Of a DNA stretch of 64,000 nucleotides, positions 1-64,000 are shown one piece after another (position 1 is the first letter of the stretch; each line of letters begins with the position of its first letter). This stretch comes from Chloroflexota bacterium (GTDB lineage Bacteria; Chloroflexota; Dehalococcoidia; SM23-28-2; RBG-16-64-32): positions 5,696-69,695 of the forward strand of contig JACZRQ010000002.1 in assembly GCA_022574655.1 (NCBI GenBank), read 5' to 3'. Position numbers and translations under genes: made by a program. The notes under the pieces are model-generated. The model made no database searches. It saw nothing but the letters and a program-made list of their open reading frames with translations, and was not told the DNA's origin.

Positions 1-168
1 CTGCGACAGGACGCGCGACTTGGCGTGATAGTGGATGCGCTCGATCTTGACGTCTTCAAAGTAAGGCCAGTTCGCGACGCCGTGTCCCCAGGGAATGGAG
101 AGATCGTAGAATTCGAGCCCGGTGTTGTTCGCAGGCCAAGTGTAGTTGTCGGGTTTCATGGCTCCCAT
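1..168 (-). CDS. Cyclase family protein (kynurenine formamidase-like), N-terminal part; runs off the window start
   Basis: Not in the ORF track. Manual translation: MGAMKPDNYTWPANNTGLEFYDLSIPWGHGVANWPYFEDVKIERIHYHAKSRVLSQ. The DLS.P..HG...WP pattern is typical of cyclase-family N-termini. Alternative ATG at 159. Confidence 0.65.
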   Translation of the reverse strand, partial: MGAMKPDNYTWPANNTGLEFYDLSIPWGHGVANWPYFEDVKIERIHYHAKSRVLSQ

Positions 169-289
169 CCTTCGGATCGATGTCAGGGGGGCGGCTTGTT
201 CACGCGCTATTGTGCAGCGCACGCCGAAATTTCGCAATAGCCGTCACGATGAGTCAGAGGCCGGCGGATATAATGAACACGCTGATCGA

Positions 290-1345
290 ATGAGCAATGA
301 ACTACTAGTTACGTTAGCTCTACCACTGGCCGATGAGCTTCAGGAGCGCATTCGGGCGGTGGCCCCGCGACTTTCAGTCACACCGTTAAGCCGCGCCCAG
401 CAAAGCGCGTTTCGCGGAGGCCAAGCTCTGTGGGAAGGTTACGGCGCGACGCCAAGCGATGAGGACGAGAGCCCAGAAGAGGCCATGGCCGCGCTTGAGC
501 AGATCCTTGAAGATACCGAGGTTCTGCTCTGCAACCCGGTGATGCCGGACGACCTGCTCGAACGTGCGACCCGCCTGCAGTGGGTCCAGTTGTCCAGCGC
601 CGGCATCGACCGGCTAAGCGGAAGCCCCGTCTTGCGATCGAACCTGACCATCACCACCTCCAGCGGCGTGCACGCCGCGCCCGTAAGCGAGTACGTCATT
701 GGCATGATGATCGCTCTCGCGAAGCGCCTCCCGGAGGCGATGCAGGCGAGGGCAGAGATGAACTGGCGCCCCTACGCTCCGAACGAACTGGAGGGCCGGA
801 CCGTTGGGATCGTAGGCGCCGGTCACATCGGCTCGAGGATTGCGCACGTCGCGAAGGCGCTGGGGATGCGCGTGATCGGTATGCGGGTGCCGGTCGGCTG
901 GCGGGGGTCGGGCCGCCCGAACTTCGATGAACTGATACCATCCAGGGAGCTTCACCGCCTGCTGGGAGAGAGCGATTACGTGGTTCTCAGCGTCCCGCTG
1001 ACGGAGGAGACACGCGGGCTAATCGGGGGACCCGAGCTTGGCGCGATGAAACCCACGGCCGTCATCGTGAACTCGTCTCGCGGGCCGGTCATCGACGAAG
1101 AGGCGTTGATCGACGCGCTGAAAGAGGAGCGCATCGCTGGGGCGGCGCTGGACGTCTTCTCGGAGGAACCGCTTCCTCCCGAGAGCGAGTTCTGGCGCTT
1201 GGACAACGTGATCATCACGCCACACATAGGCGGCGGTTCGCCGCGGGTCTTGGAGCGCGTGATCGATCTCTTCTGCGACAACCTGAGCCACTACCTGGTG
1301 GGCGAGCCGATGTTCAACGTCTACGTTTCGGAGCGCGGATTCTAG
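290..1345 (+). CDS. D-2-hydroxyacid dehydrogenase (NAD(P)-dependent)
   Basis: GIVGAGHIG Rossmann motif, NSSRG, ALDVF and TPHIGG motifs. Start moved from 146 to ATG 290. Confidence 0.92.
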   Translation: MSNELLVTLALPLADELQERIRAVAPRLSVTPLSRAQQSAFRGGQALWEGYGATPSDEDESPEEAMAALEQILEDTEVLLCNPVMPDDLLERATRLQWVQLSSAGIDRLSGSPVLRSNLTITTSSGVHAAPVSEYVIGMMIALAKRLPEAMQARAEMNWRPYAPNELEGRTVGIVGAGHIGSRIAHVAKALGMRVIGMRVPVGWRGSGRPNFDELIPSRELHRLLGESDYVVLSVPLTEETRGLIGGPELGAMKPTAVIVNSSRGPVIDEEALIDALKEERIAGAALDVFSEEPLPPESEFWRLDNVIITPHIGGGSPRVLERVIDLFCDNLSHYLVGEPMFNVYVSERGF

Positions 1346-1402
1346 CTCCTTGGTGTCTAGCGTCACCTGGCTCTGAAGCACGCACCGAGAAGATGTCAGG
1401 AT

Positions 1403-2569
1403 CTACTTCGGCTTGTCGTCTGAGCGCTGAGCCATCGCCTTGTCTATCGCCGCCTTCGCGCCGCTCATCAGCTTGTCCTTGTTGTCCTCGTTGTACTGGA
1501 GCGATCGATCGATCCACGCGACGGTGTCTTGCACCTGTGGCATGACGTAACGGGCCATCAGTTCGTAGCTACGGAGCGTTTTCTCGCGGCTTGCCCATTC
1601 GTGCGCGAATCCCAGCAGACAGCCGAAACCGCCCGACATCTCCTGAATTTTGGCGATGCCTGCGACCGCCTCGTCCGGTGTGCCAATCAACGCGCCGTAT
1701 GCTCGTAGTCGTTCCGCCACCTCTCGGCCCGATGTCGACGACGGGTTCGCGGGAGAGCCGAGCACATCCGAGAGATATTGGTTCCACGCTAGCACGCCAT
1801 CCTCGATGTCACGTATCGCTTCTTCCGTGGAATCCGCGAGATGGAAAGGCATAACGATGCGCCACGTGGCGCGATCGGGTGCGGGTTTGCCGGCCTCTTT
1901 GGCCGCTTCGTTCCAGATCGTCCATTGGTCCTTCATCGCTCGCATTCCGTGTTCCGCGTACGACGCCATCGACAGGACCCCGGCGCCGTGTTTGCCTGCG
2001 GAGGTCACGCCCGATGGCGTCAGGGTTGAAGCGATCGCGATCGGCATGGTCGGTCGTTGGTACGGCTTCAGCTGCAGCTGCGCATCGTTAAGCTCGAACC
2101 AATCGCTCTTGTAGGTGATCGGTTCTTCCTCGGTCATCAGGCGGATGATGATGCCCAGCCCTTCGTTCATTCGCTCGCGTTGGAGGACAGCCGGTATGCC
2201 GAGCATGTAGGCATCGGTCGCGAGAGCGCCCGGGCCAACGCCGAGCATCACGCGGCCATGGGTCAGGTGGTCGAGTAGAACGAGACGGTCGGCGACGTGA
2301 AACGGGTGGTGGTACGGAATGCTAACAACGCCCGTACCGAGGCGAATATGCTTGGTGCGCTCAGCCGCGGTGGCGATGAAGATCTCGGGGCTGGCGATCA
2401 TCTCCCAACCCAAGGAATGATGCTCGCCGATCCACGCCTCGTCGTACCCGAGTACGTCAAGCCACTCGATCAGCTCGAGATCGCGCTGGAGTGAAAGGGT
2501 CGGATTGTCGCCGGCGATGTGAAAGGGCGCCATGAATATACCGAAGTTGAGTCGTTTTGGTGGGGCCAT
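1403..2569 (-). CDS. LLM-class flavin-dependent oxidoreductase (luciferase-like monooxygenase)
   Basis: FGIFMAPFH, GYDEAWIGEHH and IRLGTGVVSIPYHHP motifs. Confidence 0.92.
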   Translation of the reverse strand: MAPPKRLNFGIFMAPFHIAGDNPTLSLQRDLELIEWLDVLGYDEAWIGEHHSLGWEMIASPEIFIATAAERTKHIRLGTGVVSIPYHHPFHVADRLVLLDHLTHGRVMLGVGPGALATDAYMLGIPAVLQRERMNEGLGIIIRLMTEEEPITYKSDWFELNDAQLQLKPYQRPTMPIAIASTLTPSGVTSAGKHGAGVLSMASYAEHGMRAMKDQWTIWNEAAKEAGKPAPDRATWRIVMPFHLADSTEEAIRDIEDGVLAWNQYLSDVLGSPANPSSTSGREVAERLRAYGALIGTPDEAVAGIAKIQEMSGGFGCLLGFAHEWASREKTLRSYELMARYVMPQVQDTVAWIDRSLQYNEDNKDKLMSGAKAAIDKAMAQRSDDKPK

Positions 2570-2662
2570 CGCCGCAGCTCCTAATCTCCGTTCAAAGAAG
2601 GATGCTTGCCGATCACAAATGTTACGCCAGATCGGGTAGGCACTGTCAAGTGAATCGCCAGT

Positions 2663-2944
2663 ATGGCGGTTGGACTGGTGTTGGCGCTCGGTGGAACTAG
2701 TGGTCGAGGCGGCGTCGAAGACGTCGCGGACGAAGAGCTGCCAGATCTGGCGCCGTTCGTTCAGACGTTCTCATGTCGGGCACAGACAATCGACGGTCCT
2801 GTCCATCACATCGCGACTATAGGAACGAATATAGGGACGACTGAGTTTAAACTGGCTACTGACGCTCTCGACGCAGTTAACAACTTTACGCTCCTCACTG
2901 GTAAGAGTTTCTACGTTGGACGGTTCGAAGTGCGGCCGACGTAG
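2663..2944 (+). CDS. Hypothetical protein (doubtful)
   Basis: 93-aa ORF filling the gap between two minus-strand genes. No recognisable motif and no clear RBS. Confidence 0.3.
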   Translation: MAVGLVLALGGTSGRGGVEDVADEELPDLAPFVQTFSCRAQTIDGPVHHIATIGTNIGTTEFKLATDALDAVNNFTLLTGKSFYVGRFEVRPT

Positions 2945-3022
2945 CGGAAGACGGTTCGAGGAACGACTGAAGCTGGCCTTAATGGCCGGACCTTTTCATG
3001 GTCTGTCCAGGGAACGAAGGGC

Positions 3023-3217
3023 CTAGCTCTTGCTCTCCTCCGTGTCGGCGGAATCCTTGTCGTCTGCACTCTCGTCTTTGATTTCGCGCCGGAACTCCCG
3101 TATGCCACGCCCAACGCCCTTGCCGATGTCGCCGATTCTTGTCGCTCCGAAAAGAACTACGACGATGGCGAGAACGATGAGGAGTTCAGGAGCGCCGAGA
3201 CTTTGAAATATCAGCAT
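3023..3217 (-). CDS. tatA: Twin-arginine translocase TatA/TatE subunit
   Basis: LGAPELLIVLAIVVVLFG, then an amphipathic helix (GKGVGRGIREFRREI) and an acidic tail. GAGGTG RBS. Confidence 0.93.
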   Translation of the reverse strand: MLIFQSLGAPELLIVLAIVVVLFGATRIGDIGKGVGRGIREFRREIKDESADDKDSADTEESKS

Positions 3218-3446
3218 CGAATCACCTCATTCTAAAGCATAGCAGACGCAAAATCGCCCAGCGCCTTGACTAGGTCGCTAGCGACAACGCCCAACGAGCC
3301 GACGCGGACTCCGGCTACTGGTGGCGACCTTGCCCCCGAGCGAAGATGCCACTTGATTGTTGCCCACCAGCCTCACTAGTTCCCAGGCGACCATTGTTGA
3401 AACATCCCACCAACCCTTCGCTCGGCCGCGAGGGCAGCTTGTCGCA

Positions 3447-4505
3447 TTATAGCGAGATGGGCAAGCCGTCGCGATAAGATCGAAAGCTCGCCCAGGCCAG
3501 CGCTACAGCAGCCCTTCCGTCTTCCCCTGTCACTACCGGGTCCGTGTTCTCCAGAATGCAGTCTGCAAACGACCGGAGTTCGGCAACGTATGAGTCAAGG
3601 TATCGCTTCGCGAAATATGGCTCCGGCGGGTCAAGTCGGTCTGGCTCTCCAGGCAGCCCGCTCGGTCCAGCAGCGCTCACTTCTGTGCCGGTCGCGATCG
3701 ACACACGGTCGCACTGCTCGTTTACGATTGACGCCATACCCTTCGTCCCGAACGCCTCAAGTCGCTGGTCGGAGCCATGCTGCGATACGCGACTGTCGTC
3801 AATGATGGCCGTCGCACCATCCTCGAAGCGCAGCGTCGTGACCGCAGTGTCCGGGTCGTCTAGCGGCTCCTCGGCCATCACCCCTCCTTGCGTGAAGACG
3901 CTCATCGGCTCTTTGCCAATCACGAAACGTGCTAGGTCGAGGTCGTGGATCATCGTGTCGAGGAAGAGGTCACCATCGTCTCGTCCAGGCTGCCTCACAT
4001 CTACCGGGTCGCGCCCGATGATATGCAGAGTCAGCAGCCGGCCGAGGTCTCCATTCGACACGAGCTCTTTCACTCTACGGACGTTGACATCAAACCGCCT
4101 ATTGAATCCCACTTGAAGCTTGATCCCGGCACGTCTGACCTCTGCAAGGGCTTGATCGACCTCATCGACCTGCCACCCTAGCGGCTTCTCGCAGAACACG
4201 TGCTTACCGGCCCCAGCAGCGAGCTCGATCAGACCGCAGTGCGTTTTTGGTGGCGCCGCAATAATGACCGCGGCAACCTCCGGGTTAGCGAGCAAGTCCT
4301 CCACTGTTGAATACGCTCGGGGTCCAAACTGAGCGGCGCACGACGCAGCGAGGCCATCGTCCACATCTGTGACGGCGATCAGATTAGCCTGCCGAACCAG
4401 CGTCGTGAGGATGTTCGCATGCATCGCGCCAATGCTGCCGGCCCCGATCAGACCGATCCCGACCTGCCGCTCGCTAGTCCCGGTTGTCACTGTGCTTTCT
4501 CCCAA
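3447..4505 (-). CDS. Gfo/Idh/MocA oxidoreductase, inositol 2-dehydrogenase (IolG)-like, paralog 1
   Basis: GLIGAGSIG, FCEKP, VGFNRRFD and DTMIHDLD motifs. Confidence 0.88.
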   Translation of the reverse strand: MGESTVTTGTSERQVGIGLIGAGSIGAMHANILTTLVRQANLIAVTDVDDGLAASCAAQFGPRAYSTVEDLLANPEVAAVIIAAPPKTHCGLIELAAGAGKHVFCEKPLGWQVDEVDQALAEVRRAGIKLQVGFNRRFDVNVRRVKELVSNGDLGRLLTLHIIGRDPVDVRQPGRDDGDLFLDTMIHDLDLARFVIGKEPMSVFTQGGVMAEEPLDDPDTAVTTLRFEDGATAIIDDSRVSQHGSDQRLEAFGTKGMASIVNEQCDRVSIATGTEVSAAGPSGLPGEPDRLDPPEPYFAKRYLDSYVAELRSFADCILENTDPVVTGEDGRAAVALAWASFRSYRDGLPISL

Positions 4506-4523
4506 GGATTACAGAGGTGTTGA

Positions 4524-5567
4524 TTAGAGCGAGATGGGTGTGCCTTCGCGATATGACCGAAAGGCGGCTACGGCCAGCGCCACCGCCGCCCTTCCGTCTT
4601 CGCCAGTCGCTACGGGTTCGGCGTCGTCAAGCACGACGCGGGTGAACGACCGGAGTTCGGCCACATAGGAGTCGAGGTACCGTCTGGCGAAGAACGGCTC
4701 AGGCGGGTCGAGTCGCGCGGACTCCCCAGCCCCGCCACGCGGGCCAGCCGACTGTACTTCCGCGCCCGTCGAGAACCACACGCGATCTCGCTGTTCGTTC
4801 CCGAAGGACGCTACGCCCTTCATACCGAACGCTTCGACGCGTTGGTCGTAGCCGTGTCCCGACACGCGGCTGTCGTCGATTATGGCCGTTGAGCCGTTTT
4901 CGAAGCGTATCGTCGTGATCACCGTGTCGGGATCGTCTAGCGGCTCATCCGCCATCACACCGCCTTGCGTGTACACGCTCGTCGCTTCACTGCCGGTCAC
5001 GAAGCGGGCGATGTCGATGTCGTGGATCATCGTGTCGAGGAAGATGTCACCGTCCTCTCGTCCTGCGGGCCTATGATCGATCGGGTCGCGTCCCATGATA
5101 TGCAAGGAAAGGAGGCGGCCGACGTCACCGGACGACACCATCCGCTTGACCTTGCTGACGTTGGCGTCGAATCGCTTGTTGAACCCGACCTGAAGCTTGA
5201 CGCCAGCCCGTTCCACCTCTGCCAGAGCATCGTCGATCTCCTCGACCTCCCAGCCCAGTGGCTTTTCGCAGAACACATCCTTTCCCGCCCCGGCGGCGAG
5301 CTTGATCAGATCGCAGTGGGTTTTCGGTGGCGTCGCGATGATGACCGCAGCCACTTCTGGGTTGGCGAGCAGGTCCTCAACCTTTGCGTACGATTGTGAC
5401 CCGAACTGGGCGGCGCACGCGGCCGCGCGACTTCCGTCCACATCCGTGACCCCGATCAGATCAGCCTGCCGAACCAGCGTCGTCAGGATGTTTGCGTGGA
5501 GCGCTCCAATTCCGCCCGCGCCGATCAGACCGATCCCGACCCGGGGCTCGTTGGTCTCGGTTGCCAT
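4524..5567 (-). CDS. Gfo/Idh/MocA oxidoreductase, IolG-like, paralog 2
   Basis: Same motifs (CEKP, VGFNKRFD, DTMIHDID). Aligns end to end with 3447-4505. Confidence 0.88.
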   Translation of the reverse strand: MATETNEPRVGIGLIGAGGIGALHANILTTLVRQADLIGVTDVDGSRAAACAAQFGSQSYAKVEDLLANPEVAAVIIATPPKTHCDLIKLAAGAGKDVFCEKPLGWEVEEIDDALAEVERAGVKLQVGFNKRFDANVSKVKRMVSSGDVGRLLSLHIMGRDPIDHRPAGREDGDIFLDTMIHDIDIARFVTGSEATSVYTQGGVMADEPLDDPDTVITTIRFENGSTAIIDDSRVSGHGYDQRVEAFGMKGVASFGNEQRDRVWFSTGAEVQSAGPRGGAGESARLDPPEPFFARRYLDSYVAELRSFTRVVLDDAEPVATGEDGRAAVALAVAAFRSYREGTPISL

Positions 5568-5739
5568 ATGTGCCTCTTTCTACGCTTGCGAAGGCTGCGA
5601 TTATCTTGAGTAACGAGAGGTCAATTATACTCAATTGACGCCACAGACCAAGTCTCGCGAGCCAAGAGTCCTTCAGGCAGCCGGCATCGGGAAAGTATGG
5701 CAGGCTTGGTGTCACGCCTATGTTAGAATGACCGCCGAC

Positions 5740-6792
5740 ATGAGCGGCATGACTGCGGTGTTCCTGACCGACAAAGCAAAGATCGAGCTACGTGAGGCGC
5801 CGAAGCCAGTTCCCGGGCAAGGCGAAGTGCTGGTGCGCGTACGCGCTTGCGGCATCTGCGGCTCAGATCTGCATTTCTATCACGGCCGTCTGCCATCGAG
5901 GGCGGACATTTCGCCGGGGCACGAGTTTGCCGGCGATATAGCGGAACTCGGCGAAGGCGTTGACGGATTCCAAGAGGGCGACCGCGTGGCCGTTGAGCCG
6001 TACAAGTTCTGCCGGGAGTGCTCGTACTGCCGCGCTGGCCACTACCTGGAATGTTCCGAACGAGTGGCTATCGGCGCCCTTGTGAGCCTAAGCGGGAGCG
6101 GAGTAGATATCTGCTCGGGAGCGTTGACGGAGTACATAGTAGTGCCGTCTTACACTCTGTACCGGTTGCCGGATGAACTGGACTTCGTGCTGGGGGCGCT
6201 GATGGAGCCGCTGGCGGCAGCGGTCCACGGTGTGCACCTGGCTGAGGTCTCTGAAGGAGAGACGGTCTGCGTCCTCGGCAGCGGTACCATCGGTCTGATG
6301 TCGATCCTTGCTGCGCGAGCGGCGGGCGCCACCAATGTCATCGCAAGCTACCGTCATGCCCATCAGGCGGCAGCCGCCTTAGCGGTAGGCGCTTCGCGGG
6401 TCGTGAAGTCGGAGGAGATCGATGATCTTGGCCCAGAACAGATCGACGTAGTTATCGAGACCGTGGGCGGCGCGGCGCAGACTCCAACGCAGGCGCTCGG
6501 TTTGATCGGACCTCGCGGCCGCGTGCTGCTGTTGGGGCTTTTCACTCAGCCCGTCCAGCTAAACGTGCAGCGGGTAATGACGGAACAGGCCCGGATCATC
6601 GGTGGAAATGCGTACTGCCGCCGCCCGGGACAGCCCACAGACTACGATGCCGCACTGACAATCGTCCGCGCGGAGGCCGACCGCGCAGGCGCCATTATCA
6701 CGCACCGCTTCCCGTTAGATCAGACCGCAGAAGCGTTCGCGACAGCTGCGGATAAGTCGACCGGCTCGATCAAGGTTCAGGTCTGCCCCTAA
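5740..6792 (+). CDS. Zinc-binding alcohol dehydrogenase (MDR, sorbitol/threonine dehydrogenase-like)
   Basis: CGICGSDLH, GHE, structural Zn CxxCxxCx7C and GSGTIG. Start uncertain (5728/5740/5749). Confidence 0.9.
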   Translation: MSGMTAVFLTDKAKIELREAPKPVPGQGEVLVRVRACGICGSDLHFYHGRLPSRADISPGHEFAGDIAELGEGVDGFQEGDRVAVEPYKFCRECSYCRAGHYLECSERVAIGALVSLSGSGVDICSGALTEYIVVPSYTLYRLPDELDFVLGALMEPLAAAVHGVHLAEVSEGETVCVLGSGTIGLMSILAARAAGATNVIASYRHAHQAAAALAVGASRVVKSEEIDDLGPEQIDVVIETVGGAAQTPTQALGLIGPRGRVLLLGLFTQPVQLNVQRVMTEQARIIGGNAYCRRPGQPTDYDAALTIVRAEADRAGAIITHRFPLDQTAEAFATAADKSTGSIKVQVCP

Positions 6793-6817
6793 CCGGCTGA
6801 GCTTTGTGGGAGTGAGT

Positions 6818-7591
6818 ATGCTACCGGGAATCAAGCAGTTCGACCTAACCGGCAGGATCGCCATCGTAACTGGCGGATCGAAAGGGCTCGGCGAGGCGAT
6901 GGCGGCGGCGCTCGCTTCGGCGGGAGCGGATCTAGTCATCACTAGCAGACATGGCGACGAGGCGAAGGCCGCGGCGGGACAGATCACGGCAGACCACGGG
7001 CGGCGCGCGATCGCCGTCGAAGCCGACGTAACAAAGCCCGCGGATACCGATCGCGTCGTCGACGCCGCTCTGTCCGAGTTCTGCAAGATCGACATCCTGA
7101 TTAACAACGCCGGCATCAACATCCGCGGATCGATCGACGAGCTGACGTACGAGCAGTTCAAGGAGGTCCAAGACATCAACGTCAACGGCATGTGGCTGTG
7201 CTCGCGAGCCGTGATCCCGCACATGAGGAAGGCGAAGTACGGCCGGATCATCAACATGTCCAGCTCGCTGGGACTGGTCGGGCTGGCCAATCGCACACCA
7301 TACGCGACCAGCAAGGGCGCCGTCGTCCAGATGACTCGGGCGCTCGCGCTCGAGCTCGCGTCATCGGGCGTGACCGTCAACGCGATCTGCCCCGGTCCGT
7401 TCCTTACGGCTATGAACGTGCCGATCGTCGACACAGAGGAAGGCAGGAAGTTCATCGTTGGTGCCACAGCCCTCGAGCGCTGGGGGCGTCTCGAGGAGAT
7501 CCAGGGCGCCGCGATCTTCCTGGCAAGTGACGCGGCGAGCTATATGGTGGGGAGCATAATCGCCGTCGACGGCGGCTGGACCGCTCGATAA
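6818..7591 (+). CDS. SDR oxidoreductase (gluconate 5-dehydrogenase-like)
   Basis: TGGSKGLG, NNAG and YATSK motifs. Confidence 0.92.
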   Translation: MLPGIKQFDLTGRIAIVTGGSKGLGEAMAAALASAGADLVITSRHGDEAKAAAGQITADHGRRAIAVEADVTKPADTDRVVDAALSEFCKIDILINNAGINIRGSIDELTYEQFKEVQDINVNGMWLCSRAVIPHMRKAKYGRIINMSSSLGLVGLANRTPYATSKGAVVQMTRALALELASSGVTVNAICPGPFLTAMNVPIVDTEEGRKFIVGATALERWGRLEEIQGAAIFLASDAASYMVGSIIAVDGGWTAR

Positions 7592-7672
7592 GCGTTTCGT
7601 TCCAAGGCGGGACGCGCGACCGGTGATATACAGCCACGGGGGGCGGTAGTCAGGTTTCGGAAGGAGATTGGA

Positions 7673-8434
7673 ATGCGAGCAAACCGTCTGAAGCAACTCT
7701 GGGAAGATGGCCAACCGGCTCTCGGCGGATGGCTGACGGTGCCGTCTAGCTTCTCGGCGGAGGTGTTCGCGCACGCCGGATTCGACTGGGTCTGCGTCGA
7801 CACGCAACACGGCGTAATCGACTACCAGACGTCTGTAACGATGCTACAGGCGCTTTCGACGACGGACGTGGTACCGATTGTGCGCGTACCCTGGAACGAG
7901 CCAGGAATCATCATGAAAACGCTGGATGCGGGCGCTTACGGCGTGATCATTCCGATGGTGAACTCCAGAGCGGAGGCCGAGGCGGCGGTTGGGGCTTGCC
8001 GTTACGCACCAGACGGGTTTCGCAGTTCGGGTCCCGTAAGAGCTCGGTTTTACGGCGGCGAGGACTACTTGGCGAAGGCAAACGAGACGGTGCTGTGCAT
8101 GACGATGATCGAGACGCGCGAGGCGATCGGAAACCTGGACGAGATCTTGAGCGTGCCGGGTATCGACGCGGCATACATCGGTCCGTCGGACTTGGGCATC
8201 TCTTTGGGGATCGCGCCCGGTTATGACCAAGACGACAGATCGTTCGTGGATGCAATCCAGGCAGTGTTAGATGCGTGCGACCGGCACGGAGTGGTGCCGG
8301 GGATTCACGGCGGTACAGTCGCTACGGCGCGCAAGCGCGTCGAGCAAGGCTTCAAGTTCGTTGAGATGTGTTCGGACACAGACGCGCTGGTCCGGACCGC
8401 GAACACCGATCTCAAGGCGGTTCGCGGCACCTAA
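7673..8434 (+). CDS. HpcH/HpaI aldolase family protein
   Basis: GFDWVCVDTQHG, MIETREAI and YIGPSDL motifs. Confidence 0.92.
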   Translation: MRANRLKQLWEDGQPALGGWLTVPSSFSAEVFAHAGFDWVCVDTQHGVIDYQTSVTMLQALSTTDVVPIVRVPWNEPGIIMKTLDAGAYGVIIPMVNSRAEAEAAVGACRYAPDGFRSSGPVRARFYGGEDYLAKANETVLCMTMIETREAIGNLDEILSVPGIDAAYIGPSDLGISLGIAPGYDQDDRSFVDAIQAVLDACDRHGVVPGIHGGTVATARKRVEQGFKFVEMCSDTDALVRTANTDLKAVRGT

Positions 8435-8495
8435 GGCCCGATCAGAGGGCGCCTGATTCTTACGTGACTAGTTCGACGCTCTTCCGCAGGGTTGG

Positions 8496-9302
8496 TCAGG
8501 TCAGGTTGCCGAATTCCTTGAGTAGTTGGGTATGAATGGGCGGGGCAGCTGCAAGTACCGACGAGTGCTGCATGTCCGTCACGGGTTGTCCTTCGAAAGT
8601 TGAGACGGTGGCGCCCGCTTCTTCCGCCAGCAGCCAGCCGGCGGCGAAGTCCCAGATCGCGGTGCCAAGGTGATAGTAGGCATCGAGCCGCCCCGCCGCT
8701 ACGTATGCGAGGCCAAGCGCGCAGGACCCCAACGAGAGAGACCTCTGAATTCTGGGAGCCAGGGTACGAGCCGTTAAGAACGTAAGTAGCACGTCATCTT
8801 CGATGTAGCCGAGGTCGTAGGCGATCAGCGCAGACTCGAGCGATGAACTGTTGCCGACTTGTATCGGCTGCCCGTCGACCGTGACACCGCTTCCGCGACG
8901 GCCGCTGAAGCACTCACGTCGGACCGGATCATAGACAACACCAAGTAGTGGCTGGTCATCCAGGAAGAGTGCGATCGAAACTGCGAAGAACGGTATACGG
9001 CGGTGAAAATTCATGGTGCCGTCCAGCGGGTCGACGATCCACTGGTAGGAGGAGGTCCCACTTCCGATCTGCGATCCGAATTCCTCGCCGACGATTCCGT
9101 GCGTAGGAAATTCCTTCTCGAGGGACTTGCGGATATGCTCCTCAGCCGCTAGATCCGCCGCGGTGACTACGTTTCCCCTCCCCTTGCTCGTCGTCACCTC
9201 GGTTGAGGTCTCTAGGATCAGTTCACCCGCCTGCTCGGCAAGCGCGACCGCCAGGTGGAGAGCATCAGTCCCGCTTCGACCGACCGGAAGTTCGCGCACC
9301 AT
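8496..9302 (-). CDS. Inositol monophosphatase family protein
   Basis: GEE, WIVDPLDGT and WDFAAG metal-binding motifs. Confidence 0.92.
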   Translation of the reverse strand: MVRELPVGRSGTDALHLAVALAEQAGELILETSTEVTTSKGRGNVVTAADLAAEEHIRKSLEKEFPTHGIVGEEFGSQIGSGTSSYQWIVDPLDGTMNFHRRIPFFAVSIALFLDDQPLLGVVYDPVRRECFSGRRGSGVTVDGQPIQVGNSSSLESALIAYDLGYIEDDVLLTFLTARTLAPRIQRSLSLGSCALGLAYVAAGRLDAYYHLGTAIWDFAAGWLLAEEAGATVSTFEGQPVTDMQHSSVLAAAPPIHTQLLKEFGNLT

Positions 9303-9471
9303 TTGGAGCCTCCCCTACTACGACTTCACGCGACGTGGCATGGGCCGGACCGGTGATGGCGCCCATCGGTGACATTTTAAGGCATCGCAAAATTGCCGCG
9401 ACCAGGCTTCAGCGCTCGGCAATCATCGTGCGGGCTTTAAATGCGAGTCTGAAGGCGCGATAATCACATCC

Positions 9472-10485
9472 GTGGCTACGCGAGACAACCATCAGATTCT
9501 GCTTGCCGAGCGTCCTTCGGGAAAGCTCGCGGAGAAGCATTTCCGCGGGGTCGATTCGACTATCGACTCACCGACGCCAGGTCAAGTCCTTTGCCGTCCG
9601 ATACTCCTTTCGATCGACCCCGCCAACCGCCTCTGGTTGCGTGGAAGCGACTATCTCGAGGTCCGTGAGGGTGAAGTGATGCCGGGCTGGACACTGGACG
9701 AAGTGATCGAGGAGAACCAGACATCGATCGAGGTGGGGACGATCGTCACCTGCGAATCGGGCTGGCAGGAGTACGCAATTCACCCGATCGACGACGTTCG
9801 TGCTATCGAGCCCAGCGGCGACCTAACGAAACACATGAGCGTACTTGGCATGACCGGCCGCACCGCCTACTTCGGTCTGTTGAACATCGGACGGCCTCAG
9901 TCCGGCGAGACAGTCGTCGTATCGGCCGCCGCTGGCGCGACCGGAAACGTTGTCGGGCAGATCGCCAAGCTCCACGGCTGCCGCGTCATCGGTATCACCG
10001 GCTCCGACCGCAAGAATCGGATGCTCACGGATGATCTGAACTTCGACGCCGCCGTCAGCTATAAGGACCCGTCGTTCGCCAGCGACCTTCGCGCTGCCTG
10101 TCCCGACGGCATCGACGTCTACTTCGACAACGTCGGCGGCGAGGTCCTCAGCACTGTCTTGCCGATCATGAACCTACGCGGACGAATCGTCTGTTGCGGC
10201 GCCGTCTCGCAGTACGACTCGAAGCGTCTGCCGATCGGAGCGCCGATAAATACGAGCCTCCTCGTCGGGCGGCGTTTGCGAATGCATGGATTCGTGGTCA
10301 TGGACTACGACAACGAAGCCCCACAGGCTGAAGCCCAACTTGCCGAATGGATCGCGAATGGCGAGCTGAAAATCCTGCAGGACGTTATCGAAGGCCTCGA
10401 TTCGGCACCGCGTGCTCTTGTCGGCCTGCTTGCAGGGGACAACGTCGGTAAGCGTATGGTCCGAGTCAGGCCCGATCCTCCTTAG
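9472..10485 (+). CDS. NADP-dependent oxidoreductase (prostaglandin reductase/CurA-like MDR)
   Basis: LSIDP, GMTGRTAYFGL, VSAAAGATG and YFDNVGG motifs. Confidence 0.9.
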   Translation: MATRDNHQILLAERPSGKLAEKHFRGVDSTIDSPTPGQVLCRPILLSIDPANRLWLRGSDYLEVREGEVMPGWTLDEVIEENQTSIEVGTIVTCESGWQEYAIHPIDDVRAIEPSGDLTKHMSVLGMTGRTAYFGLLNIGRPQSGETVVVSAAAGATGNVVGQIAKLHGCRVIGITGSDRKNRMLTDDLNFDAAVSYKDPSFASDLRAACPDGIDVYFDNVGGEVLSTVLPIMNLRGRIVCCGAVSQYDSKRLPIGAPINTSLLVGRRLRMHGFVVMDYDNEAPQAEAQLAEWIANGELKILQDVIEGLDSAPRALVGLLAGDNVGKRMVRVRPDPP

Positions 10486-10561
10486 AAGCGCGCGGAGTGT
10501 TCGCCTAGCCCGCATGCAGAGACTCGCCAGTTTTGGTATATTGGGGCGCAAGGAGCGTCGA

Positions 10562-11245
10562 TTGAAGAGTCTCATCGTCCTACTCTGCCTCGCCTTGGCT
10601 GTAGCTCTGACTGTCACCGCCTGTAGCGGTGACTCCGGCGACGCCGAACGGACTAGCTCCTCATCCGATCTTACAAGCTCGCTCAACTCAATCGACTGTA
10701 GTGCGAACGAGCGTGCGACACTTGGTGAGTTGATGTGGGATGACGTGTTCGCCGAGGGTCTGCTCGAGACGGACAACTGGCTCGTGCGATCCACGGACGC
10801 AAGCGACAGATTCGTCAGCGTCTTTAGGGACGGCGACGTCGTTGGCCAGGTCGAACTCGAGCGCATATCTCTCGATTCAAACTTCAATCCGGCCGAAGGC
10901 ATCGCCACGATGACAGAGTGGGCGAACGAATCCTATGAGTTAACTGAGAGCCAGCGACTCTACACGTACGGCGAGACGTACGTCTTCGAGTCCCGCGATC
11001 CCCAACCGAACCCTGTTGGGTCGTTCTGCGGTATCTCGTTCGGCTCTTCGGGTGCGATTTCCGGCGATGAGGTGTACAGGCTCGCCGCGTTCGCCACGTT
11101 TGACAGCGAGAACATGTACGTTTTCTCGGCCCTATTCGACGCGTCGCGCGGTGACGACGCGGGCTTCGCGGACGGCGCGACACTGGAAGAATACGAGACG
11201 TACCTGCTCGAACTCGCCGCCGTGCTCACCCTTCCTCCTCTGTAG
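10562..11245 (+). CDS. Hypothetical lipoprotein
   Basis: AGGAG RBS then TTG at 10562. Signal peptide MKSLIVLLCLALAVALTVTA-C with lipobox, followed by an acidic Ser-rich linker. Confidence 0.65.
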   Translation: MKSLIVLLCLALAVALTVTACSGDSGDAERTSSSSDLTSSLNSIDCSANERATLGELMWDDVFAEGLLETDNWLVRSTDASDRFVSVFRDGDVVGQVELERISLDSNFNPAEGIATMTEWANESYELTESQRLYTYGETYVFESRDPQPNPVGSFCGISFGSSGAISGDEVYRLAAFATFDSENMYVFSALFDASRGDDAGFADGATLEEYETYLLELAAVLTLPPL

Positions 11246-11335
11246 ACCGACCAGCGTCTCGTCGACAGAGCAGTTCGGCGGAATCACGATCGTTCGGTCT
11301 CTTCAGGAAGTGTTACTGTCGACCGCGGGGGCCGC

Positions 11336-11827
11336 TCAAGTCTCTAGGCCCTCATAGAACGTGTCGCCGCTCACCATAGGCTCCTTCACCCAGTTCGAGT
11401 TCCAGGGCGTTCGGAATAGGAAATTCACGGTAACGTGAGAGGCCAACCAGCGTCCATTGACCTTCCGGTATCGCTCATCGTACGTACCGGCGACCAAGAT
11501 AGCTTCGCCCTGCACGGTCTCCGGATCGAGGAAGTACCAGGTGGCCGTCGCCTCTTCACCAGAGGGGTCGATGTCGATTATCTCGTCCATGTGAAAGTGC
11601 ACGGTGAAAGTGAGGTTCTCCTTGATCGCAGCGAAGAAGTTCCGAATCGCCTCATGTCCCTTGTAGACCCCGAAGTCGGTACAGTCGAACACCGCATCCT
11701 CCGTGAAGAGCGACACGATTCCATCGAGGTCGTATTTGTCGTCCGTATAGCGGGCGTATCGGCTCTTCAGCCTTCGTATTTCTTCCCTGTCCTCGATAGA
11801 CTGGACGCGCTCCTCAAGTGTGGGCAT
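11336..11827 (-). CDS. Nuclear transport factor 2 / SnoaL-like protein (BaiE-like), paralog 1
   Basis: LEERV..IEDREEIRRLK.RYA..TD, LFTEDAVFD and Y.ERYRKVNG.W pattern. GAGGAGG RBS. Confidence 0.88.
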   Translation of the reverse strand: MPTLEERVQSIEDREEIRRLKSRYARYTDDKYDLDGIVSLFTEDAVFDCTDFGVYKGHEAIRNFFAAIKENLTFTVHFHMDEIIDIDPSGEEATATWYFLDPETVQGEAILVAGTYDERYRKVNGRWLASHVTVNFLFRTPWNSNWVKEPMVSGDTFYEGLET

Positions 11828-11913
11828 GACTAACCTCCTCATGCTGAACGCAGATGCACCTAGCGAATCACGTAGACCTCCTCAGGAATGACCGTCCGAC
11901 GGCGTGGGCTGCT

Positions 11914-12426
11914 CTAGGCCTGCTCATAGCGAGGGATAGATTCGGAACCCTCCAAGAAGGTGTTGCCGCTTACGAGCCGCTCTTTCACCCAGTCGGAGTT
12001 CCAATCTATTCGGAAGAGGAAGTTCACCTTCATGTGGGCGACCTTCCACTTGCCATCGACCTTCTTGTACTGGTCCTCGTAGGTTCCGGCGACCAATAGA
12101 GGCTGCCCCTGCACAGTCTCGAAATCGAGGAAATAGCAGCTGCCGGTCGCCGTCTCCCCGGAGGGGTCGATGTCGATTATCTCGTCCGCGTGGTAGTGCA
12201 CGGTAAACGTGAGGTTCTTCTGCATCACGCCGTAGTACTCGCGGATCGCCTCATGGCCCTGGTAGGCGCCAAAGTCGGTACAGTCGAACACCGCGTCCTC
12301 TGTGAACAACGAAACGATCCCGTCCAGGTCGTATTTAGCGTCGGTATAGCGGGCGTACATGCCCTTCAGACGGCGGATTTCTTCCCTATCCTCGATTACC
12401 TGAACGCGTTCCTCAAGTGTGGGCAT
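11914..12426 (-). CDS. NTF2/SnoaL-like protein, paralog 2
   Basis: Highly similar to 11336-11827, with an identical N-terminus (MPTLEERVQ). AAGGAGG RBS. Confidence 0.88.
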   Translation of the reverse strand: MPTLEERVQVIEDREEIRRLKGMYARYTDAKYDLDGIVSLFTEDAVFDCTDFGAYQGHEAIREYYGVMQKNLTFTVHYHADEIIDIDPSGETATGSCYFLDFETVQGQPLLVAGTYEDQYKKVDGKWKVAHMKVNFLFRIDWNSDWVKERLVSGNTFLEGSESIPRYEQA

Positions 12427-12622
12427 GACTACCTCCTTGTGCTGAACAGGTACGCATTGTAGGCGGTGTAGCGAGCCTGCTGACCGAAACTCTATCACAT
12501 CGCCATGTCGATTAGATGGTTGGGTTAGGTCAAGTCCTACGCTAGGATCGCCTCAGGCGCTCTCAGCAGGCCGAGATCACCACGAAACCCGTCGCGAGGT
12601 CCCATAGTCCCATGGGCCCTCT

Positions 12623-12652
12623 GGATCGACCTACCGACCGGTAGGTCGATCC
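12623..12652. promoter_or_regulatory. Perfect 13-bp inverted repeat overlapping an operator-like site
   Basis: GGATCGACCTACC-GACC-GGTAGGTCGATCC contains ACCGACCGGTAGGT (12633-12646) and lies between divergent genes. Confidence 0.7.
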
Positions 12653-12755
12653 TCTGAGCGTTATTATCGATGTGCTTTCGTGGCCCGTTATTTGTGTAAC
12701 ACTCTGGTAACTACGCCGGTGATAGTATTGGGTTCAGATGGAAGGTTAGTCTCCG

Positions 12756-13313
12756 ATGACGCGACTGCTCCTCAAGCTCCCCTGGTTTATCTCCGCCCCG
12801 GCTGTGGTTGCCCTCGCCTTAGTCCTGGCGGTGGGCGGCAACTACATTCTGGGCAGCTCATTCGCGCGGACGTTTCTAGACGAAACGGACCCGCTCGCTA
12901 CCGCGCCGCTTCCAGACGACGGGCAGGCCGCGCGAGACGACCTCGTGGATCCCGGCGATGACGGCGGGTCGGCCTCGGGTTCCGTTCTTGCAACGGGCGA
13001 GTTTATGGACACCACTCTGTATTCGGGAAGTGGCACAGCGAAGGTCATCCAGGCAGCCGACGGCTCGCTCGTGCTTCGGTTCGAAGACTTCTCGGTCTCT
13101 GGAGGCCCCGACTTGTTCGTTATAATGACTACCGACCCGGACGGCGGCTCATCTGACGACGGGCTGGAGATCGACCGTCTGAGGGCGACGGACGGCAACA
13201 TCAACTACGACATCCCGCCGGGAACGGACGTCTCACAGTACGAGAGCGTCATCATCTTCTGCAAGAGGTTGGGGATTACGTTTTCGGTCGCAACGCTGGA
13301 GGTGTTCGAGTGA
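12756..13313 (+). CDS. DM13 domain protein with N-terminal membrane anchor
   Basis: GSGTAKV..., LRFEDFSVSGGPDLFV and GNINYDIP.G.D.SQY.SV.IFC match the DM13 pattern. Confidence 0.85.
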   Translation: MTRLLLKLPWFISAPAVVALALVLAVGGNYILGSSFARTFLDETDPLATAPLPDDGQAARDDLVDPGDDGGSASGSVLATGEFMDTTLYSGSGTAKVIQAADGSLVLRFEDFSVSGGPDLFVIMTTDPDGGSSDDGLEIDRLRATDGNINYDIPPGTDVSQYESVIIFCKRLGITFSVATLEVFE

Positions 13314-13762
13314 GCGACGAAGCAATGAGCGCCGCGAACCCGCTCTCCCGGGCGGCGCTCGCGACGCCGGACGGACTGGATCTCGTTCTGTCGGTCGCTG
13401 GACGCCTAGTCGGAGCTGCTCTCGCTATCTATATCGCGGTCGATCAAACGTACAACCGGACAGAAGTCCTGGCGATCGGTGTGGCCGTCGTCGTCCTGGT
13501 GACGTTCGCGATCGGTGCCGTGACGAAGAGCGCTTGGTTCCCGTCGCTGGGGGCGTCGGTCCTGTTCTTCGGTGGAGCCCTGCTCTGGTTCGACACGGCT
13601 GGAGAAGCCATGGTCGTGGCCGGTACGGTTGCGGCCGTGGGCTCGCTCATCCATACACATCGCGTTGGAGGGCGGGTCGACGCGCCCGTGTCGGCCTTCT
13701 TCGTCGGCTGTGGCCTCACCACGATCGGTGTTTTGGCATTGCTGCTGGCGGTAAAGGGCTAG
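13310..13762 (+). CDS. Hypothetical integral membrane protein
   Basis: About five hydrophobic segments. GTGA overlap with the DM13 gene indicates translational coupling. Confidence 0.7.
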   Translation: MSDEAMSAANPLSRAALATPDGLDLVLSVAGRLVGAALAIYIAVDQTYNRTEVLAIGVAVVVLVTFAIGAVTKSAWFPSLGASVLFFGGALLWFDTAGEAMVVAGTVAAVGSLIHTHRVGGRVDAPVSAFFVGCGLTTIGVLALLLAVKG

Positions 13763-13777
13763 GATCTCTGTCCCCGC

Positions 13778-15058
13778 CTAGACGGCGTAGAGCCTAGTCG
13801 CCTGCTGTCGGAGTTCCGCCCGCAGGTCTGGATGAGCTACCGTGATCAGCTCGCCGATACGTTCCCTTACGGTCTTGCCCCGCAGCGTCGCGACCCCATA
13901 CTCAGTAACGACATAGTCCACGAAGGTCCGGGGCACCGTAACCACCGTGCCCTCTTCCAGCGTCGGAACGATACGTGACCTCAGTTCTCCGTCAATTGTG
14001 TGACTGGACGGCAGCACGGTGATTGAGCGGCCCCCGTGCGAGTATTGTGAGGCGATGGCGAAAGCAGTCTGCCCACCCACACCGCTCCAGACGCGCGTTC
14101 CGATCGTTTCTGATGCGACCTGGCCCGTCAGATCGACGAGCAGCGCGTTGTTCACCGCTACAAGGTTCTCCTCTCGCATAGTGAGCCGAACGTCGTTGAC
14201 GTATCCGAACTCATACAATTCGAACGTTGGGTTCCCATCGATAAGGGCCAGCTCTTCTCGGCGCATCGCTATCAAGGCACTACCGACAACCTTGCCCGGG
14301 TGCAGCGTCTTGTATCTGCCGGTGACCACACCCTTCTCGACGAGATCGGCGATCCCTCCGGTGATGATCTCGGTTTGGATGCCGAGGTCGTGCTTACCAT
14401 CCAAGTACGATGCCAGCGCCGCCGAGACTGTACCTACGCCAATCTGCAGCGTGTCCCGATCATGCACAAGCTCGGAAGCGACAAGCGCCGAGATCACTTC
14501 GGTCACTTGCTGCTCGTCGTCCCGTCGTGGCGGCAGCTGCACTCGTTTCGCCTGTCGGCGCGCCTCGACGAAGTAGTCTATCTGGGAGACATGAACAAAG
14601 TTCCGGCCCCCCGTGCGTATGAAGCCCTCCCGGACTTCGGCGATCACTGATCGAGACCGACGACAAAGCGACGGCGAGAACCAGACCCCTGGGCCAAAGC
14701 TGCAGTATCCGTGTCGATCCGGCGGAGAAACTGACACCAAATATGCATCAGGCTCTTGACCCAGACCCTCGGGAACCTCGTTCTCTTGCCACTTCCCAAC
14801 AGGGAGGTATCCCAGGTACCCGCTGTTTGCCGGCTCTCTATCGGCGGGCGTGGCAAAGAAAGTCGTGATCTGGGGTCTGATATCGTCGTCGCGTTCGAAC
14901 CAGGGGAACAACGAAACCGGGTGATCTATACGCAGTACGGCCAGCAATTCCGGTCGGTCTGACAGGGCGGAGCAGAGAGTATAGGGGGTACAAGTGTAGG
15001 GCGCGACGGCAACGCGACTGCCGGGAGCGATCGTGCCCACGGCCTCCTCGGGCGTCAC
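13778..15058 (-). CDS. Acetyl-CoA hydrolase/transferase family (4-hydroxybutyrate CoA-transferase-like)
   Basis: TLQIGVG, QTE, NNALLVDLTGQV, GVGGQ..F and VVTEYGVA.LRG motifs. Confidence 0.9.
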   Translation of the reverse strand: MTPEEAVGTIAPGSRVAVAPYTCTPYTLCSALSDRPELLAVLRIDHPVSLFPWFERDDDIRPQITTFFATPADREPANSGYLGYLPVGKWQENEVPEGLGQEPDAYLVSVSPPDRHGYCSFGPGVWFSPSLCRRSRSVIAEVREGFIRTGGRNFVHVSQIDYFVEARRQAKRVQLPPRRDDEQQVTEVISALVASELVHDRDTLQIGVGTVSAALASYLDGKHDLGIQTEIITGGIADLVEKGVVTGRYKTLHPGKVVGSALIAMRREELALIDGNPTFELYEFGYVNDVRLTMREENLVAVNNALLVDLTGQVASETIGTRVWSGVGGQTAFAIASQYSHGGRSITVLPSSHTIDGELRSRIVPTLEEGTVVTVPRTFVDYVVTEYGVATLRGKTVRERIGELITVAHPDLRAELRQQATRLYAV

Positions 15059-15150
15059 GAGCTTAACGCCAAGCGAGCTACGCCAGTCTATCGCGTATCG
15101 CCCTCGCTACCGTCTGAATTGGTGTAGTCGCCGCGGTCACCGCTGTTACC

Positions 15151-15197
15151 TTGACACCCTATCCTGAGCGAACATATATTTGTACCGTCCCGTCGGT
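15151..15197 (+). promoter_or_regulatory. Sigma70-type promoter with downstream operator-like palindrome
   Basis: TTGACA (15151-56), N18, TATATT (15175-80), then ACCGTCCCGTCGGT (15184-97), ahead of the 15223-19887 operon. Confidence 0.7.
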
Positions 15198-15222
15198 CGA
15201 GTATAGCAGAGGAGCATTGTCC

Positions 15223-16287
15223 GTGAAGGTTGGCGTATTCCAGCTCATTCCTGGGTCCCCGGAACGGGATCACAGCCAGCTTTATCGAGAGGCGATCGAG
15301 CAAGTCGAATACGCGGAACGGCTCGGTTTCGATTCTGTTTGGCTCGGCGAGCACCATTTCACGAACTACGGAATCTGTCCATCCATCCTGACATTCGCCT
15401 CCTACATTGCCGCAAGAACAGAGCGAATTCGTATCGGTCTCGCCGTCGCCGTGCTTCCCTTCTACCAACCGCTACGCCTCGCGGAGGAAGCGGCGATGGT
15501 GGACGTACTCAGCGGCGGACGACTCGACTTCGGTGTCGGCAGAGGTTACCAGCGGGTTGAGTTCGACGGCTTTGGTGTTTCGCTGGAGGAGAGTCGCGGG
15601 CGTTTCAAAGAGACGTTGGAAATTCTACAGTTGGCTTGGAGCGACGGGCCGTTCTCCTACGACGGCGAATTTTACAAGATCGACAGCGTCGACGTGCTTC
15701 CTAAACCAATTCAGAAACCGGGCCCGCCGATTTACGCGGCAGCGGTCAGTCCTGAGACGGCGGAGGCGATGGCAGAGAAGGGCTATCCGATCATGGTCGG
15801 ACTCACTGACACCGAGAGTGCGATCGCTACCGCGCATACGAGGTATCGAGACAAAAGGCGCGAGGTATACCCGGGCGGGCTGGACCTGGAGCTGCCGGTA
15901 CTCCGCATGATCTACCTATCGCAGGACGGGAAAAGCATTCGAGCCGAAGCGGAACCCGGCTTCAAGAACTACCTCAGCAGCCTGATCACAGAGGGTAGCC
16001 CGGGGGGCAAGACCGGCGAATTTTCGCAGTCGTACGGGTTCTACGAAAAGCATTTCCCGCGGCTGGAAGGACTGACCTACGAGACGGCCGTTGAGCGGAT
16101 GCTCCTGTTCGGGGAACCGGCAGAAATCAGAGAGCGCATCAACGGACTGGAACGCGACATAGGCTTGAACTCGCTGATCTGCTGGTTTAGCTTCGGTCTA
16201 TTGCCGCATGAGAAGGTGATGCGCTCGATGGAGCTGATGGCCGAGCACGTCTTGCCGCACCTCAAGGAGGCACCTATCGCGGGTTGA
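15223..16287 (+). CDS. LLM-class flavin-dependent oxidoreductase
   Basis: GFDSVWLGEHHF, IRIGLAVAVLP and LDFGVGRGY motifs. GAGGAG RBS before GTG 15223. Confidence 0.92.
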   Translation: MKVGVFQLIPGSPERDHSQLYREAIEQVEYAERLGFDSVWLGEHHFTNYGICPSILTFASYIAARTERIRIGLAVAVLPFYQPLRLAEEAAMVDVLSGGRLDFGVGRGYQRVEFDGFGVSLEESRGRFKETLEILQLAWSDGPFSYDGEFYKIDSVDVLPKPIQKPGPPIYAAAVSPETAEAMAEKGYPIMVGLTDTESAIATAHTRYRDKRREVYPGGLDLELPVLRMIYLSQDGKSIRAEAEPGFKNYLSSLITEGSPGGKTGEFSQSYGFYEKHFPRLEGLTYETAVERMLLFGEPAEIRERINGLERDIGLNSLICWFSFGLLPHEKVMRSMELMAEHVLPHLKEAPIAG

Positions 16288-16332
16288 CAGCTCAACCTTC
16301 GGTGGAGTCCGGCAGTTGTTGCACGTGATCCG

Positions 16333-17919
16333 ATGAATACTCTGGAAGAGAACCTGCTTCGAAGGAACGTAGTAGGGGACACCCTTCGCAGGTCGGCCGC
16401 ACGGTATCCGGATAAGACCGCCATCATCTTTCGAGATAAGCACCTGACTTATCGGGAGCTTGACTCGTCGGCCAACCGATGGGCGAACGCGATGCTGGCG
16501 CTCGGGCTGAAACGAGGCGATAGGGTCGTGGTCGTCTCCGGTAACGACGAGCGATTCGTAGTCGTCTACTACGGATTGATGAAAGCCGGCTTGACGATAG
16601 TGCCCGTTAACCCTGGACTCACGGACGACGATATGCAATTCATCGTCAATGGCTCGGGTTCCAACGCGATCGTGGCGGACGATTCGTCCTTGAAGCGCCT
16701 CCTCCAGATGAAAAGCAAGCTATTCACTCTAGAGACATATTTGAGCGTCGACGCTGGTCGCGGAGATGTGCTCGGCTACGAAGAGATCTTGGCCAAAGGC
16801 GAAGAGAACGAACCGGAGGTCGTAATAGAAGACGAGGATGCCTGCCAGATCCTGTACACATCAGGCACCGAAGCGAGGCCCAAAGGGATCATCCTCAGCC
16901 ACCGGGCGATCATGGCCAACTGCAACAACGTCGTGATCGAATTCCCGTTCAGAGTTCAGGATATCGGCTGCCTAGTCTTGCCGCTGCATCACTCTGGTGG
17001 CCTCGACGTATTCCTCTCGCCTCTCATCTATGTGGGTGCGACCATGGTCGTTCTCGGGGGCTTCGATCCGCAGGAGGTGCTAGAAACGATCGAACGTCAC
17101 AAAGTCACCACGTTCTGGGGACTGCCGATCTTCTACCGGGCGATGATGGACGTTCCGGACTTCGACAAGTACGATCTATCGTCTCTCAGGCTATGCACTT
17201 ACCATCTGGCGCCAATTACTACTAATCTGCTGAAAGAAGCGATCGAGAAGTTCGGCTGCGAATTCGGCCTCACCTTCGGTCTTACCGAAATGGGTCCGGT
17301 CACGACCGTATTCCCTCCAGATGCGCAATTCGAGAAGTTTGGCTCGATCGGACGTCCCATCCTCTCGGTCGACCTCAAGATCGTTGACGGAGAGGATAAC
17401 GAAGTCCCGCGAGGCACGGTCGGTGAGATCGTCTATAGGGCGCCTTGCACGATGGACGGGTATCTGGGGCTTGAGGAGAAGAACGTCGAGACGTTCCGAG
17501 GTGGCTGGCTCCACAGTGGCGATCTAGCCTACATGGATGAGGACGGGTACGTGTTCTTCGTCGACCGGAGCAAGGACATCGTCAAGAGTGGCGGTGAGAA
17601 CGTCTCGTCTAGAGAGGTGGAGACCGTCCTTCTGGCCCATAGAGACGTCGAAGACGTAGCGGTCATCGGACTGCCCCACCCGCGCTGGGGAGAAGCGGTC
17701 ACGGCGGTCGTAACGGCGCGCCCGCAAGCGACAATAGACGAGCAAGAGCTGATCCGATATTCTAAGGAGAGACTGGCTGGGTTCAAGGTACCGAAGCAAG
17801 TACTCGTGCTGGATGAGTTGCCGAAGACCGCCACGGGAAAGATCCAGAAGTCCGTAATCCGCCAACGCTTGATAGAAATGAGCAAGCGCGACGCAAAGAC
17901 CCGAGACCGTGACGGCTGA
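16333..17919 (+). CDS. AMP-binding acyl-CoA synthetase / CoA ligase
   Basis: YTSGTEARPKG, GLTE, GWLHSGDL, KSGGENV and LPKTATGKI motifs. Confidence 0.93.
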   Translation: MNTLEENLLRRNVVGDTLRRSAARYPDKTAIIFRDKHLTYRELDSSANRWANAMLALGLKRGDRVVVVSGNDERFVVVYYGLMKAGLTIVPVNPGLTDDDMQFIVNGSGSNAIVADDSSLKRLLQMKSKLFTLETYLSVDAGRGDVLGYEEILAKGEENEPEVVIEDEDACQILYTSGTEARPKGIILSHRAIMANCNNVVIEFPFRVQDIGCLVLPLHHSGGLDVFLSPLIYVGATMVVLGGFDPQEVLETIERHKVTTFWGLPIFYRAMMDVPDFDKYDLSSLRLCTYHLAPITTNLLKEAIEKFGCEFGLTFGLTEMGPVTTVFPPDAQFEKFGSIGRPILSVDLKIVDGEDNEVPRGTVGEIVYRAPCTMDGYLGLEEKNVETFRGGWLHSGDLAYMDEDGYVFFVDRSKDIVKSGGENVSSREVETVLLAHRDVEDVAVIGLPHPRWGEAVTAVVTARPQATIDEQELIRYSKERLAGFKVPKQVLVLDELPKTATGKIQKSVIRQRLIEMSKRDAKTRDRDG

Positions 17920-18028
17920 GTCAGGCTAGAACCCTATATTGCCGCGTGTTGTATTGTAGATTGGCGTAGTAGCGCACGTGCGGTGGTCTTGCTCGCTTAA
18001 ACGGTAGGCGAGCGCAGGAGGATGTCAG

Positions 18029-18373
18029 GTGATTAAATATGTCGCCCTCTGGAAGCTTGGAGAGGGTGTGTCGCCCGAGGAGTTCGAGGCGGAATATCGA
18101 ACCCACGTCGAAGCGGCCGCGAAGAGGATGCCCGGCCTCAGGAAGTACCAAATCGGGAGAGTGCTTTCGGCCAGGGGGTTTGACGACAGCTACTACCGAA
18201 TCGCAGAGCTGTACTTCGATGACGTTGAGTCGCTCAAGAGTGCGATGAATTACCTCACGAGCCTATCGGCCAGCGATCCGGCGAACCCGTCCGGTGCTCG
18301 AGACCTCATGGCCTCGACACTCGCGCTTATCTGCGACGAAGAAACCATCGGCCTACCCAATCAGACGGACTAA
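18029..18373 (+). CDS. EthD family protein
   Basis: MIKYVALW...EEF..Y..H....KRMPGLRKY...YYRIAELYFDDVESL pattern. Confidence 0.8.
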   Translation: MIKYVALWKLGEGVSPEEFEAEYRTHVEAAAKRMPGLRKYQIGRVLSARGFDDSYYRIAELYFDDVESLKSAMNYLTSLSASDPANPSGARDLMASTLALICDEETIGLPNQTD

Positions 18374-18402
18374 GCTGAACTAGCGAAGGATCGACGATAG
18401 AT

Positions 18403-19107
18403 ATGACAAGACGCAAAAGAGCACCAAGGAACTCAGCTACATCAAGAAAGGAACAAATCCTCGATGTAGCGACCAAGCTATTCCACAAGAAGGGATACAC
18501 CGGAGCTTCAGTTCAGAACCTGGCGGACGCCGTCGGAATAAGCAAGGCTACGCTCTACTACCACATCGGGAGCAAGGAACGTCTCTTGTACGAGATCCAT
18601 GAGAGATTCCTCAACGAAGGATTCGAGCTCCTTGAGCCGTTGGAGCAGAGTCCCGATTCTCCCACCAACAAGCTAATCAACTACTTCATTGGTCAATGTC
18701 AACTAACTCACCGACGCGGCCTTGAGATGGCCGTCGCGATGGCGGAGCTGGATCGTCTGTCAACGAGTCGTCGCAAGACGATGGTCGCGAAGCGAGATCA
18801 GTACCTCGACGTCCTCGTCCGCACGCTCCAGGCAGGGGTCGATAGCGGAGAATTCAGGCCGATCGACCCTCGGCTGGGGGCGCTCTGTGTCATGGGCATG
18901 GTCAACTGGCTGCATCGATGGTACCAACGAGACGGTGCGTTGTCCCCAGAAGACCTCGGGAGATTCATGGCCTCCATCGTTCTGAGCGGGTTGTCCGCTG
19001 AACCGACCGCCGCCAACCTGGCAGCCCTCGACGGCTTCGCTGCGCCAAGTGCTATCAGCGACGGCGAGCCTCAGGCCGTCTCCGCGCGAGCGCCTAGCAC
19101 CAGGTAA
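18403..19107 (+). CDS. TetR/AcrR family transcriptional regulator
   Basis: HTH ILDVATKLFHKKGY...ADAVGISKATLYYHIGSKE and C-terminal GMVNWLHRWY..DG.LS (KstR2/PaaR-like). Confidence 0.93.
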   Translation: MTRRKRAPRNSATSRKEQILDVATKLFHKKGYTGASVQNLADAVGISKATLYYHIGSKERLLYEIHERFLNEGFELLEPLEQSPDSPTNKLINYFIGQCQLTHRRGLEMAVAMAELDRLSTSRRKTMVAKRDQYLDVLVRTLQAGVDSGEFRPIDPRLGALCVMGMVNWLHRWYQRDGALSPEDLGRFMASIVLSGLSAEPTAANLAALDGFAAPSAISDGEPQAVSARAPSTR

Positions 19108-19119
19108 CGAGGAGGAGCT

Positions 19120-19887
19120 ATGCCCGGACGTTTGGAAGACAAAGTTGCCCTGATCACCGGGACGGGTGGAGCCCAGGGACGGGTTGCCGTTCAGCTGTTC
19201 ACACGAGAAGGTGCAAAGGTCGTTGGCACCGACATCAGCGGTCGACGTGGTGAAGAGACGTTGGAGCTGGTGCGAGGAGAAGGCCACGACTCAGTCTTTT
19301 ATCGATGTGATCTGGCGGAAGAGACCGAGATCGAGCAACTCGTCGCGTTCGCGCTCGAGTCTTATGGTGGACTGGACATCGTCTACAACAACGCCGCCAG
19401 AGCCAAGTTCGCGCCCTTCGCCGAGCTGACGATGGAAGACTGGCAGTTCACGATCCGAAACGAGATGGACGTCATATTCTTGCTCTGCAAGCGAACGGTA
19501 CCGGTCCTCATCGAGCGAGGAGGCGGATCAATAATCAACGTAGCGTCCATCGGGGGCGTGGTGGGCATGCCGGGGCTTGGGAACGTGGCGCACGGCGCGG
19601 CCAAAGCAGGGGTCATTGGACTAACGAAGAATCTCGCTGTCGAAGTTCGGGACAAAGGGATCAGAGTCAACGCCATCGCTCCCGGCATTATCGACACCCC
19701 TGGGGCGGCGCAGGCGGCAGGCTGGGACGATCCCGAGATCTGGGCTGCACTTACGCTGAAGCCATTGACGCACAAGGCCGGACAGCCAGAAGACGTCGTC
19801 AACTGCGCACTCTACCTGGCGTCCGACGAGTCGAGCTACGTCACAGGCTCGGTCTTTACGATCGACGATGGCTGGGCCGCCTGGTAG
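19120..19887 (+). CDS. SDR oxidoreductase
   Basis: TGTGGAQG and NNAA motifs. HGAAK at the YxxxK position. Confidence 0.88.
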   Translation: MPGRLEDKVALITGTGGAQGRVAVQLFTREGAKVVGTDISGRRGEETLELVRGEGHDSVFYRCDLAEETEIEQLVAFALESYGGLDIVYNNAARAKFAPFAELTMEDWQFTIRNEMDVIFLLCKRTVPVLIERGGGSIINVASIGGVVGMPGLGNVAHGAAKAGVIGLTKNLAVEVRDKGIRVNAIAPGIIDTPGAAQAAGWDDPEIWAALTLKPLTHKAGQPEDVVNCALYLASDESSYVTGSVFTIDDGWAAW

Positions 19888-19921
19888 TTGAACCCGACTT
19901 TTCTACCAGCGCGAAGTCTAT

Positions 19922-20806
19922 CTAGACCTTCGGCGCAACCTCACGTGCGAACGTCTCCATGCGCTCCAAGGTTCTCTCGATCGTGCGCCCAGTGAACGTC
20001 ACGAGTACATGCGCCGCCCCAGCGGCTTGGTATTCGCGCAGGTTCTCGATTACTTCAGCCGGCTCAGCACGGGTTAGCGAGTCGTCGGCTAGAACGCTGA
20101 GCGATATCGCGTTGCTGTCACGCCCGTACTCCTTCGCATAGATCCTGACCTTCGCCAGACCCTCGGCCAGAATCTCAGGAGTCCCCGACGCGTGCCAGCA
20201 GTTCGCGTACTTAGCCGCCCTTCGTAACGCGCGATCGCTCCAGCCGCCGATCCAGACCGAAGGTGTCGGCTTCTGCAGCGGCTTCGGGTAGAAGCCCACA
20301 TCGCTCAAGGAGTAGAAGCGCCCCTTGAACTCTGGATTGTCCTGGGTCCAGCAGCTCAAAATAATCTCCAGACCCTCATCTAACCGATCCCCCCTATGGT
20401 CAAATGGGACATTCAGAGCTTCGAATTCTTCCCGCAACCAGCCGGAGCCGACACCGAAGATCAATCGTCCGTTTGACAGGACGTCCAACGTCGCCAGGCT
20501 CTTCGCCGTGAGTCCAGGATTGCGCATCGGCAGCGCCAGGACTGAGGTGCCAAGAGCGATCCGCTCCGTCGCCGCGGCCACGAATGTCAAGAGCGATATC
20601 GCCTCGAGAAACGGCAGATCAGGCGGAAACGGGAACTCGCCGGAAGGGTTCCCGGGGTAGCGGCTAGTGTGGTGCCGTGGCAGTATTACGTGCTCCGCGG
20701 CGAACAGCGAGTGAAAGCCAAGGTCCTCGGCTCGTCGGGAGAACGCTAGATTGGCCTCCCGCGTCGCCAGATGTCCCGCTTGCAACAGGTGAATCCCGAA
20801 TTCCAC
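19922..20806 (-). CDS. LLM-class oxidoreductase, F420-dependent-like subgroup
   Basis: AEDLGFHSLFAAEHV, IALGTSVL, LDVLSNGRLIFGVGSGW and VWIGG motifs. Confidence 0.85.
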   Translation of the reverse strand: MEFGIHLLQAGHLATREANLAFSRRAEDLGFHSLFAAEHVILPRHHTSRYPGNPSGEFPFPPDLPFLEAISLLTFVAAATERIALGTSVLALPMRNPGLTAKSLATLDVLSNGRLIFGVGSGWLREEFEALNVPFDHRGDRLDEGLEIILSCWTQDNPEFKGRFYSLSDVGFYPKPLQKPTPSVWIGGWSDRALRRAAKYANCWHASGTPEILAEGLAKVRIYAKEYGRDSNAISLSVLADDSLTRAEPAEVIENLREYQAAGAAHVLVTFTGRTIERTLERMETFAREVAPKV

Positions 20807-20904
20807 TTAAGACCATCCTAGAGCTGCCATCGGCCTGCTCTGGGCAACGCATTGTCCTCCGTGAGACGCTCGGACAGCCAGTGTTGGAGTCACGGCGGTC
20901 TCGA

Positions 20905-21684
20905 TCACTGGGTCACCGCCAGACTCGGCCTGGTGATCCACGTCCATCCTTCCGAAGGCTGGATGACCGCTACTTGTAGTGGGCCTCCGCAGGATGAAGT
21001 CGACGACTTCTCGAATGCAGCGGCGCCGATCGCAGTATTCAGCAACAACGTTCCTAGATTCAGCGCGTCTTGAATCGGCATTCCGTCGTAGACGGTGGAG
21101 AGCTTCCACTGCTCGTTGAAGACTTGGCTAACGATATCTTGAGACACCCCGAGCCGAAGGAGCTGCTCCGGAATTCTCGCGTCGAAGCCCTCGTACAGGC
21201 GAGGCATGGGGGTGGAGACTCCCCTCCAGACAGACCCGTAGGCCGTCAGATCGCGTACTGGACGCGCCTTCTCTGCGTTCGGGAGCACGAACTCCCACTC
21301 CTCAGCAGAGCGAGCGCCTTCGGAATACCCAGAGACGAAGAACCCAACCTCAGGCTGCTCGCGGCCATCATTCGCCGGATAAGCCTCAGCATACCTAGTC
21401 TTCATGAACTCGCAGAGTGAGTTGGCGAAAGCGCCAACTCGACGCTGGTCGGTGCTCCGACCGAGAAAGCCCACCACGGATTGATCGACCGATCTTGTGC
21501 CGAGGTTGCCGACGCCGAACGCCATGATACCCATCGACTCGCCGACTTGAAACAGCCTGCGGGCGTTGTTGTACGTCTTGGCGATTTCCAACGTTCCGTC
21601 GGAAAGGCGACCAGTGAGCTGGGCTACGCTGTCCGTCCCCAGCACCAGTCCATCTGGAACCTTGACGGTGATACAGATCGACAT
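20905..21684 (-). CDS. Hypothetical protein, proteasome-beta/Ntn-hydrolase-like
   Basis: M-SICITVKVPDGLVLGTDS N-terminus and a C-terminal GGPLQVAVI strand resemble proteasome-type subunits. Confidence 0.6.
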   Translation of the reverse strand: MSICITVKVPDGLVLGTDSVAQLTGRLSDGTLEIAKTYNNARRLFQVGESMGIMAFGVGNLGTRSVDQSVVGFLGRSTDQRRVGAFANSLCEFMKTRYAEAYPANDGREQPEVGFFVSGYSEGARSAEEWEFVLPNAEKARPVRDLTAYGSVWRGVSTPMPRLYEGFDARIPEQLLRLGVSQDIVSQVFNEQWKLSTVYDGMPIQDALNLGTLLLNTAIGAAAFEKSSTSSCGGPLQVAVIQPSEGWTWITRPSLAVTQ

Positions 21685-21741
21685 CTCAACTACCTACCCT
21701 GATACATTATGCAGCAGTCGATGTCCAAAAAGGAGGCTCTG

Positions 21742-22056
21742 ATGATCGTTGAGCTTGCTCGCCTCAAGATAAAGCCCGGTAAGGGCGCAGAAGCCGAACA
21801 AGCACTGAGGGAGATGGCTGAAGCAGTAGAGGCTCAAGAACCGGGCGTGCTCGTCTATCTCAGCCACCGCTCGCAGAAACACCCCAGCGAGATCGTCTTC
21901 TTCGAGATCTACGCCGACGAGGACGCCTACTCTGCTCACTTCGAGACGCCACATATCGTACGCTGGAAGGCGAATCTTGGACCGGTCTTCGATCCCGGCT
22001 CCCTCGAGGTCGAACGAGTTGACCGGGTGACGGGCTTTTCACGCCCGCCCGCCTGA
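21742..22056 (+). CDS. Antibiotic biosynthesis monooxygenase (ABM) family protein
   Basis: LKIKPGK, EPGVLVY, FFEIYADEDAYSAHFETPH. AGGAGG RBS. Confidence 0.88.
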   Translation: MIVELARLKIKPGKGAEAEQALREMAEAVEAQEPGVLVYLSHRSQKHPSEIVFFEIYADEDAYSAHFETPHIVRWKANLGPVFDPGSLEVERVDRVTGFSRPPA

Positions 22057-22084
22057 GAAGCGCTCTATTGGGCCAGCGACACTG

Positions 22085-22843
22085 TTAGATCGAGAGAATT
22101 CCTCCGTCCATAATGTGCTCCGCGCCGGTGCACCATGCTGAGTCGTCAGAGGCGAGGAAGAGTGCGAACTGCGCGAACTCCTCCGCTGTGCCAAACCGTC
22201 CCATCGGGACCTTCGATTCGAGGAACTGTTGCATGCCTTCTTTCGAGTCCATGAACTGTTGAACCATCGGCGTCATGATCGTCCCAGCGCAGATCACGTT
22301 GACGCGGATACCCTGTTTAGCGAACTCGAGAGCCGCAGTCTTCGTGAGGATCACGATGCCGCCCTTCGCTGCGCTATAGGCTGGTAGCTCCGGGAAGCCG
22401 ACTAACCCCGACGTGGAAGCGTTGTTGATTATCGAACCCCCACCGCTTTTCAGCATCGCCGGGATGCCGTATTTCATCCCGAGAAATGTCCCCTTCAGAT
22501 TGATATCGACGACCGCGTCCCAGTTTTCTTCAGTGCACTCGGTTGTCGAGGCGGTATCGCCAACGATGCCGGCGTTGTTGAACAGAACGTGAAGCCCACC
22601 GTAGGTGTCGACGGTCGCTTGCACCATCGCTCGGACGTCTTCCGTCTTGCTTACGTCGGCCTTGACGAATGTCGCGGTGCCTCCGCCGCTGGAGATATCG
22701 TCGGCGACCGTCGGACCTCTCTCTACGTCCCAATCGGACACAACCACCTTGGCACCTTCCGCTGCGAACAGTCGTGCCGTCGCTTCCCCGAGCCCGATCG
22801 CCGCGCCGGTAACCAGAGCGACTTTCCCGTCCAGCTTGCCCAT
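22085..22843 (-). CDS. SDR oxidoreductase (glucose 1-dehydrogenase/cyclopentanol dehydrogenase-like)
   Basis: TGAAIGLG, NNAG and YSAAK motifs. Confidence 0.92.
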   Translation of the reverse strand: MGKLDGKVALVTGAAIGLGEATARLFAAEGAKVVVSDWDVERGPTVADDISSGGGTATFVKADVSKTEDVRAMVQATVDTYGGLHVLFNNAGIVGDTASTTECTEENWDAVVDINLKGTFLGMKYGIPAMLKSGGGSIINNASTSGLVGFPELPAYSAAKGGIVILTKTAALEFAKQGIRVNVICAGTIMTPMVQQFMDSKEGMQQFLESKVPMGRFGTAEEFAQFALFLASDDSAWCTGAEHIMDGGILSI

Positions 22844-23000
22844 GTGCGAACCCTCCTTCACATGTTGGAGCGAGTTTAAACAACGCTGTTGGCTCTGCGC
22901 CCCATCGCTCAAATCAATAGATGACCCCCGACATCACCACGCGGGACCTGCTGTACGACCCCTGCGGCCGCCGGCGTCGAAATTCGCTGAGGTTCGGAGA

Positions 23001-24092
23001 TTAGATCGGGATGACCATCGCATCTTCGCTCGACCACGAAAGAGCCACCGGCTCGCCCAGGGAGGGCCGCTCTTCGGAGGGCACCGAAGCACGAATCATG
23101 GTGCCATTCACCTCGACAACGATCGTTGTCCAGACGCCGCGATATTCTTCCCCCCTCACAACGCCCTTGATGATGTTTGGTGAGTCCGCAGCGGCGCCGG
23201 TCTCACCCTCTTTACTCGCGTCCGCCTCGCTCGAGGCGAGCCTCATGCGATCCGCCGAGATAGCGTATGCAACCGGGCCCGTCAACTGTTTCTCTGATGA
23301 GAGAACCCGACCCCAGACCGAGCCAAGCGGGCAACGTACCTGGACGTTGCTACCGTCGTTGCTCACGACGGTTCCATCAACTACGTTGTTCTGACCGACG
23401 AAGTCGGCGACAAATCGGCCACCGGGATGGTCAGTCAAATCCGTACCTGACCCTATCTGCACGATCTTGCCCTCGTTCATCACAACGATACGATCCGCCA
23501 TCGCCAGGGCCTCTGACTGATTGTGGGTGACGTAGACGAAGGTGATGCCGGAGCGCTGCTGCAGGTCCTTCAGTTCGCTCTGGACAGCGAGCCCGAGAGC
23601 CGCGTCCAGCGAGCCCAGCGGCTCGTCGAGGAGCAATACGGGCGGCTCCAGGACCAGCGCGCGAGCCAGTCCAACGCGCTGTTGCTCGCCACCACTCAGC
23701 TCGTTGGTCCAGCGATCCAGAAAGCGCTCGACCCCTAGGGTTTCCGCGATCTTTTCAACTCGCTTGCGTCGCTCCTTACGCCCAATTCCTCGTTTCGTCA
23801 GGCCGTACTCGATATTCTGTCGGACGTTCAAGTGTGGGAAGAGGACGAACAGCTGCCAGACCATCGGGACGTTCCGTTTGTGGGGAGGAACCCTGGTAAC
23901 GTCGCGGTCGGCGATATAGATAGTGCCCGACGTGGGCTTCTCTAGCCCCGCCACCAGTCGCAGCGTTGTCGATTTACCGGAGCCACTCGGCCCGATGATG
24001 CAGGTAAACTCCGCCTCCCGGATCTCGAGATCTATATCGTCGACGGCTACTACGTCGCCGAACTCCTTACGCAGCTTCTCCAGGCGAATCAT
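23001..24092 (-). CDS. ABC transporter ATP-binding protein (PotA-like, C-terminal TOBE)
   Basis: GPSGSGKS, LSGGEQQ, LLLDEP and YVTHNQ motifs. Confidence 0.95.
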   Translation of the reverse strand: MIRLEKLRKEFGDVVAVDDIDLEIREAEFTCIIGPSGSGKSTTLRLVAGLEKPTSGTIYIADRDVTRVPPHKRNVPMVWQLFVLFPHLNVRQNIEYGLTKRGIGRKERRKRVEKIAETLGVERFLDRWTNELSGGEQQRVGLARALVLEPPVLLLDEPLGSLDAALGLAVQSELKDLQQRSGITFVYVTHNQSEALAMADRIVVMNEGKIVQIGSGTDLTDHPGGRFVADFVGQNNVVDGTVVSNDGSNVQVRCPLGSVWGRVLSSEKQLTGPVAYAISADRMRLASSEADASKEGETGAAADSPNIIKGVVRGEEYRGVWTTIVVEVNGTMIRASVPSEERPSLGEPVALSWSSEDAMVIPI

Positions 24093-24130
24093 GATCTTAT
24101 CGAAGTCTCCAATCGAAAGTGTTCTCCATA

Positions 24131-25918
24131 TTAGCCAATGGGCAGGCGCCTGAACAGCCGACTTGCCAGCCCAAGGAGCTTATAGCCAGGAAGAAACGAG
24201 ACGATCGCCGCAAGAGCGAATATGCCGATGAGTGAGCCGTATACCAGAGCACCGGCGGCGTAGATCTCCGGGGAGCTGTTCATGATCTGCGTGTTAAGGC
24301 TGAATGCCGGCCAAGTGTAGACCACAGCGGTGAGGAAGAAGGTGACGACCGATTCGCCGAAAGAGATACCAGCGGCTACTACGAAGCTGGCTATTATGGC
24401 GGGAATGGCTAACTGAAACGTGGTGTCGAAAATCGCTCGAGGCCGACTGGCGCCTAGATTCGTGGCCGCCTCTTCCAGATGTGGGTCCATCTGCGATAGC
24501 CTGTTGTTGAGGATGAATAAACAGAACACTCCGACGAGGCCAACGTGCGCGATCACTACAGAGTTGAGACCTCCCCAGATCCCGAGTTCCACGAAATACA
24601 CCAGCAGGCCTAGGCTGAGCACAAGCGGTGGTGTCACGGCCGGGGCCACGACGATCATAGTGTAGGGGAGAACCCATCCCGGCCTAAAACGGGCGAGGTA
24701 ATAGGCAGCCAGCCCACCCATGATGGTGCCTATGGTCCCTACAGCCAGCGAAACTTTAACGCTGTTCTGGATCGACGTGAGCATGCCTTCGTCATGGAAC
24801 AGGCGGTCGTACCACTTGGTCGAGAACTCAGCGATGGGCCAGACTGGAATCCCACCGTCGTGAAAGCCATATAAGATTAGCGACATCACAGGGATCGTCA
24901 CGAAAAAGAGCCCAGCCACGATCAAGGCACGCCAGAACCAAGCTGTTATCCCGCTGCTTTCGAATGTGGTCGCCGCACCTTGTGCCGTGCCTGTGAGGCT
25001 GACCCTACCCATGATGCGGAACGAGACCAGAATGACGATTAGGACGGTTAAGAGCATCGCGACCGAAACTGCAGCGGCAGCCGGCGTATTCCCAGCCTGG
25101 TTTTGCTGATCGGCAACAACGGTAGCTATCGTCCTGACGGATCCCAGCAGTCGCGCCGAGAGCAAATCCGAAAAGGTCAATACGAAGGTCAGCATCCCTG
25201 CCATCACGATTCCCGGCTTACTCAAGCGTACGACCACGTCAAAGAAGACTCCCCAGGCGGAGGCGCCGAGATTGGATGCGGCCTCCAGAAGTCTGCGATC
25301 TATCGTGTTAAGTCCTAGCACATACATTAGGAGCGCGGTGATCGGCCAGAGGTAAGCCAGCATGGAGATATGCACCGCCTGCGCCGTTCGAGAGAACGCG
25401 GGTATCACGGGAGTAATGCCATATGTAAAGTTGCTCAGGTCTTGAGAGACCTGATGAAAGATCCCTCGCTGTGCGAGTACCGGCTGCCAGGAATAGACCT
25501 GCAACAGGTAGCTTACGAAGAACGGCATCATCGTGAGGGCCATGATCCCGAACTGCATCCGACGACTGCCGCCATGGAACGCGACCGCATACGCATAGGG
25601 GAATACGACAAGAAGAACTATCACCGTCTGAATCGTCGCGAGCTTGAGAGTGAACCACCAGATGTCAAAGAACTGGCGGGTGAAGACGTGGTTCTCCCAG
25701 GCGCCGAGAGTCAGGTCGGAGCGGGTACCGTGCACTCCCGCCTCCGTGGCGAAGAACGTGAAGAAGCTCTCGCGGACGAGGAAGAAGATCGGAACGAGAA
25801 AAAAGGCTACGGCCCAGAACAGAAGTGGTAAGACCAATACCCACATCGGTATACTGAACCGCTGCAGGAACGCCGGCACTCGCAAGCGTGCAGCGAAAGA
25901 GCTTCCGGAGTCAGCCAT
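24131..25918 (-). CDS. Fused double ABC permease (PotB-like plus PotC-like)
   Basis: Two EAA loops (LLEAASNLGAS and LEEAATNLGAS) in one 595-aa open frame. Confidence 0.88.
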   Translation of the reverse strand: MADSGSSFAARLRVPAFLQRFSIPMWVLVLPLLFWAVAFFLVPIFFLVRESFFTFFATEAGVHGTRSDLTLGAWENHVFTRQFFDIWWFTLKLATIQTVIVLLVVFPYAYAVAFHGGSRRMQFGIMALTMMPFFVSYLLQVYSWQPVLAQRGIFHQVSQDLSNFTYGITPVIPAFSRTAQAVHISMLAYLWPITALLMYVLGLNTIDRRLLEAASNLGASAWGVFFDVVVRLSKPGIVMAGMLTFVLTFSDLLSARLLGSVRTIATVVADQQNQAGNTPAAAAVSVAMLLTVLIVILVSFRIMGRVSLTGTAQGAATTFESSGITAWFWRALIVAGLFFVTIPVMSLILYGFHDGGIPVWPIAEFSTKWYDRLFHDEGMLTSIQNSVKVSLAVGTIGTIMGGLAAYYLARFRPGWVLPYTMIVVAPAVTPPLVLSLGLLVYFVELGIWGGLNSVVIAHVGLVGVFCLFILNNRLSQMDPHLEEAATNLGASRPRAIFDTTFQLAIPAIIASFVVAAGISFGESVVTFFLTAVVYTWPAFSLNTQIMNSSPEIYAAGALVYGSLIGIFALAAIVSFLPGYKLLGLASRLFRRLPIG

Positions 25919-26019
25919 CGTCTACATTACGTCCTTATACGCGTGCGGGGCGAGGCTTTGAAGCCTCGCCCCGCGTCTGCTCTAGTCAACGTCGGCAGTC
26001 TTCTTCGGCCGTCGTCGAT

Positions 26020-27243
26020 CTATCCGATCGCCGTCTGGAACTCTGCCCATGCCTCGACCCACTTGTCCCTGGTCGGGTTGATCGGGGTGACCCAGTCAAC
26101 CAGGTTCCAGTTCGTGTCGCCGATCTTGGGCTCGACAACCTGCGTCTCCTCGTTGAGGAGGTACGGCCACGCGTCGTGCCAGGACCCGTGAACCAGCGGC
26201 CAAGCATCCGCAGCGGCCGGCGGAGTGGACCAGGCGTCCTTCATAGTTACGTTGGCCATGCTCTGCGGTTCCAGCAGCGCGAGCGCGAACTCTACCGCCC
26301 GCTCCGGGTTGTTGGAGCCCGCCATCAACGAGAATCCCTCGGAAGGTGTGAGCACACCGGACTTGCCGAAGAACGTGGCGGCGGGAATTCCCTGCGCCTT
26401 GAGCCGCGGCATGCCTGCGCCGCCGTTCATCGACCCGAGGATATCGGCCGTTCCGTCGGCGAGCGCCTTGATGCCTTCGCCGTAGGACGCCACCATGAAC
26501 CCCTGATCCGCGGCCGCAATCATCCGGTCCTTCATGTTCTGGAACTCGGCGTCGGTCACGTCGAACGGGTTCAACCCCTCCAGGAAACCGAATAGCGGTA
26601 TCGTCTGCACAGGGTCGTTCCAGAACGCGACCCTGCCCTTGTACTTATCCTCGTATATGAGCTCGTAGCCCTTGTCCAGCCACTCATCCGTAGATACCGT
26701 GCCGCCGTTGTGAATGAGCCCCTGGTATTCCGTGTGAATCCGGGCGTACATGACGTCGCCGTCGTAGACCTCGGGGCCCCTTGTGCGCTCCGCGGATGGT
26801 TGGGACCACGCGTCCAGCCGGCTGAGGTCGAATACTGCGGGGTCCAGGGGCAGGAGGGCACCGGATTCCACGAGAGTGGGTGTTCCTTCGTGGTTGTAGA
26901 ATCCGGCGATGTCATAGGTGCCGGACGGAGCGCCGGCGATCAGCTCGTTCAACTCCACCATGCTGGCGACACCCTTGTACTGGATGTCGAGGTTCAACCT
27001 GGCGTTGATGGGATCGACCCAGATCGGCGATTGAGCGCCGCCCCAGCCGATCATGTTCATGGTTACGGTCTCTTTAGTCGTATCCGGCGCATCCGTAGGT
27101 CCACCGTCAGGTGCGTCCGTCGGTGTCGTCGTTTCGTCATCGTCGCCGCAGGCCACGACCATTCCCATGCCACCGATGGTGGCTGCAAGACCAAGTCCGG
27201 CACCGGACTTTAATAGCTGTCTGCGTGAGATCTTCTTACTCAT
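26020..27243 (-). CDS. PotD/PotF-family solute-binding lipoprotein with Tat signal
   Basis: SRRQLLK twin-arginine motif, VVA-C lipobox, PTDAPD linker repeat, SEGFSLMAGSNNPE and a PotD-like C-terminus. Confidence 0.85.
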   Translation of the reverse strand: MSKKISRRQLLKSGAGLGLAATIGGMGMVVACGDDDETTTPTDAPDGGPTDAPDTTKETVTMNMIGWGGAQSPIWVDPINARLNLDIQYKGVASMVELNELIAGAPSGTYDIAGFYNHEGTPTLVESGALLPLDPAVFDLSRLDAWSQPSAERTRGPEVYDGDVMYARIHTEYQGLIHNGGTVSTDEWLDKGYELIYEDKYKGRVAFWNDPVQTIPLFGFLEGLNPFDVTDAEFQNMKDRMIAAADQGFMVASYGEGIKALADGTADILGSMNGGAGMPRLKAQGIPAATFFGKSGVLTPSEGFSLMAGSNNPERAVEFALALLEPQSMANVTMKDAWSTPPAAADAWPLVHGSWHDAWPYLLNEETQVVEPKIGDTNWNLVDWVTPINPTRDKWVEAWAEFQTAIG

Positions 27244-27387
27244 TGCGATTTCACTCCCTTGCTAGACGTAGGTTAGGGGTAATATCCGCTAGTGGAGTAG
27301 TTGTGGGGCTCACCATTCACCAACGGACGAGTGCACAACCCGTCCGGGTTAAGTTGCACATTAATCGGACCTCACTTTCACAACACT

Positions 27388-27469
27388 ACCGACGAGTCGG
27401 TAGCGAATCTTCTATCCTACCGTTCGGTCGAGATTCTAGATTCTAGTTACCGTTGAAGGTGTATGTCAA
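27388..27469 (-). promoter_or_regulatory. Sigma70 promoter of the ABC operon with downstream operator-like palindrome
   Basis: Minus strand TTGACA (27469-64), N18, TAGAAT (27445-40). Palindrome CTACCGAC-GA-GTCGGTAG spans 27386-27403. Confidence 0.72.
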
Positions 27470-27726
27470 GGGACTTTTCCAGGTCTCTAATCAAGAAGGC
27501 CGCACCTGATGGGAGAATCCAGGAAGGGCGGCCTTGATTACGACTATTGTTCGTGCGTGTAGAGCCGACGTTCGATGGATGACGCTGTAAGAGGCGGTCC
27601 CCTTCTCTCTGCCAACCGGTCGGTCGTACGTTGACTGCTCGATTGGTGTTGATTATGATTGGCGGCGTGTTGAGCCTCACGCACTAGGCTCGTAGTCAGC
27701 CCATCTAGAACAGCAGGAGGTACCAG

Positions 27727-28707
27727 ATGGCGTACAACGAAGGCGACGACTTCGCGACGCACTTCACAAAGGACGATGAGAATCCTAACGAGGAACCCGA
27801 TAACGCCTACCAGGAGAGCGTTTATATCAGTTTCGTAGACAACGAAAAGGGCATCGGCGGCGTATGGCGCATCGGACTGGAGCACAACCAGGACAAGGCG
27901 AACGTTTGCGCCACTCTCTGGCGCGAAGGTTCGACCTCCTACAACTACTTCTATCGCCATCACCCTAAGCCCAAGGCTGACTGGAGCAACATGCAGGCAG
28001 GCCCCTTGACGATCAAAGTCGTTGAGCCCTGGAAGAAGATTCACGCGGTTCTGAAAGACGATGAGGCAGGGCTCGAGGTGGAGCTGGAATGGAACGCCAG
28101 GACCCCGGCCTTCGACTTCAAGAAAGATGTTCCAGAGCAGCTAATCGGAGCCTTCCGGGAACATTATCAGCAGTTCGGCGACTTCGAAGCGAAGGTGAAG
28201 TGGGGCAGCGAGAAGTTCGATATCTCTGGTACGTGCTTTCGAGACCACTCGTGGGGCGTCCGCGAGTGGGAGCGAGGCTGGAAGTTCGTTATCACCGGTG
28301 GCGTGCTTCGCGACAAGGACCTGTTTTACGTGATGATGGGGCATCGCCAGGGAAGGATGAACGGCGAGGGTGTTGTGCTCACGCATTTCGACCCAGACAA
28401 GGACACTCGTGTAAAATTCCACATCTCCGACTTCCGTGCCGTGTTCGATCCGCCGCCGATCGTCGCCGCGCAGTCATACGTCCTGCACACGCCCGACCGC
28501 GATTTCAGGGTCTGGGGCAGAGCGGTCGCTCCGACGCTCGTCATGCCGTTCGGCAAGGCGCACTTTACGACTGCGCTCTATAAGTGGGACGTGGACGGCG
28601 AGACGGTGTACGGGATCACCGACAACTTCGCCGGCCACCATTTCTCCCACAACTCGTATCCGTTCCCGACACAGGGTGGGGATGGTTCAACAGGCGCAGC
28701 TCTTTAG
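27727..28707 (+). CDS. Hypothetical beta-barrel protein (AttH/CrtC/tocopherol-cyclase-like, RDHSWG motif), paralog 1
   Basis: QESVYISF, HYQQFG and RDHSWGVREW motifs. AGGAGG RBS. Confidence 0.7.
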   Translation: MAYNEGDDFATHFTKDDENPNEEPDNAYQESVYISFVDNEKGIGGVWRIGLEHNQDKANVCATLWREGSTSYNYFYRHHPKPKADWSNMQAGPLTIKVVEPWKKIHAVLKDDEAGLEVELEWNARTPAFDFKKDVPEQLIGAFREHYQQFGDFEAKVKWGSEKFDISGTCFRDHSWGVREWERGWKFVITGGVLRDKDLFYVMMGHRQGRMNGEGVVLTHFDPDKDTRVKFHISDFRAVFDPPPIVAAQSYVLHTPDRDFRVWGRAVAPTLVMPFGKAHFTTALYKWDVDGETVYGITDNFAGHHFSHNSYPFPTQGGDGSTGAAL

Positions 28708-28748
28708 ATTGTGCCCACCAATCGTCGGAGGACTATCGCAACGGCGCG

Positions 28749-30524
28749 CTAGCGAGCAACGGTAACTTCGCCACTCTGTCCATCGACTGTTATCGTCTGT
28801 CCATTCCTTAGCTGAGCCAGCGCACCTTCGACCCCGATAACGGCGGGAACACCGAACTCTCGCGCCATTATCGCACCGTGAGAAAGTGCTCCGCCGATCT
28901 CAGTAACGACTGCGGAGATAATAGGGAATGCGACGGTCCATCCCGGATCGATTGCACTGGCGACGAGCACGTCACCCTGCCGTAACGTATCGACATCACT
29001 CAGCCGTTTGAGGACTCGCGCCGGCCCGGTGGCGATCCCGTGACTGGCAGGCGTCCCGCGCAGAACAAGCGGTCCGCTATCCTCCGCGATGTGCCCTACC
29101 GACACCTCCGGCTCTTGAGATGTTCCGCCAACGAACAAAGGTGGCAGCGATTGGTAGCCTCTGAAGGCAGTCTTTCGCGACCCCACCTTGGCTTGGCCCT
29201 CGGAGATCAACGAGTCGTCGTCTAGAATGTCGAACACCTCCGGCTCCGTGAGAAAGAACACATCCTCTCTGTCGGACAGCACGCCAGACCCCATCAAGTA
29301 GTCGCCGGCGGAAAGTAGCATGCGTCGGTACCTGGAGATGAGTGTATCCGCCACGAAGCGCTGATTCTCTCGACAGGCGGAGTACGCCAGATTGTAACGT
29401 AGAAGCGCGCGGAATATGCGACTCTTCAGCCAGCCGAATCGCTGAGTCTTGAGCGCCGATTCCACCTCCTCCGTCGCGTCACCTCGACGGCGAATCTGTG
29501 TCTCAAGCTCCAAGTCCGGTGAGCGCTCAGGCGGTAAGCTGCACATCGCCTTCAGAATTGCCAACACCGGCGTCGGGTCCTCAACCCAGGAAGGCGCACG
29601 ATATAATTCCTGACTCTCTCTGCGATCGCCGTATTTCGACAGGAACCTTTCGAGCGCCTTGCGGAAGCGCTCGGCCTCAGGCATCTCGCCGACGATCTCG
29701 GTAATCTGCTGCGGATCATGCTGTTCGAAGATGCTGGCGAGCGCAGCTTCTGAATTGATGAGCCGTGAGAGCTCCCACAGGGCCGAGGCAATTTGGACGC
29801 TGACGTTGTCCGGATTCCCAGACACCAAACGGGCAAACGTCTCTTTGTGTCCATCCGGGTACCAGTTTCTTAGAAGTGTAGCCCGAAGAGCGTCCAAGAG
29901 CGTATTGTAGTGAAATATCCAGCCTACGTAGCCGACTTCGTGACGGATCACCAGCTGACGCAACAGCTGTCTGTACCAGAGCAAGTCGTTCAGTGAGCCA
30001 TGATCAAGGTCGATGCCGTCGAGCTTCGATCGCACACGTGCCAAAATGTCCTGGCTTGTGCGTTGAAAGAAGCGGTGGTTTCGGAACAGGCTCTGGTCCC
30101 GGTGGAAGAGAAGGACCCGTAGCTCCCCCAACAGGCGACTCCACAGCTTGAACGGCAGCGAGGCAACCTCATCCCTTTGCGACGGTGGAAAGTGGTTGAG
30201 CAGCTCTTGATCCCTCAGAAAAGGCGGATCGTACTGTGCGCGGCGCCTCAGATACTCTGTGTTCATGTAGGCGCGACCGCGATGATACTTGAACATCGGG
30301 AGGGCCAGGAGATCCCGATACCCTTTCGCCTCGTCGACCGCGTGTTCGAGTGCCTCGCACCACCAGATCACGTAAGCGTAACCACCAGGCGTGAAGGTGC
30401 TGCGCAGGAAGTTGTCCGCCCAGTAGCGGCTCCACACAGTGTCACGCGGCGGGCGGAGAGGCCGGTATGAGATACCCTCCCGGCTTGGCTCGATAACGTC
30501 TTCGTCGATTACGTCGCTCGTCAC
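28749..30524 (-). CDS. PEP-utilizer family protein (substrate domain plus phosphohistidine swivel), lacking ATP-grasp domain
   Basis: C-terminal GTPASHG...GDVLV...DPGW...TEIGGALSHGAIMAREFGVPAV. The N-terminus aligns to residue ~320 of the 42065 paralog. Confidence 0.85.
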   Translation of the reverse strand: MTSDVIDEDVIEPSREGISYRPLRPPRDTVWSRYWADNFLRSTFTPGGYAYVIWWCEALEHAVDEAKGYRDLLALPMFKYHRGRAYMNTEYLRRRAQYDPPFLRDQELLNHFPPSQRDEVASLPFKLWSRLLGELRVLLFHRDQSLFRNHRFFQRTSQDILARVRSKLDGIDLDHGSLNDLLWYRQLLRQLVIRHEVGYVGWIFHYNTLLDALRATLLRNWYPDGHKETFARLVSGNPDNVSVQIASALWELSRLINSEAALASIFEQHDPQQITEIVGEMPEAERFRKALERFLSKYGDRRESQELYRAPSWVEDPTPVLAILKAMCSLPPERSPDLELETQIRRRGDATEEVESALKTQRFGWLKSRIFRALLRYNLAYSACRENQRFVADTLISRYRRMLLSAGDYLMGSGVLSDREDVFFLTEPEVFDILDDDSLISEGQAKVGSRKTAFRGYQSLPPLFVGGTSQEPEVSVGHIAEDSGPLVLRGTPASHGIATGPARVLKRLSDVDTLRQGDVLVASAIDPGWTVAFPIISAVVTEIGGALSHGAIMAREFGVPAVIGVEGALAQLRNGQTITVDGQSGEVTVAR

Positions 30525-30545
30525 TTCAGCTCGCTAGGGCGTCGA

Positions 30546-31508
30546 CTACCCTCCAGGGTGCGCTGGCCCGGATCCGCTTGACTGATGAGAATAGGCGGTC
30601 CCTGCAAAGTTGTCGACAATGCCGTAGGCCATCTCACCGTCAACATCCCATCGGTAGAGCGCCGTCGTGAAGTGTGCCTTGCCGTACGGCATCACGAGGG
30701 TGGGAGCGACAGCGCGGCCCCAGCACTTCTGTTGGCCCGCTGGAGAGTCGAGTGTGTAGGACAGCATGGTCGGGATCGGCGGTGGGTCGAACACCGGACG
30801 ATAGTCCGCCAAGGCGAACTTGACACGAGTGTCTTTATCAGGATCCATATGACTCAGGACTAAGCCACCATCTCCGGCCTGTCCGTCCCGGCTGTCCTTC
30901 CAGACGTAGAGGATATTCTCGTTCGGCAGGAAGATGCCGCCGGTGACCAGCCAATCCCAACCGCGCTCCCATTGGCGAATCCCCCACGAGTGATCCCTGA
31001 ACGTGATCCCGCCGAGCTCGAATGACTCGTCGCCCCATTTGACCTTCGCCTCGTAGCGACCGAACTGCTCGTAGTGCTGACTGGTCCAACCCTTGAGGGG
31101 GTTGGGGTTATCGGTTGCGAAGTCGAATACCGGCGTTTTCCCTTCCCAGTTGATCTCGACGGACAGGTCCGCGTCCGCGTCCTTCAGGGTCGCTCGCACC
31201 TTCTTCAACGGTTCGATAACCTCGTAGTGAACCGGCCCCACCGTCAGGTCGCTTAGATCACCCTCAGGCATCTTGTGATGGCGGTAGAAGTAGTTATATG
31301 ATTCGGCACCTTCGCGCCATAGCGTAGCGCAGCAGGTCGCCCTTCCTTGATTCGGCTCCAACCCAATGCGGAAAACACCGCCTACACCCTTGTTGTCGTC
31401 GGTGAAGCTTATGTAGATGCTCTCCTGCCACGCGTTGTCCGGGTGCTCGCCGTCGTTCGCGTGCTCCTCAGTAAACTGTAGCGAAACCTCTTGGTTCTCA
31501 GAGATCAA
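30546..31508 (-). CDS. Hypothetical beta-barrel protein (RDHSWG motif), paralog 2
   Basis: QESIYISF, HYEQFG, RDHSWGIRQW. Colinear with 27727-28707. AAGGAGG RBS before TTG 31508. Confidence 0.7.
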   Translation of the reverse strand: MISENQEVSLQFTEEHANDGEHPDNAWQESIYISFTDDNKGVGGVFRIGLEPNQGRATCCATLWREGAESYNYFYRHHKMPEGDLSDLTVGPVHYEVIEPLKKVRATLKDADADLSVEINWEGKTPVFDFATDNPNPLKGWTSQHYEQFGRYEAKVKWGDESFELGGITFRDHSWGIRQWERGWDWLVTGGIFLPNENILYVWKDSRDGQAGDGGLVLSHMDPDKDTRVKFALADYRPVFDPPPIPTMLSYTLDSPAGQQKCWGRAVAPTLVMPYGKAHFTTALYRWDVDGEMAYGIVDNFAGTAYSHQSSGSGPAHPGG

Positions 31509-31827
31509 TGCGCTGTTCCTCCTTCGCAAGAACGTATGGTGCGGTAAAGGTTGATCCGATCATCTGAATCCGCCCAAGTCAACGGATGTCGCTCGTGACT
31601 CTACCGACCGCTCGATCTGCATGTAGAATGTAATCATCGCAACAGCAACTTTGTCAACGTCTGCATCTTCGCATCAAGCAATCTCAAATCACGTCTGACT
31701 AGCGCTTCGTCTCGAACCGTGTCCAGATCGATGTGATTCGAACCTGAGCGGTGAGAACCCCAAGTTCGAATGAAGCGGCCTATCGGCGCGCCGCTGCGGA
31801 GTGACAAGCAACGTGCGGCGAACTCGG

Positions 31828-32625
31828 TTAACTACCTTTGAACTGAGGTTTTCGCTTCTCGAGGAATGCCGTGGCCGCTTCCTTGAGATCGTCGCTGTCA
31901 AGTGTAATTGATTCGAGGATTGCAGACGTATCGACTGCAAGGTTGACATGGTCACGTAACAGTTTGTTCAGACAGAACTTCGTCCAGCGAATGGCGAGGG
32001 GCGACCCAGACGCCAGTTCGCGCGCGAGTTCCATCGCCTTAGGCAGAGCCTCAGCGGCAGGTACGGCATAGTTCACCATACCCATCTCAGCAGCTTGCTT
32101 GCCCGTAATCCATCGACCCAGAAGGAGATACTCTTTCGCGCGGGCCATTCCCACCAGCCAGGGCCAGATGACGACACCGCCGTCACCGGCCACCAACCCC
32201 ATGAGTACGTGGGCGTCGCTGATACGGGCATCTTCGGCGGCCACGATGATGTCGCTAAACAGAGCAAGCGTGGCACCCAGCCCGGCTGCATCACCGTTCA
32301 CCGCCGCAACGATCGGCTGTTCCACCTCGAGCATATAGAGGAGCAGCCGTCGAACCTCAGCCAGCGGCACCTCCTGCGCTCTGTCGCGCCAGGTTCCGGC
32401 CTGAAGCACTTTCGCGTCCCCGCCGGCTGAGAAGCCAGTCCCGGCACCGGTCAACACGATGCATCGGACATCCCGATCCTTGCTTATCTCTGAGAATAGC
32501 GACTCCAACTCCTTGTGCATCTCTGGATTGATCGCGTTCCGCCGTTCGGGGCGGTTCAACGTCACCGTGGCGATGCCGTCTTCATCCTTCTCGACGACTA
32601 TGAACTCGTATTGGCCGTAATCCAT
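31828..32625 (-). CDS. Enoyl-CoA hydratase/isomerase
   Basis: LNRPERRNA, FSAGGD, AVNGDAAGLG and GLVAGDGG motifs. Confidence 0.92.
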   Translation of the reverse strand: MDYGQYEFIVVEKDEDGIATVTLNRPERRNAINPEMHKELESLFSEISKDRDVRCIVLTGAGTGFSAGGDAKVLQAGTWRDRAQEVPLAEVRRLLLYMLEVEQPIVAAVNGDAAGLGATLALFSDIIVAAEDARISDAHVLMGLVAGDGGVVIWPWLVGMARAKEYLLLGRWITGKQAAEMGMVNYAVPAAEALPKAMELARELASGSPLAIRWTKFCLNKLLRDHVNLAVDTSAILESITLDSDDLKEAATAFLEKRKPQFKGS

Positions 32626-32665
32626 GCCTTATTCCTCTCGTGGGCGTCGGATCGCTAGCGCAGGT

Positions 32666-33853
32666 TCAATTTGGATTCGAGCTGATGTCCAATGACCCGA
32701 GGGCTCCGGCCGCCGATGCCTTACCTATCGCCAACTGAAGGATCTCAGCAGCACCCCCGCCGAGAACGACCGCCATGTTGTCCCGATAGAATCTCTCGAC
32801 GCCAACCTCAACCGTGTAACCCCAGCCGCCGTGAATGTGCATAGCGTGCTCTGTGACGTACTGAGCCATAGTTGTCGCGAACAGCTTCGCCATCGCAGCC
32901 TCCGAAGTACAGCGCTGCCCAGCGACTTCGAGCGATGTGGCGTAGTACCCTAGCAGCTTCGATGCCGTGATCTTCGTCGCCATCTCAGCGAGCATAATCT
33001 GAACCGCTTGGAAGTCACCGATGGGTTGGCCAAAGGCCTCTCTCTGCCGCGAGTAGGCCTGGGCTCGCTCGTAGGCACCCCTGGCGATTCCGGTGGATAG
33101 AGCGCAACAAAGAATCCTGTCAACATCGATCGAGGCGAGCGCCATCTTCAGCCCGTCACCTTCCTTCCCGAGCAACGCGCCCTTGGGGATGTGCACGTCG
33201 TCAAACGTTACCTCGTTCTGGTACGAGGACTTCATGCCGCTCATCTCGATCGGGTCTGATACCGAGATGCCAGGCGTGTCCTTCTCGACGAGGAAGGCCG
33301 AGTACTTCCTGTCTCCGTCACCGTTGCTCATCCCGGCGAGAACCATGCCAACGCTAGGAAGAGGGGCGCCGAAGTTCGTGATCAACGTCTTCCGACCGTT
33401 GAGGACGTAGTCGTCGCCGTCGACGGCTGCGGTCGTTTTCACGCCCCGAACGTCGGAACCGGCATCAGGTTCGGTCATGACAATTGCGCCGATAACCTCT
33501 CCGCGAGTAAAGCGGGGAAGATACTCCTTGCGCTGGTCGTCCGTACCCATCCGGTAGATAACCTTGTAGCCGATGACTCCCGAGTGGACCATGCAGTCCA
33601 TCGCGAAACCAGGGAGTGCAGTCGCAAGCTCCTCCGCGATGATGAAGTCGGCGAGCAGGTCGAGGCCACCGCCGCCGTATTCGGTCGGTATAGCGGCTCC
33701 CAGCCAGCCCAACTTTGTAACGGCCCGGAAGAGATCCAGAGGGAACTCGCCGTTGCGCTCGATCTCTTGGGCGTGCGGGGCGACTTCTCTTCGGGCGAAG
33801 TCCCTGACCGACCGCTGCAGTAGCCTGTGCTCCTCGCTCAGATTGAATTCCAT
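32666..33853 (-). CDS. Acyl-CoA dehydrogenase
   Basis: MTEPDAGSD, LNGRKTLITN, FGQPIGDFQ and HIHGGWGY motifs. Confidence 0.93.
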   Translation of the reverse strand: MEFNLSEEHRLLQRSVRDFARREVAPHAQEIERNGEFPLDLFRAVTKLGWLGAAIPTEYGGGGLDLLADFIIAEELATALPGFAMDCMVHSGVIGYKVIYRMGTDDQRKEYLPRFTRGEVIGAIVMTEPDAGSDVRGVKTTAAVDGDDYVLNGRKTLITNFGAPLPSVGMVLAGMSNGDGDRKYSAFLVEKDTPGISVSDPIEMSGMKSSYQNEVTFDDVHIPKGALLGKEGDGLKMALASIDVDRILCCALSTGIARGAYERAQAYSRQREAFGQPIGDFQAVQIMLAEMATKITASKLLGYYATSLEVAGQRCTSEAAMAKLFATTMAQYVTEHAMHIHGGWGYTVEVGVERFYRDNMAVVLGGGAAEILQLAIGKASAAGALGSLDISSNPN

Positions 33854-34067
33854 GACTTCACTTCCACTGCCTACTCAACGACATCTCTTGCGCCGCAGTC
33901 GTTGCTTGCCGGGCGAGCAACATTCGTGTAAATTACTGCTGACCGACCGTTCGGACGATATCAGTACACCAGTCGCCGTTAGCGCTGTCAAGAATCACCG
34001 ACTCGTCGATGAGCCGTGGCCCCAAGCGATGCGCCCAATCGGCGTTGCCCGAAGGAGGCGGGTGCCC

Positions 34068-35255
34068 ATGGATAAGAGTCATCGAGGGGAAGTGGCGATC
34101 GTCGGCATCGGCGAGGTACCGTCCGGGGTTTACCCGGACCGCCCGTGTCTGCAGAGCGCCCTAGAATCGGCGCGGGACGCGATCAAGGACTCGGGACTAC
34201 CCCACGACGAGATCGACGTGGTGATACCAGCGGGAACATTCTACGACCCCTGGTACAACACGAACATGATCTTCTCTCAGCTCGTAGAAGAATTGGGGCT
34301 GACCGGCAAAGCGAAGATGAACCTGCAGGTTGTGGCGGGCGGGGCCAGCAGCAGCGCCATGATGGAGACGGCCGCGGGCCTAGTCGTTACTGGCAAGGCC
34401 CGGGCCGTGTTGTGTGTTCACGCGGAGAAGTGGGGCTCGATGCCCAACCAAGAGATGTACGACAAGCTGGCGACGTTCGGGATCTCCCCGGAGTGGGAGG
34501 CTCCATACGGTCTGAACATGAACGCCGTGGCGGCGCTGATCACCCAACGCTACGCATTCGAAACCGGCACAACGACCGAGCAGCTGGCCTCCGTTTGCGT
34601 GGCTCTGAGAAAGTGGGCGGAGCTTAACCCGAACGCCATGTACCAGAAGCCTTTGACACTTGAGGACGTGCTCCGTTCCAAGCTCGTGACTAGCCCGCTC
34701 CACGCCTTCGAGTGCAACAGACTTGCAGACGGAGGATCGGCTTTCGTTGTCACCAGTGCCGAAAGGGCGAAGTCACTCGATACAGTTCCTGTGTATCTCT
34801 TAGGCTCGGGGTCAGTGGTCACCCACTACGCGATCTCTCAGGAAACGGACATGAGCCGCTTCGGCTATACCCAGGCGGCCGACGAAGCTTTCGAGGCGGC
34901 CGGCCTGGGCCCGGAGGATATCGACATCGCGGAGATCTACGACTCCTACCCGGTGTTTAACCTCATCGCCTTGGAGCAGATAGGATTCTGCAAGCGCGGG
35001 GAGGCCGGACAGTTCGTGATGGAAGGGCACACTTGGCCCGGCGGATCTTTACCCATGACGACGAACGGCGGCATGCTCTCCCAGGGCCACACGGGCACCG
35101 GGGGTGGGATCGCAGTGCTCGTTGAAGCGGCCCGACAATTGATGGGCAAGGGCGGAAAGCGTCAGGTTGAAGGAGCCCGCTTTTGCGTGGAGACAGCGAC
35201 GGGCGGCACCTATATGGATGCGCATGTCAGCGTGTTCGGACGGGAGGTTCCATGA
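34068..35255 (+). CDS. Thiolase family protein (SCP2/lipid-transfer type, non-canonical)
   Basis: VAIVGIGE, LADGGSAFV, DIAEIYDSY and TNGGMLSQGH. GGASS replaces the catalytic-Cys motif. AAGGAGG RBS. Confidence 0.9.
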   Translation: MDKSHRGEVAIVGIGEVPSGVYPDRPCLQSALESARDAIKDSGLPHDEIDVVIPAGTFYDPWYNTNMIFSQLVEELGLTGKAKMNLQVVAGGASSSAMMETAAGLVVTGKARAVLCVHAEKWGSMPNQEMYDKLATFGISPEWEAPYGLNMNAVAALITQRYAFETGTTTEQLASVCVALRKWAELNPNAMYQKPLTLEDVLRSKLVTSPLHAFECNRLADGGSAFVVTSAERAKSLDTVPVYLLGSGSVVTHYAISQETDMSRFGYTQAADEAFEAAGLGPEDIDIAEIYDSYPVFNLIALEQIGFCKRGEAGQFVMEGHTWPGGSLPMTTNGGMLSQGHTGTGGGIAVLVEAARQLMGKGGKRQVEGARFCVETATGGTYMDAHVSVFGREVP

Positions 35256-35665
35256 GCGGCTACAAAAAGCCCCTTCCGGAGGTTACTCCGTGGAGCCAGC
35301 CGTTCTGGTCCGCCGCGAAGGAGCATCGCCTTGTCTTTCAACACTGCCCGAGCTGCGAGCTGAACATTCTCTATCCAAAGTTGTTTTGCCCGAACTGCTA
35401 CAGTTCCGATCTGCAGTGGATGGACGCCAGCGGCCGAGGCGAGGTCTACACGTTCAGCGTCATCCACCTGCACCCACCTTCGCCCTTCCGGGATTCTCTG
35501 CCATATGTTGTTGCGATTGTGCAACTTGACGAAGGCGTCCAGTTGATGACGAATATCGTTCGCTGCGCCCCGGAGGACGTGAAGTGCGGGATGAGCGTGG
35601 TTGCCGAATTCGACGATGTCACTGACGACTTCACTCTCGTGAATTTCCGACCGGCGGCCATGTGA
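35252..35665 (+). CDS. DUF35 Zn-ribbon/OB-fold protein (thiolase partner)
   Basis: PFW, CPSC..YPK..CPNC, SGRGEVYTFSV and LDEG motifs. ATGA overlap with the thiolase. Confidence 0.92.
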   Translation: MSGYKKPLPEVTPWSQPFWSAAKEHRLVFQHCPSCELNILYPKLFCPNCYSSDLQWMDASGRGEVYTFSVIHLHPPSPFRDSLPYVVAIVQLDEGVQLMTNIVRCAPEDVKCGMSVVAEFDDVTDDFTLVNFRPAAM

Positions 35666-35693
35666 GCGGATGAGCGACCGCAGAGGCGCGACA

Positions 35694-36152
35694 ATGACTT
35701 GGCGAAGTTGGGACGACATAGAGATCGGTCAGACTATACGGAGTCAGGAAGTCACAGTTACTGAGACTCATCTGGTGAACTGGGCTAGCTTAACCGGCGA
35801 CTGGTTCGAACTGCACATGAGCGAGGAGTACGCCAGGTCCACGATCTTCAATCAGCGTGTAGTGCACGGGCCCCTCACATTCGGTCTCTCCATCGGTCTC
35901 GCTTACCAGACCGGCTACGTCAACAAGGACTGGGTCATCGCCTGGCTTGGCGCCAACGACATGAAGCTTCCGAAGCCGGTCTTCATCGGCGATACTGTAC
36001 ATCTCGACCTGTCGGTTGTCAGCAAACGCGAAACCAGCAACCCTGACCGAGGGATTGCGGTGCTGAAGTACGACATCAAAAATCAGAACGACGATACAGT
36101 TCTCGAGTTCGAGTCAACGTTCATGGCTCGACGAGCGAGCGGCGGTCCGTAA
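35694..36152 (+). CDS. MaoC-family (hot-dog) dehydratase
   Basis: FASLTGD-like WASLTGDWFELH, VVHG and PVFIGDT motifs. Confidence 0.9.
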   Translation: MTWRSWDDIEIGQTIRSQEVTVTETHLVNWASLTGDWFELHMSEEYARSTIFNQRVVHGPLTFGLSIGLAYQTGYVNKDWVIAWLGANDMKLPKPVFIGDTVHLDLSVVSKRETSNPDRGIAVLKYDIKNQNDDTVLEFESTFMARRASGGP

Positions 36153-36164
36153 GAGTAACGTAGA

Positions 36165-37037
36165 TCAGGGCGACACCGCCAACGTGATCGCTCCCGCCAC
36201 GATGAGGACGGCACTCATAATCCGGACCGGCCCGTAGCCCTCCTTGAGGACCCAAACACCGAGTGATGCGCCGAACACGATTCCGATTTCGCGTGCGGGA
36301 GCGATATAGCTGATTCGACCAGTCGTCAGTGCGATAAGCACTAGCAGATAAGCGAGCGCAGCGAGACAGCCCGCCGCAAGTACACTCCAACGACGTTCAC
36401 GCCATTCCATCCGAACGGACGATGCTCCGTCTCTGAGAACGATGGGAGCGGCGAGGAAGAGTGGTCCAGTCGCGGAAACGAAACTAAGCGTGATAGGTGA
36501 GAGGTGATCGAGGGCACTCTTATCCCAGAGAGAATAACCGGCGATCAGCGCGCCGGTGAGAACGGCGAAACGAGTATCGGGTCGGTTCAGGGAGCGAAGC
36601 GGCTCTACGAGATCTCTCAGCGTACGCCCCTGAACGTTTAGGACGTAAACGCCGATCACCACCAGGGCGATCCCGAACGTCGCTTGCGGCGAAGGTCGTT
36701 CTGCCAGAATCACGACGGCCCCAAGTGGTATGAGGGCAGAACTTAAACCTCGTGACACTGGATAGACTAAAGATAAGTCACCGTGGTGGTATCCCCGCGC
36801 TAGGGCGAGACTATATGCAGAGTGGAGTAGAGCGCTACCCACCCCGAAGCCGATAGCTCGAATGCCTATCCCATCCAGGTAGATGATCACGATGACCGGG
36901 ACTATGAATGCCGCAACTGCGACGGCAACGAGCAGCCAGAGGAACGCCACCTTGTCGTCGCTCCTTTTAAGCAGAAGATTCCACGTCGCGTGACAGCACG
37001 CCGATACGACGACGAGGAGGAATACTGTCGAGGTCAT
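36165..37037 (-). CDS. EamA/DMT family transporter
   Basis: About ten TM segments, HATWNLLLK and GDLSLVYPVSRG. Confidence 0.9.
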   Translation of the reverse strand: MTSTVFLLVVVSACCHATWNLLLKRSDDKVAFLWLLVAVAVAAFIVPVIVIIYLDGIGIRAIGFGVGSALLHSAYSLALARGYHHGDLSLVYPVSRGLSSALIPLGAVVILAERPSPQATFGIALVVIGVYVLNVQGRTLRDLVEPLRSLNRPDTRFAVLTGALIAGYSLWDKSALDHLSPITLSFVSATGPLFLAAPIVLRDGASSVRMEWRERRWSVLAAGCLAALAYLLVLIALTTGRISYIAPAREIGIVFGASLGVWVLKEGYGPVRIMSAVLIVAGAITLAVSP

Positions 37038-37218
37038 AGAGTGGCGCCATTGTATGACGGGGCGTTGCGTTCGGCATGACATCACCAGTTCAGGTAGCCG
37101 CTACCTTCTGCTTGCGACGCCTCAAGATGACTAGTAAGCTGGGGAGGCTCAACGCTGCCGTACGCGGTCTCTCTCCCTTGAGGTGGCGACGGTTGCGTCT
37201 CGCAAGGAGGCGAACGCG

Positions 37219-38025
37219 ATGGCCAGTGTCTTGTATGAGAAGAAGGGTGAGCTGCTCTACGTCACGCTCAACAGGCCCGACGTCCACAACGCATGGGACC
37301 CAGAGACTGTCGTGCGTCTGGCCGACGCCTGGAGAGACTTCGCGGCCGATGACTCCCTTCGAGTCGCGATAATCACGGGCGCCGGCGATCGATCGTTTAG
37401 CTCCGGCGCCGATCTCAAACGGTTGATCCCCCTTCTTTACCGGTCGAGAGAGCCAGAGGACGAGTGGGACAACAAGGTCCTCCAGAATTCAGATATCGCC
37501 AGAACGGCTCTGCTCAGAGGATACGAGCTACACAAACCGATCATCGCGGCTATCAACGGATTCTGCCTAGCCGGAGGGATGGAGCTAATCCAAGCGACCG
37601 ACATACGGATCGCCGCAGAGCATGCGACGTTCGGCCTCACGGAGGTCAAACGCGCCATCATCCCGGCCGGCGGATCGCTCGTGAGGCTCGCCCGACAGAT
37701 CCCGTACTGCCACGCCATGGAGATCTTGCTGACGGGCGAATCCATTAGCGCCGAGGACGCTCAGGGCATTGGGCTCATCAATCGAGTTGTGCCCGCAGAC
37801 GAGCTTATGAGCACTGCCGAGGGAGTTGCGGCTAAGATCGCAGAGAACGGGCCGTTGGCCGTCCGCAAGATCAAGGAGACAGTCTTGAAGACTATAGGCC
37901 TGCCCCTCGCGGAAGCGTTCGCCGTTGAGGATGACGCCGTGCGCAGCATCCGGGACTCGGAGGATGCGGTCGAGGGTCCGCTAGCGTTCGCTGAGAAGCG
38001 GAAGCCGCGCTACGTCGGAAAGTAG
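37219..38025 (+). CDS. Enoyl-CoA hydratase (crotonase)
   Basis: LNRPDVHNA, FSSGADL, GFCLAGGME and FGLTE. AAGGAGG RBS. Confidence 0.92.
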   Translation: MASVLYEKKGELLYVTLNRPDVHNAWDPETVVRLADAWRDFAADDSLRVAIITGAGDRSFSSGADLKRLIPLLYRSREPEDEWDNKVLQNSDIARTALLRGYELHKPIIAAINGFCLAGGMELIQATDIRIAAEHATFGLTEVKRAIIPAGGSLVRLARQIPYCHAMEILLTGESISAEDAQGIGLINRVVPADELMSTAEGVAAKIAENGPLAVRKIKETVLKTIGLPLAEAFAVEDDAVRSIRDSEDAVEGPLAFAEKRKPRYVGK

Positions 38026-38065
38026 TGCGCGACGGTCCCGCCTATCTCGATTGATGGAGGATGCC

Positions 38066-38806
38066 ATGAAACTCAAAGACAAGGTTGCCGTCATCACCGG
38101 CGGCAGCAGCGGCATCGGGCTCGCGATCGCCGAAGAGTTTATCGCTGAGGGGGCGAATGTGGTCATCTGCGGGCGGAATCAGGCTGCGCTGGATGAAGCC
38201 TCAGGGGGACTCGGAGAGAAGGCGCTGGCCGTTCGGGCGGATGTAAGCGTAATGACCGACCTAGATCGCCTGTTCGACGAGACCGCTTCGCGTTTCGGTA
38301 ACATAGACGTCGTCGTCGTCAACGCCGGGGTCGCCATCGCTACATCGCTCGAGGAAACGGACGAAAAGATCTTCGACGAGCAGTCGGACATCAACTTCAA
38401 GGGAGCCTATTTCACGGTGCAGAAGGCCAGCCCGCACCTGAACGACGGAGCTTCGATCATCTTCATAAGCTCAACGGCGAACCAGATGGGCCTCCCTAAC
38501 ACCTCAGCCTACAGCGCAACCAAGGCTGCACTTCGCTCTCTCTCCAGAACCCTGTCGACGGAGCTGCTCCCGAGAGGCATTCGGGTGAACACGCTCAGCC
38601 CCGGGAATATCGTCACGCCCATCCTGCGTAAGATGGGCGTCGAGGACATCGACGCGTTCCTCAAGGAACGCGAATCCCAGGTGCCCTCGGGTAGGTTCGG
38701 AACGGCAAAGGAAGTAGCAACAGCCGCCGTCTTCCTGGCGACCTCAGACTCGTCATACGTCGTGGGCTCAGAGGTAGTCGCCGACGGCGGTTGGTCGCAG
38801 CTGTGA
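38066..38806 (+). CDS. SDR oxidoreductase
   Basis: TGGSSGIG, NAG and YSATK motifs. Confidence 0.92.
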   Translation: MKLKDKVAVITGGSSGIGLAIAEEFIAEGANVVICGRNQAALDEASGGLGEKALAVRADVSVMTDLDRLFDETASRFGNIDVVVVNAGVAIATSLEETDEKIFDEQSDINFKGAYFTVQKASPHLNDGASIIFISSTANQMGLPNTSAYSATKAALRSLSRTLSTELLPRGIRVNTLSPGNIVTPILRKMGVEDIDAFLKERESQVPSGRFGTAKEVATAAVFLATSDSSYVVGSEVVADGGWSQL

Positions 38807-38939
38807 CAGAGACGTGCTGGCGCGGATTCAGCAAGGGTGACCAGTCCTACTAAGGAGCGGGTTCATAGCCTGTCCCGCCCTTCGAGTTAAGCTGGTCTAA
38901 CCACCCGGGTTCTTTACTGGGAACAGGAGACTTACCCCA

Positions 38940-40187
38940 TTGCGTCGGCCAGCGCTCAGCGGCCCAGAATCCAACATCTGGAAGTATTACACCTTCCAGT
39001 TTCTTCTGAATTTTCAGCTCTGGTGGCCGATCTGGGTCATCTATCTCACGGAGCAACGCGGCCTATCGCTCGGCCAGGTGACTCTCATCGATGTCCCGTT
39101 CTGGGCGACTATCGTCTTCCTTCAGATCCCATCGGCCGCTGTCGCCGACCGTTGGGGACGGAAGCCGACCCTGATCGCAGCCGGCCTGTCCATGGCGGTA
39201 GCCGTAACCCTATTCGGCGTCGCGTCCTCGTTCTGGCTGCTTCTGCTCTCATATCTGATCTGGGGCATTTCGTTCTCGCTGCTCTTCGGCGCTGAGTCGG
39301 CGTTCATCTTCGATTCACTCAAGTCGATGGGCCGGGAGAACGAGTACTCAAAAATATACGGTCGCGCTTGGGGCCTAGCAACGGCGGCGATGCTTGCTGG
39401 CACACTCATCGGCGCGCCGCTCGCAGACTCTACGAACCTCAGTGTCCCGATCATCGTCAGTGGAGGCATCGCCGGGCTGGCTGCCCTGTTCGCGATCACG
39501 CTTTCCGAGCCTGAACCCATGGATCGAAGCCGGAAAACCATCTCATACGCCAAGATCATTGGGGACAGCGCGCAGCTTGTTCGAACGCGACCAGCAGTGC
39601 GATACTCGATCCTCTTCTATGGTCTCATTACGGTGGGAAGCATCGCTCCGGTCATTCTCTTCCAACCGTTCCTTATAGAGCACGACGTTGACATCGGGGA
39701 TGTGGGCTTCTGGCAAACGCCAACTCGCGTGGCCGGAATCGTCGGCGCGGTCGCCGCACACCGACTCATTCTCGCGGCGGGCGAGCGGGCGACGTTCTAT
39801 GCCATGCCTGTCGTCCTGATCTTCTCGTACTTGATGCTCGGGCTTTGGGATTCACTGTATGCCCAGATAGCATTTCCTTTGATGAACTTCGTCGTCATCC
39901 TCTCGCAACCGACGGTGACCGACTACCTGAACCGCCGCGTGCCCACGGAACAGCGGGCGACCGTCATCTCACTCACGAACTTGGCGCGCTCGGCCGTACT
40001 GATCCTCGCGGCGCCGCTTCTGGGGCTGCTCGCGGACGAGGCGTCGCTCGCCACATCGTTCATAGTCGCCGGTGCGCTGGTCGCCGGCTTCGGGCTGCCG
40101 CTGATGGCGCTCTGGTCGCCATTCATATCGCCTCACAGAGGCGCCGAGACGATCGAGGCCGAGCCAGCGAGCAAGGGGGGCGACTAA
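38940..40187 (+). CDS. MFS transporter
   Basis: About twelve TM segments, ADRWGRK motif A and SGAESA-like segment. Confidence 0.88.
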   Translation: MRRPALSGPESNIWKYYTFQFLLNFQLWWPIWVIYLTEQRGLSLGQVTLIDVPFWATIVFLQIPSAAVADRWGRKPTLIAAGLSMAVAVTLFGVASSFWLLLLSYLIWGISFSLLFGAESAFIFDSLKSMGRENEYSKIYGRAWGLATAAMLAGTLIGAPLADSTNLSVPIIVSGGIAGLAALFAITLSEPEPMDRSRKTISYAKIIGDSAQLVRTRPAVRYSILFYGLITVGSIAPVILFQPFLIEHDVDIGDVGFWQTPTRVAGIVGAVAAHRLILAAGERATFYAMPVVLIFSYLMLGLWDSLYAQIAFPLMNFVVILSQPTVTDYLNRRVPTEQRATVISLTNLARSAVLILAAPLLGLLADEASLATSFIVAGALVAGFGLPLMALWSPFISPHRGAETIEAEPASKGGD

Positions 40188-41014
40188 GTCGATGGCCCGA
40201 CGGGCGGCCAGGAGACCCGCCTCGGCTCTCGCCAGCCTTGGGCCGCATCGAGCGCAGTGGCGAACCAGACACCGTCGCGTCCCTTCATGTGTTCGATCAG
40301 CCGCTCGAGCACTCCGATCCGCGAACGGCGCCCGATCAACTGAGGATGTAGCGTGATCAAGAACATGCCACCTTCTTCGTAGGCCTTGTCGAACTCCGTC
40401 TGCCACAGGGAGAGAATGTCATCGGGAGGGAGCATTACGTTCGACCCACCGAAGAAGTAGGCGCTGAACGGAAAATCATCGAGTTCCCAGCTCACTGGCA
40501 GCTGGATGAGGGGCTCCGGCATGCCCTCGACATCGATCAAGTACGGGTTGTCGTCACCCATCAGGCTACTGTCGTAAACAAATCCCTCTTCAAGCAAAAG
40601 TTTCGCCGTATGCAGGTTGTGGTCCCAAGGCACCACACGCGCGCCACGCGGCCTCGAACCTGTCACTTCCTCAAGCGCCTTCAACGAGCGTCGGATCAGG
40701 CCTCGCTCCTCATCAACCGACATTCCGATCACTGACTCACAGTTGAATCCCTCGTATGCGACCTCCTGACCAAGCTCCATCGCTCGCTCGACCTCTGCCC
40801 TGTGATTCAGCGCGACCCACGCGGGGACAAAGAAAGTACCTGGGACCTTGTAGCTGTCGAGCAAATTCATCACCCGCTCAAACCCGGCCCTCGCGCCGTA
40901 CGCTCCACGCTCCATCGAGCCGGGCGAATCCATCTCGAGTGCACCGAACCACATCGCTTCGGCATCGAAGTTCCAGGTGAGTACGACGGCGCACCGTTTT
41001 CCGTTCGACCACAT
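40184..41014 (-). CDS. Polysaccharide deacetylase / PuuE-like (CE4) protein with altered metal ligands
   Basis: TWNFDAE, GTFFVP, YDSSLMGDD.PY, LPVSWELDD and LHPQLIG motifs. Confidence 0.85.
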   Translation of the reverse strand: MWSNGKRCAVVLTWNFDAEAMWFGALEMDSPGSMERGAYGARAGFERVMNLLDSYKVPGTFFVPAWVALNHRAEVERAMELGQEVAYEGFNCESVIGMSVDEERGLIRRSLKALEEVTGSRPRGARVVPWDHNLHTAKLLLEEGFVYDSSLMGDDNPYLIDVEGMPEPLIQLPVSWELDDFPFSAYFFGGSNVMLPPDDILSLWQTEFDKAYEEGGMFLITLHPQLIGRRSRIGVLERLIEHMKGRDGVWFATALDAAQGWREPRRVSWPPVGPST

Positions 41015-41117
41015 CCGATCCCTCCTTAGGACATAACGACAAGGACGTCAGGCGATGGCTCAATAGATCGCTCGCCTTCGAGCTTCCTCGTCCTGCGCTC
41101 GATTATATTGCCTTTCC

Positions 41118-41161
41118 CCCGACCGGTTGGTATTGACGCTTCAACGATACTGAACTATCTT
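41118..41161 (+). promoter_or_regulatory. Sigma70 promoter with adjacent operator-like site
   Basis: CCCGACCGGTTGGT (41118-31) directly before TTGACG (41133-38), N17, TATCTT (41156-61). Confidence 0.65.
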
Positions 41162-41283
41162 GCGAACGAGGGTCCAGCCCGTGGTGTGAAGAGGACGCAT
41201 ACGGCCGACCCAGCATGATCGCGAATCGAAGGCCTCGCCGACGTAGCTTTCGCTTGGCCCAGCATGGAAGGACTCTGTGACCG

Positions 41284-42051
41284 ATGAGACTCAAGGATCG
41301 CGTAGCCGTCATCACCGGAGGTGGATCTGGTATCGGCAAAGCGACGGCACTTCTCTTTGCCAAAGAGGGCGCTAAGATCGCGATCTTCGAGATCGCCGAA
41401 GACAACGCACGCGAGGCAGTGAAGGAGGTTGAGGCGGAAGGTGGCACCGCCATCTACGCGCTTGCCAACGTGGCCAGCGAGTCAGAGGTGGAGGTGGGAG
41501 TCCAGAAAGTGATCGACACGTTCGGCAGGATCGACATCCTATTCAACAACGCAGGGGCTCATCGCTATCCGCACACCAGTACACCGATCGACGAGCTACC
41601 CGAGTCCGAGTGGGATCGAATCGTCGACAGCCACCTGAAGGGCTGCTTTCTCTGCTCCAAGCATGCGGTGCGTCAAATGAAGAAGCAAAAGAGCGGTGTC
41701 ATCGTCAACATCGCCTCGATCTCTGGCCTGGTCGGGATCCCTTACGTGCACAACTACGGAGCCGCCAAGCACGGCATCATCGGTCTAACCAAAGAGCTAG
41801 CCGTCGAACTCGCAGACTTCGGGATTCGTGCGAACGCGGTTGCGCCTGCCAGCGTCGATACTCCGATGCGCTGGCATGGTGGCAAGGGCATCTCTGACGA
41901 AGTACGGGCGGAGATCAGCCGCACAATTCCCTTGAAGCGGATCGCTCAGCCGGAAGAGATAGCGCAGGGAGTTCTCTACTTAGCGTCTGACGAATCGTCG
42001 TTCGTCACGGGCGCCGTGCTCCCTATCGATGGCGGATACGTCGCCCAGTAG
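41284..42051 (+). CDS. SDR oxidoreductase
   Basis: TGGGSGIG, NNAG and YGAAK motifs. Confidence 0.92.
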   Translation: MRLKDRVAVITGGGSGIGKATALLFAKEGAKIAIFEIAEDNAREAVKEVEAEGGTAIYALANVASESEVEVGVQKVIDTFGRIDILFNNAGAHRYPHTSTPIDELPESEWDRIVDSHLKGCFLCSKHAVRQMKKQKSGVIVNIASISGLVGIPYVHNYGAAKHGIIGLTKELAVELADFGIRANAVAPASVDTPMRWHGGKGISDEVRAEISRTIPLKRIAQPEEIAQGVLYLASDESSFVTGAVLPIDGGYVAQ

Positions 42052-42064
42052 ACGTAGGGACGAC

Positions 42065-44749
42065 ATGGCACAATCCCCCGGCGATGGCAACGTCACAGGC
42101 CTAGTAGCTCCGCTGGCGGACGTTGGAGAAGCGGACGCGACCGCCGTTGGAGGCAAAGCCTTTGGACTGAGCAGGTTGGCCCAAGGCGCGTTCGAAGTAC
42201 CGTCAGCGTTTTGCATTAGTTGCGCAGCTTACCGGCAGTTCATGGAGCAGACTGGGCTCGAGAACCTGATCAACGCCAGGAAAGATCGTATCGCGTCAGC
42301 GGACATCAAGGACGCGCGCAAATTGAGTGCCGAGCTGACTGACCACCTCATGCAATCAACGATGCCGGCCGATTTGGAAGCGGAGATCGTTGCGTCTTAC
42401 AAGCGGCTGGTCGGCTCGGACATCTCTAAGCACGTTGCCGTGCGCTCGTCGCCGGCTGTGAGTCTCCCTGGTCAATATCACACCGCTCTGAACGTCGCTG
42501 GAGAGGACCACGTTCTGGACGCGGTGAAAGATGTCTGGGCATCGTACTGGACCCCTGAGGCGATCGTCACCAGGGGTGCGTTGAGTGTCCCTCACACGCC
42601 TGTACAATTCGGGGTCGTCGTTCAGGAGATGATTGATGCGGAGGTCGCGGGGATTCTGTTCACGGCTGAGATGCCCAGCGGCGATGAGAGCAAGATCGTG
42701 ATCGAAGCGGTGACTGGGCTCGCCGAGACTCTTGCGCTAGGTAGACGTGATCCCGATAGGTTCGTTGTGGACAAGGCGAGTCTCGATGTGATTGAGCGGA
42801 TCGCCGCACCTGCTGGGGGTTCGAACAAGACCGAAGCGGTAACGGAAACACTTAGTGACCAACTGATATCGGAGCTCTGCCGCATTGGTTTGTCAGTCGA
42901 AAAGAACTTCCAACATCCGGTGGACATGGAGTGGGCCTATCGGGAGGGGCGCTTCTACACGCTTCAGGCACGAGCTATCCGAGGCTTGGCAGACGAGGAC
43001 GTCATCGAGCCCTGCCGCGATCACTTCCAATACAATCCCCGTCCGCCGCGTTCCGACGCGGTGTGGAGCCGGTATTACGGAGACAACTTCCTGCGCGGCA
43101 GATTCACACCCGCGGGATATTCCTTCGTGATCTGGTGGCCAGAAGCGATGGAAACGATCATCGACCGGACACGGGGATACAAGGAGCTAGAGAACGTTCC
43201 TCTGTTTCGCTACTATCGCGGCCGGGCGTACACGAACACCGACTACCTGAAGCTCCGTGTCCAGTACGAACCACCGTTTCTGCGGACGCAAGAGTCGATG
43301 AATCACTTCCCATCCTGGGAGCGGGAAGAGATCGCCTCCATGCCGTTCCGGTGGTGGAAGAGGCTATGGGGGGAGTTGCGGGTCCTGGTGCTGCGCCCGA
43401 ACCAGAGCCTGTTCAGGAACTACCACTTCTTCGAGCGCGAGAGCGCAGACATCCTCGATAAGATCCGAACCGAACTCGACCCTATCGACCTGAACGCGTC
43501 GTTGGAGGAATTGCTCCGCTATCGCGATGTGCTTCGGAGGCTGATCGCCCGCCACGAGCTAGGATACGTCGGATGGATCTTCCACTACAAGTTGATGATC
43601 GATGCCCTCCTGACGATGCTGCTGAAGGAGTGGTACGGGCCGGGTCACGAGGAGCTGTTCGCCAGCCTCCAGGCAGGCGTCCCGGACAACATCAGCGTGA
43701 AGACAGCCGGGGCGATGTGGGAGGTCTCTCGCGTCGCCGCCGGGGATCCCGTCGTGGCTCGTGCGTTTGAGCGTATAGACACGAAGGATCTCTTAGACGA
43801 GCTGAAAGGTGTGCCGCAAGCCGAGACGTTCTTGAACGCGCTAAGTGGCTTCCTGGACGAGTACGGGTACAGAAGGGAAGCGCTGACGATAGAGCCTCCT
43901 TCGTGGGAGGAAGATCCGACGCAGGTCATCCGTATCTTGAAAGCGATAGTGAAACTGCCGGACGACCGTTCACCAACCTCCGAGCTCGAGGCACAGATTC
44001 AGCGAAGATTGGAAGCCACCGCCAAGGTCGAAAGGGCTCTATCCTCGCAACGCTGGGGTTGGTTCAAGAAACGGGCCTTTCGGGCAGTCCAAAAGTACAG
44101 CCTCGCCTACCTTGCATGTCGCGAGAATCAGCGCAAAGTCGCGGACCCATGTATCTCACGCTATCGGCGGATGTTCCTGGCCTTCGGTGACCGGCTCGTC
44201 CCGCGGGGTGCGCTATCCGATAGGGTAGACGTGTTCTTCCTATCGGAGCCGGAGATTCTTGAGGCGGTGATGGACGATGGCCGAGCCGAATACTGCAAGA
44301 ACAAGGTTCAGTCACGCAAGGCCACTTTCCCGAGTTACGAGGCGCTCCCGCCGATGTTCGTTCGCGGGAAATCGGAGGAGCTACTGCCCGAGGCCGTGGC
44401 GAGCAGGCATGCTACGGACGGTCAGTTGGTCCTGGAAGGCACTCCCGCGAGCCCTGGCGTGGCATCAGGACCGGCCCGGATCCTGCACCGCCTCGACGAG
44501 GTAGATTCTCTCACCCTAGGTGATGTGCTCGTCGCAAGCGCGATCGATCCTGGCTGGACCAGCGCGTTCCCCGTAATCGGCGCGGTCATCACCGAGATTG
44601 GCGGCGCCCTTTCTCATGGCGCCATCATGGCCCGGGAGTTTGGCGTGCCTGCCGTGATCGGAGTGGAGGGCGCACTGACGGCGTTAAAGGATGGCCAATC
44701 CGTCACAGTTGACGGTCTGAATGGGACAGTTACCGTCGACGAAAGCTAA
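42065..44749 (+). CDS. Three-domain dikinase, rifampicin-phosphotransferase-like architecture (ATP-grasp, substrate domain, His swivel)
   Basis: GGKA, AVRSS, VVVQEMI, DMEWA..YTLQAR and C-terminal GGALSHGAIMAREFGVPAV. Confidence 0.9.
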   Translation: MAQSPGDGNVTGLVAPLADVGEADATAVGGKAFGLSRLAQGAFEVPSAFCISCAAYRQFMEQTGLENLINARKDRIASADIKDARKLSAELTDHLMQSTMPADLEAEIVASYKRLVGSDISKHVAVRSSPAVSLPGQYHTALNVAGEDHVLDAVKDVWASYWTPEAIVTRGALSVPHTPVQFGVVVQEMIDAEVAGILFTAEMPSGDESKIVIEAVTGLAETLALGRRDPDRFVVDKASLDVIERIAAPAGGSNKTEAVTETLSDQLISELCRIGLSVEKNFQHPVDMEWAYREGRFYTLQARAIRGLADEDVIEPCRDHFQYNPRPPRSDAVWSRYYGDNFLRGRFTPAGYSFVIWWPEAMETIIDRTRGYKELENVPLFRYYRGRAYTNTDYLKLRVQYEPPFLRTQESMNHFPSWEREEIASMPFRWWKRLWGELRVLVLRPNQSLFRNYHFFERESADILDKIRTELDPIDLNASLEELLRYRDVLRRLIARHELGYVGWIFHYKLMIDALLTMLLKEWYGPGHEELFASLQAGVPDNISVKTAGAMWEVSRVAAGDPVVARAFERIDTKDLLDELKGVPQAETFLNALSGFLDEYGYRREALTIEPPSWEEDPTQVIRILKAIVKLPDDRSPTSELEAQIQRRLEATAKVERALSSQRWGWFKKRAFRAVQKYSLAYLACRENQRKVADPCISRYRRMFLAFGDRLVPRGALSDRVDVFFLSEPEILEAVMDDGRAEYCKNKVQSRKATFPSYEALPPMFVRGKSEELLPEAVASRHATDGQLVLEGTPASPGVASGPARILHRLDEVDSLTLGDVLVASAIDPGWTSAFPVIGAVITEIGGALSHGAIMAREFGVPAVIGVEGALTALKDGQSVTVDGLNGTVTVDES

Positions 44750-45426
44750 GCCAGAAAGCTCTGTAGAGCGCCGCGCCAATCTGAGAAGTCCTCAAAGGCG
44801 ATGTCCGCGCCCGCTTCCTTTAACTGATCGACTGACCACTTTCCCGTGGCCACCGCAATCGACGTTGCGCCGTTGTTCTTAGCGGCTTTCACGTCCGAGG
44901 GTGTGTCGCCGACCATAACCACGGTCTTCGGATCCGCCTCAGCGGCGAGTCGCTTCATCGCCATGCCCACTAACACGCTTCGATCCTCGTCGTCGTCGCC
45001 GAACGCCCCATCGGCAAAGTGGCTGGAGTCGACGCCGCAGTGCTCGATCTTAAGCATGGCAGCTTGCCTGGAGTTGCCCGTCACTAGACCTAGTGTGGCG
45101 CCCGCCTCGGCCAGACCTGTGAGCAACTCCTCAATTCCGGGAGTACGCTTCGCCTCAGCCGTTGCCAGGCAACCGGGAAGAACCTCATGGTATCGCTGTC
45201 TGAATTGACGAGTCAGGTCCTCGACCTCGCCAGAAACGCCATGACGATCAAGAGCCTCGTGCAATATGATCGTATCCGTGCGGCCTGCATACTGCAGGTC
45301 TATACCGGCGAAGGCATCCTCGACCCCGAAGAGATCGGCGAACGCCTGCTTGAAGGCTCGTGCCGTGGCGTCGCCGCTCCACAACACCGTGTTGTCAAGA
45401 TCGAAAAGGATTAGTTTCTTAGCCAC
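44746..45426 (-). CDS. HAD-family phosphatase
   Basis: FDLDNT (DxD), VTGN and VGDTPSD motifs. Stop overlaps the dikinase stop. Confidence 0.9.
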   Translation of the reverse strand: MAKKLILFDLDNTVLWSGDATARAFKQAFADLFGVEDAFAGIDLQYAGRTDTIILHEALDRHGVSGEVEDLTRQFRQRYHEVLPGCLATAEAKRTPGIEELLTGLAEAGATLGLVTGNSRQAAMLKIEHCGVDSSHFADGAFGDDDEDRSVLVGMAMKRLAAEADPKTVVMVGDTPSDVKAAKNNGATSIAVATGKWSVDQLKEAGADIAFEDFSDWRGALQSFLA

Positions 45427-45540
45427 ACTTACCAGCCGGGCTGGCCGGACGATCTCGCCAACCCCGACGCCATAATGTAGCAGTCCAAGTTCTGGGTCAA
45501 GACGCGCACACGATCATTAGGGGGGCTCCGTTCCGACCGA

Positions 45541-45828
45541 CTAGTCAGCGCTCTGTCGCGCTGCCGACTGTGGGCCGACATCTGCCGGACTCGGCACCGG
45601 CTGCCGTCCGCGCACGACCAGAATCAAGAGCCACATCAGACCGATGAGAGACAATACGATCGAGCTGGCGTAGAGTTCTTCCCCGACCAGCCCAACGACG
45701 ATAATAGAGGTGCCGATAAAACTGACGGTGGAGGTCAGGCGCGGCACATAAGCGTTCTTGTTCAGCAGCGTTGGGATCAGAGACGGAAGGAAGATCAGGT
45801 TACCCACTGTAATCAGGGCATCCCACAT
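45541..45828 (-). CDS. Small three-helix membrane protein (PQ-loop/SemiSWEET-like topology)
   Basis: MWDALITVGNLIFLPSLIPTLL... with three hydrophobic segments. AAGGAGG RBS. Confidence 0.6.
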   Translation of the reverse strand: MWDALITVGNLIFLPSLIPTLLNKNAYVPRLTSTVSFIGTSIIVVGLVGEELYASSIVLSLIGLMWLLILVVRGRQPVPSPADVGPQSAARQSAD

Positions 45829-45960
45829 GATTCCGTCCTCCTTTCGAAATGGCGGCCGTTTCGGCCGCTCTGTCCACGTAACTTTCTCGACGGTGCTCGG
45901 GCAGGTCGAGACGCATTGTACTCTCCAGCGCCTCAAGTTGGAGCCGTGACCGTAACTGAC

Positions 45961-47633
45961 TCACTTTTCAGCGCGAATGATGCCGCTGTCGAGGAGAACT
46001 TTCAGCTCGTCATGTACAGTGCTTGCCGACACGCTCAGATTCGCGGCAACCTTTTTGAGCAATTGCGAGACCTCTATCCGGCCGTCAGCCTCACGCACCA
46101 CGTCTAAGGCAACAGAAGAAAGAGTAGTCAGTCGATTCTGATGGTAGACGCTGACGAGAGCCTGAGCGACGAGCTTCTCTGGATCCACGTATAGGTAACT
46201 TTTGAGCGGGTAGTTGGCCACCAATCGTGCGTCGGCTGACGGTATCGCTGACGAGTGCGGGTCTGCAAGGCTGTCGAATACCTCCGCAATGGCGACGTCA
46301 GTCCATTCGCTGTCGTTCAAAGGGACGCGGTCTCCTTCCATCGCGAACCGGTCGAAGACTTCACGAGCGGATTCGCTGATAGAGTCAGCCTCGCTCGATC
46401 GTTGCTCTAGTTTGTCGTGAAGCAGATAGCTGCCGCCAGATAACACCTTGATGAAGGTCTGCTTATGCGAACTCTCGCGGATTGCGTAGCTCAGGTTGTG
46501 GGTCTTCCAGAAATAGGAACGCATATCGCGGTGGGCGTTGTAGAAGTAGAGAAGCAGACGGATCATATGATCATAGAACGACTTGAGGGTGTCCTGGTAG
46601 GCGCCTTGCAAGACCTCTTCTCGAGCACCAGGCGTAGCCCCCAGAAGACTATTGATGCTACAAGCCGCTAGCACGGCGGTCCGCATCGCGTTTGAGACGC
46701 CGTAAGACCACAGCGGATCTACGAAGACAGCGGCGTCGCCAGCCCGGAAGTACCCGGGTCCACAGTAGTCTTTGAACGTGAAGGAATAGTCACGAATCAC
46801 CCTCACGGGCTCTATCCGGCGAGCATCGGAGACCAAGGCGGCGACGTGTGGACAAAGCGCGATCATGGCGTCTAGGAAGGCCTCACTCCCCATCTGTTGA
46901 AGTTGCTGGAAGCTTCGATGGGAGACGACGGCCCCAACACTACTGTAGTGCTCGTTTTGCGGAATGACCCAGAACCACCCGTGCTCAAAAGCGACGACAA
47001 TCTGATTCCCCCGAGGCTCATCGGGGTCCCAGTTCGGCACGGCGACGGCGGGGGAATAATAGGAGAACACCGCGATGTTTTTGAAGTCCTCGTTGTACTG
47101 CAAGCTATGAGACCGTTCCAGAGCGAGACTGTCCTGACCAGTGGCGATCAGGGTGTAGGCGGACTTGACCTCGCCTTCGGTCCCGTCAGGCCGAGAGTAG
47201 GCGACTCCAACGACTCGGCCGTCCGCGTGAAGCAGACGCGTGACCCGATGGTTTTGATAGACGTTGGACCCCCGTCGGATGGCGTTTGACAGAAGCACTC
47301 GGCGCGGCGCACATGGTAGGAGTAGGTCGGGTTGCCGGGTACTTCAGCAAAGCGCCAATGCCAGGGCCGTTCCCGGTTCTTGCCCCAGATGAAGCTGCCC
47401 CCGTACTTCCGCACAAAGCGACGACTTTCGACCTCTTCCCTCGCGCCGAGACGCTGGAGAATTGTTGGGGCGATTCCTAGTAACGACTCGCCCACGTGGT
47501 AGCGTGGAAAAGTTTCTTTTTCCAGCAAGACCACATCGCGACCGGCAATTGCCAATAGAGCCGCCGCTGTCGATCCAGCCGGGCCACCACCGATGACCAC
47601 AACGTCACACGTTTCGGGGACGGATTCGTTCAC
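45961..47633 (-). pseudogene. Frameshifted FAD-dependent halogenase-family gene
   Basis: 5' frame: GGGPAGS, FPRYHVGESL, RKYGG. 3' frame: FEHGWFWVIP (WxWxIP), YSF, AGDAAVFVDPLWSYGV. Frames switch at ~47298. Confidence 0.82.
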
Positions 47634-47801
47634 TGGCTCACACCTTCAGGCTATCTGGTCTCGAGGAGCGGTCGACAGGGGTAGTCGAATTCTAACCGAC
47701 GACATCTTAACTCGGATGTAGAATCATTCGCCAGCGAGCGTATCGCTCGGTACCAGTAGACCCCGGTGCCGCTCGATCTTGATGACAGATTCGCGCGTCT
47801 A

Positions 47802-47857
47802 TTGACAGGATAGCAAATTTGGAATATCTTTCGACCGACGCATACCGAACGGTCGGT
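47802..47857 (+). promoter_or_regulatory. Consensus sigma70 promoter plus operator-like palindrome
   Basis: TTGACA (47802-07), N17, TATCTT (47825-30), then ACCGAACGGTCGGT (47844-57). Confidence 0.72.
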
Positions 47858-48037
47858 CGGCTTGACCCCTCCCAGAATAGCCGCTTCGAGAGCTAGACTC
47901 GGCAGAGCGATCCGACCACTCTAGGCATGCTGTCTCCTTTCGCGGTTAGGGTCGGGTATGCCCCCCGGCCCTGCCGTCGTTTGGCGGAACCTCTCGCCGC
48001 CGCGGGCGATCACGTGGCTATCCACAACACCATCCTT

Positions 48038-48997
48038 ATGTGGCAACTCCGACCTAATCCCATCCGGCGATTCGACAGCTGGAGATTGGAACAACGCCCA
48101 GCAAGTCTCGTTTGGCCGATACGTCTGAGCCCGCTCGCCCTGCTTGTGGCAACGGTCATGCTCTCCTACGCGTGCGGCGACCAAAGCAACGACCGGATCG
48201 TCTTTAGCACCGATCGAGATAACGATGCGGGTGCGGTGTACATCATGAACGGAGATGGATCGAATCCGACGAGGCTTACCAACTCTCCGGACGGCGACAA
48301 CGATCCCGCATGGTCTCCAGATGGAACGCAGGTAGCGTTCACCAGATTACACCCCCCTGACAACTTCGAGATATACATAGTCAACGCTGATGGAACCGGC
48401 GAATTCAACCTCACTGATCACAGGTCCTGGGATCTTCATCCTGAGTGGTCGCCAGACGGCCGTCGCATTGCCTTTCAATCGTATCGATTTGACATCCGTG
48501 TCGGCCGGTCACAATGGCATGTATACGTTATCGACGTCGACAGCGGTGCCGTCACACAGCTGACCACTATGTCCGGAGACTCCCCGGCATGGTCGCCTGA
48601 CGGCTCTCGCATAGCCTTCAGCGGGCAGGACGGCGAGATCTACCTTATGAATTCTGACGGAAGCGACGTCGTCCGCCTGACAGATCGTGCTCATAACGAC
48701 TCCGATCCAACCTGGTCACCGGATGGCACAAAGCTGGCATTTACTTCAACCCTCAACGGCAACGACGAGATTTTCGTGATGAACATCGATGGATCTAACG
48801 CAGTTAACCTCACGAAAAGTCCGGAGCGGGAATTCGATCCGGCTTGGGCGCCGGATGGTGCGCGCCTTGCCTTCACGAGGCTCGTCGACGCCTCCAACTT
48901 AGAGATCTTCGTTATGAACGCGGACGGGTCCGAGCAGATAAACATTACCGACAATCCCAGCGTGGATCACAAAGCCGACTGGCTTCGCGAGCCGTAG
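48038..48997 (+). CDS. TolB-like beta-propeller (PD40 repeat) lipoprotein
   Basis: Five clear D/H/S-P-x-W-[SA]-P-D-G-x-x-[ILV]-A-F repeats and LSYA-C lipobox. Start uncertain. Confidence 0.85.
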   Translation: MWQLRPNPIRRFDSWRLEQRPASLVWPIRLSPLALLVATVMLSYACGDQSNDRIVFSTDRDNDAGAVYIMNGDGSNPTRLTNSPDGDNDPAWSPDGTQVAFTRLHPPDNFEIYIVNADGTGEFNLTDHRSWDLHPEWSPDGRRIAFQSYRFDIRVGRSQWHVYVIDVDSGAVTQLTTMSGDSPAWSPDGSRIAFSGQDGEIYLMNSDGSDVVRLTDRAHNDSDPTWSPDGTKLAFTSTLNGNDEIFVMNIDGSNAVNLTKSPEREFDPAWAPDGARLAFTRLVDASNLEIFVMNADGSEQINITDNPSVDHKADWLREP

Positions 48998-49399
48998 CAG
49001 GTCTGGCGGCGGCGCTGTTATGCGTCCGCCGCAAAAGGAGTCGTCGGAGGGACGATCGGGAACAACTCAGCGACGGCGGAGGATGGTTGTCAAAGCTCTC
49101 CTGCGCCGATTGAAGCCCTGCCGACCGGAACATCTCTGTTCAATACGGTCGGAGTTCGCCTAATTTGTTGACTTTGGGAGCTGCCGCGCAGCCCCATCCG
49201 TATCTCCCTACCGTCCGACCTGTGCACCTAATTACCAGGCAGATAGTCGTGCGGGCCTGTGGGTGCCCAGATGTCGTCCGTGTCAGCCACGTTGGCAGTC
49301 GATCGAAGAATTCTTGATCCGTCTCGTTAGGATTCCGGATCTCAAGTCCGGGGGTCGGGGGCCTATTCCAGCCACGGTGTGCCGCATCCGGCTAGGCGA

Positions 49400-49548
49400 A
49401 TTGCCGCGCGCTCGAACGCGATGAGGCAGCGTCGATAGTAGCAGTTGGGGTAGACCTCACCGCCCGGCGAGTACGATCTCGTCGCGTTCGGCACCTTCCA
49501 TCGCCTCGTCTGACGGTAGGCCGTACAGGATGGGTACGACGGCATCAG
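49400..49548 (-). pseudogene. Degenerate fragment of a small Cys-containing hypothetical protein
   Basis: SDAVVPILYGLPSDEAMEGAERDEIVLAG, then a frameshift to GEVYPNCYYRRCLIAF. Resembles the VVPIxYGxP..E..E.AERGE.VLGGC family. Confidence 0.45.
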
Positions 49549-49743
49549 ACCTTCCTCACTCACAAGGTAGGGGTCTGAATCCTATCGTTGCTGCCCATCA
49601 CGTCGCGTCGTTCCTTCAGCAACATCACTCACTCTGCTGGCGACGAAAGTCAAGCGTCCGAAAGATCGTCGGCGCGGCGCTCGCCGCCGTGGGCGCGACC
49701 GAGATCGACCATCCTGTGGGGGCTCAATATTCATCCGGTCCGC

Positions 49744-50587
49744 TCAGGCAGCCTCCCACTCGTATTCATGATGTAAACCGCCGAGCACTGGATGCGCCTT
49801 GACCCGGCCGCGATCCGGCTCTACCAGGCGGACAGGGGACCCGTTCGGCGGCACCAAGCCGAGTGAGCGGTGCGGTCGCCCCTGATTGTAGTGCGCTGCG
49901 TACTCCTTCAAGACGAGCCGAAGGTGCCTCTCGTTGATGTGATCAGGTGGTCCAGACACTCACGCCGCAAGGTGCCGATCAGGCGCTCGGCGATAGCATT
50001 CGCCTTGGGTGCCCGGACGGGGGTCAGCAGCGTCTCGATCCCGAGCTGGGCGGCGTCGCGGACGAAGGTAACGCCGTAGCAGCGGTCGCGGTCCCGAATT
50101 AGATAGCGGGGCTGTTCGCCCCAGGGAGTGGCCGCGATGAGCTGGCGCCAGACCCACCGCGCAGTGGGATGCGCCGTCACGTTGAGATGCACCAGCCTTC
50201 GGCGTCCATGGCTGATGAAGAAGAACACGTACAGCGTCTGCAAGCCAACGGCGGGGACGGCGAAAAAGTCGGCCGCCCAGATGTGCGGGGCGTGGTTGCG
50301 GAGGAAGGTCCGCCAGGATTGTGCTGGCGGCCGGAGCCCCGCCCGCCGTCTGTAGCGCCGGATCGATTCTGCGCCGACGTCGTAGCCAAGCTTGCGTAGT
50401 TCGCCTTGAATGCGGACGCTGCCCCAACGAGGGTTCTCGCGGGCGAGCCGCTCAATCAGAGCACGAAGCTCAGCCGACAGGCGCGGACGTCCAGGACCGC
50501 GACGGCGGCTCTTCCATGTCCAGTAACGCTGCCAGGCGGTGCGGTGCCAGCGAACGACCGTGTCCGGCTGGACAATGACCACAGCGG
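49744..50587 (-). mobile_element. Integrase-core (rve/DDE) transposase remnant, 5'-truncated and frameshifted
   Basis: GRPRLSAELRALIERLARENPRWG, WAADFF, LIRDRD, NAIAERLIGTLRRECLDH, then another frame INERHLRLVLKEY..HYNQGRPHRSL...LGGLHHEY. Confidence 0.88.
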
Positions 50588-51237
50588 AACGCCACGAGGT
50601 CGAAGCGGTGATCGCCCGCGCACGCACCCTCCCAGTCGACGATCCCGGTGAGCGTGCCGTCATCGAGGGCGAGCACGTTGTCGGTGTGCAGGTCGAAGTG
50701 GACGAGCCCGCTCGTCGGGAACCATGACGGCTCGGCGTCGGCGCCGACCGACTCGACGAAGTCCATGATGCGACGGGCGCGATCGGAGTGCGCTCGGAGC
50801 GAGTCGTGCTGCGCCCAGCCGTCCTCGCCGACCGTGAGGGTGTGGATCACGAACTCGCCCCACCCCTGCAGCGCTGGTGCCGGTTGCGGACCGCCGACGA
50901 TGCCGGCGGCGGCGGCAACGCACTCGATCATCCGGTCGACCAACGGGGGCGGCGCGATCGGGAACGATCGTCCCGGCAGCACCTGCTGCGCGGAGAGCGT
51001 CCACCCGTCAACGGCGCGCACGAACGGGTACTCGGGCACAGGCACGCCACGCGAACGCAGCACGTCGAGGGCGGGGAGGAGCACCGCGTAGCGGTCGGCC
51101 ACGCCCTCGTCGGCGAACCACTTCAGGACGACGCGCGCGCCATCGGCAGCGATCGCGAACCATGCGCCGCCTGACTCGCCCCCTGGTGCACGGCCCTCCA
51201 GCTGGAAGCCGAGGTCGCGCAGCTGCTCCGGGTTCAC
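50588..51237 (-). pseudogene. Aminoglycoside-phosphotransferase-fold kinase, 3'-truncated
   Basis: VVLK, GVPVP, HFDLHTDNVL (Brenner motif) and IVDWE. Similarity ends at DHRFDLVAFR, where integrase sequence begins. Confidence 0.75.
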
Positions 51238-51362
51238 GTCTTGGGCGGCGCCTCGCCTTCCGTGGCGAAGAGCACCCAGAACCAGTGCTCCGAACGCGGT
51301 GCGCGTCCCTCGACGTTCGTGTAGTTCGAGAACACGGACGAAATAACCTCACCGAAACTCAG
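51234..51362 (-). pseudogene. DUF805-family N-terminal fragment
   Basis: GAGGAGGT RBS, then CTG in place of ATG: (L)SFGEVISSVFSNYTNVEGRAPRSEHWFWVLFA, then unrelated TEGEAPPKT-stop. Confidence 0.65.
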
Positions 51363-51769
51363 TGGTTTCTACCTCCTCGCCGTAGATCACGATGTCGCCC
51401 GTCTGAAACTCGGTCTGGACTCCAATCTAACACCTCGGCGTGCGCCTTTTCTACGCTACGCTCATGACCGAGGCAAAGCATCCGGTTTCGCCGTCAGGCG
51501 AACAGACCCACAGCCGATAACACCCCGCTCTAGTGCTCGCCTCCACAGATACGGCGCTCTAGTGTTCAGGCGTAAATACTTGGGAAGCAGATGCTCTCCC
51601 GAACCGAGCTACTCCCGCTCGATTTCAGAGTCGGCTAAACCGAGATCCTCAGGTGGCCTCCGCCACTGATGGTGGGCGCGTATCTCCTACTCTTCTCCAC
51701 AGGGGGGGATGCCTCCGAAATGAACGAGAACGAAGGGAGAGATCTCAGCCGCCACCGGCTCACCCGCGT

Positions 51770-52360
51770 TCAGGGCTCTGGCTTCGTGCCGGCGCGTGCA
51801 GGGAACGCGGGAGCACCCTCTTCACGCTCGACCCGCACGGCGTTCGTGAAGAACGAGACGGTATGGTACTGGCCCACGACTGCCAAGAGCTCGATGAGCT
51901 GGGAGGGATTCCAGTTCTCTGCGAGCTTCTTCCACAGTCCGTCGGATACGGTAGCGGTCTCATGTAGCTCGTCGACTAGCTGCAGAAGCAGGGACTGGCG
52001 CTCCGACCACACCAGGTCGTCGGGCGAGCCGGTGACCGTGGCCTCGATCTGCTTCTCGGAGAGGCCGAGGGGCTGCCCGTATGCCAATACATGGACCCCC
52101 CACTCGTATTCTGAGCCGCACCGCGCGCAGGTGCGATGGATAACGATCTCGCGTTCTAGCGGGTCAAGGGCCCCATAGTTCAGGAGGTAGGCGCCAGTGC
52201 TACGCAGCTTATCGAGGATGTAGCGGTTATGCGCCACCGTGCGAAAGAGCTTCAGAGGCTCCATTTCCGGGGGCATCATCCGCTTGAGTATCTGGGCGAC
52301 CTCGGGGTCGTAGGGGGGCTCAAGCGGCGCGATCCGAGGGCTATCGTTCGGGCTTTTCAT
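51770..52360 (-). CDS. Carboxymuconolactone decarboxylase (CMD/AhpD-like) family protein
   Basis: RIAPLEPPY, LFRTVAHN, EREIVIHRTCARCGSEYEWGVH motifs. Confidence 0.85.
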   Translation of the reverse strand: MKSPNDSPRIAPLEPPYDPEVAQILKRMMPPEMEPLKLFRTVAHNRYILDKLRSTGAYLLNYGALDPLEREIVIHRTCARCGSEYEWGVHVLAYGQPLGLSEKQIEATVTGSPDDLVWSERQSLLLQLVDELHETATVSDGLWKKLAENWNPSQLIELLAVVGQYHTVSFFTNAVRVEREEGAPAFPARAGTKPEP

Positions 52361-52400
52361 TTGGCGCGTCCCTTCCTGAGTGGTCACGACCGGACTTCTC

Positions 52401-52571
52401 CTAACCTTCCACATTTCTCGAGGAGCGGCGCACCTCGGGGAGCTGCCACTCCAGCTGGATATGGCTCCAGGGGACCTCTGGCATCCGGACGAGAGCGGGG
52501 CCTTCGCCCATCGCGCAGAAGGCCATGCTCACGCCGTCCTTGGTCTGCGCGTACTGGATGCGCGGCTCCAT
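52401..52571 (-). pseudogene. N-terminal fragment of an alpha/beta-hydrolase-fold signalling protein
   Basis: MEPRIQYAQTKDGVSMAFCAMGEGPALVRMPEVPWSHIQLEWQLPEVRR, then a stop after 56 aa. Confidence 0.65.
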
Positions 52572-52850
52572 GGCGGGACTATACTACATCATCGCCACCG
52601 ACCCTGCACCCAGTGCTACGCCGCCATCCTAAGCGTAATGCGGTAGCGGTACCTAATTTCCCTTGATCGATACGGATGGGAACCGTTCCGTCGAGCTCTA
52701 CGCTGCCACCCTCAAATCGAAGCTACGGGGCGTTACCGAAGGAAGAACATGACCATGATCTTTGTCGGCCCGCCGTAGGTGAGCCGCGAAGCAGCTTGCA
52801 GGAAGGCCCGCCAATCGGCGGGCCTTCCTGTGTGTGGCTGCCTGCGGGCA

Positions 52851-54212
52851 CTAAACTTCAGTGTCGACGAAGTAGGAGGAGCTGGCCAGGTCGATCCACT
52901 CCGGCGTCAGGGCGGGCTTCTCCCCGTAGAACCTCGTGATGTCGCTCAGCAGATCGATGAGATCGCGCGGGTGGCATCCCCGGTAGCTCCGGCCGGTCTT
53001 GTGGTAGTAGACGTCCATCAGGTAGCGGGCGCCTTCGTCGGAGTACGGCACGTCACGCTCCTTGCAGACGCGCTGGAGGATCTCCAGGAACTCTTCCTCC
53101 GACGGGTCTGGCACCTGCACCTTGTGGCGGATGCGACGGAAGAACGCCTCGTCTCCTAGTTTGCCGGGCGGGATGTTCGTGGAGAAGATGAGGAGCGTCT
53201 CAAACGGCACCTCCACGGTATCGCCGGAATGGAGGAAGAGGTGATCGACTCCTTGCTCCATGGGGACGATCCAGCGGTTCAGCAGCTCCTGCGGCTGCAC
53301 CGCCTGGCGGCCGAAGTCATCGATGACGAGCACGCCGGTGTTCGCCTTCCACTGTAGGGGGGCAATGTAGAACTTAGATACCGGAGAGTAGCGCAACTCC
53401 AGGTCCTCCAGCGTTAGCTCCCCTCCGGCCGTCACGATGGGGCGCTTGGTCTGCACCCAGCGTCGGTCGCGGCGGCGCTCTAACCCGTTCGAGCGTTGTG
53501 CGGAGCCTGCCAGCCGGTGGTCTTCATCCGTCTCCTCAGCAACCGGGTGGTGCAGGCGCGGGTCAAAGACCTTGATGATCTGTCCGTGTGTTTCAATGGC
53601 GTAGGGTATCAGCACCTGGCCGGGAAGCATCGTGCCGATGGCTAGCGTGATCGAGGTTTTGCCGTTGCCGGGCTCTCCGTAGATGAAGACGGACCGGGCG
53701 GAGTTCACAGCCGGCCCTAGCGGCGCCAGCACTTTCCGGCTCAGCACTAGGTGCGATAGCCGGTCGCGGAAGGTGTCGCGGTCAATATGGACATCCCTGA
53801 TGGACTGGCGCTTGAGGATGTCTATATATAATGAAAAGGGCACCGGCGCCGGGCCGACATATTGGTTTCTTCCCAGCGCCTCCTCAGCTTTCTCAACGCC
53901 GCGCCCCGTGAGGGCATATTGGTAGGCCTGCTCACCGACTCCCGCACTACCGACGACCTCCACGGCTTGCTCCTGGCGCAGGAAGGTGATCACCTCTTCC
54001 ATGACAGGGAAAGATAGGGCAAGCTGCTCTGCTAGCTGCCTGCCGGAGGGCCGGCCGGAGAAGTGGATCGCCTTCAGTACCAGGTCAACGAGTAGCGCCA
54101 GGTCAAGCCCGGTGTCATCGATACTGGTGGGTTGTGCCACAAACGGAGTGGGAGGGGCGGAAGAGACGTCTTTCGCTCCTCTGGTGATGGAGGCAGTAGT
54201 TTCAGCGGTCAT
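52851..54212 (-). CDS. AAA+ ATPase of unknown function with N-terminal winged-helix-like region
   Basis: Walker A GEPGNGKT, Walker B LVIDDFG, FSTN sensor and FFRRI arginine finger. Confidence 0.85.
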   Translation of the reverse strand: MTAETTASITRGAKDVSSAPPTPFVAQPTSIDDTGLDLALLVDLVLKAIHFSGRPSGRQLAEQLALSFPVMEEVITFLRQEQAVEVVGSAGVGEQAYQYALTGRGVEKAEEALGRNQYVGPAPVPFSLYIDILKRQSIRDVHIDRDTFRDRLSHLVLSRKVLAPLGPAVNSARSVFIYGEPGNGKTSITLAIGTMLPGQVLIPYAIETHGQIIKVFDPRLHHPVAEETDEDHRLAGSAQRSNGLERRRDRRWVQTKRPIVTAGGELTLEDLELRYSPVSKFYIAPLQWKANTGVLVIDDFGRQAVQPQELLNRWIVPMEQGVDHLFLHSGDTVEVPFETLLIFSTNIPPGKLGDEAFFRRIRHKVQVPDPSEEEFLEILQRVCKERDVPYSDEGARYLMDVYYHKTGRSYRGCHPRDLIDLLSDITRFYGEKPALTPEWIDLASSSYFVDTEV

Positions 54213-54266
54213 GTGTGAACCTCATCTCTAGACACGTGTTTCGTTCTCTGTTTCATCCTACGTAGA

Positions 54267-54293
54267 TCATCGCACGGAAACGGCGAAGCTGAA
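54267..54293 (-). promoter_or_regulatory. Sigma28/WhiG-like promoter motif upstream of the AAA ATPase
   Basis: TTCA-N15-TGCGATGA on the minus strand. Confidence 0.5.
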
Positions 54294-54303
54294 CCGTGCG
54301 CTC

Positions 54304-54723
54304 TCAGGCAGAGAGCAGCAGCTCTCGGGTTAGGTCGCCCCAACTGAAGAGCACCGCTGACAGCCGGCTACTCTCAGGGACCTGCGCACCGGTCCATTGG
54401 AGCAGTACTTCGTGAATCTGGGTCTCCGCCGCTCCCTCGCTATAGAAGTCCTGAGGGCGGAGAATGCCACAGTTGGAGCTGGCCTGCTGGACATTATCTT
54501 CATCCAGGACGGCAAGCGTCAGTGTGACGTAGTCCAGGCCGTACGGCCGGTGGGTCTGGCCCAACACCTCTCGACACCAGACAATGAGCGTGTTCGCCAT
54601 GTGGGTGCTGTCGCTCTCCAGTCGCCATGTGGTGTGATACAGGCCGACGCCGGCCTCTAAGGAACGGCGGACATGGTCGCGTAGAGACTGGCGCTGAAAC
54701 ACTCGACTGAGAGGGTTGGACAC
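54304..54723 (-). CDS. Hypothetical protein (139 aa)
   Basis: GGAGG RBS 5 nt before GTG 54723, with a sigma28-like motif upstream. Confidence 0.6.
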   Translation of the reverse strand: MSNPLSRVFQRQSLRDHVRRSLEAGVGLYHTTWRLESDSTHMANTLIVWCREVLGQTHRPYGLDYVTLTLAVLDEDNVQQASSNCGILRPQDFYSEGAAETQIHEVLLQWTGAQVPESSRLSAVLFSWGDLTRELLLSA

Positions 54724-54766
54724 AGAGGCCTCCGCGACGGCCCCATTGCAGCGGCCGCAAATGGAG

Positions 54767-54793
54767 TATCGACAGGCCAACGACAAAGGTTGA
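54767..54793 (-). promoter_or_regulatory. Sigma28/WhiG-like promoter motif
   Basis: TCAA-N15-GTCGATAC on the minus strand. Confidence 0.55.
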
Positions 54794-54802
54794 ACAGCGG
54801 GC

Positions 54803-55252
54803 TTATCGAGCATCTTCAGGGCGGAGGACCAGTGCTGCATAGATGGAGAAGGCGCCCAGGAACGCCAGGGCTAAGCCGGAAAGCTTGGGCCAAGGCCCAA
54901 CGCCACCGCTGGCGACGCCGGTCGCCGGCAGTGTGGCCGGCTCTCTGGGAGCTATCGCTACCGCCGGCGCAAGCTCTGAGACGTAGGTGGGGGTAGGCTG
55001 CGGCGCGGCCATGCTGGAAGAGGTCTCGCTCATGGGGCCAGCGGCGGTGGAAGAGGTCTCGCTCACGGGGCCGGCCGTGCTGGAAGAGGTCTCGCTTACG
55101 GGGCCGGAGGCGGTGGAGGAGGTCTCGCTCACGGGGCCGGAGGCGGCGCCGGAGGAGATGACCCCACTCCAGAGGAGGAGCAGGGCGAGCACGCCGCCGG
55201 CCACAATAGCGCGGCGTGCCCAGTGGCTGCATCTTCCAGCTATGGTACCCAT
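54803..55252 (-). CDS. Small secreted Ser/Thr-rich repeat protein with LPxTG-like sorting signal
   Basis: N-terminal signal peptide, four 11-aa repeats, LPATG, hydrophobic helix, and R-containing tail. Confidence 0.65.
   Translation of the reverse strand: MGTIAGRCSHWARRAIVAGGVLALLLLWSGVISSGAASGPVSETSSTASGPVSETSSSTAGPVSETSSTAAGPMSETSSSMAAPQPTPTYVSELAPAVAIAPREPATLPATGVASGGVGPWPKLSGLALAFLGAFSIYAALVLRPEDAR
55013..55144. repeat. 4 x 33-bp coding tandem repeat
   Basis: Unit G[CG]TGGA[AG]GAGGTCTCGCT[CT]A[CT]GGGGCC[AG]G..G., head to tail with no spacers. Encodes (S/A)GP(V/M)SETSS(T/S)(A/T/M). Confidence 0.95.
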
Positions 55253-55256
55253 GGCT

Positions 55257-55296
55257 AAACAAGAAAGCCGCCGGCTTCAGCGCGAAGGCGACGGCT
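55257..55296 (-). terminator. Intrinsic terminator-like hairpin between riboswitch and ATG
   Basis: AGCCGTCG-C-CTTC-gcgct-GAAG-C-CGGCGGCT followed by TTCTTGTTT, 4 nt before the start codon. Confidence 0.65.
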
Positions 55297-55318
55297 GAAC
55301 ATCCTCCGATTTTTCCTC

Positions 55319-55440
55319 TTCGGCAGCTCGGCCGTCGTTCCCGCTGTGGGAGTAGACCCGGAGCTTTGCGCCCGGACAAATTGCCGGGGGCCTTGCGACC
55401 AGGCGTGGTTTCCCACGCCGTGCCCTTTCGGAGGTCTATT
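55319..55440 (-). ncRNA. c-di-GMP-I (GEMM-I)-like riboswitch, atypical 5' half
   Basis: GCGCAAAGCTCCGGGTCTA...GACGGCCGAGCTGCCGAA matches the GEMM-I 3' signature. Upstream GNRA hairpins include GGCGTGG-GAAA-CCACGCC. Confidence 0.55.
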
Positions 55441-55654
55441 CTGTTGTCTTGCGGATTGGGCCAGGGGACGCCAGCCAGGCCCCGCCTCCTGAACGCGCGC
55501 CCCCTAGGCCCGTAGCCCGATCTCGCAGCCATTCATAAAGAGTGGCTGTAGATCGCTGGAGTAAGTTGGCACCCATAGCCTCAGTGCCCGTTTCGCGCGC
55601 CAGGCTCGCATCCTGCTCCCCAGCGTCGTTCACGAGATCTGGACATCCTTGCCC

Positions 55655-55681
55655 TGAACGGTGCGGTTCTTTAGCCGATAC
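55655..55681 (+). promoter_or_regulatory. Sigma28/WhiG-like promoter motif upstream of the vWA-FHA gene
   Basis: TGAA-N15-GCCGATAC. Confidence 0.62.
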
Positions 55682-55826
55682 TACTGTTGGACGCTTGATT
55701 CGACAGCCACCAACGATCGGTTCGCACCGATGCTGTCGGATCGCGCCGCATTGTGTCATAGCCATCATTGATATGTCAAGTGCAAGTTCCATGTCTATTC
55801 AGATCAGAACGGGAGAATCGCACGGT

Positions 55827-57848
55827 GTGTTACAGCGGAGCGAGCCTGTCGCGAAGCAGCGCCGTGGCTTAGCCCGCCGGGCGTGGCTGCTGTTCACCTT
55901 GCTAGCGTTACTGGTTGTACCTACCGTCGTCCGTGCGCAGGAAGCCTCCCTAACGGTGGAGGTGGCTAGCCTTACCACGGGTGAGGAGGCCGGCGTCCAA
56001 GCGGTGGTGGCGGTGCTGGGCGAGGACGGCCGTCCTGTGTCCGACCTGACCACGGAGGCGTTTGTGGTCCAGTTGGATGGCCAGGTGGTGCCGATCACCA
56101 CAGTGAGCCAGGGCGTGGACAGCACCCTGGGCATCGCCGTCGTTCTGGCGCTTGATGTGAGCCATAGCATGGAGGGCGCCCCGCTGGATCAGGCGAAGGC
56201 CGCCGCTCAAAGCTTCCTGGACGGGCTGGGGCCTCAGGACAGCGTCGCAGTCGTCGCCTTCGGCCATACGGTTGTGTCAGTGCTAGGCTTCACCCAAGAT
56301 CGGGCAGCAGTAGCGGCCGCTATCAATAACCTGACGATAGCCGCGGTTGCCGGCACCGCACTTTATGATGCAACCGTTGAGAGCCTAAGCCAGGCGGCCG
56401 GAGCTGAAACCAACCGTAGGGCGGTGGTCCTGCTCACCGACGGCCTGGACTATGGGAGCGATATTCCCCGGGCGGAGGCGCTGGCGACGAGCGAGCCGCT
56501 GGGCGTCCCTCTGTTCACCATCGGCCTTGGCAATGATATCGACGCTGGTTACCTGGAAGAGTTAGCTCAGATGAGCGGCGGCCAGTTTGATGTGACGCCA
56601 TCACCCGAAGGTCTAGCCCAACTCTATCAAGGAGTGGCCGAACTGCTGCGAGGTCAGTATGTCTTGAGCCTGGACCTCTCCGGCCTGTCGTTTGACGAAA
56701 CGGCGCCGGCCACGCTGCGCATTGACGTCACCATCGGAGAGCAGACGGGCAGCGGAGAGCGCGACGTCTGTCTGCAGCAGATATGCGTTGGTCTGAGTGA
56801 AGCGGAAGGGACGTTTACCGCCCAGGTGATTTCCGCGGAACCTGTCGTGTCCGTCATCTTCCTGCTCGATGGCGAGCAGGTGGCGGAGTTAAGCGAACCG
56901 CCGTACCTGTTCACCTATGATCCCATGTCCGTTGCGGACGGCGACCATACGGTAGAGGCGAAGGCCACCACTGCGGACGGTGCGATTGCCAGCGGAAGCA
57001 TACTGCTGAGCACCGGCGGCGTGGACCTGGTCAACAACCTAGACCGTTACCTGCCGGCCGGAGCAGTCGCGGTTGGCGCTGTCTTGATCGCGTTCCTGCT
57101 GCTCCGGTTGCTACGAAGCCGACGAAAGCGCGAGACACAGCAAGAGACCCCAATCGAGCCGCCGACGCGCGATGGGCCTGAGGAGGAACCGGCTCCTCAG
57201 GCACCAGAGCCTCCTCCCGCAGGCGAGGAGGCGATACAGCATGGGGCGCTGCGCCAGCTCTGGGACCAGACACCCACAACAGAGAAGCCGCCTCCTGCGG
57301 TGGTGGAAGAGCCGCTGGGCGCCCTGCGTGTCGTCAGCGGCCCGTTGGCCGGGCAAACGTTCACTGTCGGCGGCGCTCCCGTCAGCATTGGCTCAGGTCA
57401 TCGTTGCCTGATCCGGCTCCCGGTGGAGGAGGGTAGCGAAGAAGAGATCGCGCCTGAGCTGGCTCGGGTCTGGATCCGGGATAAGCAGCTAATGGTGCAT
57501 GAGCTCATGCGTCTGACCGTGACCGGGTCAGTGGGAGGAGGCTGGTCCATCTTGGCTCCCGGCGAGTCATTTAACATCGGCCCCTATTCGTTCAAGTTCG
57601 AGCTAGATGGCTATGAGGCTCCCGAAGAAACTAGCCCTGCTCCTATACCGAACGTCCTTCGGGAGGCCGGTGAAGCTCCCCCGGACAGCCCGCCGCCGCC
57701 ACAGGGCGCCCCTGCGCCTTCCGAGGGCGGTTCAGGAGAGCCCACAGAGGCTTCTCAGCCAAGCGCTTCCTCGTCAGATGACGGTGGAACAGGGCAAGAG
57801 ACACTCCCTGACAACCCCATGCGCGGGCGCATATGGCCGCGCGATTAA
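55827..57848 (+). CDS. Single-pass membrane protein: vWA domain, Ig-like domain, TM, degenerate FHA, Pro/Glu-rich tail
   Basis: Signal peptide, MIDAS DVSHS / GTALYDA / LLTDG, Ig-like VIFLLDGE..PPYLFTYD..GDHTVEAKA, TM AVAVGAVLIAFLLLRLL, FHA-like LRVVSGPLAGQTFTV..VSIGSG. Confidence 0.82.
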   Translation: MLQRSEPVAKQRRGLARRAWLLFTLLALLVVPTVVRAQEASLTVEVASLTTGEEAGVQAVVAVLGEDGRPVSDLTTEAFVVQLDGQVVPITTVSQGVDSTLGIAVVLALDVSHSMEGAPLDQAKAAAQSFLDGLGPQDSVAVVAFGHTVVSVLGFTQDRAAVAAAINNLTIAAVAGTALYDATVESLSQAAGAETNRRAVVLLTDGLDYGSDIPRAEALATSEPLGVPLFTIGLGNDIDAGYLEELAQMSGGQFDVTPSPEGLAQLYQGVAELLRGQYVLSLDLSGLSFDETAPATLRIDVTIGEQTGSGERDVCLQQICVGLSEAEGTFTAQVISAEPVVSVIFLLDGEQVAELSEPPYLFTYDPMSVADGDHTVEAKATTADGAIASGSILLSTGGVDLVNNLDRYLPAGAVAVGAVLIAFLLLRLLRSRRKRETQQETPIEPPTRDGPEEEPAPQAPEPPPAGEEAIQHGALRQLWDQTPTTEKPPPAVVEEPLGALRVVSGPLAGQTFTVGGAPVSIGSGHRCLIRLPVEEGSEEEIAPELARVWIRDKQLMVHELMRLTVTGSVGGGWSILAPGESFNIGPYSFKFELDGYEAPEETSPAPIPNVLREAGEAPPDSPPPPQGAPAPSEGGSGEPTEASQPSASSSDDGGTGQETLPDNPMRGRIWPRD

Positions 57849-57881
57849 CAGAAAATTCACGTTTCCTATAGCGTACCCCCT

Positions 57882-57908
57882 CTAGTCCGCCCCTATTTCT
57901 GCCGATCC
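57882..57908 (+). promoter_or_regulatory. Sigma28/WhiG-like promoter motif upstream of the ECF sigma
   Basis: CTAG-N15-GCCGATCC. Confidence 0.5.
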
Positions 57909-58002
57909 TAGTGATTAGGGAGTTCCCTCATGGTTGGAGGAAAACACCCTCACAATAAAGCGTAACGCTGGTCTGAACGATTCCGTTTAAGGATTGATAC
58001 GC

Positions 58003-58599
58003 ATGCTCAAGGTCATCTCCCCGCAAGATATCGATGAGCGTACCCTGGTGCAGCGGGCCACTGCACGGGACAAAGGCGCGTTTGGCGCGCTCTATGACCT
58101 TCATGTGGTTCGGGTCTATCGGCACCTGTACTATATGGTGGGTAACGCGGCAGAGGCGGAAGACCTCACGGCGCAGGCCTTCCTACAGGGATGGGAGGCG
58201 ATTCACCGCTACGAGATTCGTGGCGCGCCGTTTGTCTCCTGGTTGCTGCGCATCGCCCATAACTTAGGAGTGAGCTACCTGCGCTCCCGTAAGGAGAGCG
58301 CCCAGCTGCCGGAGACGCTGATAGACCATGGAAGCCAAAGAAATCCGGAAGAAGCGATTCACCAGCGGTTGGAGGGAGAACGTGTACGGGCGGCTATCAT
58401 ACGGCTACGAGACGAACAACGGCAGGTCATCATGCTCCGGTTTGTTGAGGACCTGGACTATCGAGAGGTGGCGGAGATCGTGGGTAAGAGTGTGGCGGCG
58501 GTACGCGTGATCCAACACCGGGCACTGAACACCCTGCGTAAGCAGATGCAGCGCGACGAGGCGGAGGCGGCAGCGGAGGCGGCAGCGGCGCATGGATGA
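58003..58599 (+). CDS. ECF (group 4) RNA polymerase sigma-70 factor
   Basis: AFGALYD, AEDLTAQAF, SWLLRIAHN (region 2) and LRDEQRQVIMLRFVEDLDYREVAEIVGKSVAAV (region 4). Confidence 0.93.
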   Translation: MLKVISPQDIDERTLVQRATARDKGAFGALYDLHVVRVYRHLYYMVGNAAEAEDLTAQAFLQGWEAIHRYEIRGAPFVSWLLRIAHNLGVSYLRSRKESAQLPETLIDHGSQRNPEEAIHQRLEGERVRAAIIRLRDEQRQVIMLRFVEDLDYREVAEIVGKSVAAVRVIQHRALNTLRKQMQRDEAEAAAEAAAAHG

Positions 58600-58855
58600 G
58601 ATGGAGCTCATGGAAGCACTGGCCGAGTGCCTGGAAGCCCTCCGGCGCAGCGAGGCGGATCTGGAAGCCTGTCTGGAACGGCACGCGGCTTACCGGGCGG
58701 AGTTGGAGCCGCTCCTGGAGGTCGCGCGACTCATCCCCCGCCTGCCGGGAGAGATCGCTCCCTCACCGCCCTTCCGCCAACGGGCCCGCCGTCTGATCCT
58801 AGACGACCAGAATGGCGAGAGCTCGGCCGAGTTGGGCTGGCAGCGGCCTTGCTAG
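58592..58855 (+). CDS. Putative minimal soluble anti-sigma factor
   Basis: Overlaps the sigma stop. LAECLEAL...LEACLERH..YRAELEPLLEVA...PSPPFRQRAR resembles N-terminal anti-sigma domains of Chloroflexi DUF5667-type proteins. No TM segment. Confidence 0.65.
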   Translation: MDEMELMEALAECLEALRRSEADLEACLERHAAYRAELEPLLEVARLIPRLPGEIAPSPPFRQRARRLILDDQNGESSAELGWQRPC

Positions 58856-58906
58856 GATAGGCGATCTCCCTTAAGGGAATTCCTCCCTCTAAATACGGGT
58901 TACCCC

Positions 58907-58933
58907 TTCAGACTTCCTGGTTTCTTCCGATGA
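58907..58933 (+). promoter_or_regulatory. Sigma28/WhiG-like promoter motif upstream of flp
   Basis: TTCA-N15-TCCGATGA. Confidence 0.55.
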
Positions 58934-59004
58934 TGGTAGAGGATAAAGGTCTGAAGAAACGCCCGGCGTCCGCGTCGGAGCTGCTAGGGAAGGAGGACTA
59001 AAGA

Positions 59005-59220
59005 ATGCGCTTTCTCAATGAAGCACTGCTGCGGGCGTTGGTCGGCTGGCACAACCTGGAAGCCAGCATGAAGGACGAAGAGGGCCAGACCCTGGCGGAG
59101 TACGGCCTGATCATGGCTGTCATTTCCATTGGCGTGGTCGTGGCTGCCGTAATCGCCTTCCGAGAGGCCATCATCGGCGCCTTTGATGGTGCCGTCGACT
59201 GCCTCGACGGATCCTGCTAA
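59005..59220 (+). CDS. flp: Flp family type IVb pilin
   Basis: EEG|QTLAEYGLI cleavage motif (E at +5, Y at +6), hydrophobic helix, GGAGG RBS. Confidence 0.92.
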   Translation: MRFLNEALLRALVGWHNLEASMKDEEGQTLAEYGLIMAVISIGVVVAAVIAFREAIIGAFDGAVDCLDGSC

Positions 59221-59241
59221 GTCAGTTAGCAGAACATGCTG

Positions 59242-59271
59242 GGAAGGGCCTCGACCAGTCGAGGCCCTTCC
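59242..59271 (+). terminator. 13-bp perfect hairpin after flp (terminator or mRNA stabiliser)
   Basis: GGAAGGGCCTCGA-CCAG-TCGAGGCCCTTCC. No U-tract. Confidence 0.65.
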
Positions 59272-59344
59272 TGCGTATCCGGCGGGCCCAGCACCTGGCG
59301 GGCGGCTTGGCCGCAATCGCGGCGCTGTTCATGAGAGCCAGGCG

Positions 59345-59371
59345 TAAAGCTTGGCTGGAGCCTACCGATAC
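59345..59371 (+). promoter_or_regulatory. Sigma28/WhiG-like promoter motif upstream of cpaB
   Basis: TAAA-N15-ACCGATAC, close to the sigma28 consensus TAAA-N15-GCCGATAA. Confidence 0.68.
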
Positions 59372-59451
59372 ATATCATGGATGACCCTTAAGGTGCTTCG
59401 CCCTAACTGATCAGGGCAAAGCGCGTAGCTCATACGTAAGTGAGGGACACA

Positions 59452-60288
59452 ATGGCACGAGCAATGACAGGCGCAGCAGTAGGCCGGGTGAACCGACGGT
59501 TCTTGTTCCTGGCTCTTATCTTAGCCGTACTGAGCGCGGTCTTGGTATACGCTGGAGTGTCGAAGTCTGGCGGAGGCACTGCTACCCAGACCGACATCCA
59601 GGTGGTGTACGCTAGACAGTCAATCCCGGCCGGCACGTTGCTTACCGCTGAAATGCTGGGCGTCCGTGAGGCCGCAGAAAATTCTGTAGGCATTGGGTTC
59701 TTCACCAGCATTCAGGACACAGTTGGCAAGCTGGTCCAGTTCCCTATCGCGGCAAACGCCTCGGTGCTGAACTCCAGTCTGGCCGGTACCACCAGCGTGC
59801 CCCTCAGCGATAGCCTTAGTTACGTCGTAGAGGAGAACAAGCGTGGCATGGCCATTGGTATTGATCTAGTGGTTGGCGCCGGCGGGTTGGTGCTCCCTGG
59901 CGATCATGTGGACATCTTCTTTGTGCCTGACAACGCGGCGGACGTGCTGACCGACCATGTTGGCGCCATGCTGATAGCGGAGAACATAGAAGTGTTGGCC
60001 GTGCAGCAGGTGATTGTAAACATCGCCCCCACGGCGCCCGGACTGCAAGACGAGGACGAAGGCGCGGCAACAGAGGAGGGCGACGGGAGGGTTCCCGGTG
60101 GTGCGGTCCCTGAGCCAATCCCGCAGGCAGCCACCGTTACACTGCTGCTCACGCCCGCGCAGGCGCAACAGATCTTCTGTGCGGAGATGAGTGGCGTGAT
60201 CCGGCTTGCCGTGCGGGCCTTCCAGGATAACTCTCCAACCGGGATTGCGCCGTCCGTGTGCATTCTCCGAGCGGACGACGAGCTCTAG
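59452..60288 (+). CDS. cpaB: Flp pilus assembly protein CpaB/RcpC
   Basis: N-terminal TM, SAF domain (VVYARQSIPAGTLLTAEML), GGLVLPGDHVDI, ENIEVLAV, VTLLLTPAQA. Confidence 0.9.
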   Translation: MARAMTGAAVGRVNRRFLFLALILAVLSAVLVYAGVSKSGGGTATQTDIQVVYARQSIPAGTLLTAEMLGVREAAENSVGIGFFTSIQDTVGKLVQFPIAANASVLNSSLAGTTSVPLSDSLSYVVEENKRGMAIGIDLVVGAGGLVLPGDHVDIFFVPDNAADVLTDHVGAMLIAENIEVLAVQQVIVNIAPTAPGLQDEDEGAATEEGDGRVPGGAVPEPIPQAATVTLLLTPAQAQQIFCAEMSGVIRLAVRAFQDNSPTGIAPSVCILRADDEL

Positions 60289-60330
60289 CCGTAGCCGGAA
60301 TAATGTGGAACTGCGGAGAGGCAGGACAGC

Positions 60331-61524
60331 GTGGCCCGAAACCCTGAAGTTGTCATCATTGACCCGGACTTAGACGTTCGGGCTGAACTCAAGCGCACGC
60401 TTGAGGTGGGTACGTTTACCGTGACGGGTGTGGCTGACTATGGCATTGAGGCGGTCACCGTTGCGCAAGAACGATCGCCGGATGTCTTCCTGGTGAGCAT
60501 GGAAGAGCCGGTTGCGCGCGCGCTCCAGACGATTGAAATGCTCGGGTCGGCTAATTCCACCGCGGCCATCGTCGTCTACTCCTCCCTCTCCGACGCTGCG
60601 TCCGTGCGGCGCGCGATGGTGGCGGGCGCGCGGGACTACCTGATGAAACCGATCAAGCCGGAGGACGTCTCGCGCGCTGTCTTCGGCATTTTGGAGCAAG
60701 AAGAGCGGAAGCGGATACACGTAGGTAGTGATGTCAGCGAGCCTGTAGCCCGTGGCACGACGGTGACGATCTTCGGCGCCAAGGGCGGCATTGGCAAGAC
60801 GACCATCGCGACGAACCTGGCGACGGCTCTGGTCCGCACCACCGGCGCCAACGTAGTGCTGGTGGACATGGACACGCGCTTCGGGGACGTTGCCATCATG
60901 ATGGACATTGCAGTCGAAACCAGCATTGCTGATCTGGGGAGGCGCGTTGAAGAGTTGGACCGGGAGTCCATTAAGGACTACCTGGTGCGTCACCACACGG
61001 GAGTCACGATCCTGCCGGCGCCCCTCCACCCGACAGAGTGGCGCAGCGTGACGCCGCAGCAAATAGAGAGAATCATCGATCTGCTGGCGCAGGGCCACGA
61101 CTACATCATCATCGATACGCCCGGCACCTTCAACGAACTCATTGCTACCACACTGGAGCTGGCCAACATGATCCTGCTGGTCACCAGCATGGACATCGCC
61201 AGCATTAAGGACACGGCGCTGGCGCTGGAGATGCTCCGCGCCGCTCAGGTATCAGAGGATAAAGTCAAGCTGACGATCAACCATTCCACATCGTCCAACA
61301 GTCTGCGCGAGGAAGATGTGGAGCGTGTACTGGAGTACACCGTGACGTGGCGCATTCCTCATGATTACAACGTCGCCAACTCCAACCAGTTGGGTATTCC
61401 TATTGTCATTGCGAAGCCATACGCGCGCGTCGCACGCGCCGTCACAGATATCGCCTACGCGCTTTCCGGCGCGCCTAGAGAGCGCAAGGGCTTCCTGGAA
61501 CGGTTTCTTGGGCGCGCCGGCTAG
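60331..61524 (+). CDS. cpaE: CpaE/TadZ: receiver-like domain plus MinD/ParA ATPase
   Basis: GARDYLMKP, GAKGGIGKTT, LVDMD and IIDTP motifs. Confidence 0.9.
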   Translation: MARNPEVVIIDPDLDVRAELKRTLEVGTFTVTGVADYGIEAVTVAQERSPDVFLVSMEEPVARALQTIEMLGSANSTAAIVVYSSLSDAASVRRAMVAGARDYLMKPIKPEDVSRAVFGILEQEERKRIHVGSDVSEPVARGTTVTIFGAKGGIGKTTIATNLATALVRTTGANVVLVDMDTRFGDVAIMMDIAVETSIADLGRRVEELDRESIKDYLVRHHTGVTILPAPLHPTEWRSVTPQQIERIIDLLAQGHDYIIIDTPGTFNELIATTLELANMILLVTSMDIASIKDTALALEMLRAAQVSEDKVKLTINHSTSSNSLREEDVERVLEYTVTWRIPHDYNVANSNQLGIPIVIAKPYARVARAVTDIAYALSGAPRERKGFLERFLGRAG

Positions 61525-61553
61525 CGGGTGAGCGGGAGAGGAGAGCATCGCTG

Positions 61554-62912
<1,359 letters not shown>

Positions 62913-62915
62913 CTG

Positions 62916-63887
62916 ATGGACCTACTAGCATTAGGCGCATCCATATCAATCTTGGTGACGGTTCTCCTGTTCGCCATCGCTCTCTATTCCGGCGCCGCTA
63001 TAAGCGCTCAGGTGCGGGGCCGGCTGGAAGAGGTGCTGACTGAGTCCACCTCTGTGGTGGAAGGCAGCTCAGGCACGCCGCTACGTCAAACTCCTTCCGT
63101 CATGGGGCTCTATAAGTTCGTTATCTCCGGCGGTTGGTTAGAGAGCATGGCGGAGGGTCTACAGCGGGCGGACAGCCGCCTGCAACCGGTTGATTTTATT
63201 ACTATCCGCGTTGCCCTGGCCGGCCTGGGTTTTGCTACTCCCTTCCTGTTCCTTGGTGGCCCTCTGGGAGTAATGTTGGGCTTCGTCGTCGCCCTGGTGG
63301 GTTTTCAAGCGCCACAGGTCTGGATGACCAAGCGCCATGAAGGGCGTAGCAAGAAGCTGGAAGAGCAGTTGCCAGAGGCGCTCACCCTCATCGCCAACTC
63401 GCTCAAGGCAGGGTTTGGGCTGCTGCAAAGCCTGAATCTGGCCGCTGAGCAGTTGGAACATCCTATTGCCACGGAGCTGGGCCAGACCATACATGAGATG
63501 AACGTCGGCTCCAGTGCGGACGAGGCGCTCCAGGCTATGAGTGAGCGAGTGGAGAACTACGATCTGGACTTAGTGGTGACGGCGATCTTGGTTCAGCGGT
63601 CAGTGGGCGGGAACTTGGCCGAGATCTTGGAGACCGTGGCCGGGATGATGCGCGAGCGAGTGCGAATTCGCGCCGAGATCGTCACCTTGACCGCACAGCA
63701 GACCCTAACAGGTGTCGTCATCGGCCTGCTGCCGATCGGAGTGGGCCTCATGTTCCTGGTCGTCAGCCCGTCGTATATCTCCATACTCTTTAGTGAAACG
63801 ATAGGGAAAGTGATGTTGGGGGTTGCGGTGATCATGGAGACTGTTGGGATTTTGATTATTCGCCGGATCCTTGCTATTGAGGTGTAA
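62916..63887 (+). CDS. tadB: TadB (type II secretion F-family) protein
   Basis: QLPEALTLIANSLKAG and ILVQRSVGGNLAEILE motifs. Confidence 0.93.
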   Translation: MDLLALGASISILVTVLLFAIALYSGAAISAQVRGRLEEVLTESTSVVEGSSGTPLRQTPSVMGLYKFVISGGWLESMAEGLQRADSRLQPVDFITIRVALAGLGFATPFLFLGGPLGVMLGFVVALVGFQAPQVWMTKRHEGRSKKLEEQLPEALTLIANSLKAGFGLLQSLNLAAEQLEHPIATELGQTIHEMNVGSSADEALQAMSERVENYDLDLVVTAILVQRSVGGNLAEILETVAGMMRERVRIRAEIVTLTAQQTLTGVVIGLLPIGVGLMFLVVSPSYISILFSETIGKVMLGVAVIMETVGILIIRRILAIEV

Positions 63888-63892
63888 CTGAG

Positions 63893-64000
63893 ATGCCGAT
63901 TATTGCTGCCGCGGTTGTGTTTGCTACCGTCTTTGTCATCTTCTTGGCGTTCGCCAGCCCTGAGAGCGGCGTGCGTGATAGGCTGGATGCTCTCTGGCAG
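63893..64000 (+). CDS. tadC: Probable TadC, N-terminal fragment (runs off the window end)
   Basis: ATG 5 nt after the tadB stop: MPIIAAAVVFATVFVIFLAFASPESGVRDRLDALWQ. Call rests mainly on synteny. Confidence 0.6.
   Translation, partial: MPIIAAAVVFATVFVIFLAFASPESGVRDRLDALWQ

Follow-up and report, generated by a model that had tools for sequence, protein, structure and literature searches.

A PaaR/PfmR-type operator palindrome and a putative acyl-CoA-responsive TetR repressor in a 35-kb gene island of a Dehalococcoidia genome

Within a 64,000-nucleotide stretch of an uncultured Dehalococcoidia genome (assembly GCA_022574655.1), hereafter the window, a short palindrome recurs over some 35 kb. 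A sequence-only reading had listed ten copies of it as ACCGA-N4-TCGGT, likened it to the site of the acyl-CoA-sensing repressor PaaR, and proposed that the TetR protein encoded at 18403 represses the adjoining operons and that the CoA ligase at 16333 makes its effector. This raises the question of whether the palindrome is an operator, which protein would bind it and what would release that protein. We consider it probable that the palindrome is a PaaR/PfmR-type operator and that the TetR at 18403 is the putative repressor, itself autoregulated, of an island regulon released by an acyl-CoA.

The ten 14-mers are all present where they had been placed, and their consensus is a perfect 14-base palindrome, ACCGACCGGTCGGT (extended form t-ACCGACCGGTCGGT-cg), with the architecture of a dual overlapping inverted repeat of ACCG/CGGT tetramers. 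The four positions that had been left as N are also non-random, position 6, for instance, being C in 9 of the 10 sites. In the whole window there are 2 exact matches (0.17 expected) and 7 with at most one mismatch (2.84 expected), whereas the loose pattern, with up to two mismatches, is without enrichment (43 matches against 40.3 expected). The decisive test is the split of these matches into intergenic and coding DNA by gene model, the comparison by which the sequence-only reading had proposed to check itself. Intergenic DNA (9,802 bp, 59% GC) holds 2 exact matches, 7 with at most one mismatch and 16 with at most two, where 0.009, 0.41 and 5.0 are expected, and none of 1000 dinucleotide shuffles attains any of these counts; coding DNA (54,121 bp) holds none, none and 27 respectively, the last being about what chance gives. 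When all 5-mer palindromes with spacers of 0-8 were scanned in the window's intergenic DNA, registers of the motif ranked 1st, 2nd, 4th and 5th, and the highest count, 9, stood near the 99th percentile of the maxima obtained from shuffles.

Sites were also scored with a weight matrix trained on the relatives' sites but seeded with the window consensus, and so its scores are not fully independent. Genome-wide (2.65 Mb) 15 matches reach a score of 16; 8 are on this contig, all of them intergenic, and only 2 of the remaining 7 are intergenic. Eight of the ten listed sites (12633, 15184, 27388, 27611, 31603, 33942, 41118 and 47844) score 16-22 and are intergenic, which for 15184 agrees with the true start of the monooxygenase gene being the GTG at 15223. 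The repeated palindrome is thus predicted to be a real operator of the PaaR/PfmR type. The list itself stands for these eight; the other two, 33997 and 45536, are probably weak chance matches, and a ninth, weaker operator at 27415 had been missed (Table 1).

Table 1. Predicted operators and associated genes of the island (window coordinates; scores are those of the weight matrix).
Feature	Position	Strand	Score or evidence	Setting
Operator ACCGACCGGTAGGT	12633-12646, within a 30-bp perfect palindrome 12623..12652	.	20.6	between divergent SnoaL genes (11336-12474, -) and DM13/unknown genes (12756-13762, +)
CoA-transferase of the acetyl-CoA hydrolase/transferase family, divergent from the TetR operon	13778..15058	-	Pfam/NCBIfam	
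Operator ACCGTCCCGTCGGT	15184..15197	.	16.7	common to the monooxygenase/TetR operon and the divergent CoA-transferase gene; starts 4 nt after the -10 of promoter 15151-15180 (TTGACA-18-TATATT, 11/12 consensus match); 25 nt before the GTG
Putatively autoregulated operon: luciferase-like monooxygenase, acyl-CoA synthetase (16333-17919), EthD, TetR, SDR	15223..19887	+	Pfam/NCBIfam	
PfmR/PaaR-like TetR repressor gene, proposed motif binder	18403..19107	+	TetR_N and TetR_C_24 Pfam matches	
ABC-transporter operon: SBP, permease, ATPase, SDR	SBP 26020-27243; SDR 22085-22912	-		
Tandem operators ACCGACGAGTCGGT and, weaker, TCCTACCGTTCGGT	27388-27401 and 27415-27428 (span 27388..27428)	.	21.2 and 12.4	downstream of the ABC-transporter operon promoter 27469-27440 (-; TTGACA-18-TAGAAT, 11/12)
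Operator GCCAACCGGTCGGT	27611..27624	.	19.4	ends 6 nt before the -35 of promoter 27631-27659; DUF7065 gene 27727-28707 (+)
Operator ACCGACCGCTCGAT	31603..31616	.	16.6	downstream of TTGACA (31662-31657, -), upstream of (-) operon of DUF7065 30546-31529 and ATP-grasp-less PEP-utilizer 28749-30524
Operator ACCGACCGTTCGGA	33942..33955	.	16.9	divergent region of ACAD-ECH (33853 to 31828, -) and thiolase-DUF35-MaoC (34068-36152, +)
Listed site ACCGACTCGTCGAT, probable chance match	33997..34010	.	<9; not conserved in G019	
Operator CCCGACCGGTTGGT	41118..41131	.	16.2	ends 1 nt before the -35 of promoter 41133-41161, which serves SDR 41284-42051 and full-length PPDK/Rph-like dikinase 42029-44749 (+); divergent deacetylase-like gene 40184-41014 (-)
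Apparently decayed operator ACCAGCCGGGCTGGCCGGA	45431..45449	.	aligned to strong G019 site 1500382 (score 21.1)	downstream of HAD promoter (45500-45472, -); HAD gene 44746-45426 (-)
Listed site ACCGACTAGTCAGC, probable chance match	45536..45549	.	6.8; not conserved in G019	overlaps stop codon of ORF 45541-45936 (-)
Operator ACCGAACGGTCGGT	47844..47857	.	22.0; exact match to ACCGA-N4-TCGGT	14 nt after the -10 of promoter 47802-47830 (TTGACA-17-TATCTT); PD40 beta-propeller gene 47927-48997 (+); divergent frameshifted halogenase-like gene (45961-47633, -)

Operator sites are found at orthologous promoters in three other lineages. The complete relative G019, also a member of the Dehalococcoidia and a single contig estimated at 95% completeness, retains counterparts of six of the eight strong sites, as conserved islands amid diverged flanks. 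These include the sites at 15184 (G019 1467363, and 9368 in L170), 27388 (1484460, with the second operator of the tandem kept there only as a half-site), 31603 (1485695) and 33942 (1488875), and a weaker orthologue of 41118 (TCCGGCCGGCCGGT, score 14.3) in the same position adjoining TTGACG. The DUF7065 gene that follows 27611 has been relocated in G019 together with its operator (1474967, score 22.3). The two remaining strong sites, 12633 and 47844, have no counterpart in G019: the first is, on this comparison, lineage-specific for that reason, and at the second the PD40 gene itself is absent from G019. The operator of the HAD gene, strong in G019, appears in the window to be interrupted and decayed, and its position differs from that of the accidental-looking match at 45536. 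Nine of the 18 sites with at most two mismatches in the whole of G019 fall inside the syntenic 54 kb, which is 2% of that genome. Further afield, L168 and L170 (TetR 57% identical) also carry sites, which lie in divergent promoters belonging to the same gene families; L170:15613, analogous to 31603, precedes a DUF7065-dikinase-DUF7065 operon, and L170:19616 and L168:3139, like 33942, adjoin ACAD genes. In G006, whose TetR is 36% identical, three sites, one of them perfect, lie within 5 kb of the TetR gene. For distant homologues, the 350 bp upstream of the TetR gene show a 4.6-fold enrichment of boxes.

The protein encoded at 18403 belongs to the TetR family by its helix-turn-helix (HTH; PF00440, E 1.6e-13) and its C-terminal TetR_C_24 domain (PF17932, E 2.4e-26). 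Its best match among solved structures is 3VPR (E 3e-29, 35% identity over 184 aa, residues 13-198), which is Thermus thermophilus PfmR (PMC10636190); the uncharacterised TetR 3DCF ranks second, and AibR (5K7F, E 7e-23) and KstR2 (4W97, E 4e-19) are the next matches that have a named function. Across the HTH 20 of 32 residues are identical to PfmR, and the recognition helix, SKATLYYHIGSKE, is near-identical to the SKAALYHHFGSKE of PfmR; at 35% overall identity strict orthology is uncertain. It is the only PfmR-like TetR found in this assembly, a MAG that is 76.9% complete, and in G019, where the orthologue is 73% identical. The other TetR matches of the assembly are just three and weak (E 9e-8 to 1e-5), two being confined to the HTH region. 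Gene gaps in the operon that includes the TetR gene are 12-109 nt, its order is syntenic in G019 at 73-90% amino acid identity, and an operator precedes it in the window, G019, L168/L169 and L170. The proposal that this TetR is the putative binder of a PaaR-type operator therefore gains support from operator identity, homology to PfmR, the site at its own operon and conservation.

The operator could be real and yet be bound by another regulator, encoded elsewhere or in the unassembled 23%, with the 18403 protein controlling something else. This has in its favour the incompleteness of the MAG, the fact that TetR operators are not assignable from sequence alone, and the ability of Thermus SbtR to bind sites overlapping PfmR boxes (PMC7022988). 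We regard it as unlikely, given that the nearly complete G019 has a single PfmR-like TetR, that the competing matches in this assembly are weak, that the motif is the operator of the closest characterised relatives of the 18403 protein, and that the sites track the TetR gene, at its own operon and through to G006 and the distant homologues.

Assuming that the 18403 protein does bind, the promoters suggest how it would act. Promoter calls here are consensus matches only, and by this measure the four best sigma-70-like matches in the 36.6 kb scanned all adjoin operator sites. The TTGAC[AG] promoters noted earlier next to several sites are borne out, the scan finding those at 15151, 27469 (-), 41133 and 47802 as well as one at 27631, and those at 31657 (-) and 33991 (-) being seen by eye. 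Most sites overlap the start site or fall downstream of the -10, as expected of a repressor, and a site on contig C153, at one more monooxygenase, has the same promoter geometry as the island sites. Three sites (27611, 41118 and L168:3139) overlap the -35 or immediately precede it, a position also used by activators, and it could be argued from these that the TetR binds as an activator or dual regulator. The characterised close relatives PaaR, PfmR, KstR2 and AibR are, however, all repressors, KstR2 and AibR being ones that sense CoA thioesters. The TetR could also respond to a ligand other than a CoA thioester, for instance a free acid or an intermediate phosphorylated by the dikinases, since the cited study of PfmR names no effector (PMC7022988) and the island encodes unusual phosphotransfer enzymes; against this, relatives with known ligands sense CoA thioesters (PaaR: PMC9493321, PMC2770484). 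Taken together, activation or a different ligand seems to us improbable, somewhat more so than a different regulator.

It is more improbable still that the palindrome is part of a dispersed repeat or some structural element, for example a REP-like sequence, a terminator hairpin or a recombination site. The site at 12633 does sit within a 30-bp perfect palindrome, and a 26-bp palindrome with a related core occurs on C89 and in G019, but the copies have only 14-18 bp in common between unrelated flanks, they keep fixed offsets from -35 and -10 boxes upstream of genes rather than at 3' ends, a 7-bp arm without a loop makes no useful hairpin, and the identical sequence is a proven operator elsewhere (PMC2770484). 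That the sites are chance matches arising from GC-rich composition and picking by eye is barely credible: the unenriched loose pattern, relatives' genome-wide counts that do not exceed a reversed-pattern control and the two accidental-looking sites speak for it, but the intergenic counts that no shuffle reaches, the clustering on one contig and in the syntenic region of G019, the orthologous positions and the conserved inner bases speak against it.

Returning to repression by the 18403 protein, we infer the following scheme. The protein would bind each operator as a dimer, perhaps as two offset dimers, either covering the transcription start (15184, 47844, 27415/27388, 31603 and 33942) or abutting the -35 (27611 and 41118), and would control its own synthesis, as its gene lies inside the operon whose promoter carries an operator. 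It would thereby shut off at least eight promoter regions. Transcription units from 11.3 to 49 kb number roughly 18; these promoter regions serve about 13 of them, and about five units of the island are without a site, for example 19922-22056 and 36165-40187. The genes so controlled would include the CoA-transferase, the acyl-CoA synthetase, luciferase-like monooxygenases (including that on contig C153), an ABC importer resembling PotBC, two DUF7065 genes and their PEP-utilizing dikinase-like partners, the ACAD/ECH/thiolase/MaoC genes of beta-oxidation type, the SDR-dikinase pair and the flavin halogenase-like gene.

By analogy with PaaR (phenylacetyl-CoA), KstR2 and AibR, the repressor would be released by the CoA thioester of the pathway substrate, which the ligase or the CoA-transferase of the regulon itself would make. 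The ligase at 16333, which had been put forward as the source of the effector, is just one of two candidates, because the neighbour conserved across lineages is the CoA-transferase, divergent from the TetR gene in L168 and L170 too, and not the ligase. As to the effector, paaABCDE and PF05138 (PaaA/PaaC) have no match in this assembly, G019 or G006, while control genomes do match, and the window contains no paa gene; the pathway logic therefore argues for an acyl-CoA other than phenylacetyl-CoA. A tentative reading, to which we give somewhat less than even weight, is that a Dehalococcoidia lineage has recruited a repressor of PaaR/PfmR type, along with its operator, to an uncharacterised CoA-dependent catabolic pathway, with a DUF7065 (Rv3169-family) protein paired with PEP-utilizing dikinase-like enzymes, the ABC importer and ACAD/ECH as its conserved core. 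One of these dikinase-like enzymes is full-length and one is without ATP-grasp.

The regulon is solid but largely ordinary and local, and embodies no new regulatory principle. Its value lies in a well-supported regulatory map of the 35-kb island, and in guilt by association, with a CoA-thioester pathway and a dedicated importer, for DUF7065, the split dikinase-like enzymes, the halogenase-like flavoprotein and the DM13/SnoaL proteins. Should the tentative reading of a recruited pathway hold, the operator map would define the membership of a new pathway and the TetR would serve, as it stands, as a biosensor of its acyl-CoA intermediate. Screening a panel of acyl-CoAs against the single purified protein could reveal the substrate.

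Several known systems invite comparison. KstR2 and AibR, which sense HIP-CoA and isovaleryl-CoA, have a TetR_C_24-type ligand domain in common with the 18403 protein; their operators and pathways differ, that of KstR2 being AnCAAGnnCTTGnT. The motif of Corynebacterium glutamicum PaaR, on which the earlier likening relied, is reportedly ACTNACCGNNCGNNCGGTNAGT, which the window consensus would fit. For PaaR of Streptomyces pristinaespiralis a putative box AACGA-N4-TCGGT, of the same architecture as ACCGA-N4-TCGGT, has been described (PMC10933834). These two TetR proteins repress the CoA-dependent catabolism of aromatic acids and control paa clusters, absent here. The exact match is documented instead for Burkholderia cenocepacia PaaR (BCAL0210), a TetR-type repressor of phenylacetate genes, the operator of which, ACCGACCGGTCGGT(T), is letter-for-letter the window consensus, was likewise called a dual overlapping inverted repeat and was found by mutagenesis to be needed for repression (PMC2770484, PMC9493321). 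It and its variant ACCAACCGGTCGGTT are located in core promoters (PMC2770484, PMC9493321), and phenylacetyl-CoA releases PaaR from DNA (PMC9493321). In Burkholderia one local TetR controls several promoters, as is predicted for the window. The Burkholderia repeat lies between the -35 and -10, whereas most window sites either fall on +1 or beyond it or immediately precede the -35, and the predicted window regulon is larger (about 9 promoters, 35 kb), with other gene content that lacks the paa genes.

PfmR of T. thermophilus HB8 (TTHB023), from another phylum, has the box TACCGACCGNTNGGTN (PMC7022988), which fits the window consensus at every specified position. Its sites span +1. Its own gene heads an operon under its control, together with ACAD, SDR, MaoC, acyl-CoA ligase and phosphotransferase genes, and a thiolase elsewhere is controlled as well (PMC7022988). 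In the window the TetR is the fourth gene, and the operator at 15184 likewise precedes an operon with CoA-type enzymes (LLM-ligase-EthD-TetR-SDR), while ACAD, MaoC, thiolase and SDR genes under other operator sites make up a PfmR-like enzyme set. PfmR controls only three or four promoters, and the window regulon adds to its set the ABC importer, the DUF7065/dikinase modules and the halogenase-like gene. With the cited papers covering Pseudomonadota, Deinococcota and Actinomycetota, and the Chloroflexota case presented here, one TetR-operator pairing would extend over four phyla: the operator is already known for the acyl-CoA-sensing TetR repressors PaaR and PfmR, and the predicted island regulon in Dehalococcoidia is newly described.

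The ten 14-mers of the form ACCGA-N4-TCGGT that the sequence-only reading proposed as operators of a TetR regulator were all found at the coordinates it listed, and the repeated palindrome of the ~35-kb catabolic island is confirmed, with corrections. Over the whole window, exact copies (2 observed, 0.17 expected) and copies with ≤1 mismatch (7 against 2.84, with ≥7 in 2/100 shuffles) are enriched, and those with ≤2 mismatches are at chance level (43 against 40.3). We divided the window using a gene model built here, in which starts were corrected by homology to a relative (the thiolase to ATG 34068, and the monooxygenase to GTG 15223, where homology and a ribosome-binding site rule out an ORF from 15151 that would make site 15184 coding). 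Intergenic DNA (9.8 kb, 59% GC) then holds 2, 7 and 16 copies at 0, ≤1 and ≤2 mismatches, against 0.009, 0.41 and 5.0 expected, each count being matched by 0/1000 shuffles, whereas coding DNA (54 kb) holds 0, 0 and 27, the last being close to chance. On this split, therefore, the palindrome is more frequent between genes than the background predicts. The four positions left as N are also conserved across the sites, the consensus being a perfect palindrome, ACCGACCGGTCGGT, often flanked by ct-...-cg, and in an unbiased scan of the window's intergenic DNA for all 5-mer inverted repeats with spacers of 0-8, four registers of this motif were within the top five.

Sites were then graded with a weight matrix trained on sites from relatives but seeded by the window consensus, and thus not fully independent of it. 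Eight of the ten proposed sites are strong and all of these are intergenic, 33997 and 45536 are doubtful, and a site absent from the original list, 27415, is added (see table). Across the Dehalococcoidia MAG that contains the window (2.65 Mb, 156 contigs), 15 matches score ≥16, 8 of them on this contig; five of the other seven lie within genes and two are intergenic, on contigs C153 and C89. The C153 site precedes a further luciferase-like monooxygenase gene by 50 nt and directly follows a TTGACA-17-TTTAAT promoter. The C89 site (12626-12651 of that contig, outside the window), with an SDR gene on one side and dnaE on the other, is perfectly palindromic over 26 bp, GTACATACTGACCGGTCAGTATGTAC; it may belong to another regulator or be a distant member of this regulon, and its core, ACTGACCGGTCAGT, recurs in the close Dehalococcoidia relative G019 (C1:1182152).

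Candidate operators in the window, the genes downstream and their counterparts in G019, assigned by aligning orthologous intergenic regions
Position	Matrix score	Downstream gene(s)	G019
12633	16-22	SnoaL / DM13	no counterpart
15184	16-22	CoA-transferase / TetR operon	conserved
27388	16-22	ABC importer	conserved
27415	12.4		
27611	16-22	DUF7065	conserved; gene relocated, site travelled along
31603	16-22	DUF7065 + PEP-utilizer	conserved
33942	16-22	ACAD / thiolase	conserved
33997	<9		
41118	16-22	SDR-dikinase	conserved, weaker
~45431-45449 (decayed stretch)		HAD	strong HAD operator (C1:1500382); window copy interrupted, degenerate
45536	<9	HAD	not the orthologous position
47844	16-22	halogenase-like / PD40	no counterpart

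The 12633 operator lies within a 30-bp perfect palindrome (12623-12652), GGATCGACCTACCG-AC-CGGTAGGTCGATCC, whose centre coincides with the ACCG-ry-CGGT register in the REPSA consensus of PfmR and not with the middle of the 14-mer, an arrangement that fits the binding of two offset dimers. A moderate match, CGACCGACCGGAAGTTCG (score 12.6), occupies 9279-9292, within the first 24 nt of a predicted inositol-monophosphatase ORF (8496-9302, minus strand) and beside the divergent region shared with an ADH gene. Should the start of that ORF have been placed too early, this match could be an outlying, weak site. The window has no operator sites past 47857.

The proposal that the sites are placed as for repression agrees with the predicted promoters. 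Over 36.6 kb, the four sigma-70-like matches that rank highest (15151-15180, 27469-27440 on the minus strand, 27631-27659 and 47802-47830) each lie next to a site, and so do promoters at 41133-41161 and, for the HAD gene, 45500-45472 (minus strand). The operator begins 4-14 nt after the -10 element at 15184, 27415/27388 and 47844, a placement seen by eye also at 31603, 33942 and on C153, and at 27611 and 41118 its end falls 1-6 nt short of the -35 element. Relative to these predicted promoters, placement after -10 or just before -35 is a repressor geometry. Site 45536 is ruled out as the HAD operator, since the orthologous G019 operator aligns to the decayed stretch; the -35 and -10 elements are kept in both genomes, and the HAD gene in the window may have escaped control.

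Conservation was followed outwards from the window. G019, a single 2.55-Mb contig, encodes a TetR 73% identical to that of the window within a syntenic island whose proteins are 60-90% identical, and was the only genome in the contig scan to hold a close orthologue; 9 of its 18 sites with ≤2 mismatches fall within 54 kb. It also has two strong extra sites, C1:1459112 and 1461408 (L009:9112 and 11408 in the locus numbering), one upstream of the orthologue of the window monooxygenase 1403-2569 and the other between GFO/IDH/MocA and zinc-ADH genes. The corresponding places in the window have none, and the left border of the regulon therefore differs between the two genomes. Two further lineages reached via the protein database (loci L168 and L170), with TetRs 57% identical, have sites in divergent promoters adjoining CoA-transferase, DUF7065, Rph-like dikinase, ACAD and ABC importer genes, and a more distant relative, G006 (TetR 36% identical), has three sites, one of them perfect, ≤5 kb from its TetR gene. 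Distant homologues (154 loci) show a 4.6-fold enrichment of related boxes within the 350 bp that precede the TetR gene. Among 40 relatives, counts of sites with ≤1 mismatch do not tell TetR-carrying genomes from those lacking it, because these counts are near control, and clustering is the only informative signal there. Metagenome contigs scanned with the TetR gave no match that exceeded 36% identity across most of the protein, with a few short fragments at 39-47%, and thus no orthologous loci were gained.

Several features of the island and its edges were also recorded. DUF7065 (Rv3169-family) genes invariably form pairs with PEP-utilizing dikinase-like genes (window 27727-31529 and 41284-44749; L168; L170), and these pairs adjoin a PfmR-like TetR in 4/4 lineages examined; one window dikinase-like gene is full-length and the other lacks the PPDK_N ATP-grasp. 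The flavin halogenase-like gene (45961-47633, minus strand) is divided between two overlapping frames, namely 47148-47633 with a GxGxxG N-terminus (Trp_halogenase model positions 1-95) and 45961-47298 (positions 164-409). Its G019 counterpart is a single intact 560-aa ORF, and the split is either a frameshift pseudogene or a MAG assembly error. A transposase fragment (HTH_32, HTH_21, rve_3; 49908-50663, minus strand) marks the right edge of the island and is followed by a Tad-pilus/ECF sigma locus.

From 11.3 to 49 kb, approximately 13 of the ~18 transcription units stand behind a site, 19922-22056 and 36165-40187 being units without one. A CoA thioester of the transported substrate would derepress the island; this thioester could be made by the synthetase at 16333, within the TetR's own operon, or equally by the divergent CoA-transferase at 13778, the neighbour conserved in L168 and L170. 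Family searches on the island enzymes gave generic assignments only. Such a regulon would connect the DUF7065/dikinase modules, along with other orphan genes, with a single CoA-dependent pathway.

The TetR itself (18403-19107) has TetR_N and TetR_C_24 domains, and among solved structures 3VPR (E 3e-29), Thermus thermophilus PfmR (PMC10636190), is its best homologue, AibR and KstR2 being among the next. Identity to 3VPR is 35% overall, with a near-identical recognition helix (SKATLYYHIGSKE vs SKAALYHHFGSKE), and the 18403 protein is the sole PfmR-type TetR in its assembly, as is its orthologue in G019. PfmR has the predicted box 5'-TACCGACCGNTNGGTN-3' and controls an operon that is autoregulated and includes ACAD, SDR, MaoC and acyl-CoA ligase genes, and a thiolase elsewhere (PMC7022988). 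Taken together, the sequence comparisons support reading the palindromes as putative operators of a PaaR/PfmR-type TetR. PaaA/PaaC homologues are absent from the window's assembly, G019 and G006, so this is not a phenylacetate regulon, and a phenylacetate pathway is ruled out for the island. A putative box of Streptomyces pristinaespiralis PaaR is AACGA-N4-TCGGT (PMC10933834). In Burkholderia cenocepacia, the PaaR operator ACCGACCGGTCGGT(T), a dual overlapping inverted repeat like that of QacR, is required for repression, as found by mutagenesis, and phenylacetyl-CoA releases PaaR (PMC2770484, PMC9493321). The sequence-only reading had matched the pattern to the operator of Corynebacterium glutamicum PaaR, which was essentially right, the documented exact match being with Burkholderia PaaR, whose operator the window consensus reproduces exactly.

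Follow-up and report, generated by a model that had tools for sequence, protein, structure and literature searches.

A candidate kinase and phospho-lyase module with full-length and ATP-grasp-less dikinases in a catabolic gene cluster of Dehalococcoidia

The window analyzed here, a stretch of 64,000 nucleotides from a Chloroflexota bacterium of the class Dehalococcoidia, encodes two RPH/PigC-type dikinase paralogs, one of full length (LONG) and one without the ATP-grasp domain (SHORT), together with two DUF7065 barrel proteins that, judged by fold and sequence, are homologs of 25-phosphosteroid lyase (25-PSL), with which they share an RDxSWG motif. We give about an even chance to the reading that the locus is a TetR-regulated catabolic supercluster with a kinase and phospho-lyase core, in which SHORT would be charged in trans by LONG. 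What is newly recognized is that DUF7065 barrels are 25-PSL homologs and are recurrently coupled to kinases; the component families themselves were already known, and the description of the locus as a new system in an earlier note was overstated in this respect.

LONG (42065..44749, plus strand) contains the PPDK_N (E 6e-63), Rph_4th and PEP-utilizers (E 1e-22) domains of Pfam, in agreement with the ATP-grasp, substrate and phospho-His domains originally described for it; its open reading frame spans 42029-44749, with the gene-caller start at 42065 yielding 894 aa and the alternative start at 42029 yielding 906 aa. SHORT (28749..30524, minus strand, 591 aa) comprises only Rph_4th (PF27448, assigned to both proteins in the precomputed Pfam annotation) and PEP-utilizers (E 2e-24). 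No PPDK_N match was found in SHORT with Pfam, and a six-frame scan of positions 27000-32000 with a custom HMM revealed no ATP-grasp remnant in its vicinity. The alignment of SHORT with residues 322-903 of LONG (59% identity) opens in both at DEDVIEP, which corresponds to the domain linker, and the catalytic His motif GGALSHGAIMAREFGVPAVIGVEGAL has the same letters in the two proteins, bearing out the observation that SHORT starts at this boundary and keeps the substrate domain and the His in the absence of a nucleotide-binding domain. The His domains are 77% identical, compared to only 55% for the substrate domains. SHORT is laid out as a helical substrate domain (residues ~7-468), a flexible linker (469-482) and a swivelling His domain (483-591) carrying His549, which is invariant in a 24-sequence alignment. 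Its AF2 model (pLDDT 90.4, pTM 0.90) matches Listeria monocytogenes RPH (5hv1/5fbt; Foldseek E 2.5e-22, TM 0.70), with the rifampin-binding and His domains superposing. LONG has the same three-domain architecture as Listeria RPH (5fbs, 5fbt, 5fbu, 5hv1) and PigC/RedH, but its NCBIfam scores are far under the equivalog cutoffs (328 bits against 999 for RIF_Ptrans_rph, 328 against 1350 for RedH and 285 against 1300 for PigC), and the LONG/SHORT dikinases form a long branch apart from RPH and PigC/RedH. On these sequence criteria, LONG is a member of the RPH/PigC/RedH superfamily but falls into a separate subfamily, below the equivalog level. Unlike those enzymes, the dikinases studied here are linked to lyase-like barrels and catabolic genes rather than to resistance or pigment synthesis, and SHORT, in contrast to RPH, lacks the ATP-grasp.

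The two barrel proteins, barrel #1 (27727..28707, plus strand, 326 aa) and barrel #2 (30546..31529, minus strand; a 327-aa open reading frame, 320 aa according to the gene caller), are RDHSWG-containing paralogs of the DUF7065/Rv3169 family (Pfam, NCBIfam) with 57% identity, located one on each side of SHORT. Barrel #1 is convergent with SHORT and barrel #2 lies upstream of it, with 21 nt between the barrel #2 stop codon and the SHORT start, reproducing the flanking and the spacing noted previously. A structure search with the barrels, which the earlier note had proposed, placed 25-PSL at the top (Foldseek, E 4e-14, TM 0.65): the five best matches of the barrel #2 model, an all-beta double barrel (pTM 0.80), were 25-PSL chains 9fzn/9g2i/9g4c (E 4e-14 to 2e-13, TM 0.63-0.66), with Diels-Alderases, kievitone hydratase and AttH ranking below. 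At the sequence level, a barrel #2 profile matched 25-PSL with E 2.7e-12, aligning RDHSWG on RDRSWG, and barrel #1 matched chain 9fzn with E 6e-9 in a single-sequence phmmer search; the identity to 25-PSL is only 16-18%, and the profile match spans the N-terminal barrel only. The second barrel is visible in the AF2 model, and the C-terminal DUF7064 model of Pfam had no match among the window proteins. R-D-H-S-W-G is invariant in 18 diverse members of the DUF7065 family, and the product-complex entry of 25-PSL, 9g4c, reads RNRSWG, suggesting that the Asp of the motif is probably catalytic. To our knowledge, 25-PSL is the sole DUF7065 protein with biochemistry, and we know of none for the LONG/SHORT dikinase subfamily.

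To assess the linkage in other genomes, we surveyed 80 DUF7065 loci from other species of archaea and bacteria. An RPH-like dikinase was present at 27 of these loci, at two of them within a single fused open reading frame (dikinase-barrel fusions are L035, 1183 aa, and L053, 1181 aa; P0067 is also fused), consistent with the conserved barrel linkage to PEP-utilizers that had been anticipated. APH/EcKL kinases were found at 20 loci, 13 times fused, and either type of kinase, fused or adjacent, occurred at 47 of the 80. For the three next-closest barrel homologs (L023, L024/L025 and L026), the barrel gene is directly followed by a full-length dikinase from the LONG/SHORT subfamily, and a dikinase without ATP-grasp again accompanies a barrel at no fewer than three other unrelated loci (L036, L109/L110, L111). 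Judged from this gene content, kinase plus phospho-lyase is a recurrent module, and by analogy with 25-PSL it probably acts as an ATP-dependent dehydratase. The recurrent fusion of barrels to two unrelated kinase families suggests that the barrel substrate is phosphorylated. Genetic linkage, fusions and homology to a phosphate-eliminating lyase together support a functional link between dikinases and barrel proteins, as had been proposed in the form of a dikinase activating the substrate for the barrels.

In Sterolibacterium denitrificans, 25-hydroxysteroid kinase (25-HSK) and 25-PSL, an enzyme of anaerobic cholesterol degradation, together dehydrate a tertiary alcohol at the expense of ATP (PMC7411048, PMC8449060). 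25-HSK, which is known to act with 25-PSL, belongs to the APH/EcKL kinase family, and no candidate lyase gene is found in the vicinity of its gene (PMC8449060). The present locus resembles this system in the coupling, here genetic, of a kinase to a lyase-like protein and in a catabolic context leading into CoA-dependent beta-oxidation. It departs from that system in that the genes for the kinase and the lyase-like protein lie next to each other and that each of the two proteins comes as a pair of paralogs. Its ABC importer, which includes a periplasmic binding protein, may speculatively point to a soluble substrate other than a steroid. The kinase, moreover, is an RPH-type dikinase with a His-phosphoenzyme, whereas 25-HSK is a reversible APH-type enzyme that converts ATP to ADP. 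The characterized RPH enzymes convert ATP to AMP and Pi.

The ABC importer (23001..27243, minus strand; Pfam) consists of an ATPase with TOBE_2 (23001-24092), a double BPD_transp_1 permease (24131-25918) and a TAT-signal SBP_bac_8 binding protein (26020-27243), all on the minus strand; a transporter of this type adjoins the paired barrel and dikinase genes of L024, L025 and L026 and is also present in G019, the nearest complete genome, which represents a sister genus. The beta-oxidation-type block (31828..36152), collinear with G019 (83-91% amino acid identity), encodes an enoyl-CoA hydratase (31828-32625) and an acyl-CoA dehydrogenase (32666-33853) on the minus strand, followed by an SCP-x-type thiolase (34068-35255), a ChsH2-type zinc-ribbon/OB protein (35252-35665) and a MaoC hydratase (35670-36152) on the plus strand. 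A short-chain dehydrogenase gene (SDR; 41284..42051, plus strand) lies immediately upstream of LONG, a pairing kept in G019, as is the HAD-family hydrolase (44746..45426, minus strand) convergent with LONG, which, speculatively, is possibly a phosphatase for off-pathway phosphoesters.

A search for CCGACCGNTCGG with at most one mismatch yielded 13 strand matches at 8 sites, compared to 3.5 ± 2.0 expected, with none of 100 shuffles reaching 13. All but one of the 8 sites fall between genes, including those upstream of barrel #1, the barrel #2-SHORT unit and SDR-LONG, in line with the operator-like sites reported before all three transcription units. The site CCAACCGGTCGG (27612..27623) is located 8 nt upstream of the -35 element (TTGACT-17-TATGAT) preceding barrel #1; CCTACCGTTCGG (27416..27427) lies just downstream of the -10 element in the promoter-like site of the SBP operon; CCGACCGCTCGA (31604..31615) precedes the barrel #2-SHORT unit; a further site (33943-33954) is found inside the beta-oxidation-type block; and CCGACCGGTTGG (41119..41130), which reads as the 27612 site in reverse complement, adjoins a -35-like hexamer (TTGACG) ahead of SDR-LONG. 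The SHORT, LONG and beta-oxidation units all carry this predicted operator in front of them, and the TetR-family regulator encoded at 18403..19107 (plus strand; TetR_N and TetR_C_24, Pfam) is the candidate repressor for the shared sites. TetR_C_24 regulators are also found beside the barrel-dikinase modules of L023, L024 and L026.

The pairing of dikinases with 25-PSL-related barrels suggests that the cluster probably strips a hydroxyl through phosphorylation and subsequent phosphate elimination. By this analogy, a substrate imported through the adjacent ABC transporter would be phosphorylated on its hydroxyl by the dikinase, using ATP via a phospho-histidine on the swivelling C-terminal domain; the two double-barrel DUF7065 proteins would then eliminate phosphate, so that overall an alcohol would be dehydrated to an alkene at the cost of ATP; and the neighboring CoA ligase or transferase, acyl-CoA dehydrogenase, hydratases and thiolase would degrade the product. 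Relatives of the same fold include hydratases and pericyclases, and elimination is thus not the sole possible barrel chemistry. The module could instead support a PigC/RedH-like ATP-activated condensation, or the barrel, with phosphate as a leaving group, could catalyze hydration at a different carbon, an isomerization or a cyclization, as in Diels-Alderase, kievitone-hydratase or CrtC-like fold relatives. We consider such chemistry improbable: LONG does resemble RedH and PigC over its full length, below cutoff, and pericyclases and hydratases do follow 25-PSL in the Foldseek ranking, but 25-PSL is the nearest relative by both sequence and fold, with RDxSWG common to the two, the recurrent kinase fusions point to a phosphorylated substrate, and the context of importer and beta-oxidation genes is catabolic.

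The distribution of the His/substrate module and the ATP-grasp over different polypeptides is shared with split dikinases, namely phenylphosphate synthase and PRK08296-type 'PEP-utilizing enzyme' proteins. In the Thauera aromatica phenylphosphate synthase, the His-carrying and ATP-binding subunits are separate. ATP-grasp-less proteins of 520-600 aa with Rph_4th and PEP-utilizers domains are common in this bacterial family (NCBIfam PRK08296), and the short form had been presented as more distinctive than it is. Unlike the PRK08296-like proteins, SHORT belongs to another subfamily (31-37% identity) and results from a lineage-specific truncation; and, in contrast to phenylphosphate synthase, no ATP-grasp-only gene was found in the assembled genome (a MAG that is 77% complete), the proposed donor being the complete paralog LONG, which keeps its own His module.

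Sequence comparison traces SHORT to a full-length dikinase of the barrel-linked subfamily that lost exactly its ATP-grasp; SHORT itself now sits next to a barrel gene, as members of this subfamily typically do. Its closest relatives, G019_A (64% identical) and P0057 (52%), have kept the full length, and the truncation appears unique to the genus within the subfamily; the idea of a conserved short form was overstated accordingly. In G019, neither dikinase adjoins a barrel and no short form was found, suggesting that the arrangement described here arose recently and that the sister genus can do without it; in G019, the counterpart of barrel #1 (90% identical) lies ~9 kb from that of barrel #2, and the syntenic G019 copy B of LONG is 78% identical. 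The SHORT-barrel arrangement is present in three other assemblies, showing that the junction is not an artefact of the assembly of one MAG; the 100% nucleotide identity of these assemblies indicates the same population. SHORT might be a catalytically dead remnant with its 5' third recently deleted and now being lost, with LONG serving both barrels, as could be argued from the genus-specific truncation, the complete loss of the adjacent dikinase in the sister genome, a branch ~1.5 times as long as that of its full-length sister (0.40 vs 0.27), the GTG start codon and the weak Shine-Dalgarno sequence. We regard this as unlikely. Indeed, the dN/dS ratio on the SHORT branch is 0.21 vs 0.16 for the sister (parsimony), far from the value near 1 of a decaying duplicate, albeit a signal that a very recent deletion would also give; the 591 codons contain no stops or frameshifts; SHORT mismatches 10 of 128 subfamily-invariant positions, equal to its sister, and retains all 16 universally invariant ones; over the first 50 residues that it retains, it shares 84% identity with the sister; the truncation point coincides exactly with the inter-domain linker, which also holds for other short forms of independent origin; and pairs of short form and barrel recur elsewhere. 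Together with the confident model, these observations support SHORT being a folded protein under purifying selection.

For a functional SHORT, the phosphoryl group would most likely be supplied in trans by LONG, the co-regulated paralog, through its ATP-grasp, so that one nucleotide-binding domain would serve two substrate/His modules of different specificities, matched by two barrels. Such charging is plausible given the existence of single proteins that combine one PPDK_N domain with two PEP-utilizers domains (the L031 open reading frame, beside a DUF7065 gene, P0069, P0070, P0075 and P0080). The high identity of the two His domains, the shared operator-like site and the PPDK_N subunits that stand alone in sister genera also speak for it. 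Another donor, either a stand-alone PPDK_N protein whose gene lies in the 23% of the genome that was not assembled or the ATP-grasp of a housekeeping PPDK, appears improbable. The incompleteness of the MAG means that such a donor could be missing from the assembly, a PPDK-like frame of 961 aa is present on contig C13, and sister genera of the same family commonly encode stand-alone PPDK_N proteins (320-425 aa), one of them, in G006, adjoining a short form. Against this, no stand-alone PPDK_N was found in the 2.65 Mb assembled, the stand-alone ATP-grasps of relatives go with short forms from another subfamily, which share only 31-37% identity with SHORT, and LONG, the only RPH-type ATP-grasp protein in the assembled genome, is the closest paralog of SHORT and carries the same operator-like site upstream of its unit.

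Beyond this locus, we tentatively propose, while holding it to be somewhat doubtful, that DUF7065/DUF7064 barrels and their kinases constitute a widespread family of two-step, ATP-driven systems for hydroxyl activation and removal, with the dikinase modules organized as a charging network. If so, many archaea and Chloroflexota would rely on an RPH-type dikinase as the kinase, Actinomycetota would rely on an APH/EcKL kinase, the substrates would be non-steroid, and phosphate would act as the leaving group in eliminations or in carbocation chemistry. One ATP-grasp would charge several His/substrate modules, either in cis, as where one polypeptide combines a single PPDK_N with two His domains, or in trans, from LONG to SHORT, and such a charging network would represent a new organizational principle for swivelling-domain dikinases.

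The window comes from contig C98 of a 2.65-Mb metagenome-assembled genome (MAG) with a completeness of 77%, whose closest complete relative is the Dehalococcoidia bacterium MAG OY762959.1 (G019). The arrangement described in the earlier note, two dikinase paralogs accompanied by RDHSWG barrel proteins, was confirmed by domain content and alignment. The full-length dikinase (LONG; ORF 42029-44749 on the + strand, gene-caller start at 42065, 894 aa) contains PPDK_N, the ATP-grasp domain (E 6e-63), and PEP-utilizers, the His domain (E 1e-22), with the substrate domain Rph_4th added by precomputed Pfam annotation. The shorter paralog (SHORT; 28749-30524 on the - strand, 591 aa) includes only Rph_4th and PEP-utilizers and aligns with residues 322-903 of LONG at 59% identity, beginning with DEDVIEP in both proteins; the GGALSHGAIMARE motif is identical in the two. 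No ATP-grasp remnant was found near SHORT in any frame of 27000-32000. SHORT starts 21 nt past the stop codon of one DUF7065 gene (barrel #2, 30546-31529, - strand) and is convergent with a second (barrel #1, 27727-28707, + strand), the two barrels being 57% identical, with RDHSWG in both. Misassembly of the barrel-SHORT junction is ruled out by the identical arrangement in three other assemblies, which are nucleotide-identical and thus provide no polymorphism data for a selection test.

The surrounding genes encode an ABC importer, a TetR regulator, a CoA ligase, a CoA transferase, an acyl-CoA dehydrogenase, enoyl-CoA hydratases, a MaoC hydratase, an SCP-x-type thiolase with a ChsH2-type OB partner, SDRs and luciferase-like oxidoreductases. 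The thiolase ORF as listed (560 aa, 33573-35255) overlaps a divergent acyl-CoA dehydrogenase gene; judging from the G019 ortholog (395 aa, 91% identity), the true start is at 34068. The flavin-halogenase-like gene adjoining the LONG unit is broken into two ORFs in the window, 45961-47298 and 47148-47633, and is a single 560-aa ORF in G019 (L022:6966-8648; 82% identity over 445 aa).

By predicted fold and by sequence, the barrels are homologs of the phosphate-eliminating 25-phosphosteroid lyase (25-PSL). The AlphaFold2 model of barrel #2 is an all-beta double barrel (pLDDT 77, pTM 0.80), and the structure search that the earlier note had proposed placed five 25-PSL chains (9fzn, 9g2i, 9g4c) on top, with E-values of 4e-14 to 2e-13 and TM-scores of 0.63-0.66, followed by fungal Diels-Alderases, kievitone hydratase and AttH (E about 1e-8 to 1e-9). 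At the sequence level, a profile built from the barrels likewise retrieved 25-PSL (E 2.7e-12), with the alignment extending up to RDRSWGVR, equivalent to RDHSWGIR, and the sequence of barrel #1 alone matched it with E 6e-9. The R-D-H-S-W-G residues are invariant across 18 diverse members of the barrel family, and the 25-PSL product-complex entry 9g4c reads RNRSWG, suggesting that the Asp of the RDxSWG motif is catalytic.

The dikinase-barrel link claimed in the earlier note proved solid. Each of the three next-closest barrel homologs (60-66% identity) is directly followed by a full-length dikinase of the LONG/SHORT subfamily, in the order barrel, dikinase (885 aa), barrel at locus L023 and barrel, dikinase at L024/L025 and L026; all three share the importer type, TetR_C_24 regulator, acyl-CoA dehydrogenase and enoyl-CoA hydratase of the window. 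In a survey of DUF7065 with one genome per species, in which partners were tallied with custom HMMs, 27 of the 80 loci contained an RPH-like dikinase (rifampicin phosphotransferase-like), adjacent in 25 cases and fused in one ORF in two. An APH/EcKL-type kinase, the family to which the 25-hydroxysteroid kinase (25-HSK) of the same steroid pathway belongs, was fused to the barrel at 13 loci and found nearby at 7, and no kinase partner was detected with these HMMs at the remaining 33. The dikinase-bearing loci originate from archaea (Thermoplasmata, Methanomassiliicoccales, Methanofastidiosa, Methanomethylicia and Halobacteria) as well as from Chloroflexota, Acidimicrobium and Proteobacteria. 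Pfam domains PPDK_N, PEP-utilizers, DUF7065 and DUF7064 are joined in L035 (1183 aa) and in protein P0067, whereas EcKL/APH, DUF7065 and DUF7064 are joined in Mycolicibacterium, Solirubrobacterales and other Actinomycetota. The repeated fusion or adjacency of two unrelated kinase families to one barrel argues strongly, on genomic grounds, that the phosphorylated product of the kinase is what the barrel acts on; in the archaeal fusions, the proposed kinase-lyase pair would be united in one polypeptide.

Several features of these loci deserve separate mention. The complete dikinase-barrel fusions are ORFs of about 1180 aa in Thermoplasmatota and Thermoplasmata MAGs (L035:3337-6888 and L053:3316-6861), and the same fusion is present in P0067 and P0097. 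The EcKL/APH-type domain is N-terminal to the barrel in L063:4873-6870, L082:4498-6870, L096:4876-6915, L097:23-1828 and others, from Mycolicibacterium, Solirubrobacterales and Actinomycetes. ORFs of about 125 aa that match the dikinase profile in its C-terminal His-domain part only (L079:4474-4857, L099:4468-4839 and L104:4468-4833, in Acidimicrobiales and Microthrixaceae MAGs) are located some 0.8 kb upstream of DUF7065 genes and may represent phospho-carrier domains encoded on their own. The NCBIfam Rv3169 family model matches the window barrels below its cutoff; in Mycobacterium tuberculosis, the Rv3169 gene presumably neighbours the APH-like Rv3168. Our literature search found no paper dedicated to DUF7065 or DUF7064, mentions of Rv3169 being confined to incidental gene lists.

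A phmmer search run exhaustively against 1.84 billion cluster representatives showed that the LONG/SHORT subfamily is small, with a single other cluster above 50% identity (P0057, 885 aa) and the remaining matches at about 39% or less. The window is collinear with G019 from 19922 to 47298 (62-91% amino acid identity). The tree groups LONG with G019 copy B (78% identity; SDR-dikinase-HAD synteny) and SHORT with the full-length copy A (64% identity), which is located elsewhere in G019, adjoining a GNAT gene; the placement indicates that the loss of the ATP-grasp domain from SHORT is specific to the window lineage. The G019 ortholog of barrel #2 is directly followed by importer genes, with that of barrel #1 (90% identity) about 9 kb away. 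A search for an 'empty site' of copy A in the window genome through its GNAT neighbour yielded only paralogs of 46-48% identity. The barrel-then-dikinase adjacency is probably ancestral, given its presence in L023, L024 and L026.

A decaying duplicate, the outcome that the earlier note had set against its own proposal for SHORT, would show dN/dS near 1. Branch dN/dS values estimated by parsimony are 0.21 for SHORT, 0.16 for G019 copy A, 0.08 for LONG and 0.12 for G019 copy B, and the pairwise value for SHORT and copy A is 0.15 (dS is saturated). SHORT retains each of the 16 residues that do not vary among 22 full-length dikinases. Of the 128 positions that are invariant among the six other members of the subfamily, it differs at 10, as many as its full-length sister. 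Over the first 50 residues that it retains, SHORT is 84% identical to that sister, and its His domain is 77-80% identical to those of LONG and copy A. The SHORT model (pLDDT 90.4, pTM 0.90), in which a flexible linker (469-482) connects a helical domain to the His domain, superposes on Listeria RPH (E 2.5e-22, TM 0.70). The evidence thus speaks against decay, although a very recent deletion would leave the same signal.

Retention of SHORT as a protein lacking ATP-grasp has parallels. Three other places hold independent short forms whose start falls in the same linker and whose genes directly adjoin barrel genes: L036 (584 aa; in a Chloroflexota MAG that also holds a full-length dikinase and barrel, L029), L109/L110 (P0066, 570 aa) and L111 (P0061, 567 aa), with no ATP-grasp in any frame nearby. 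The gene upstream of the L109 short form, considered as a split ATP-grasp subunit, is an acyl-CoA dehydrogenase, and L047 was dismissed as a further short form because runs of N mask its N-terminus. SHORT is similar to those subunits of split dikinases that carry the His; PPDK_N proteins that stand alone (320-425 aa) are present in the bacterial family of the window, but neither these nor another dedicated ATP-grasp subunit was found in the assembled 2.65 Mb of the 77% complete window genome. This family commonly encodes short Rph_4th plus PEP-utilizers proteins from a different subfamily: PRK08296-type proteins of 520-600 aa are encoded in the Dehalococcoidia relatives (L107:5001-8074, L011, L012 and L015), often with an immediately downstream gene of about 480 aa, which in L107 encodes an MFS transporter; neither a barrel nor an ATP-grasp gene lies beside them. 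One PPDK_N is combined with two PEP-utilizers modules (Pfam) in the 1502-aa L031 ORF, P0069, P0070, P0075 and P0080, an architecture of which we know no earlier description; P0059 has two His modules without ATP-grasp. The proteins with one PPDK_N and two His modules range from 1330 to about 1500 aa, and the L031 ORF (L031:399-4907) lies directly upstream of a DUF7065 gene. Judged by domain content, such fusions set a precedent for a single nucleotide-binding domain that serves two His/substrate modules, in cis where the proposed pairing of LONG and SHORT requires it in trans.

An operator-like motif, CCGACCGNTCGG, was derived from shared k-mers of the promoter regions. With at most one mismatch, it has 13 strand matches at 8 sites versus 3.5 +/- 2.0 expected, a number reached in none of 100 shuffles, whereas at two mismatches there is no enrichment (56 versus 52 expected). 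Seven of the eight sites are intergenic (12634, 27416, 27612, 31604, 33943, 41119 and 47845), and those at 27612 and 41119 are mutual reverse complements, each just upstream of a -35-like hexamer; a simple inverted-repeat search of the three promoter regions found almost nothing. The shared sites make SHORT, LONG, both barrels, the importer and the beta-oxidation genes appear to be one regulon, and the TetR_C_24 regulator (18403-19107) is the likely binder of the putative operator. Of the copies at 12634-12645 and 47845-47856, one lies in the gap that separates a SnoaL-like gene from a DM13-domain gene and the other upstream of a PD40 beta-propeller gene; they would extend this regulon beyond the dikinase-barrel cluster.

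In the pathway that we consider most likely, the substrate would be taken up by the importer, its hydroxyl group phosphorylated by the dikinase via phospho-histidine, the phosphate eliminated by the barrel to leave an alkene, and the product activated with CoA for beta-oxidation. Phosphorylation of SHORT in trans by LONG is plausible, and two barrels would then match two dikinases; with substrate domains only 55% identical to each other, SHORT would add a second substrate specificity. The module would act like 25-HSK and 25-PSL with a different kinase class, as 25-HSK is an APH-type phosphotransferase and not a dikinase. The 25-HSK reaction is fully reversible, as expected for a simple kinase making tertiary phosphoesters, whose group-transfer potential is close to that of ATP (PMC8449060). 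We infer from this that a dikinase (ATP to AMP and Pi) would, unlike 25-HSK, phosphorylate a poorly activated alcohol irreversibly and so solve the thermodynamic problem of 25-HSK. The label 'new system' used in the earlier note is too strong, since LONG belongs to the RPH/PigC superfamily, albeit outside every characterised equivalog, and the barrels are 25-PSL homologs; SHORT itself lacks the ATP-grasp domain expected of an RPH/PigC-type dikinase.

So far, ATP-dependent dehydration via a phosphoester is known from a single steroid pathway of one denitrifying bacterium (PMC7411048, PMC8449060). The adjacent genes, the archaeal dikinase-barrel fusions and the actinobacterial kinase-barrel fusions, including relatives of M. 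tuberculosis Rv3169, suggest a widespread lyase family that is always accompanied by a kinase (none was detected at 33 of 80 loci). This linkage provides a concrete candidate function for Pfam DUF7065 and DUF7064 and for many archaeal and Chloroflexota genes annotated as 'PEP synthase' or 'rifampicin phosphotransferase', which are unlikely to have either function. Finally, the SHORT/LONG pair and the one-ATP-grasp/two-His proteins offer a tractable system in which to probe a possible charging of swivelling His domains across polypeptides.

Follow-up and report, generated by a model that had tools for sequence, protein, structure and literature searches.

Six two-block sites at a Tad/Flp pilus locus of a Dehalococcoidia MAG (GCA_022574655.1) are conserved across orthologous loci, and we infer that they are promoters of a single class, probably read by one or more non-flagellar sigma factors of the FliA/WhiG family. 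The sites precede cpaB, flp, and the genes for an ECF sigma factor, a vWA-domain membrane protein, an AAA ATPase, and a 139-aa protein, all within a 64,000-nt stretch of contig JACZRQ010000002.1 (the window; Table 1). The locus was recognized as Tad/Flp from Flp_Fap (below its curated cut-off), RcpC, ParA-like plus Response_reg, T2SSE, and T2SSF domains, and tadC extends past the window end. The best NCBIfam match of the ECF protein was TIGR02952 (BldN family; 141 bits, below its cut-off) and its best PDB match was 6dxo. The AAA ATPase gene is syntenic in loci L008–L013 and L172–L197, and the 139-aa protein had no match in Pfam and NCBIfam searches. A stem-loop is visible downstream of flp (~59242-59272) and gave a spurious hairpin match in one search.

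Table 1. Candidate promoter sites and genes of the Tad region (window coordinates).
Feature	Position	Strand	Sequence or domains
AAA ATPase gene, 453 aa	52851..54212	-	Pfam AAA_16, below curated cut-off
AAA ATPase site	54267..54293	-	TTCA-N15-TGCGATGA; shared register TTCAG-N15-GCGATGA; weak variant
139-aa protein gene	54304..54723	-	GTG start common to L172; public gene call also 139 aa
139-aa gene site	54766..54793	-	Shared register TCAAC-N16-TCGATAC
vWA site	55655..55681	+	TGAA-N15-GCCGATAC; shared register (CC)TGAAC-N15-CCGATAC(T)
vWA-domain membrane protein gene, 685 aa (public gene call)	55791..57848	+	Pfam VWA, Big_7
ECF site	57881..57908	+	CTAG-N15-GCCGATCC at 57882; shared register (CC)TCTAG-N16-CCGATCC(T)
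BldN-like ECF sigma gene	58003-58599	+	Sigma70_r2, r4
Putative anti-sigma gene, 87 aa	58592-58855	+	Overlaps ECF gene; ECF and anti-sigma together span 58003..58855
flp site	58907..58933	+	TTCA-N15-TCCGATGA; shared register (CC)TTCAG-N15-CCGATGA
Flp pilin gene	59005..59220	+	Pfam Flp_Fap, below curated cut-off
cpaB site	59345..59371	+	TAAA-N15-ACCGATAC; shared register (G)TAAAG-N15-CCGATAC
cpaB-cpaE(receiver-fused)-cpaF-tadB operon	59452..63887	+	Pfam RcpC, Response_reg+ParA-like, T2SSE; T2SSF with gene calls

All six sites were recovered where the first-pass annotation had placed them, each intergenic and oriented toward a gene. The site at 54793 on the minus strand appeared intragenic under the longest ORF (ATG at 54840) and is intergenic with the conserved start, GTG at 54723. 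The uniform 15-nt spacing claimed by that annotation holds for five of the sites as it wrote them, but the site at 54793 reads TCAA-N16-GTCGATAC (or CAAC-N15). When aligned in the register shared by orthologous sites (T-n-n-A-G ... CCGAT), the ECF and 139-aa gene sites have a 16-nt spacer and the other four one of 15 nt. The −10 block contains CGAT in all six window sites, CCGAT in four, and GCCGAT in two, and has the invariant CGA core of the GCCGATAA-like −10 element of the sigma28 class. The −35 block is TAAAG at cpaB, which makes this the closest of the six sites to the sigma28 consensus, and CTCAA in many ECF promoters of orthologous loci; those of the window ECF (TCTAG), flp and AAA ATPase (TTCAG), and vWA (TGAAC) sites fit T-n-n-A-(G) only. 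The description of the motif as sigma28-type is supported by a single class with a GCCGAT-like −10 and, at cpaB, a full TAAAG −35. The poor agreement of TCTAG, TTCAG, and TGAAC with TAAA counts against a FliA/WhiG-family reader.

We considered whether the six matches could be chance hits to a permissive pattern (any 4-mer, N15, nnCGATnn). The 5.1-kb region contains 48 CGAT tetranucleotides on both strands. TAAA-N15-GCCGATAA-like matches in 1,904 upstream regions were no more frequent at spacing 15 than at spacings 8–25, nor in sense than in antisense orientation, and the majority of the 67 genome-wide sites with at most two mismatches lay within genes. Given the abundance of CGAT and the null enrichment of the consensus, the genome by itself does not separate the sites from chance. 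In orthologous tad loci, however, the element recurs in ~45 cases, with both boxes kept despite diverged spacers, facing a gene whose start lies 30–200 nt away. The class consensus is (C)TnnAG-N15/16-(G)CCGAT(A/C)CT, with the spacer free to vary. A PWM trained without the window was used to scan the 2.65-Mb genome (5.3 million positions), and five window sites were among its top 25 matches: cpaB (1st, 21.3 bits), ECF (3rd, 19.9 bits), vWA (5th, 18.6 bits), flp (12th, 17.3 bits), and the 139-aa gene (25th, 16.1 bits with a PWM containing no sites of its class). Within the genome the motif was essentially limited to the Tad locus. On the evidence of orthologous conservation and PWM ranks, a chance origin was rejected for these five sites; for the set of six we regard it as extremely improbable. 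The sites are real and conserved across orthologous loci.

Conservation was followed site by site. Upstream of cpaB, a perfect (12/12) GTAAAG-N15-CCGATAC was found in 10 of 19 loci (background P=0.003), and the window copy is the sole properly placed exact TAAAG-N15-CCGATA in the genome. The vWA, flp, and AAA ATPase sites were also found again in orthologous loci. The vWA class has the consensus CCTcAAgG..GCCGATACT, and the flp site was aligned in the window and in L010, L170, L172, L174, and L177 (three times). The AAA ATPase site, a GCGAT variant scoring 9.1 bits, keeps its register in L010 and L177 (TTCAG-N15-GCGATnn, 49–59 nt from the start), with nnCAG-N15-CCGATACT instead in L008, L009, L013, L179, and L180. 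The 139-aa gene site is retained as CCAAC-N15-CCGATACTCC in L172, the only other locus with this gene. The placement of these two unannotated neighbors in the promoter class, proposed in the first-pass annotation, is supported.

In order to identify sigma factors that might read the motif, the MAG and its relatives were searched. The first-pass annotation had proposed that a FliA/WhiG-family sigma encoded elsewhere in the genome drives the pilus genes, and had suggested a search for such a gene; HMM and tblastn searches of the 77%-complete MAG returned no FliA/WhiG-family (group 3) sigma. The MAG sigma set comprises one RpoD-like factor and about seven ECFs. Searches of 64 genomes from the family and order of the MAG, among them a closed syntenic relative, likewise found no FliA/WhiG-family sigma. 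The contig was binned correctly, as window positions 3.4–47.3 kb are syntenic with this closed same-family genome (G019; 57–91% amino-acid identity), and the Tad locus lies in a stretch that lacks synteny to it. Absence of a group 3 sigma from the MAG and from these 64 genomes leaves the proposal unproven for the host organism and counts, together with the correct binning, against a FliA/WhiG-family reader. Part of the proposal finds support in other lineages: all eight other genomes with an ECF-linked locus carry, away from that locus, two FliA/WhiG-family genes (186–202 and 176–183 bits, cut-off 189.6), and such sigmas also occur in G065 and G087. These proteins contain regions 2, 3, and 4, and their top NCBIfam matches are FliA_WhiG and WhiG. 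The nearest solved structure is 6pfv/6pfj (158 bits), labeled only as an RNA polymerase sigma factor, which we take to be Streptomyces WhiG; E. coli FliA is next. The flagellar export protein FlhA was not found in the six tested genomes with an ECF-linked locus, nor in the MAG. By eye, no obvious RsiG motif, E(X)3S(X)2R(X)3Q(X)3D, was seen in the products of the genes that follow the whiG-like genes (one of 181 aa, Cys-rich at its N-terminus, the other of 332 aa).

The local BldN-like ECF is a second candidate reader, which we consider somewhat unlikely. The locus would then be a self-contained mobile module in which the ECF, autoregulated and held by the 87-aa anti-sigma, drives each of the six units; that WhiG-type sigmas occur in the same genomes would be explained as a lineage effect. 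The motif is most consistently kept upstream of the ECF gene itself (CTnnAG-N15/16-GCCGATCCT in ~35 of 42 orthologous loci), as expected of autoregulation, which is found in about half of ECFs (PMC7776599). The absence of a WhiG-type sigma from the MAG favors this candidate, and so does the confinement of the motif to the locus, which likewise counts against the FliA/WhiG family; six intact sites in the MAG fit a reader that moved with the locus, i.e., the ECF. The geometry GTAAAG-N16-CGAT also falls in the ECF range. The Mycobacterium tuberculosis SigD promoter has been reported as GTAACG-N16-17-CGAT, and known ECF promoters include GGAAC-N16-CGT. The promoters here, however, have neither the AAC −35 core typical of ECFs nor a short CGT-type −10: the −35 is CCTnnAG and varies widely across units, whereas ECFs require near-consensus promoters, and the −10 is long (GCCGATnCT, GCCGATCCT at the ECF gene) and sigma28-like. 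Paralogous tad-linked ECFs in relatives of the same family have sigma70-type promoters, and the CCGAT motif was absent at these genes.

Further evidence against the ECF comes from loci and genomes that lack it. G065 (91% complete) has the WhiG-type pair but no ECF orthologue (best ECF match 36–37% identical), yet it carries strong sites. Its top intergenic PWM matches, at 21.8 and 21.7 bits, lie upstream of a gene for an HD_5/HD-GYP-type protein and of the AAA ATPase orthologue, respectively. The latter gene is unlinked to tad genes there; we estimate P ~4e-4 for a match of at least 18 bits upstream of it. Additional matches precede genes for a DUF11 surface protein and a second HD_5 protein, as well as flp and cpaB. 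The motif therefore does not occur only with the ECF, and its independence of the ECF in G065 counts in favor of a FliA/WhiG-family reader. At 16 bits or more, G065 had 11 intergenic matches versus 4 in a reversed-sequence control; this modest enrichment, and the identity of only 31–39% between the G065 sigmas and those of G083 and G084, count against it. Locus L014 (vWA-flp-tadE-cpaB), where the ECF is missing from its canonical position and from the genome, has a flp-upstream site, TAAAGTT-N..-CCGACTAT, though a weak one (13.3 bits).

A third possibility, that the boxes serve to bind a transcription factor (e.g., CpaE with its fused receiver, a wHTH protein, or an FHA-linked pathway) and are not sigma elements, appears very unlikely. 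Additional conserved palindromes (CCCTTAAGGG, GGGTTACCCC) do adjoin the flp site. The motif, however, consists of two asymmetric blocks at a constant 15–16 nt, invariably gene-facing, and its downstream block is close to the sigma28 −10. Moreover, at four genes of G086 and G092 that are unlinked to the tad locus, the ATG follows GCCGATACT by 6–7 nt. These look like leaderless transcripts, and at one of the four, encoding a 138-aa protein, the arrangement is kept in four of five orthologues.

The candidate promoter class was compared with known systems. As the first-pass annotation correctly stated, the sigma28 consensus is TAAA-N15-GCCGATAA, and a WhiG/RsiG c-di-GMP switch governs type IV pili in Rubrobacter (PMC8325347). 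In R. radiotolerans and R. xylanophilus, both type IV pili and c-di-GMP enzymes are under the control of the regulon of WhiG, a sigma28-family factor (PMC8325347). The WhiG regulon has been extended across Actinomycetota, with a WhiG1/2 consensus of XT(C/A)AX-N16-GCCGA (PMC13595943). The cpaB element, TAAAG-N14-nCCGATAC, resembles the former consensus (PMC8325347), and the ECF-gene form CTCAA-N16-GCCGA fits the latter (PMC13595943), as do many of the sites. Like the Rubrobacter system, the one described here has a FliA/WhiG-family sigma in non-flagellar organisms (the relatives), multiple TAAA/GCCGATAA-type promoters within a pilus gene cluster, and promoters before c-di-GMP turnover genes (two HD_5/HD-GYP-type genes in G065). 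It differs in belonging to Chloroflexota (Dehalococcoidia) and not Actinomycetota, in serving Tad/Flp (type IVc) and not type IVa pili, in having two paralogous sigmas per genome in the relatives, in the ECF/anti-sigma pair among its targets, in a −35 of T-n-n-A-G in place of T(C/A)A, and in the missing sigma of the MAG. Flagellar sigma28 (FliA/SigD) promoters share the CCGAT −10 core with invariant CGA, the TAAAG of cpaB, the 15–16-nt spacing, and a start predicted ~7 nt past the −10 block; in contrast to that system, FlhA was not found in the six relatives tested and the MAG, most −35 boxes differ from TAAA, and the class serves genes for pili, surface proteins, and signaling. BldN/RsbN-type ECF modules are similar in their small overlapping anti-sigma-like gene, conserved two-block promoter, and adjoining presumed targets, but here the −35 lacks the AAC core, the −10 is long and sigma28-like, and the class is present in the ECF-less G065.

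Taken as a Dehalococcoidia form of the sigma28/WhiG promoter, the class (C)T-n-n-A-G, 15–16 nt, (G)CCGAT(A/C)C(T) would give the Tad region six transcription units, namely those of the AAA ATPase, 139-aa protein, vWA protein, ECF plus anti-sigma, flp, and cpaB-cpaE-cpaF-tadBC. A seventh, encoding a repeat surface protein, has a sigma70-type promoter instead, together with a c-di-GMP-I riboswitch. In native lineages, the reader would most likely be one or both of the paired non-flagellar FliA/WhiG-family sigmas encoded elsewhere. If such a sigma reads the ECF promoter, the local ECF would be a later step of a sigma cascade. In the MAG, the sigma gene may have arrived as well and sit in the unassembled 23%; alternatively, the promoters may be orphaned or have another reader, such as the co-resident BldN-like ECF. 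We think it unlikely that the Tad island is a portable sigma-plus-promoters module in which a BldN-like (group 4) ECF recognizes WhiG/sigma28 (group 3) promoters, with WhiG-type sigmas serving native hosts and the island ECF serving after transfer, as in the MAG.

A search of one literature library found no paper on WhiG-type promoters at a Dehalococcoidia Tad locus. If a FliA/WhiG-family sigma is indeed the reader, the link between WhiG and pili, described for type IVa pili in Actinomycetota, would extend to Tad pili in the non-flagellated Dehalococcoidia. The analysis offers a promoter model, six predicted transcription units, and a candidate regulon (pili, AAA ATPase, surface proteins, ECF cascade, and HD-GYP-type enzymes) for barely cultivable organisms, and it tentatively assigns two proteins annotated without a function, the AAA ATPase and the 139-aa protein, to the pilus regulon. 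With its promoters intact, its sigma missing, and its locus non-syntenic, the MAG may be a natural experiment on the fate of alternative-sigma promoters after horizontal transfer.

The window comes from contig C98; the MAG spans 2.65 Mb, with a completeness of 77%, and the relatives of its CpaF protein are Dehalococcoidia. On sequence grounds, the sigma factor encoded beside the pilus genes is a true ECF; its top NCBIfam match was the BldN family (141 bits, below cut-off), and its top PDB match was 6dxo. CpaB-type genes were present on contigs C98, C83, and C42, so the MAG probably has three Tad loci; of the three, only the window's locus showed predicted CCGAT-type promoters. In L384-L386, which are further assemblies of this population with identical TadB proteins, tadC and DUF192 are followed by a big minus-strand ORF, called as 763, 1123, or >1494 aa. 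This ORF may encode a surface protein with a variable repeat length.

Features of the tad/ECF locus in the window
Feature	Position	Strand	Remarks
AAA ATPase	52851-54212	-	
Two-block site, AAA ATPase	54293	-	
139-aa protein	54304-54723	-	GTG start
Two-block site, 139-aa gene	54793	-	TCAA-N16-GTCGATAC
Repeat-rich secreted protein	54803-55252	-	
c-di-GMP-I riboswitch (RF01051)	55319-55395	-	39.1 bits vs gathering score of 35, E=4e-5
Two-block site, vWA	55655	+	
Predicted sigma70-type promoter	~55750-55779	-	TTGACA-N18-CACAAT, upstream of riboswitch
vWA membrane protein	55791-57848	+	
Two-block site, ECF	57882	+	
ECF sigma	58003-58599	+	
87-aa partner	58592-58855	+	overlaps ECF gene
Extra elements around flp promoter	58868-58877, 58897-58906, ~58961-58981		
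Two-block site, flp	58907	+	
flp	59005-59220	+	
Strong stem-loop	59242-59272		GGGAAGGGCCTCGAC..GTCGAGGCCCTTCC, directly after flp, before cpaB promoter
Two-block site, cpaB	59345	+	
cpaB, receiver-fused cpaE, cpaF, tadB, tadC	59452 onward	+	

All six sigma28/WhiG-type motifs described by the first-pass annotation were found where it had placed them; the uniform 15-nt spacing that it gave them does not extend to the site of the 139-aa gene, which has 16 nt. That site is intergenic when the conserved GTG start (54723) is applied. The only letters invariant among the six sites were CGAT, which occurs 48 times in the region on both strands. Across 1,904 upstream regions of the MAG, TAAA-N15-GCCGATAA matches favored neither the spacing of 15 nor the sense orientation, and a majority of the 67 genome-wide sites with two or fewer mismatches were intragenic. 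Judged from this genome alone, the six-site pattern is weak. Since the single-genome statistic was uninformative, the analysis was moved to orthologous loci.

The gene order AAA(-)/vWA/ECF/[anti-sigma, flp]/cpaB-cpaE-cpaF-tadBC was common to six genomes (L008-L013), and ~38 further loci were collected by a metagenome scan with ECF protein alignment. Two blocks recurred upstream of each gene class, with a spacer sequence free to vary: CGTAAAGC..CCGATACCTA for cpaB (15 sites; perfect 12/12 matches in 10 of 19 loci, background P=0.003), CCTnnAG-N15/16-CTGCCGATCCT for ECF (40 sites), CCTcAAgG..GCCGATACT for vWA (11 sites), CCTTCAGA..CCGAnnAT for flp (12 sites), and cTcCAG..CCGATAcT for AAA (10 sites; TTCAG-N15-GCGATnn in the window's nearest relatives). 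The gene for the 139-aa protein was found in one other locus only, L172, where its upstream site is kept. The scan of orthologous tad loci proposed in the first-pass annotation thus found the two-block element kept upstream of all six target classes. A weight matrix (PWM) trained without the window's own sites ranked cpaB first over the whole MAG, ECF third, vWA fifth, flp 12th, and the 139-aa gene 25th; five of the ~8 intergenic matches in the MAG of at least 15.4 bits lie within the Tad/ECF locus. By this ranking, and by conservation across loci, the sites are genuine, belong to a single class, and in this genome are essentially limited to the locus. The sole well-placed site elsewhere in the MAG (contig C20, position 10043, minus strand; CCTAAACC-N15-CCGATACTTA) scores 16.2 bits, precedes a small sigma-like gene (region 2/region 4) by 103 nt, and may be there by chance.

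The blocks are asymmetric, lie at a constant distance from each other, and always face a gene, 30-200 nt from its start. They resemble sigma28/WhiG promoters, with published consensus sequences of TAAA/GCCGATAA for the sigma28/WhiG type (PMC8325347) and XT(C/A)AX-N16-GCCGA for WhiG1/2 in actinobacteria (PMC13595943). In two of the compared genomes (G086 and G092), GCCGATACT is also present at four genes outside the tad locus, each with its ATG exactly 6-7 nt beyond the block, as would be expected if promoters of sigma28-like geometry gave rise to leaderless transcripts there. One of the four encodes a 138-aa protein, and the arrangement is kept in four of five orthologues. This 138-141-aa protein (MDDFRxQL...), conserved in L273, L276, and L279-L282 (G081, G082, G086, G092, and G093), had no match in a Pfam search and appears, from its upstream arrangement, to belong to this regulon as a leaderless gene. 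It was rejected as a test between ECF and WhiG because it is restricted to genomes that have both.

The repeat-rich secreted protein is the sole unit of the locus with no CCGAT-type promoter; the riboswitch lies in its leader, and riboswitch and predicted sigma70-type promoter are both kept in L172 (TTGACA-N17-CAGAAT). Around the flp promoter, a palindrome, CCCTTAAGGG(AAT), and GGGTTACCCC adjoin the -35 block, and a GC-rich hairpin, GCCCGGCG..CGCCGGAGC, is present in the 5' leader. These palindromes and the hairpin are common to L010, L172, L174, and L177, and in L008, L009, L011, and L013 the ECF promoter is followed by a similar CCCnTAAGGG. Such extra elements may bind regulators or represent a second promoter. 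The stem-loop after flp fits an abundant pilin transcript that would be terminated separately.

No FliA/WhiG-family (group-3) sigma was found in the MAG by HMM or tblastn; its sigma set consists of one RpoD-like factor and ~seven ECFs. A search for longer contigs of the same population gave only contigs of ≤18 kb, with no sigma gene outside the locus. Each of the six genomes behind L008-L013 encodes two FliA/WhiG-family sigmas, one slightly above and one slightly below the 189.6-bit cut-off, with regions 2, 3, and 4 present and FliA_WhiG and WhiG as top NCBIfam matches. Two further genomes with an ECF orthologue also carry the pair (8/8 in total). The nearest solved structure to these sigmas is 6pfv/6pfj (listed as RNA polymerase sigma factor), which we take to be Streptomyces WhiG, followed by E. 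coli FliA. FlhA was not found in any of the six genomes, and no motif was found upstream of the whiG-like genes themselves.

Genome G065, of the same class and a different family (91% complete), carries a WhiG-type pair (196 and 173 bits), and its closest protein to the window's ECF is only 36-37% identical. A PWM scan covering 1.9 Mb, with downstream genes named by Pfam, gave matches upstream of an HD_5 protein with the HHExxDGxG(V)P motif of the HD-GYP type (21.8 bits), an AAA ATPase orthologue (21.7 bits; 38% identity, not linked to tad genes there), a DUF11 surface protein (19.1 bits), a small wHTH protein adjoining the tad locus (18.2 bits), a second HD_5 protein (16.7 bits; box and start codon 9 nt apart), flp (14.7 bits; CCTAAAGTT-N15-CCGACTATCA, as also seen in L014), and cpaB (13.8 bits). 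The motif thus accompanies AAA and tad genes even in a genome with no ECF orthologue. Enrichment was modest, with 11 intergenic matches of at least 16 bits vs four in a reversed-sequence control, and the G065 sigmas share only 31-39% identity with those of G083 and G084. L014, another ECF-less locus, was set aside as a motif-bearing case, its sites scoring ~13 bits or lower, too low for more than weak support.

That the motif is limited to the locus in this MAG and strongly conserved in front of the ECF gene would suit the co-resident ECF, which remains a rival reader of the six sites; yet G065 has the motif with no ECF orthologue, the -35 block is variable and lacks an AAC core, and the -10 block is long and sigma28-like. 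The first-pass annotation had a FliA/WhiG-family sigma encoded elsewhere drive the pilus genes. Its promoter class, its assignment of two unannotated genes to the regulon, and its inclusion of the ECF in that class stood; because no group-3 sigma was found in the MAG, the FliA/WhiG-driven reading is unproven for this organism.

No FliA/WhiG-family gene was found in any of the 64 genomes from the family and order to which the MAG belongs; among other Dehalococcoidia families, 8 of the 16 genomes have one. Positions 3.4-47.3 kb of the window are collinear with G019, a closed genome of the same family (57-91% amino-acid identity). Mis-binning of contig C98 was ruled out by this ~44 kb of synteny and by the contig's ordinary composition (tetranucleotide profile). 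Collinearity ends at ~47.3 kb; from there to the contig end, over at least 22 kb, the contig is not syntenic with G019, and this is where the tad/ECF locus and its neighbors are found. The flanks of the locus are common to no other locus compared, and family relatives have no orthologue of the ECF, the closest proteins being paralogues (45-52% identity). For these reasons, the locus looks horizontally acquired by a lineage without the presumed sigma. All six promoter-like sites are intact in the MAG despite the absence of such a sigma from those 64 genomes. A whiG-type gene may lie within the missing 23% of the MAG, the acquisition may be recent and the promoters orphaned, or the co-resident ECF may be their reader.

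Family relatives whose genomes have no WhiG (L089, L090, L093, L096, L098, L100, L101, L106, L107, and L109) show an arrangement of paralogous ECF, anti-sigma, flp, and tadE, with a predicted sigma70-type promoter (TTGAAG-N17-TGTAACAT) for the ECF and a conserved structured leader upstream of flp (CGGCACC..GGTGCCG and GCCAAGG..CCTTGGC). With such promoters and leader, these loci were uninformative as a guide to ECF specificity.

The closest known system is the control of type IV pili by WhiG in Rubrobacter. The motif targets in G065, including HD-GYP-type genes, are like that regulon of pili and c-di-GMP enzymes, whereas the phylum is another, the pili are Tad pili, there are two sigma paralogues, and an ECF is among the predicted targets. 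The system described here would place Tad pili, in a phylum other than that of Rubrobacter, under WhiG-type control.
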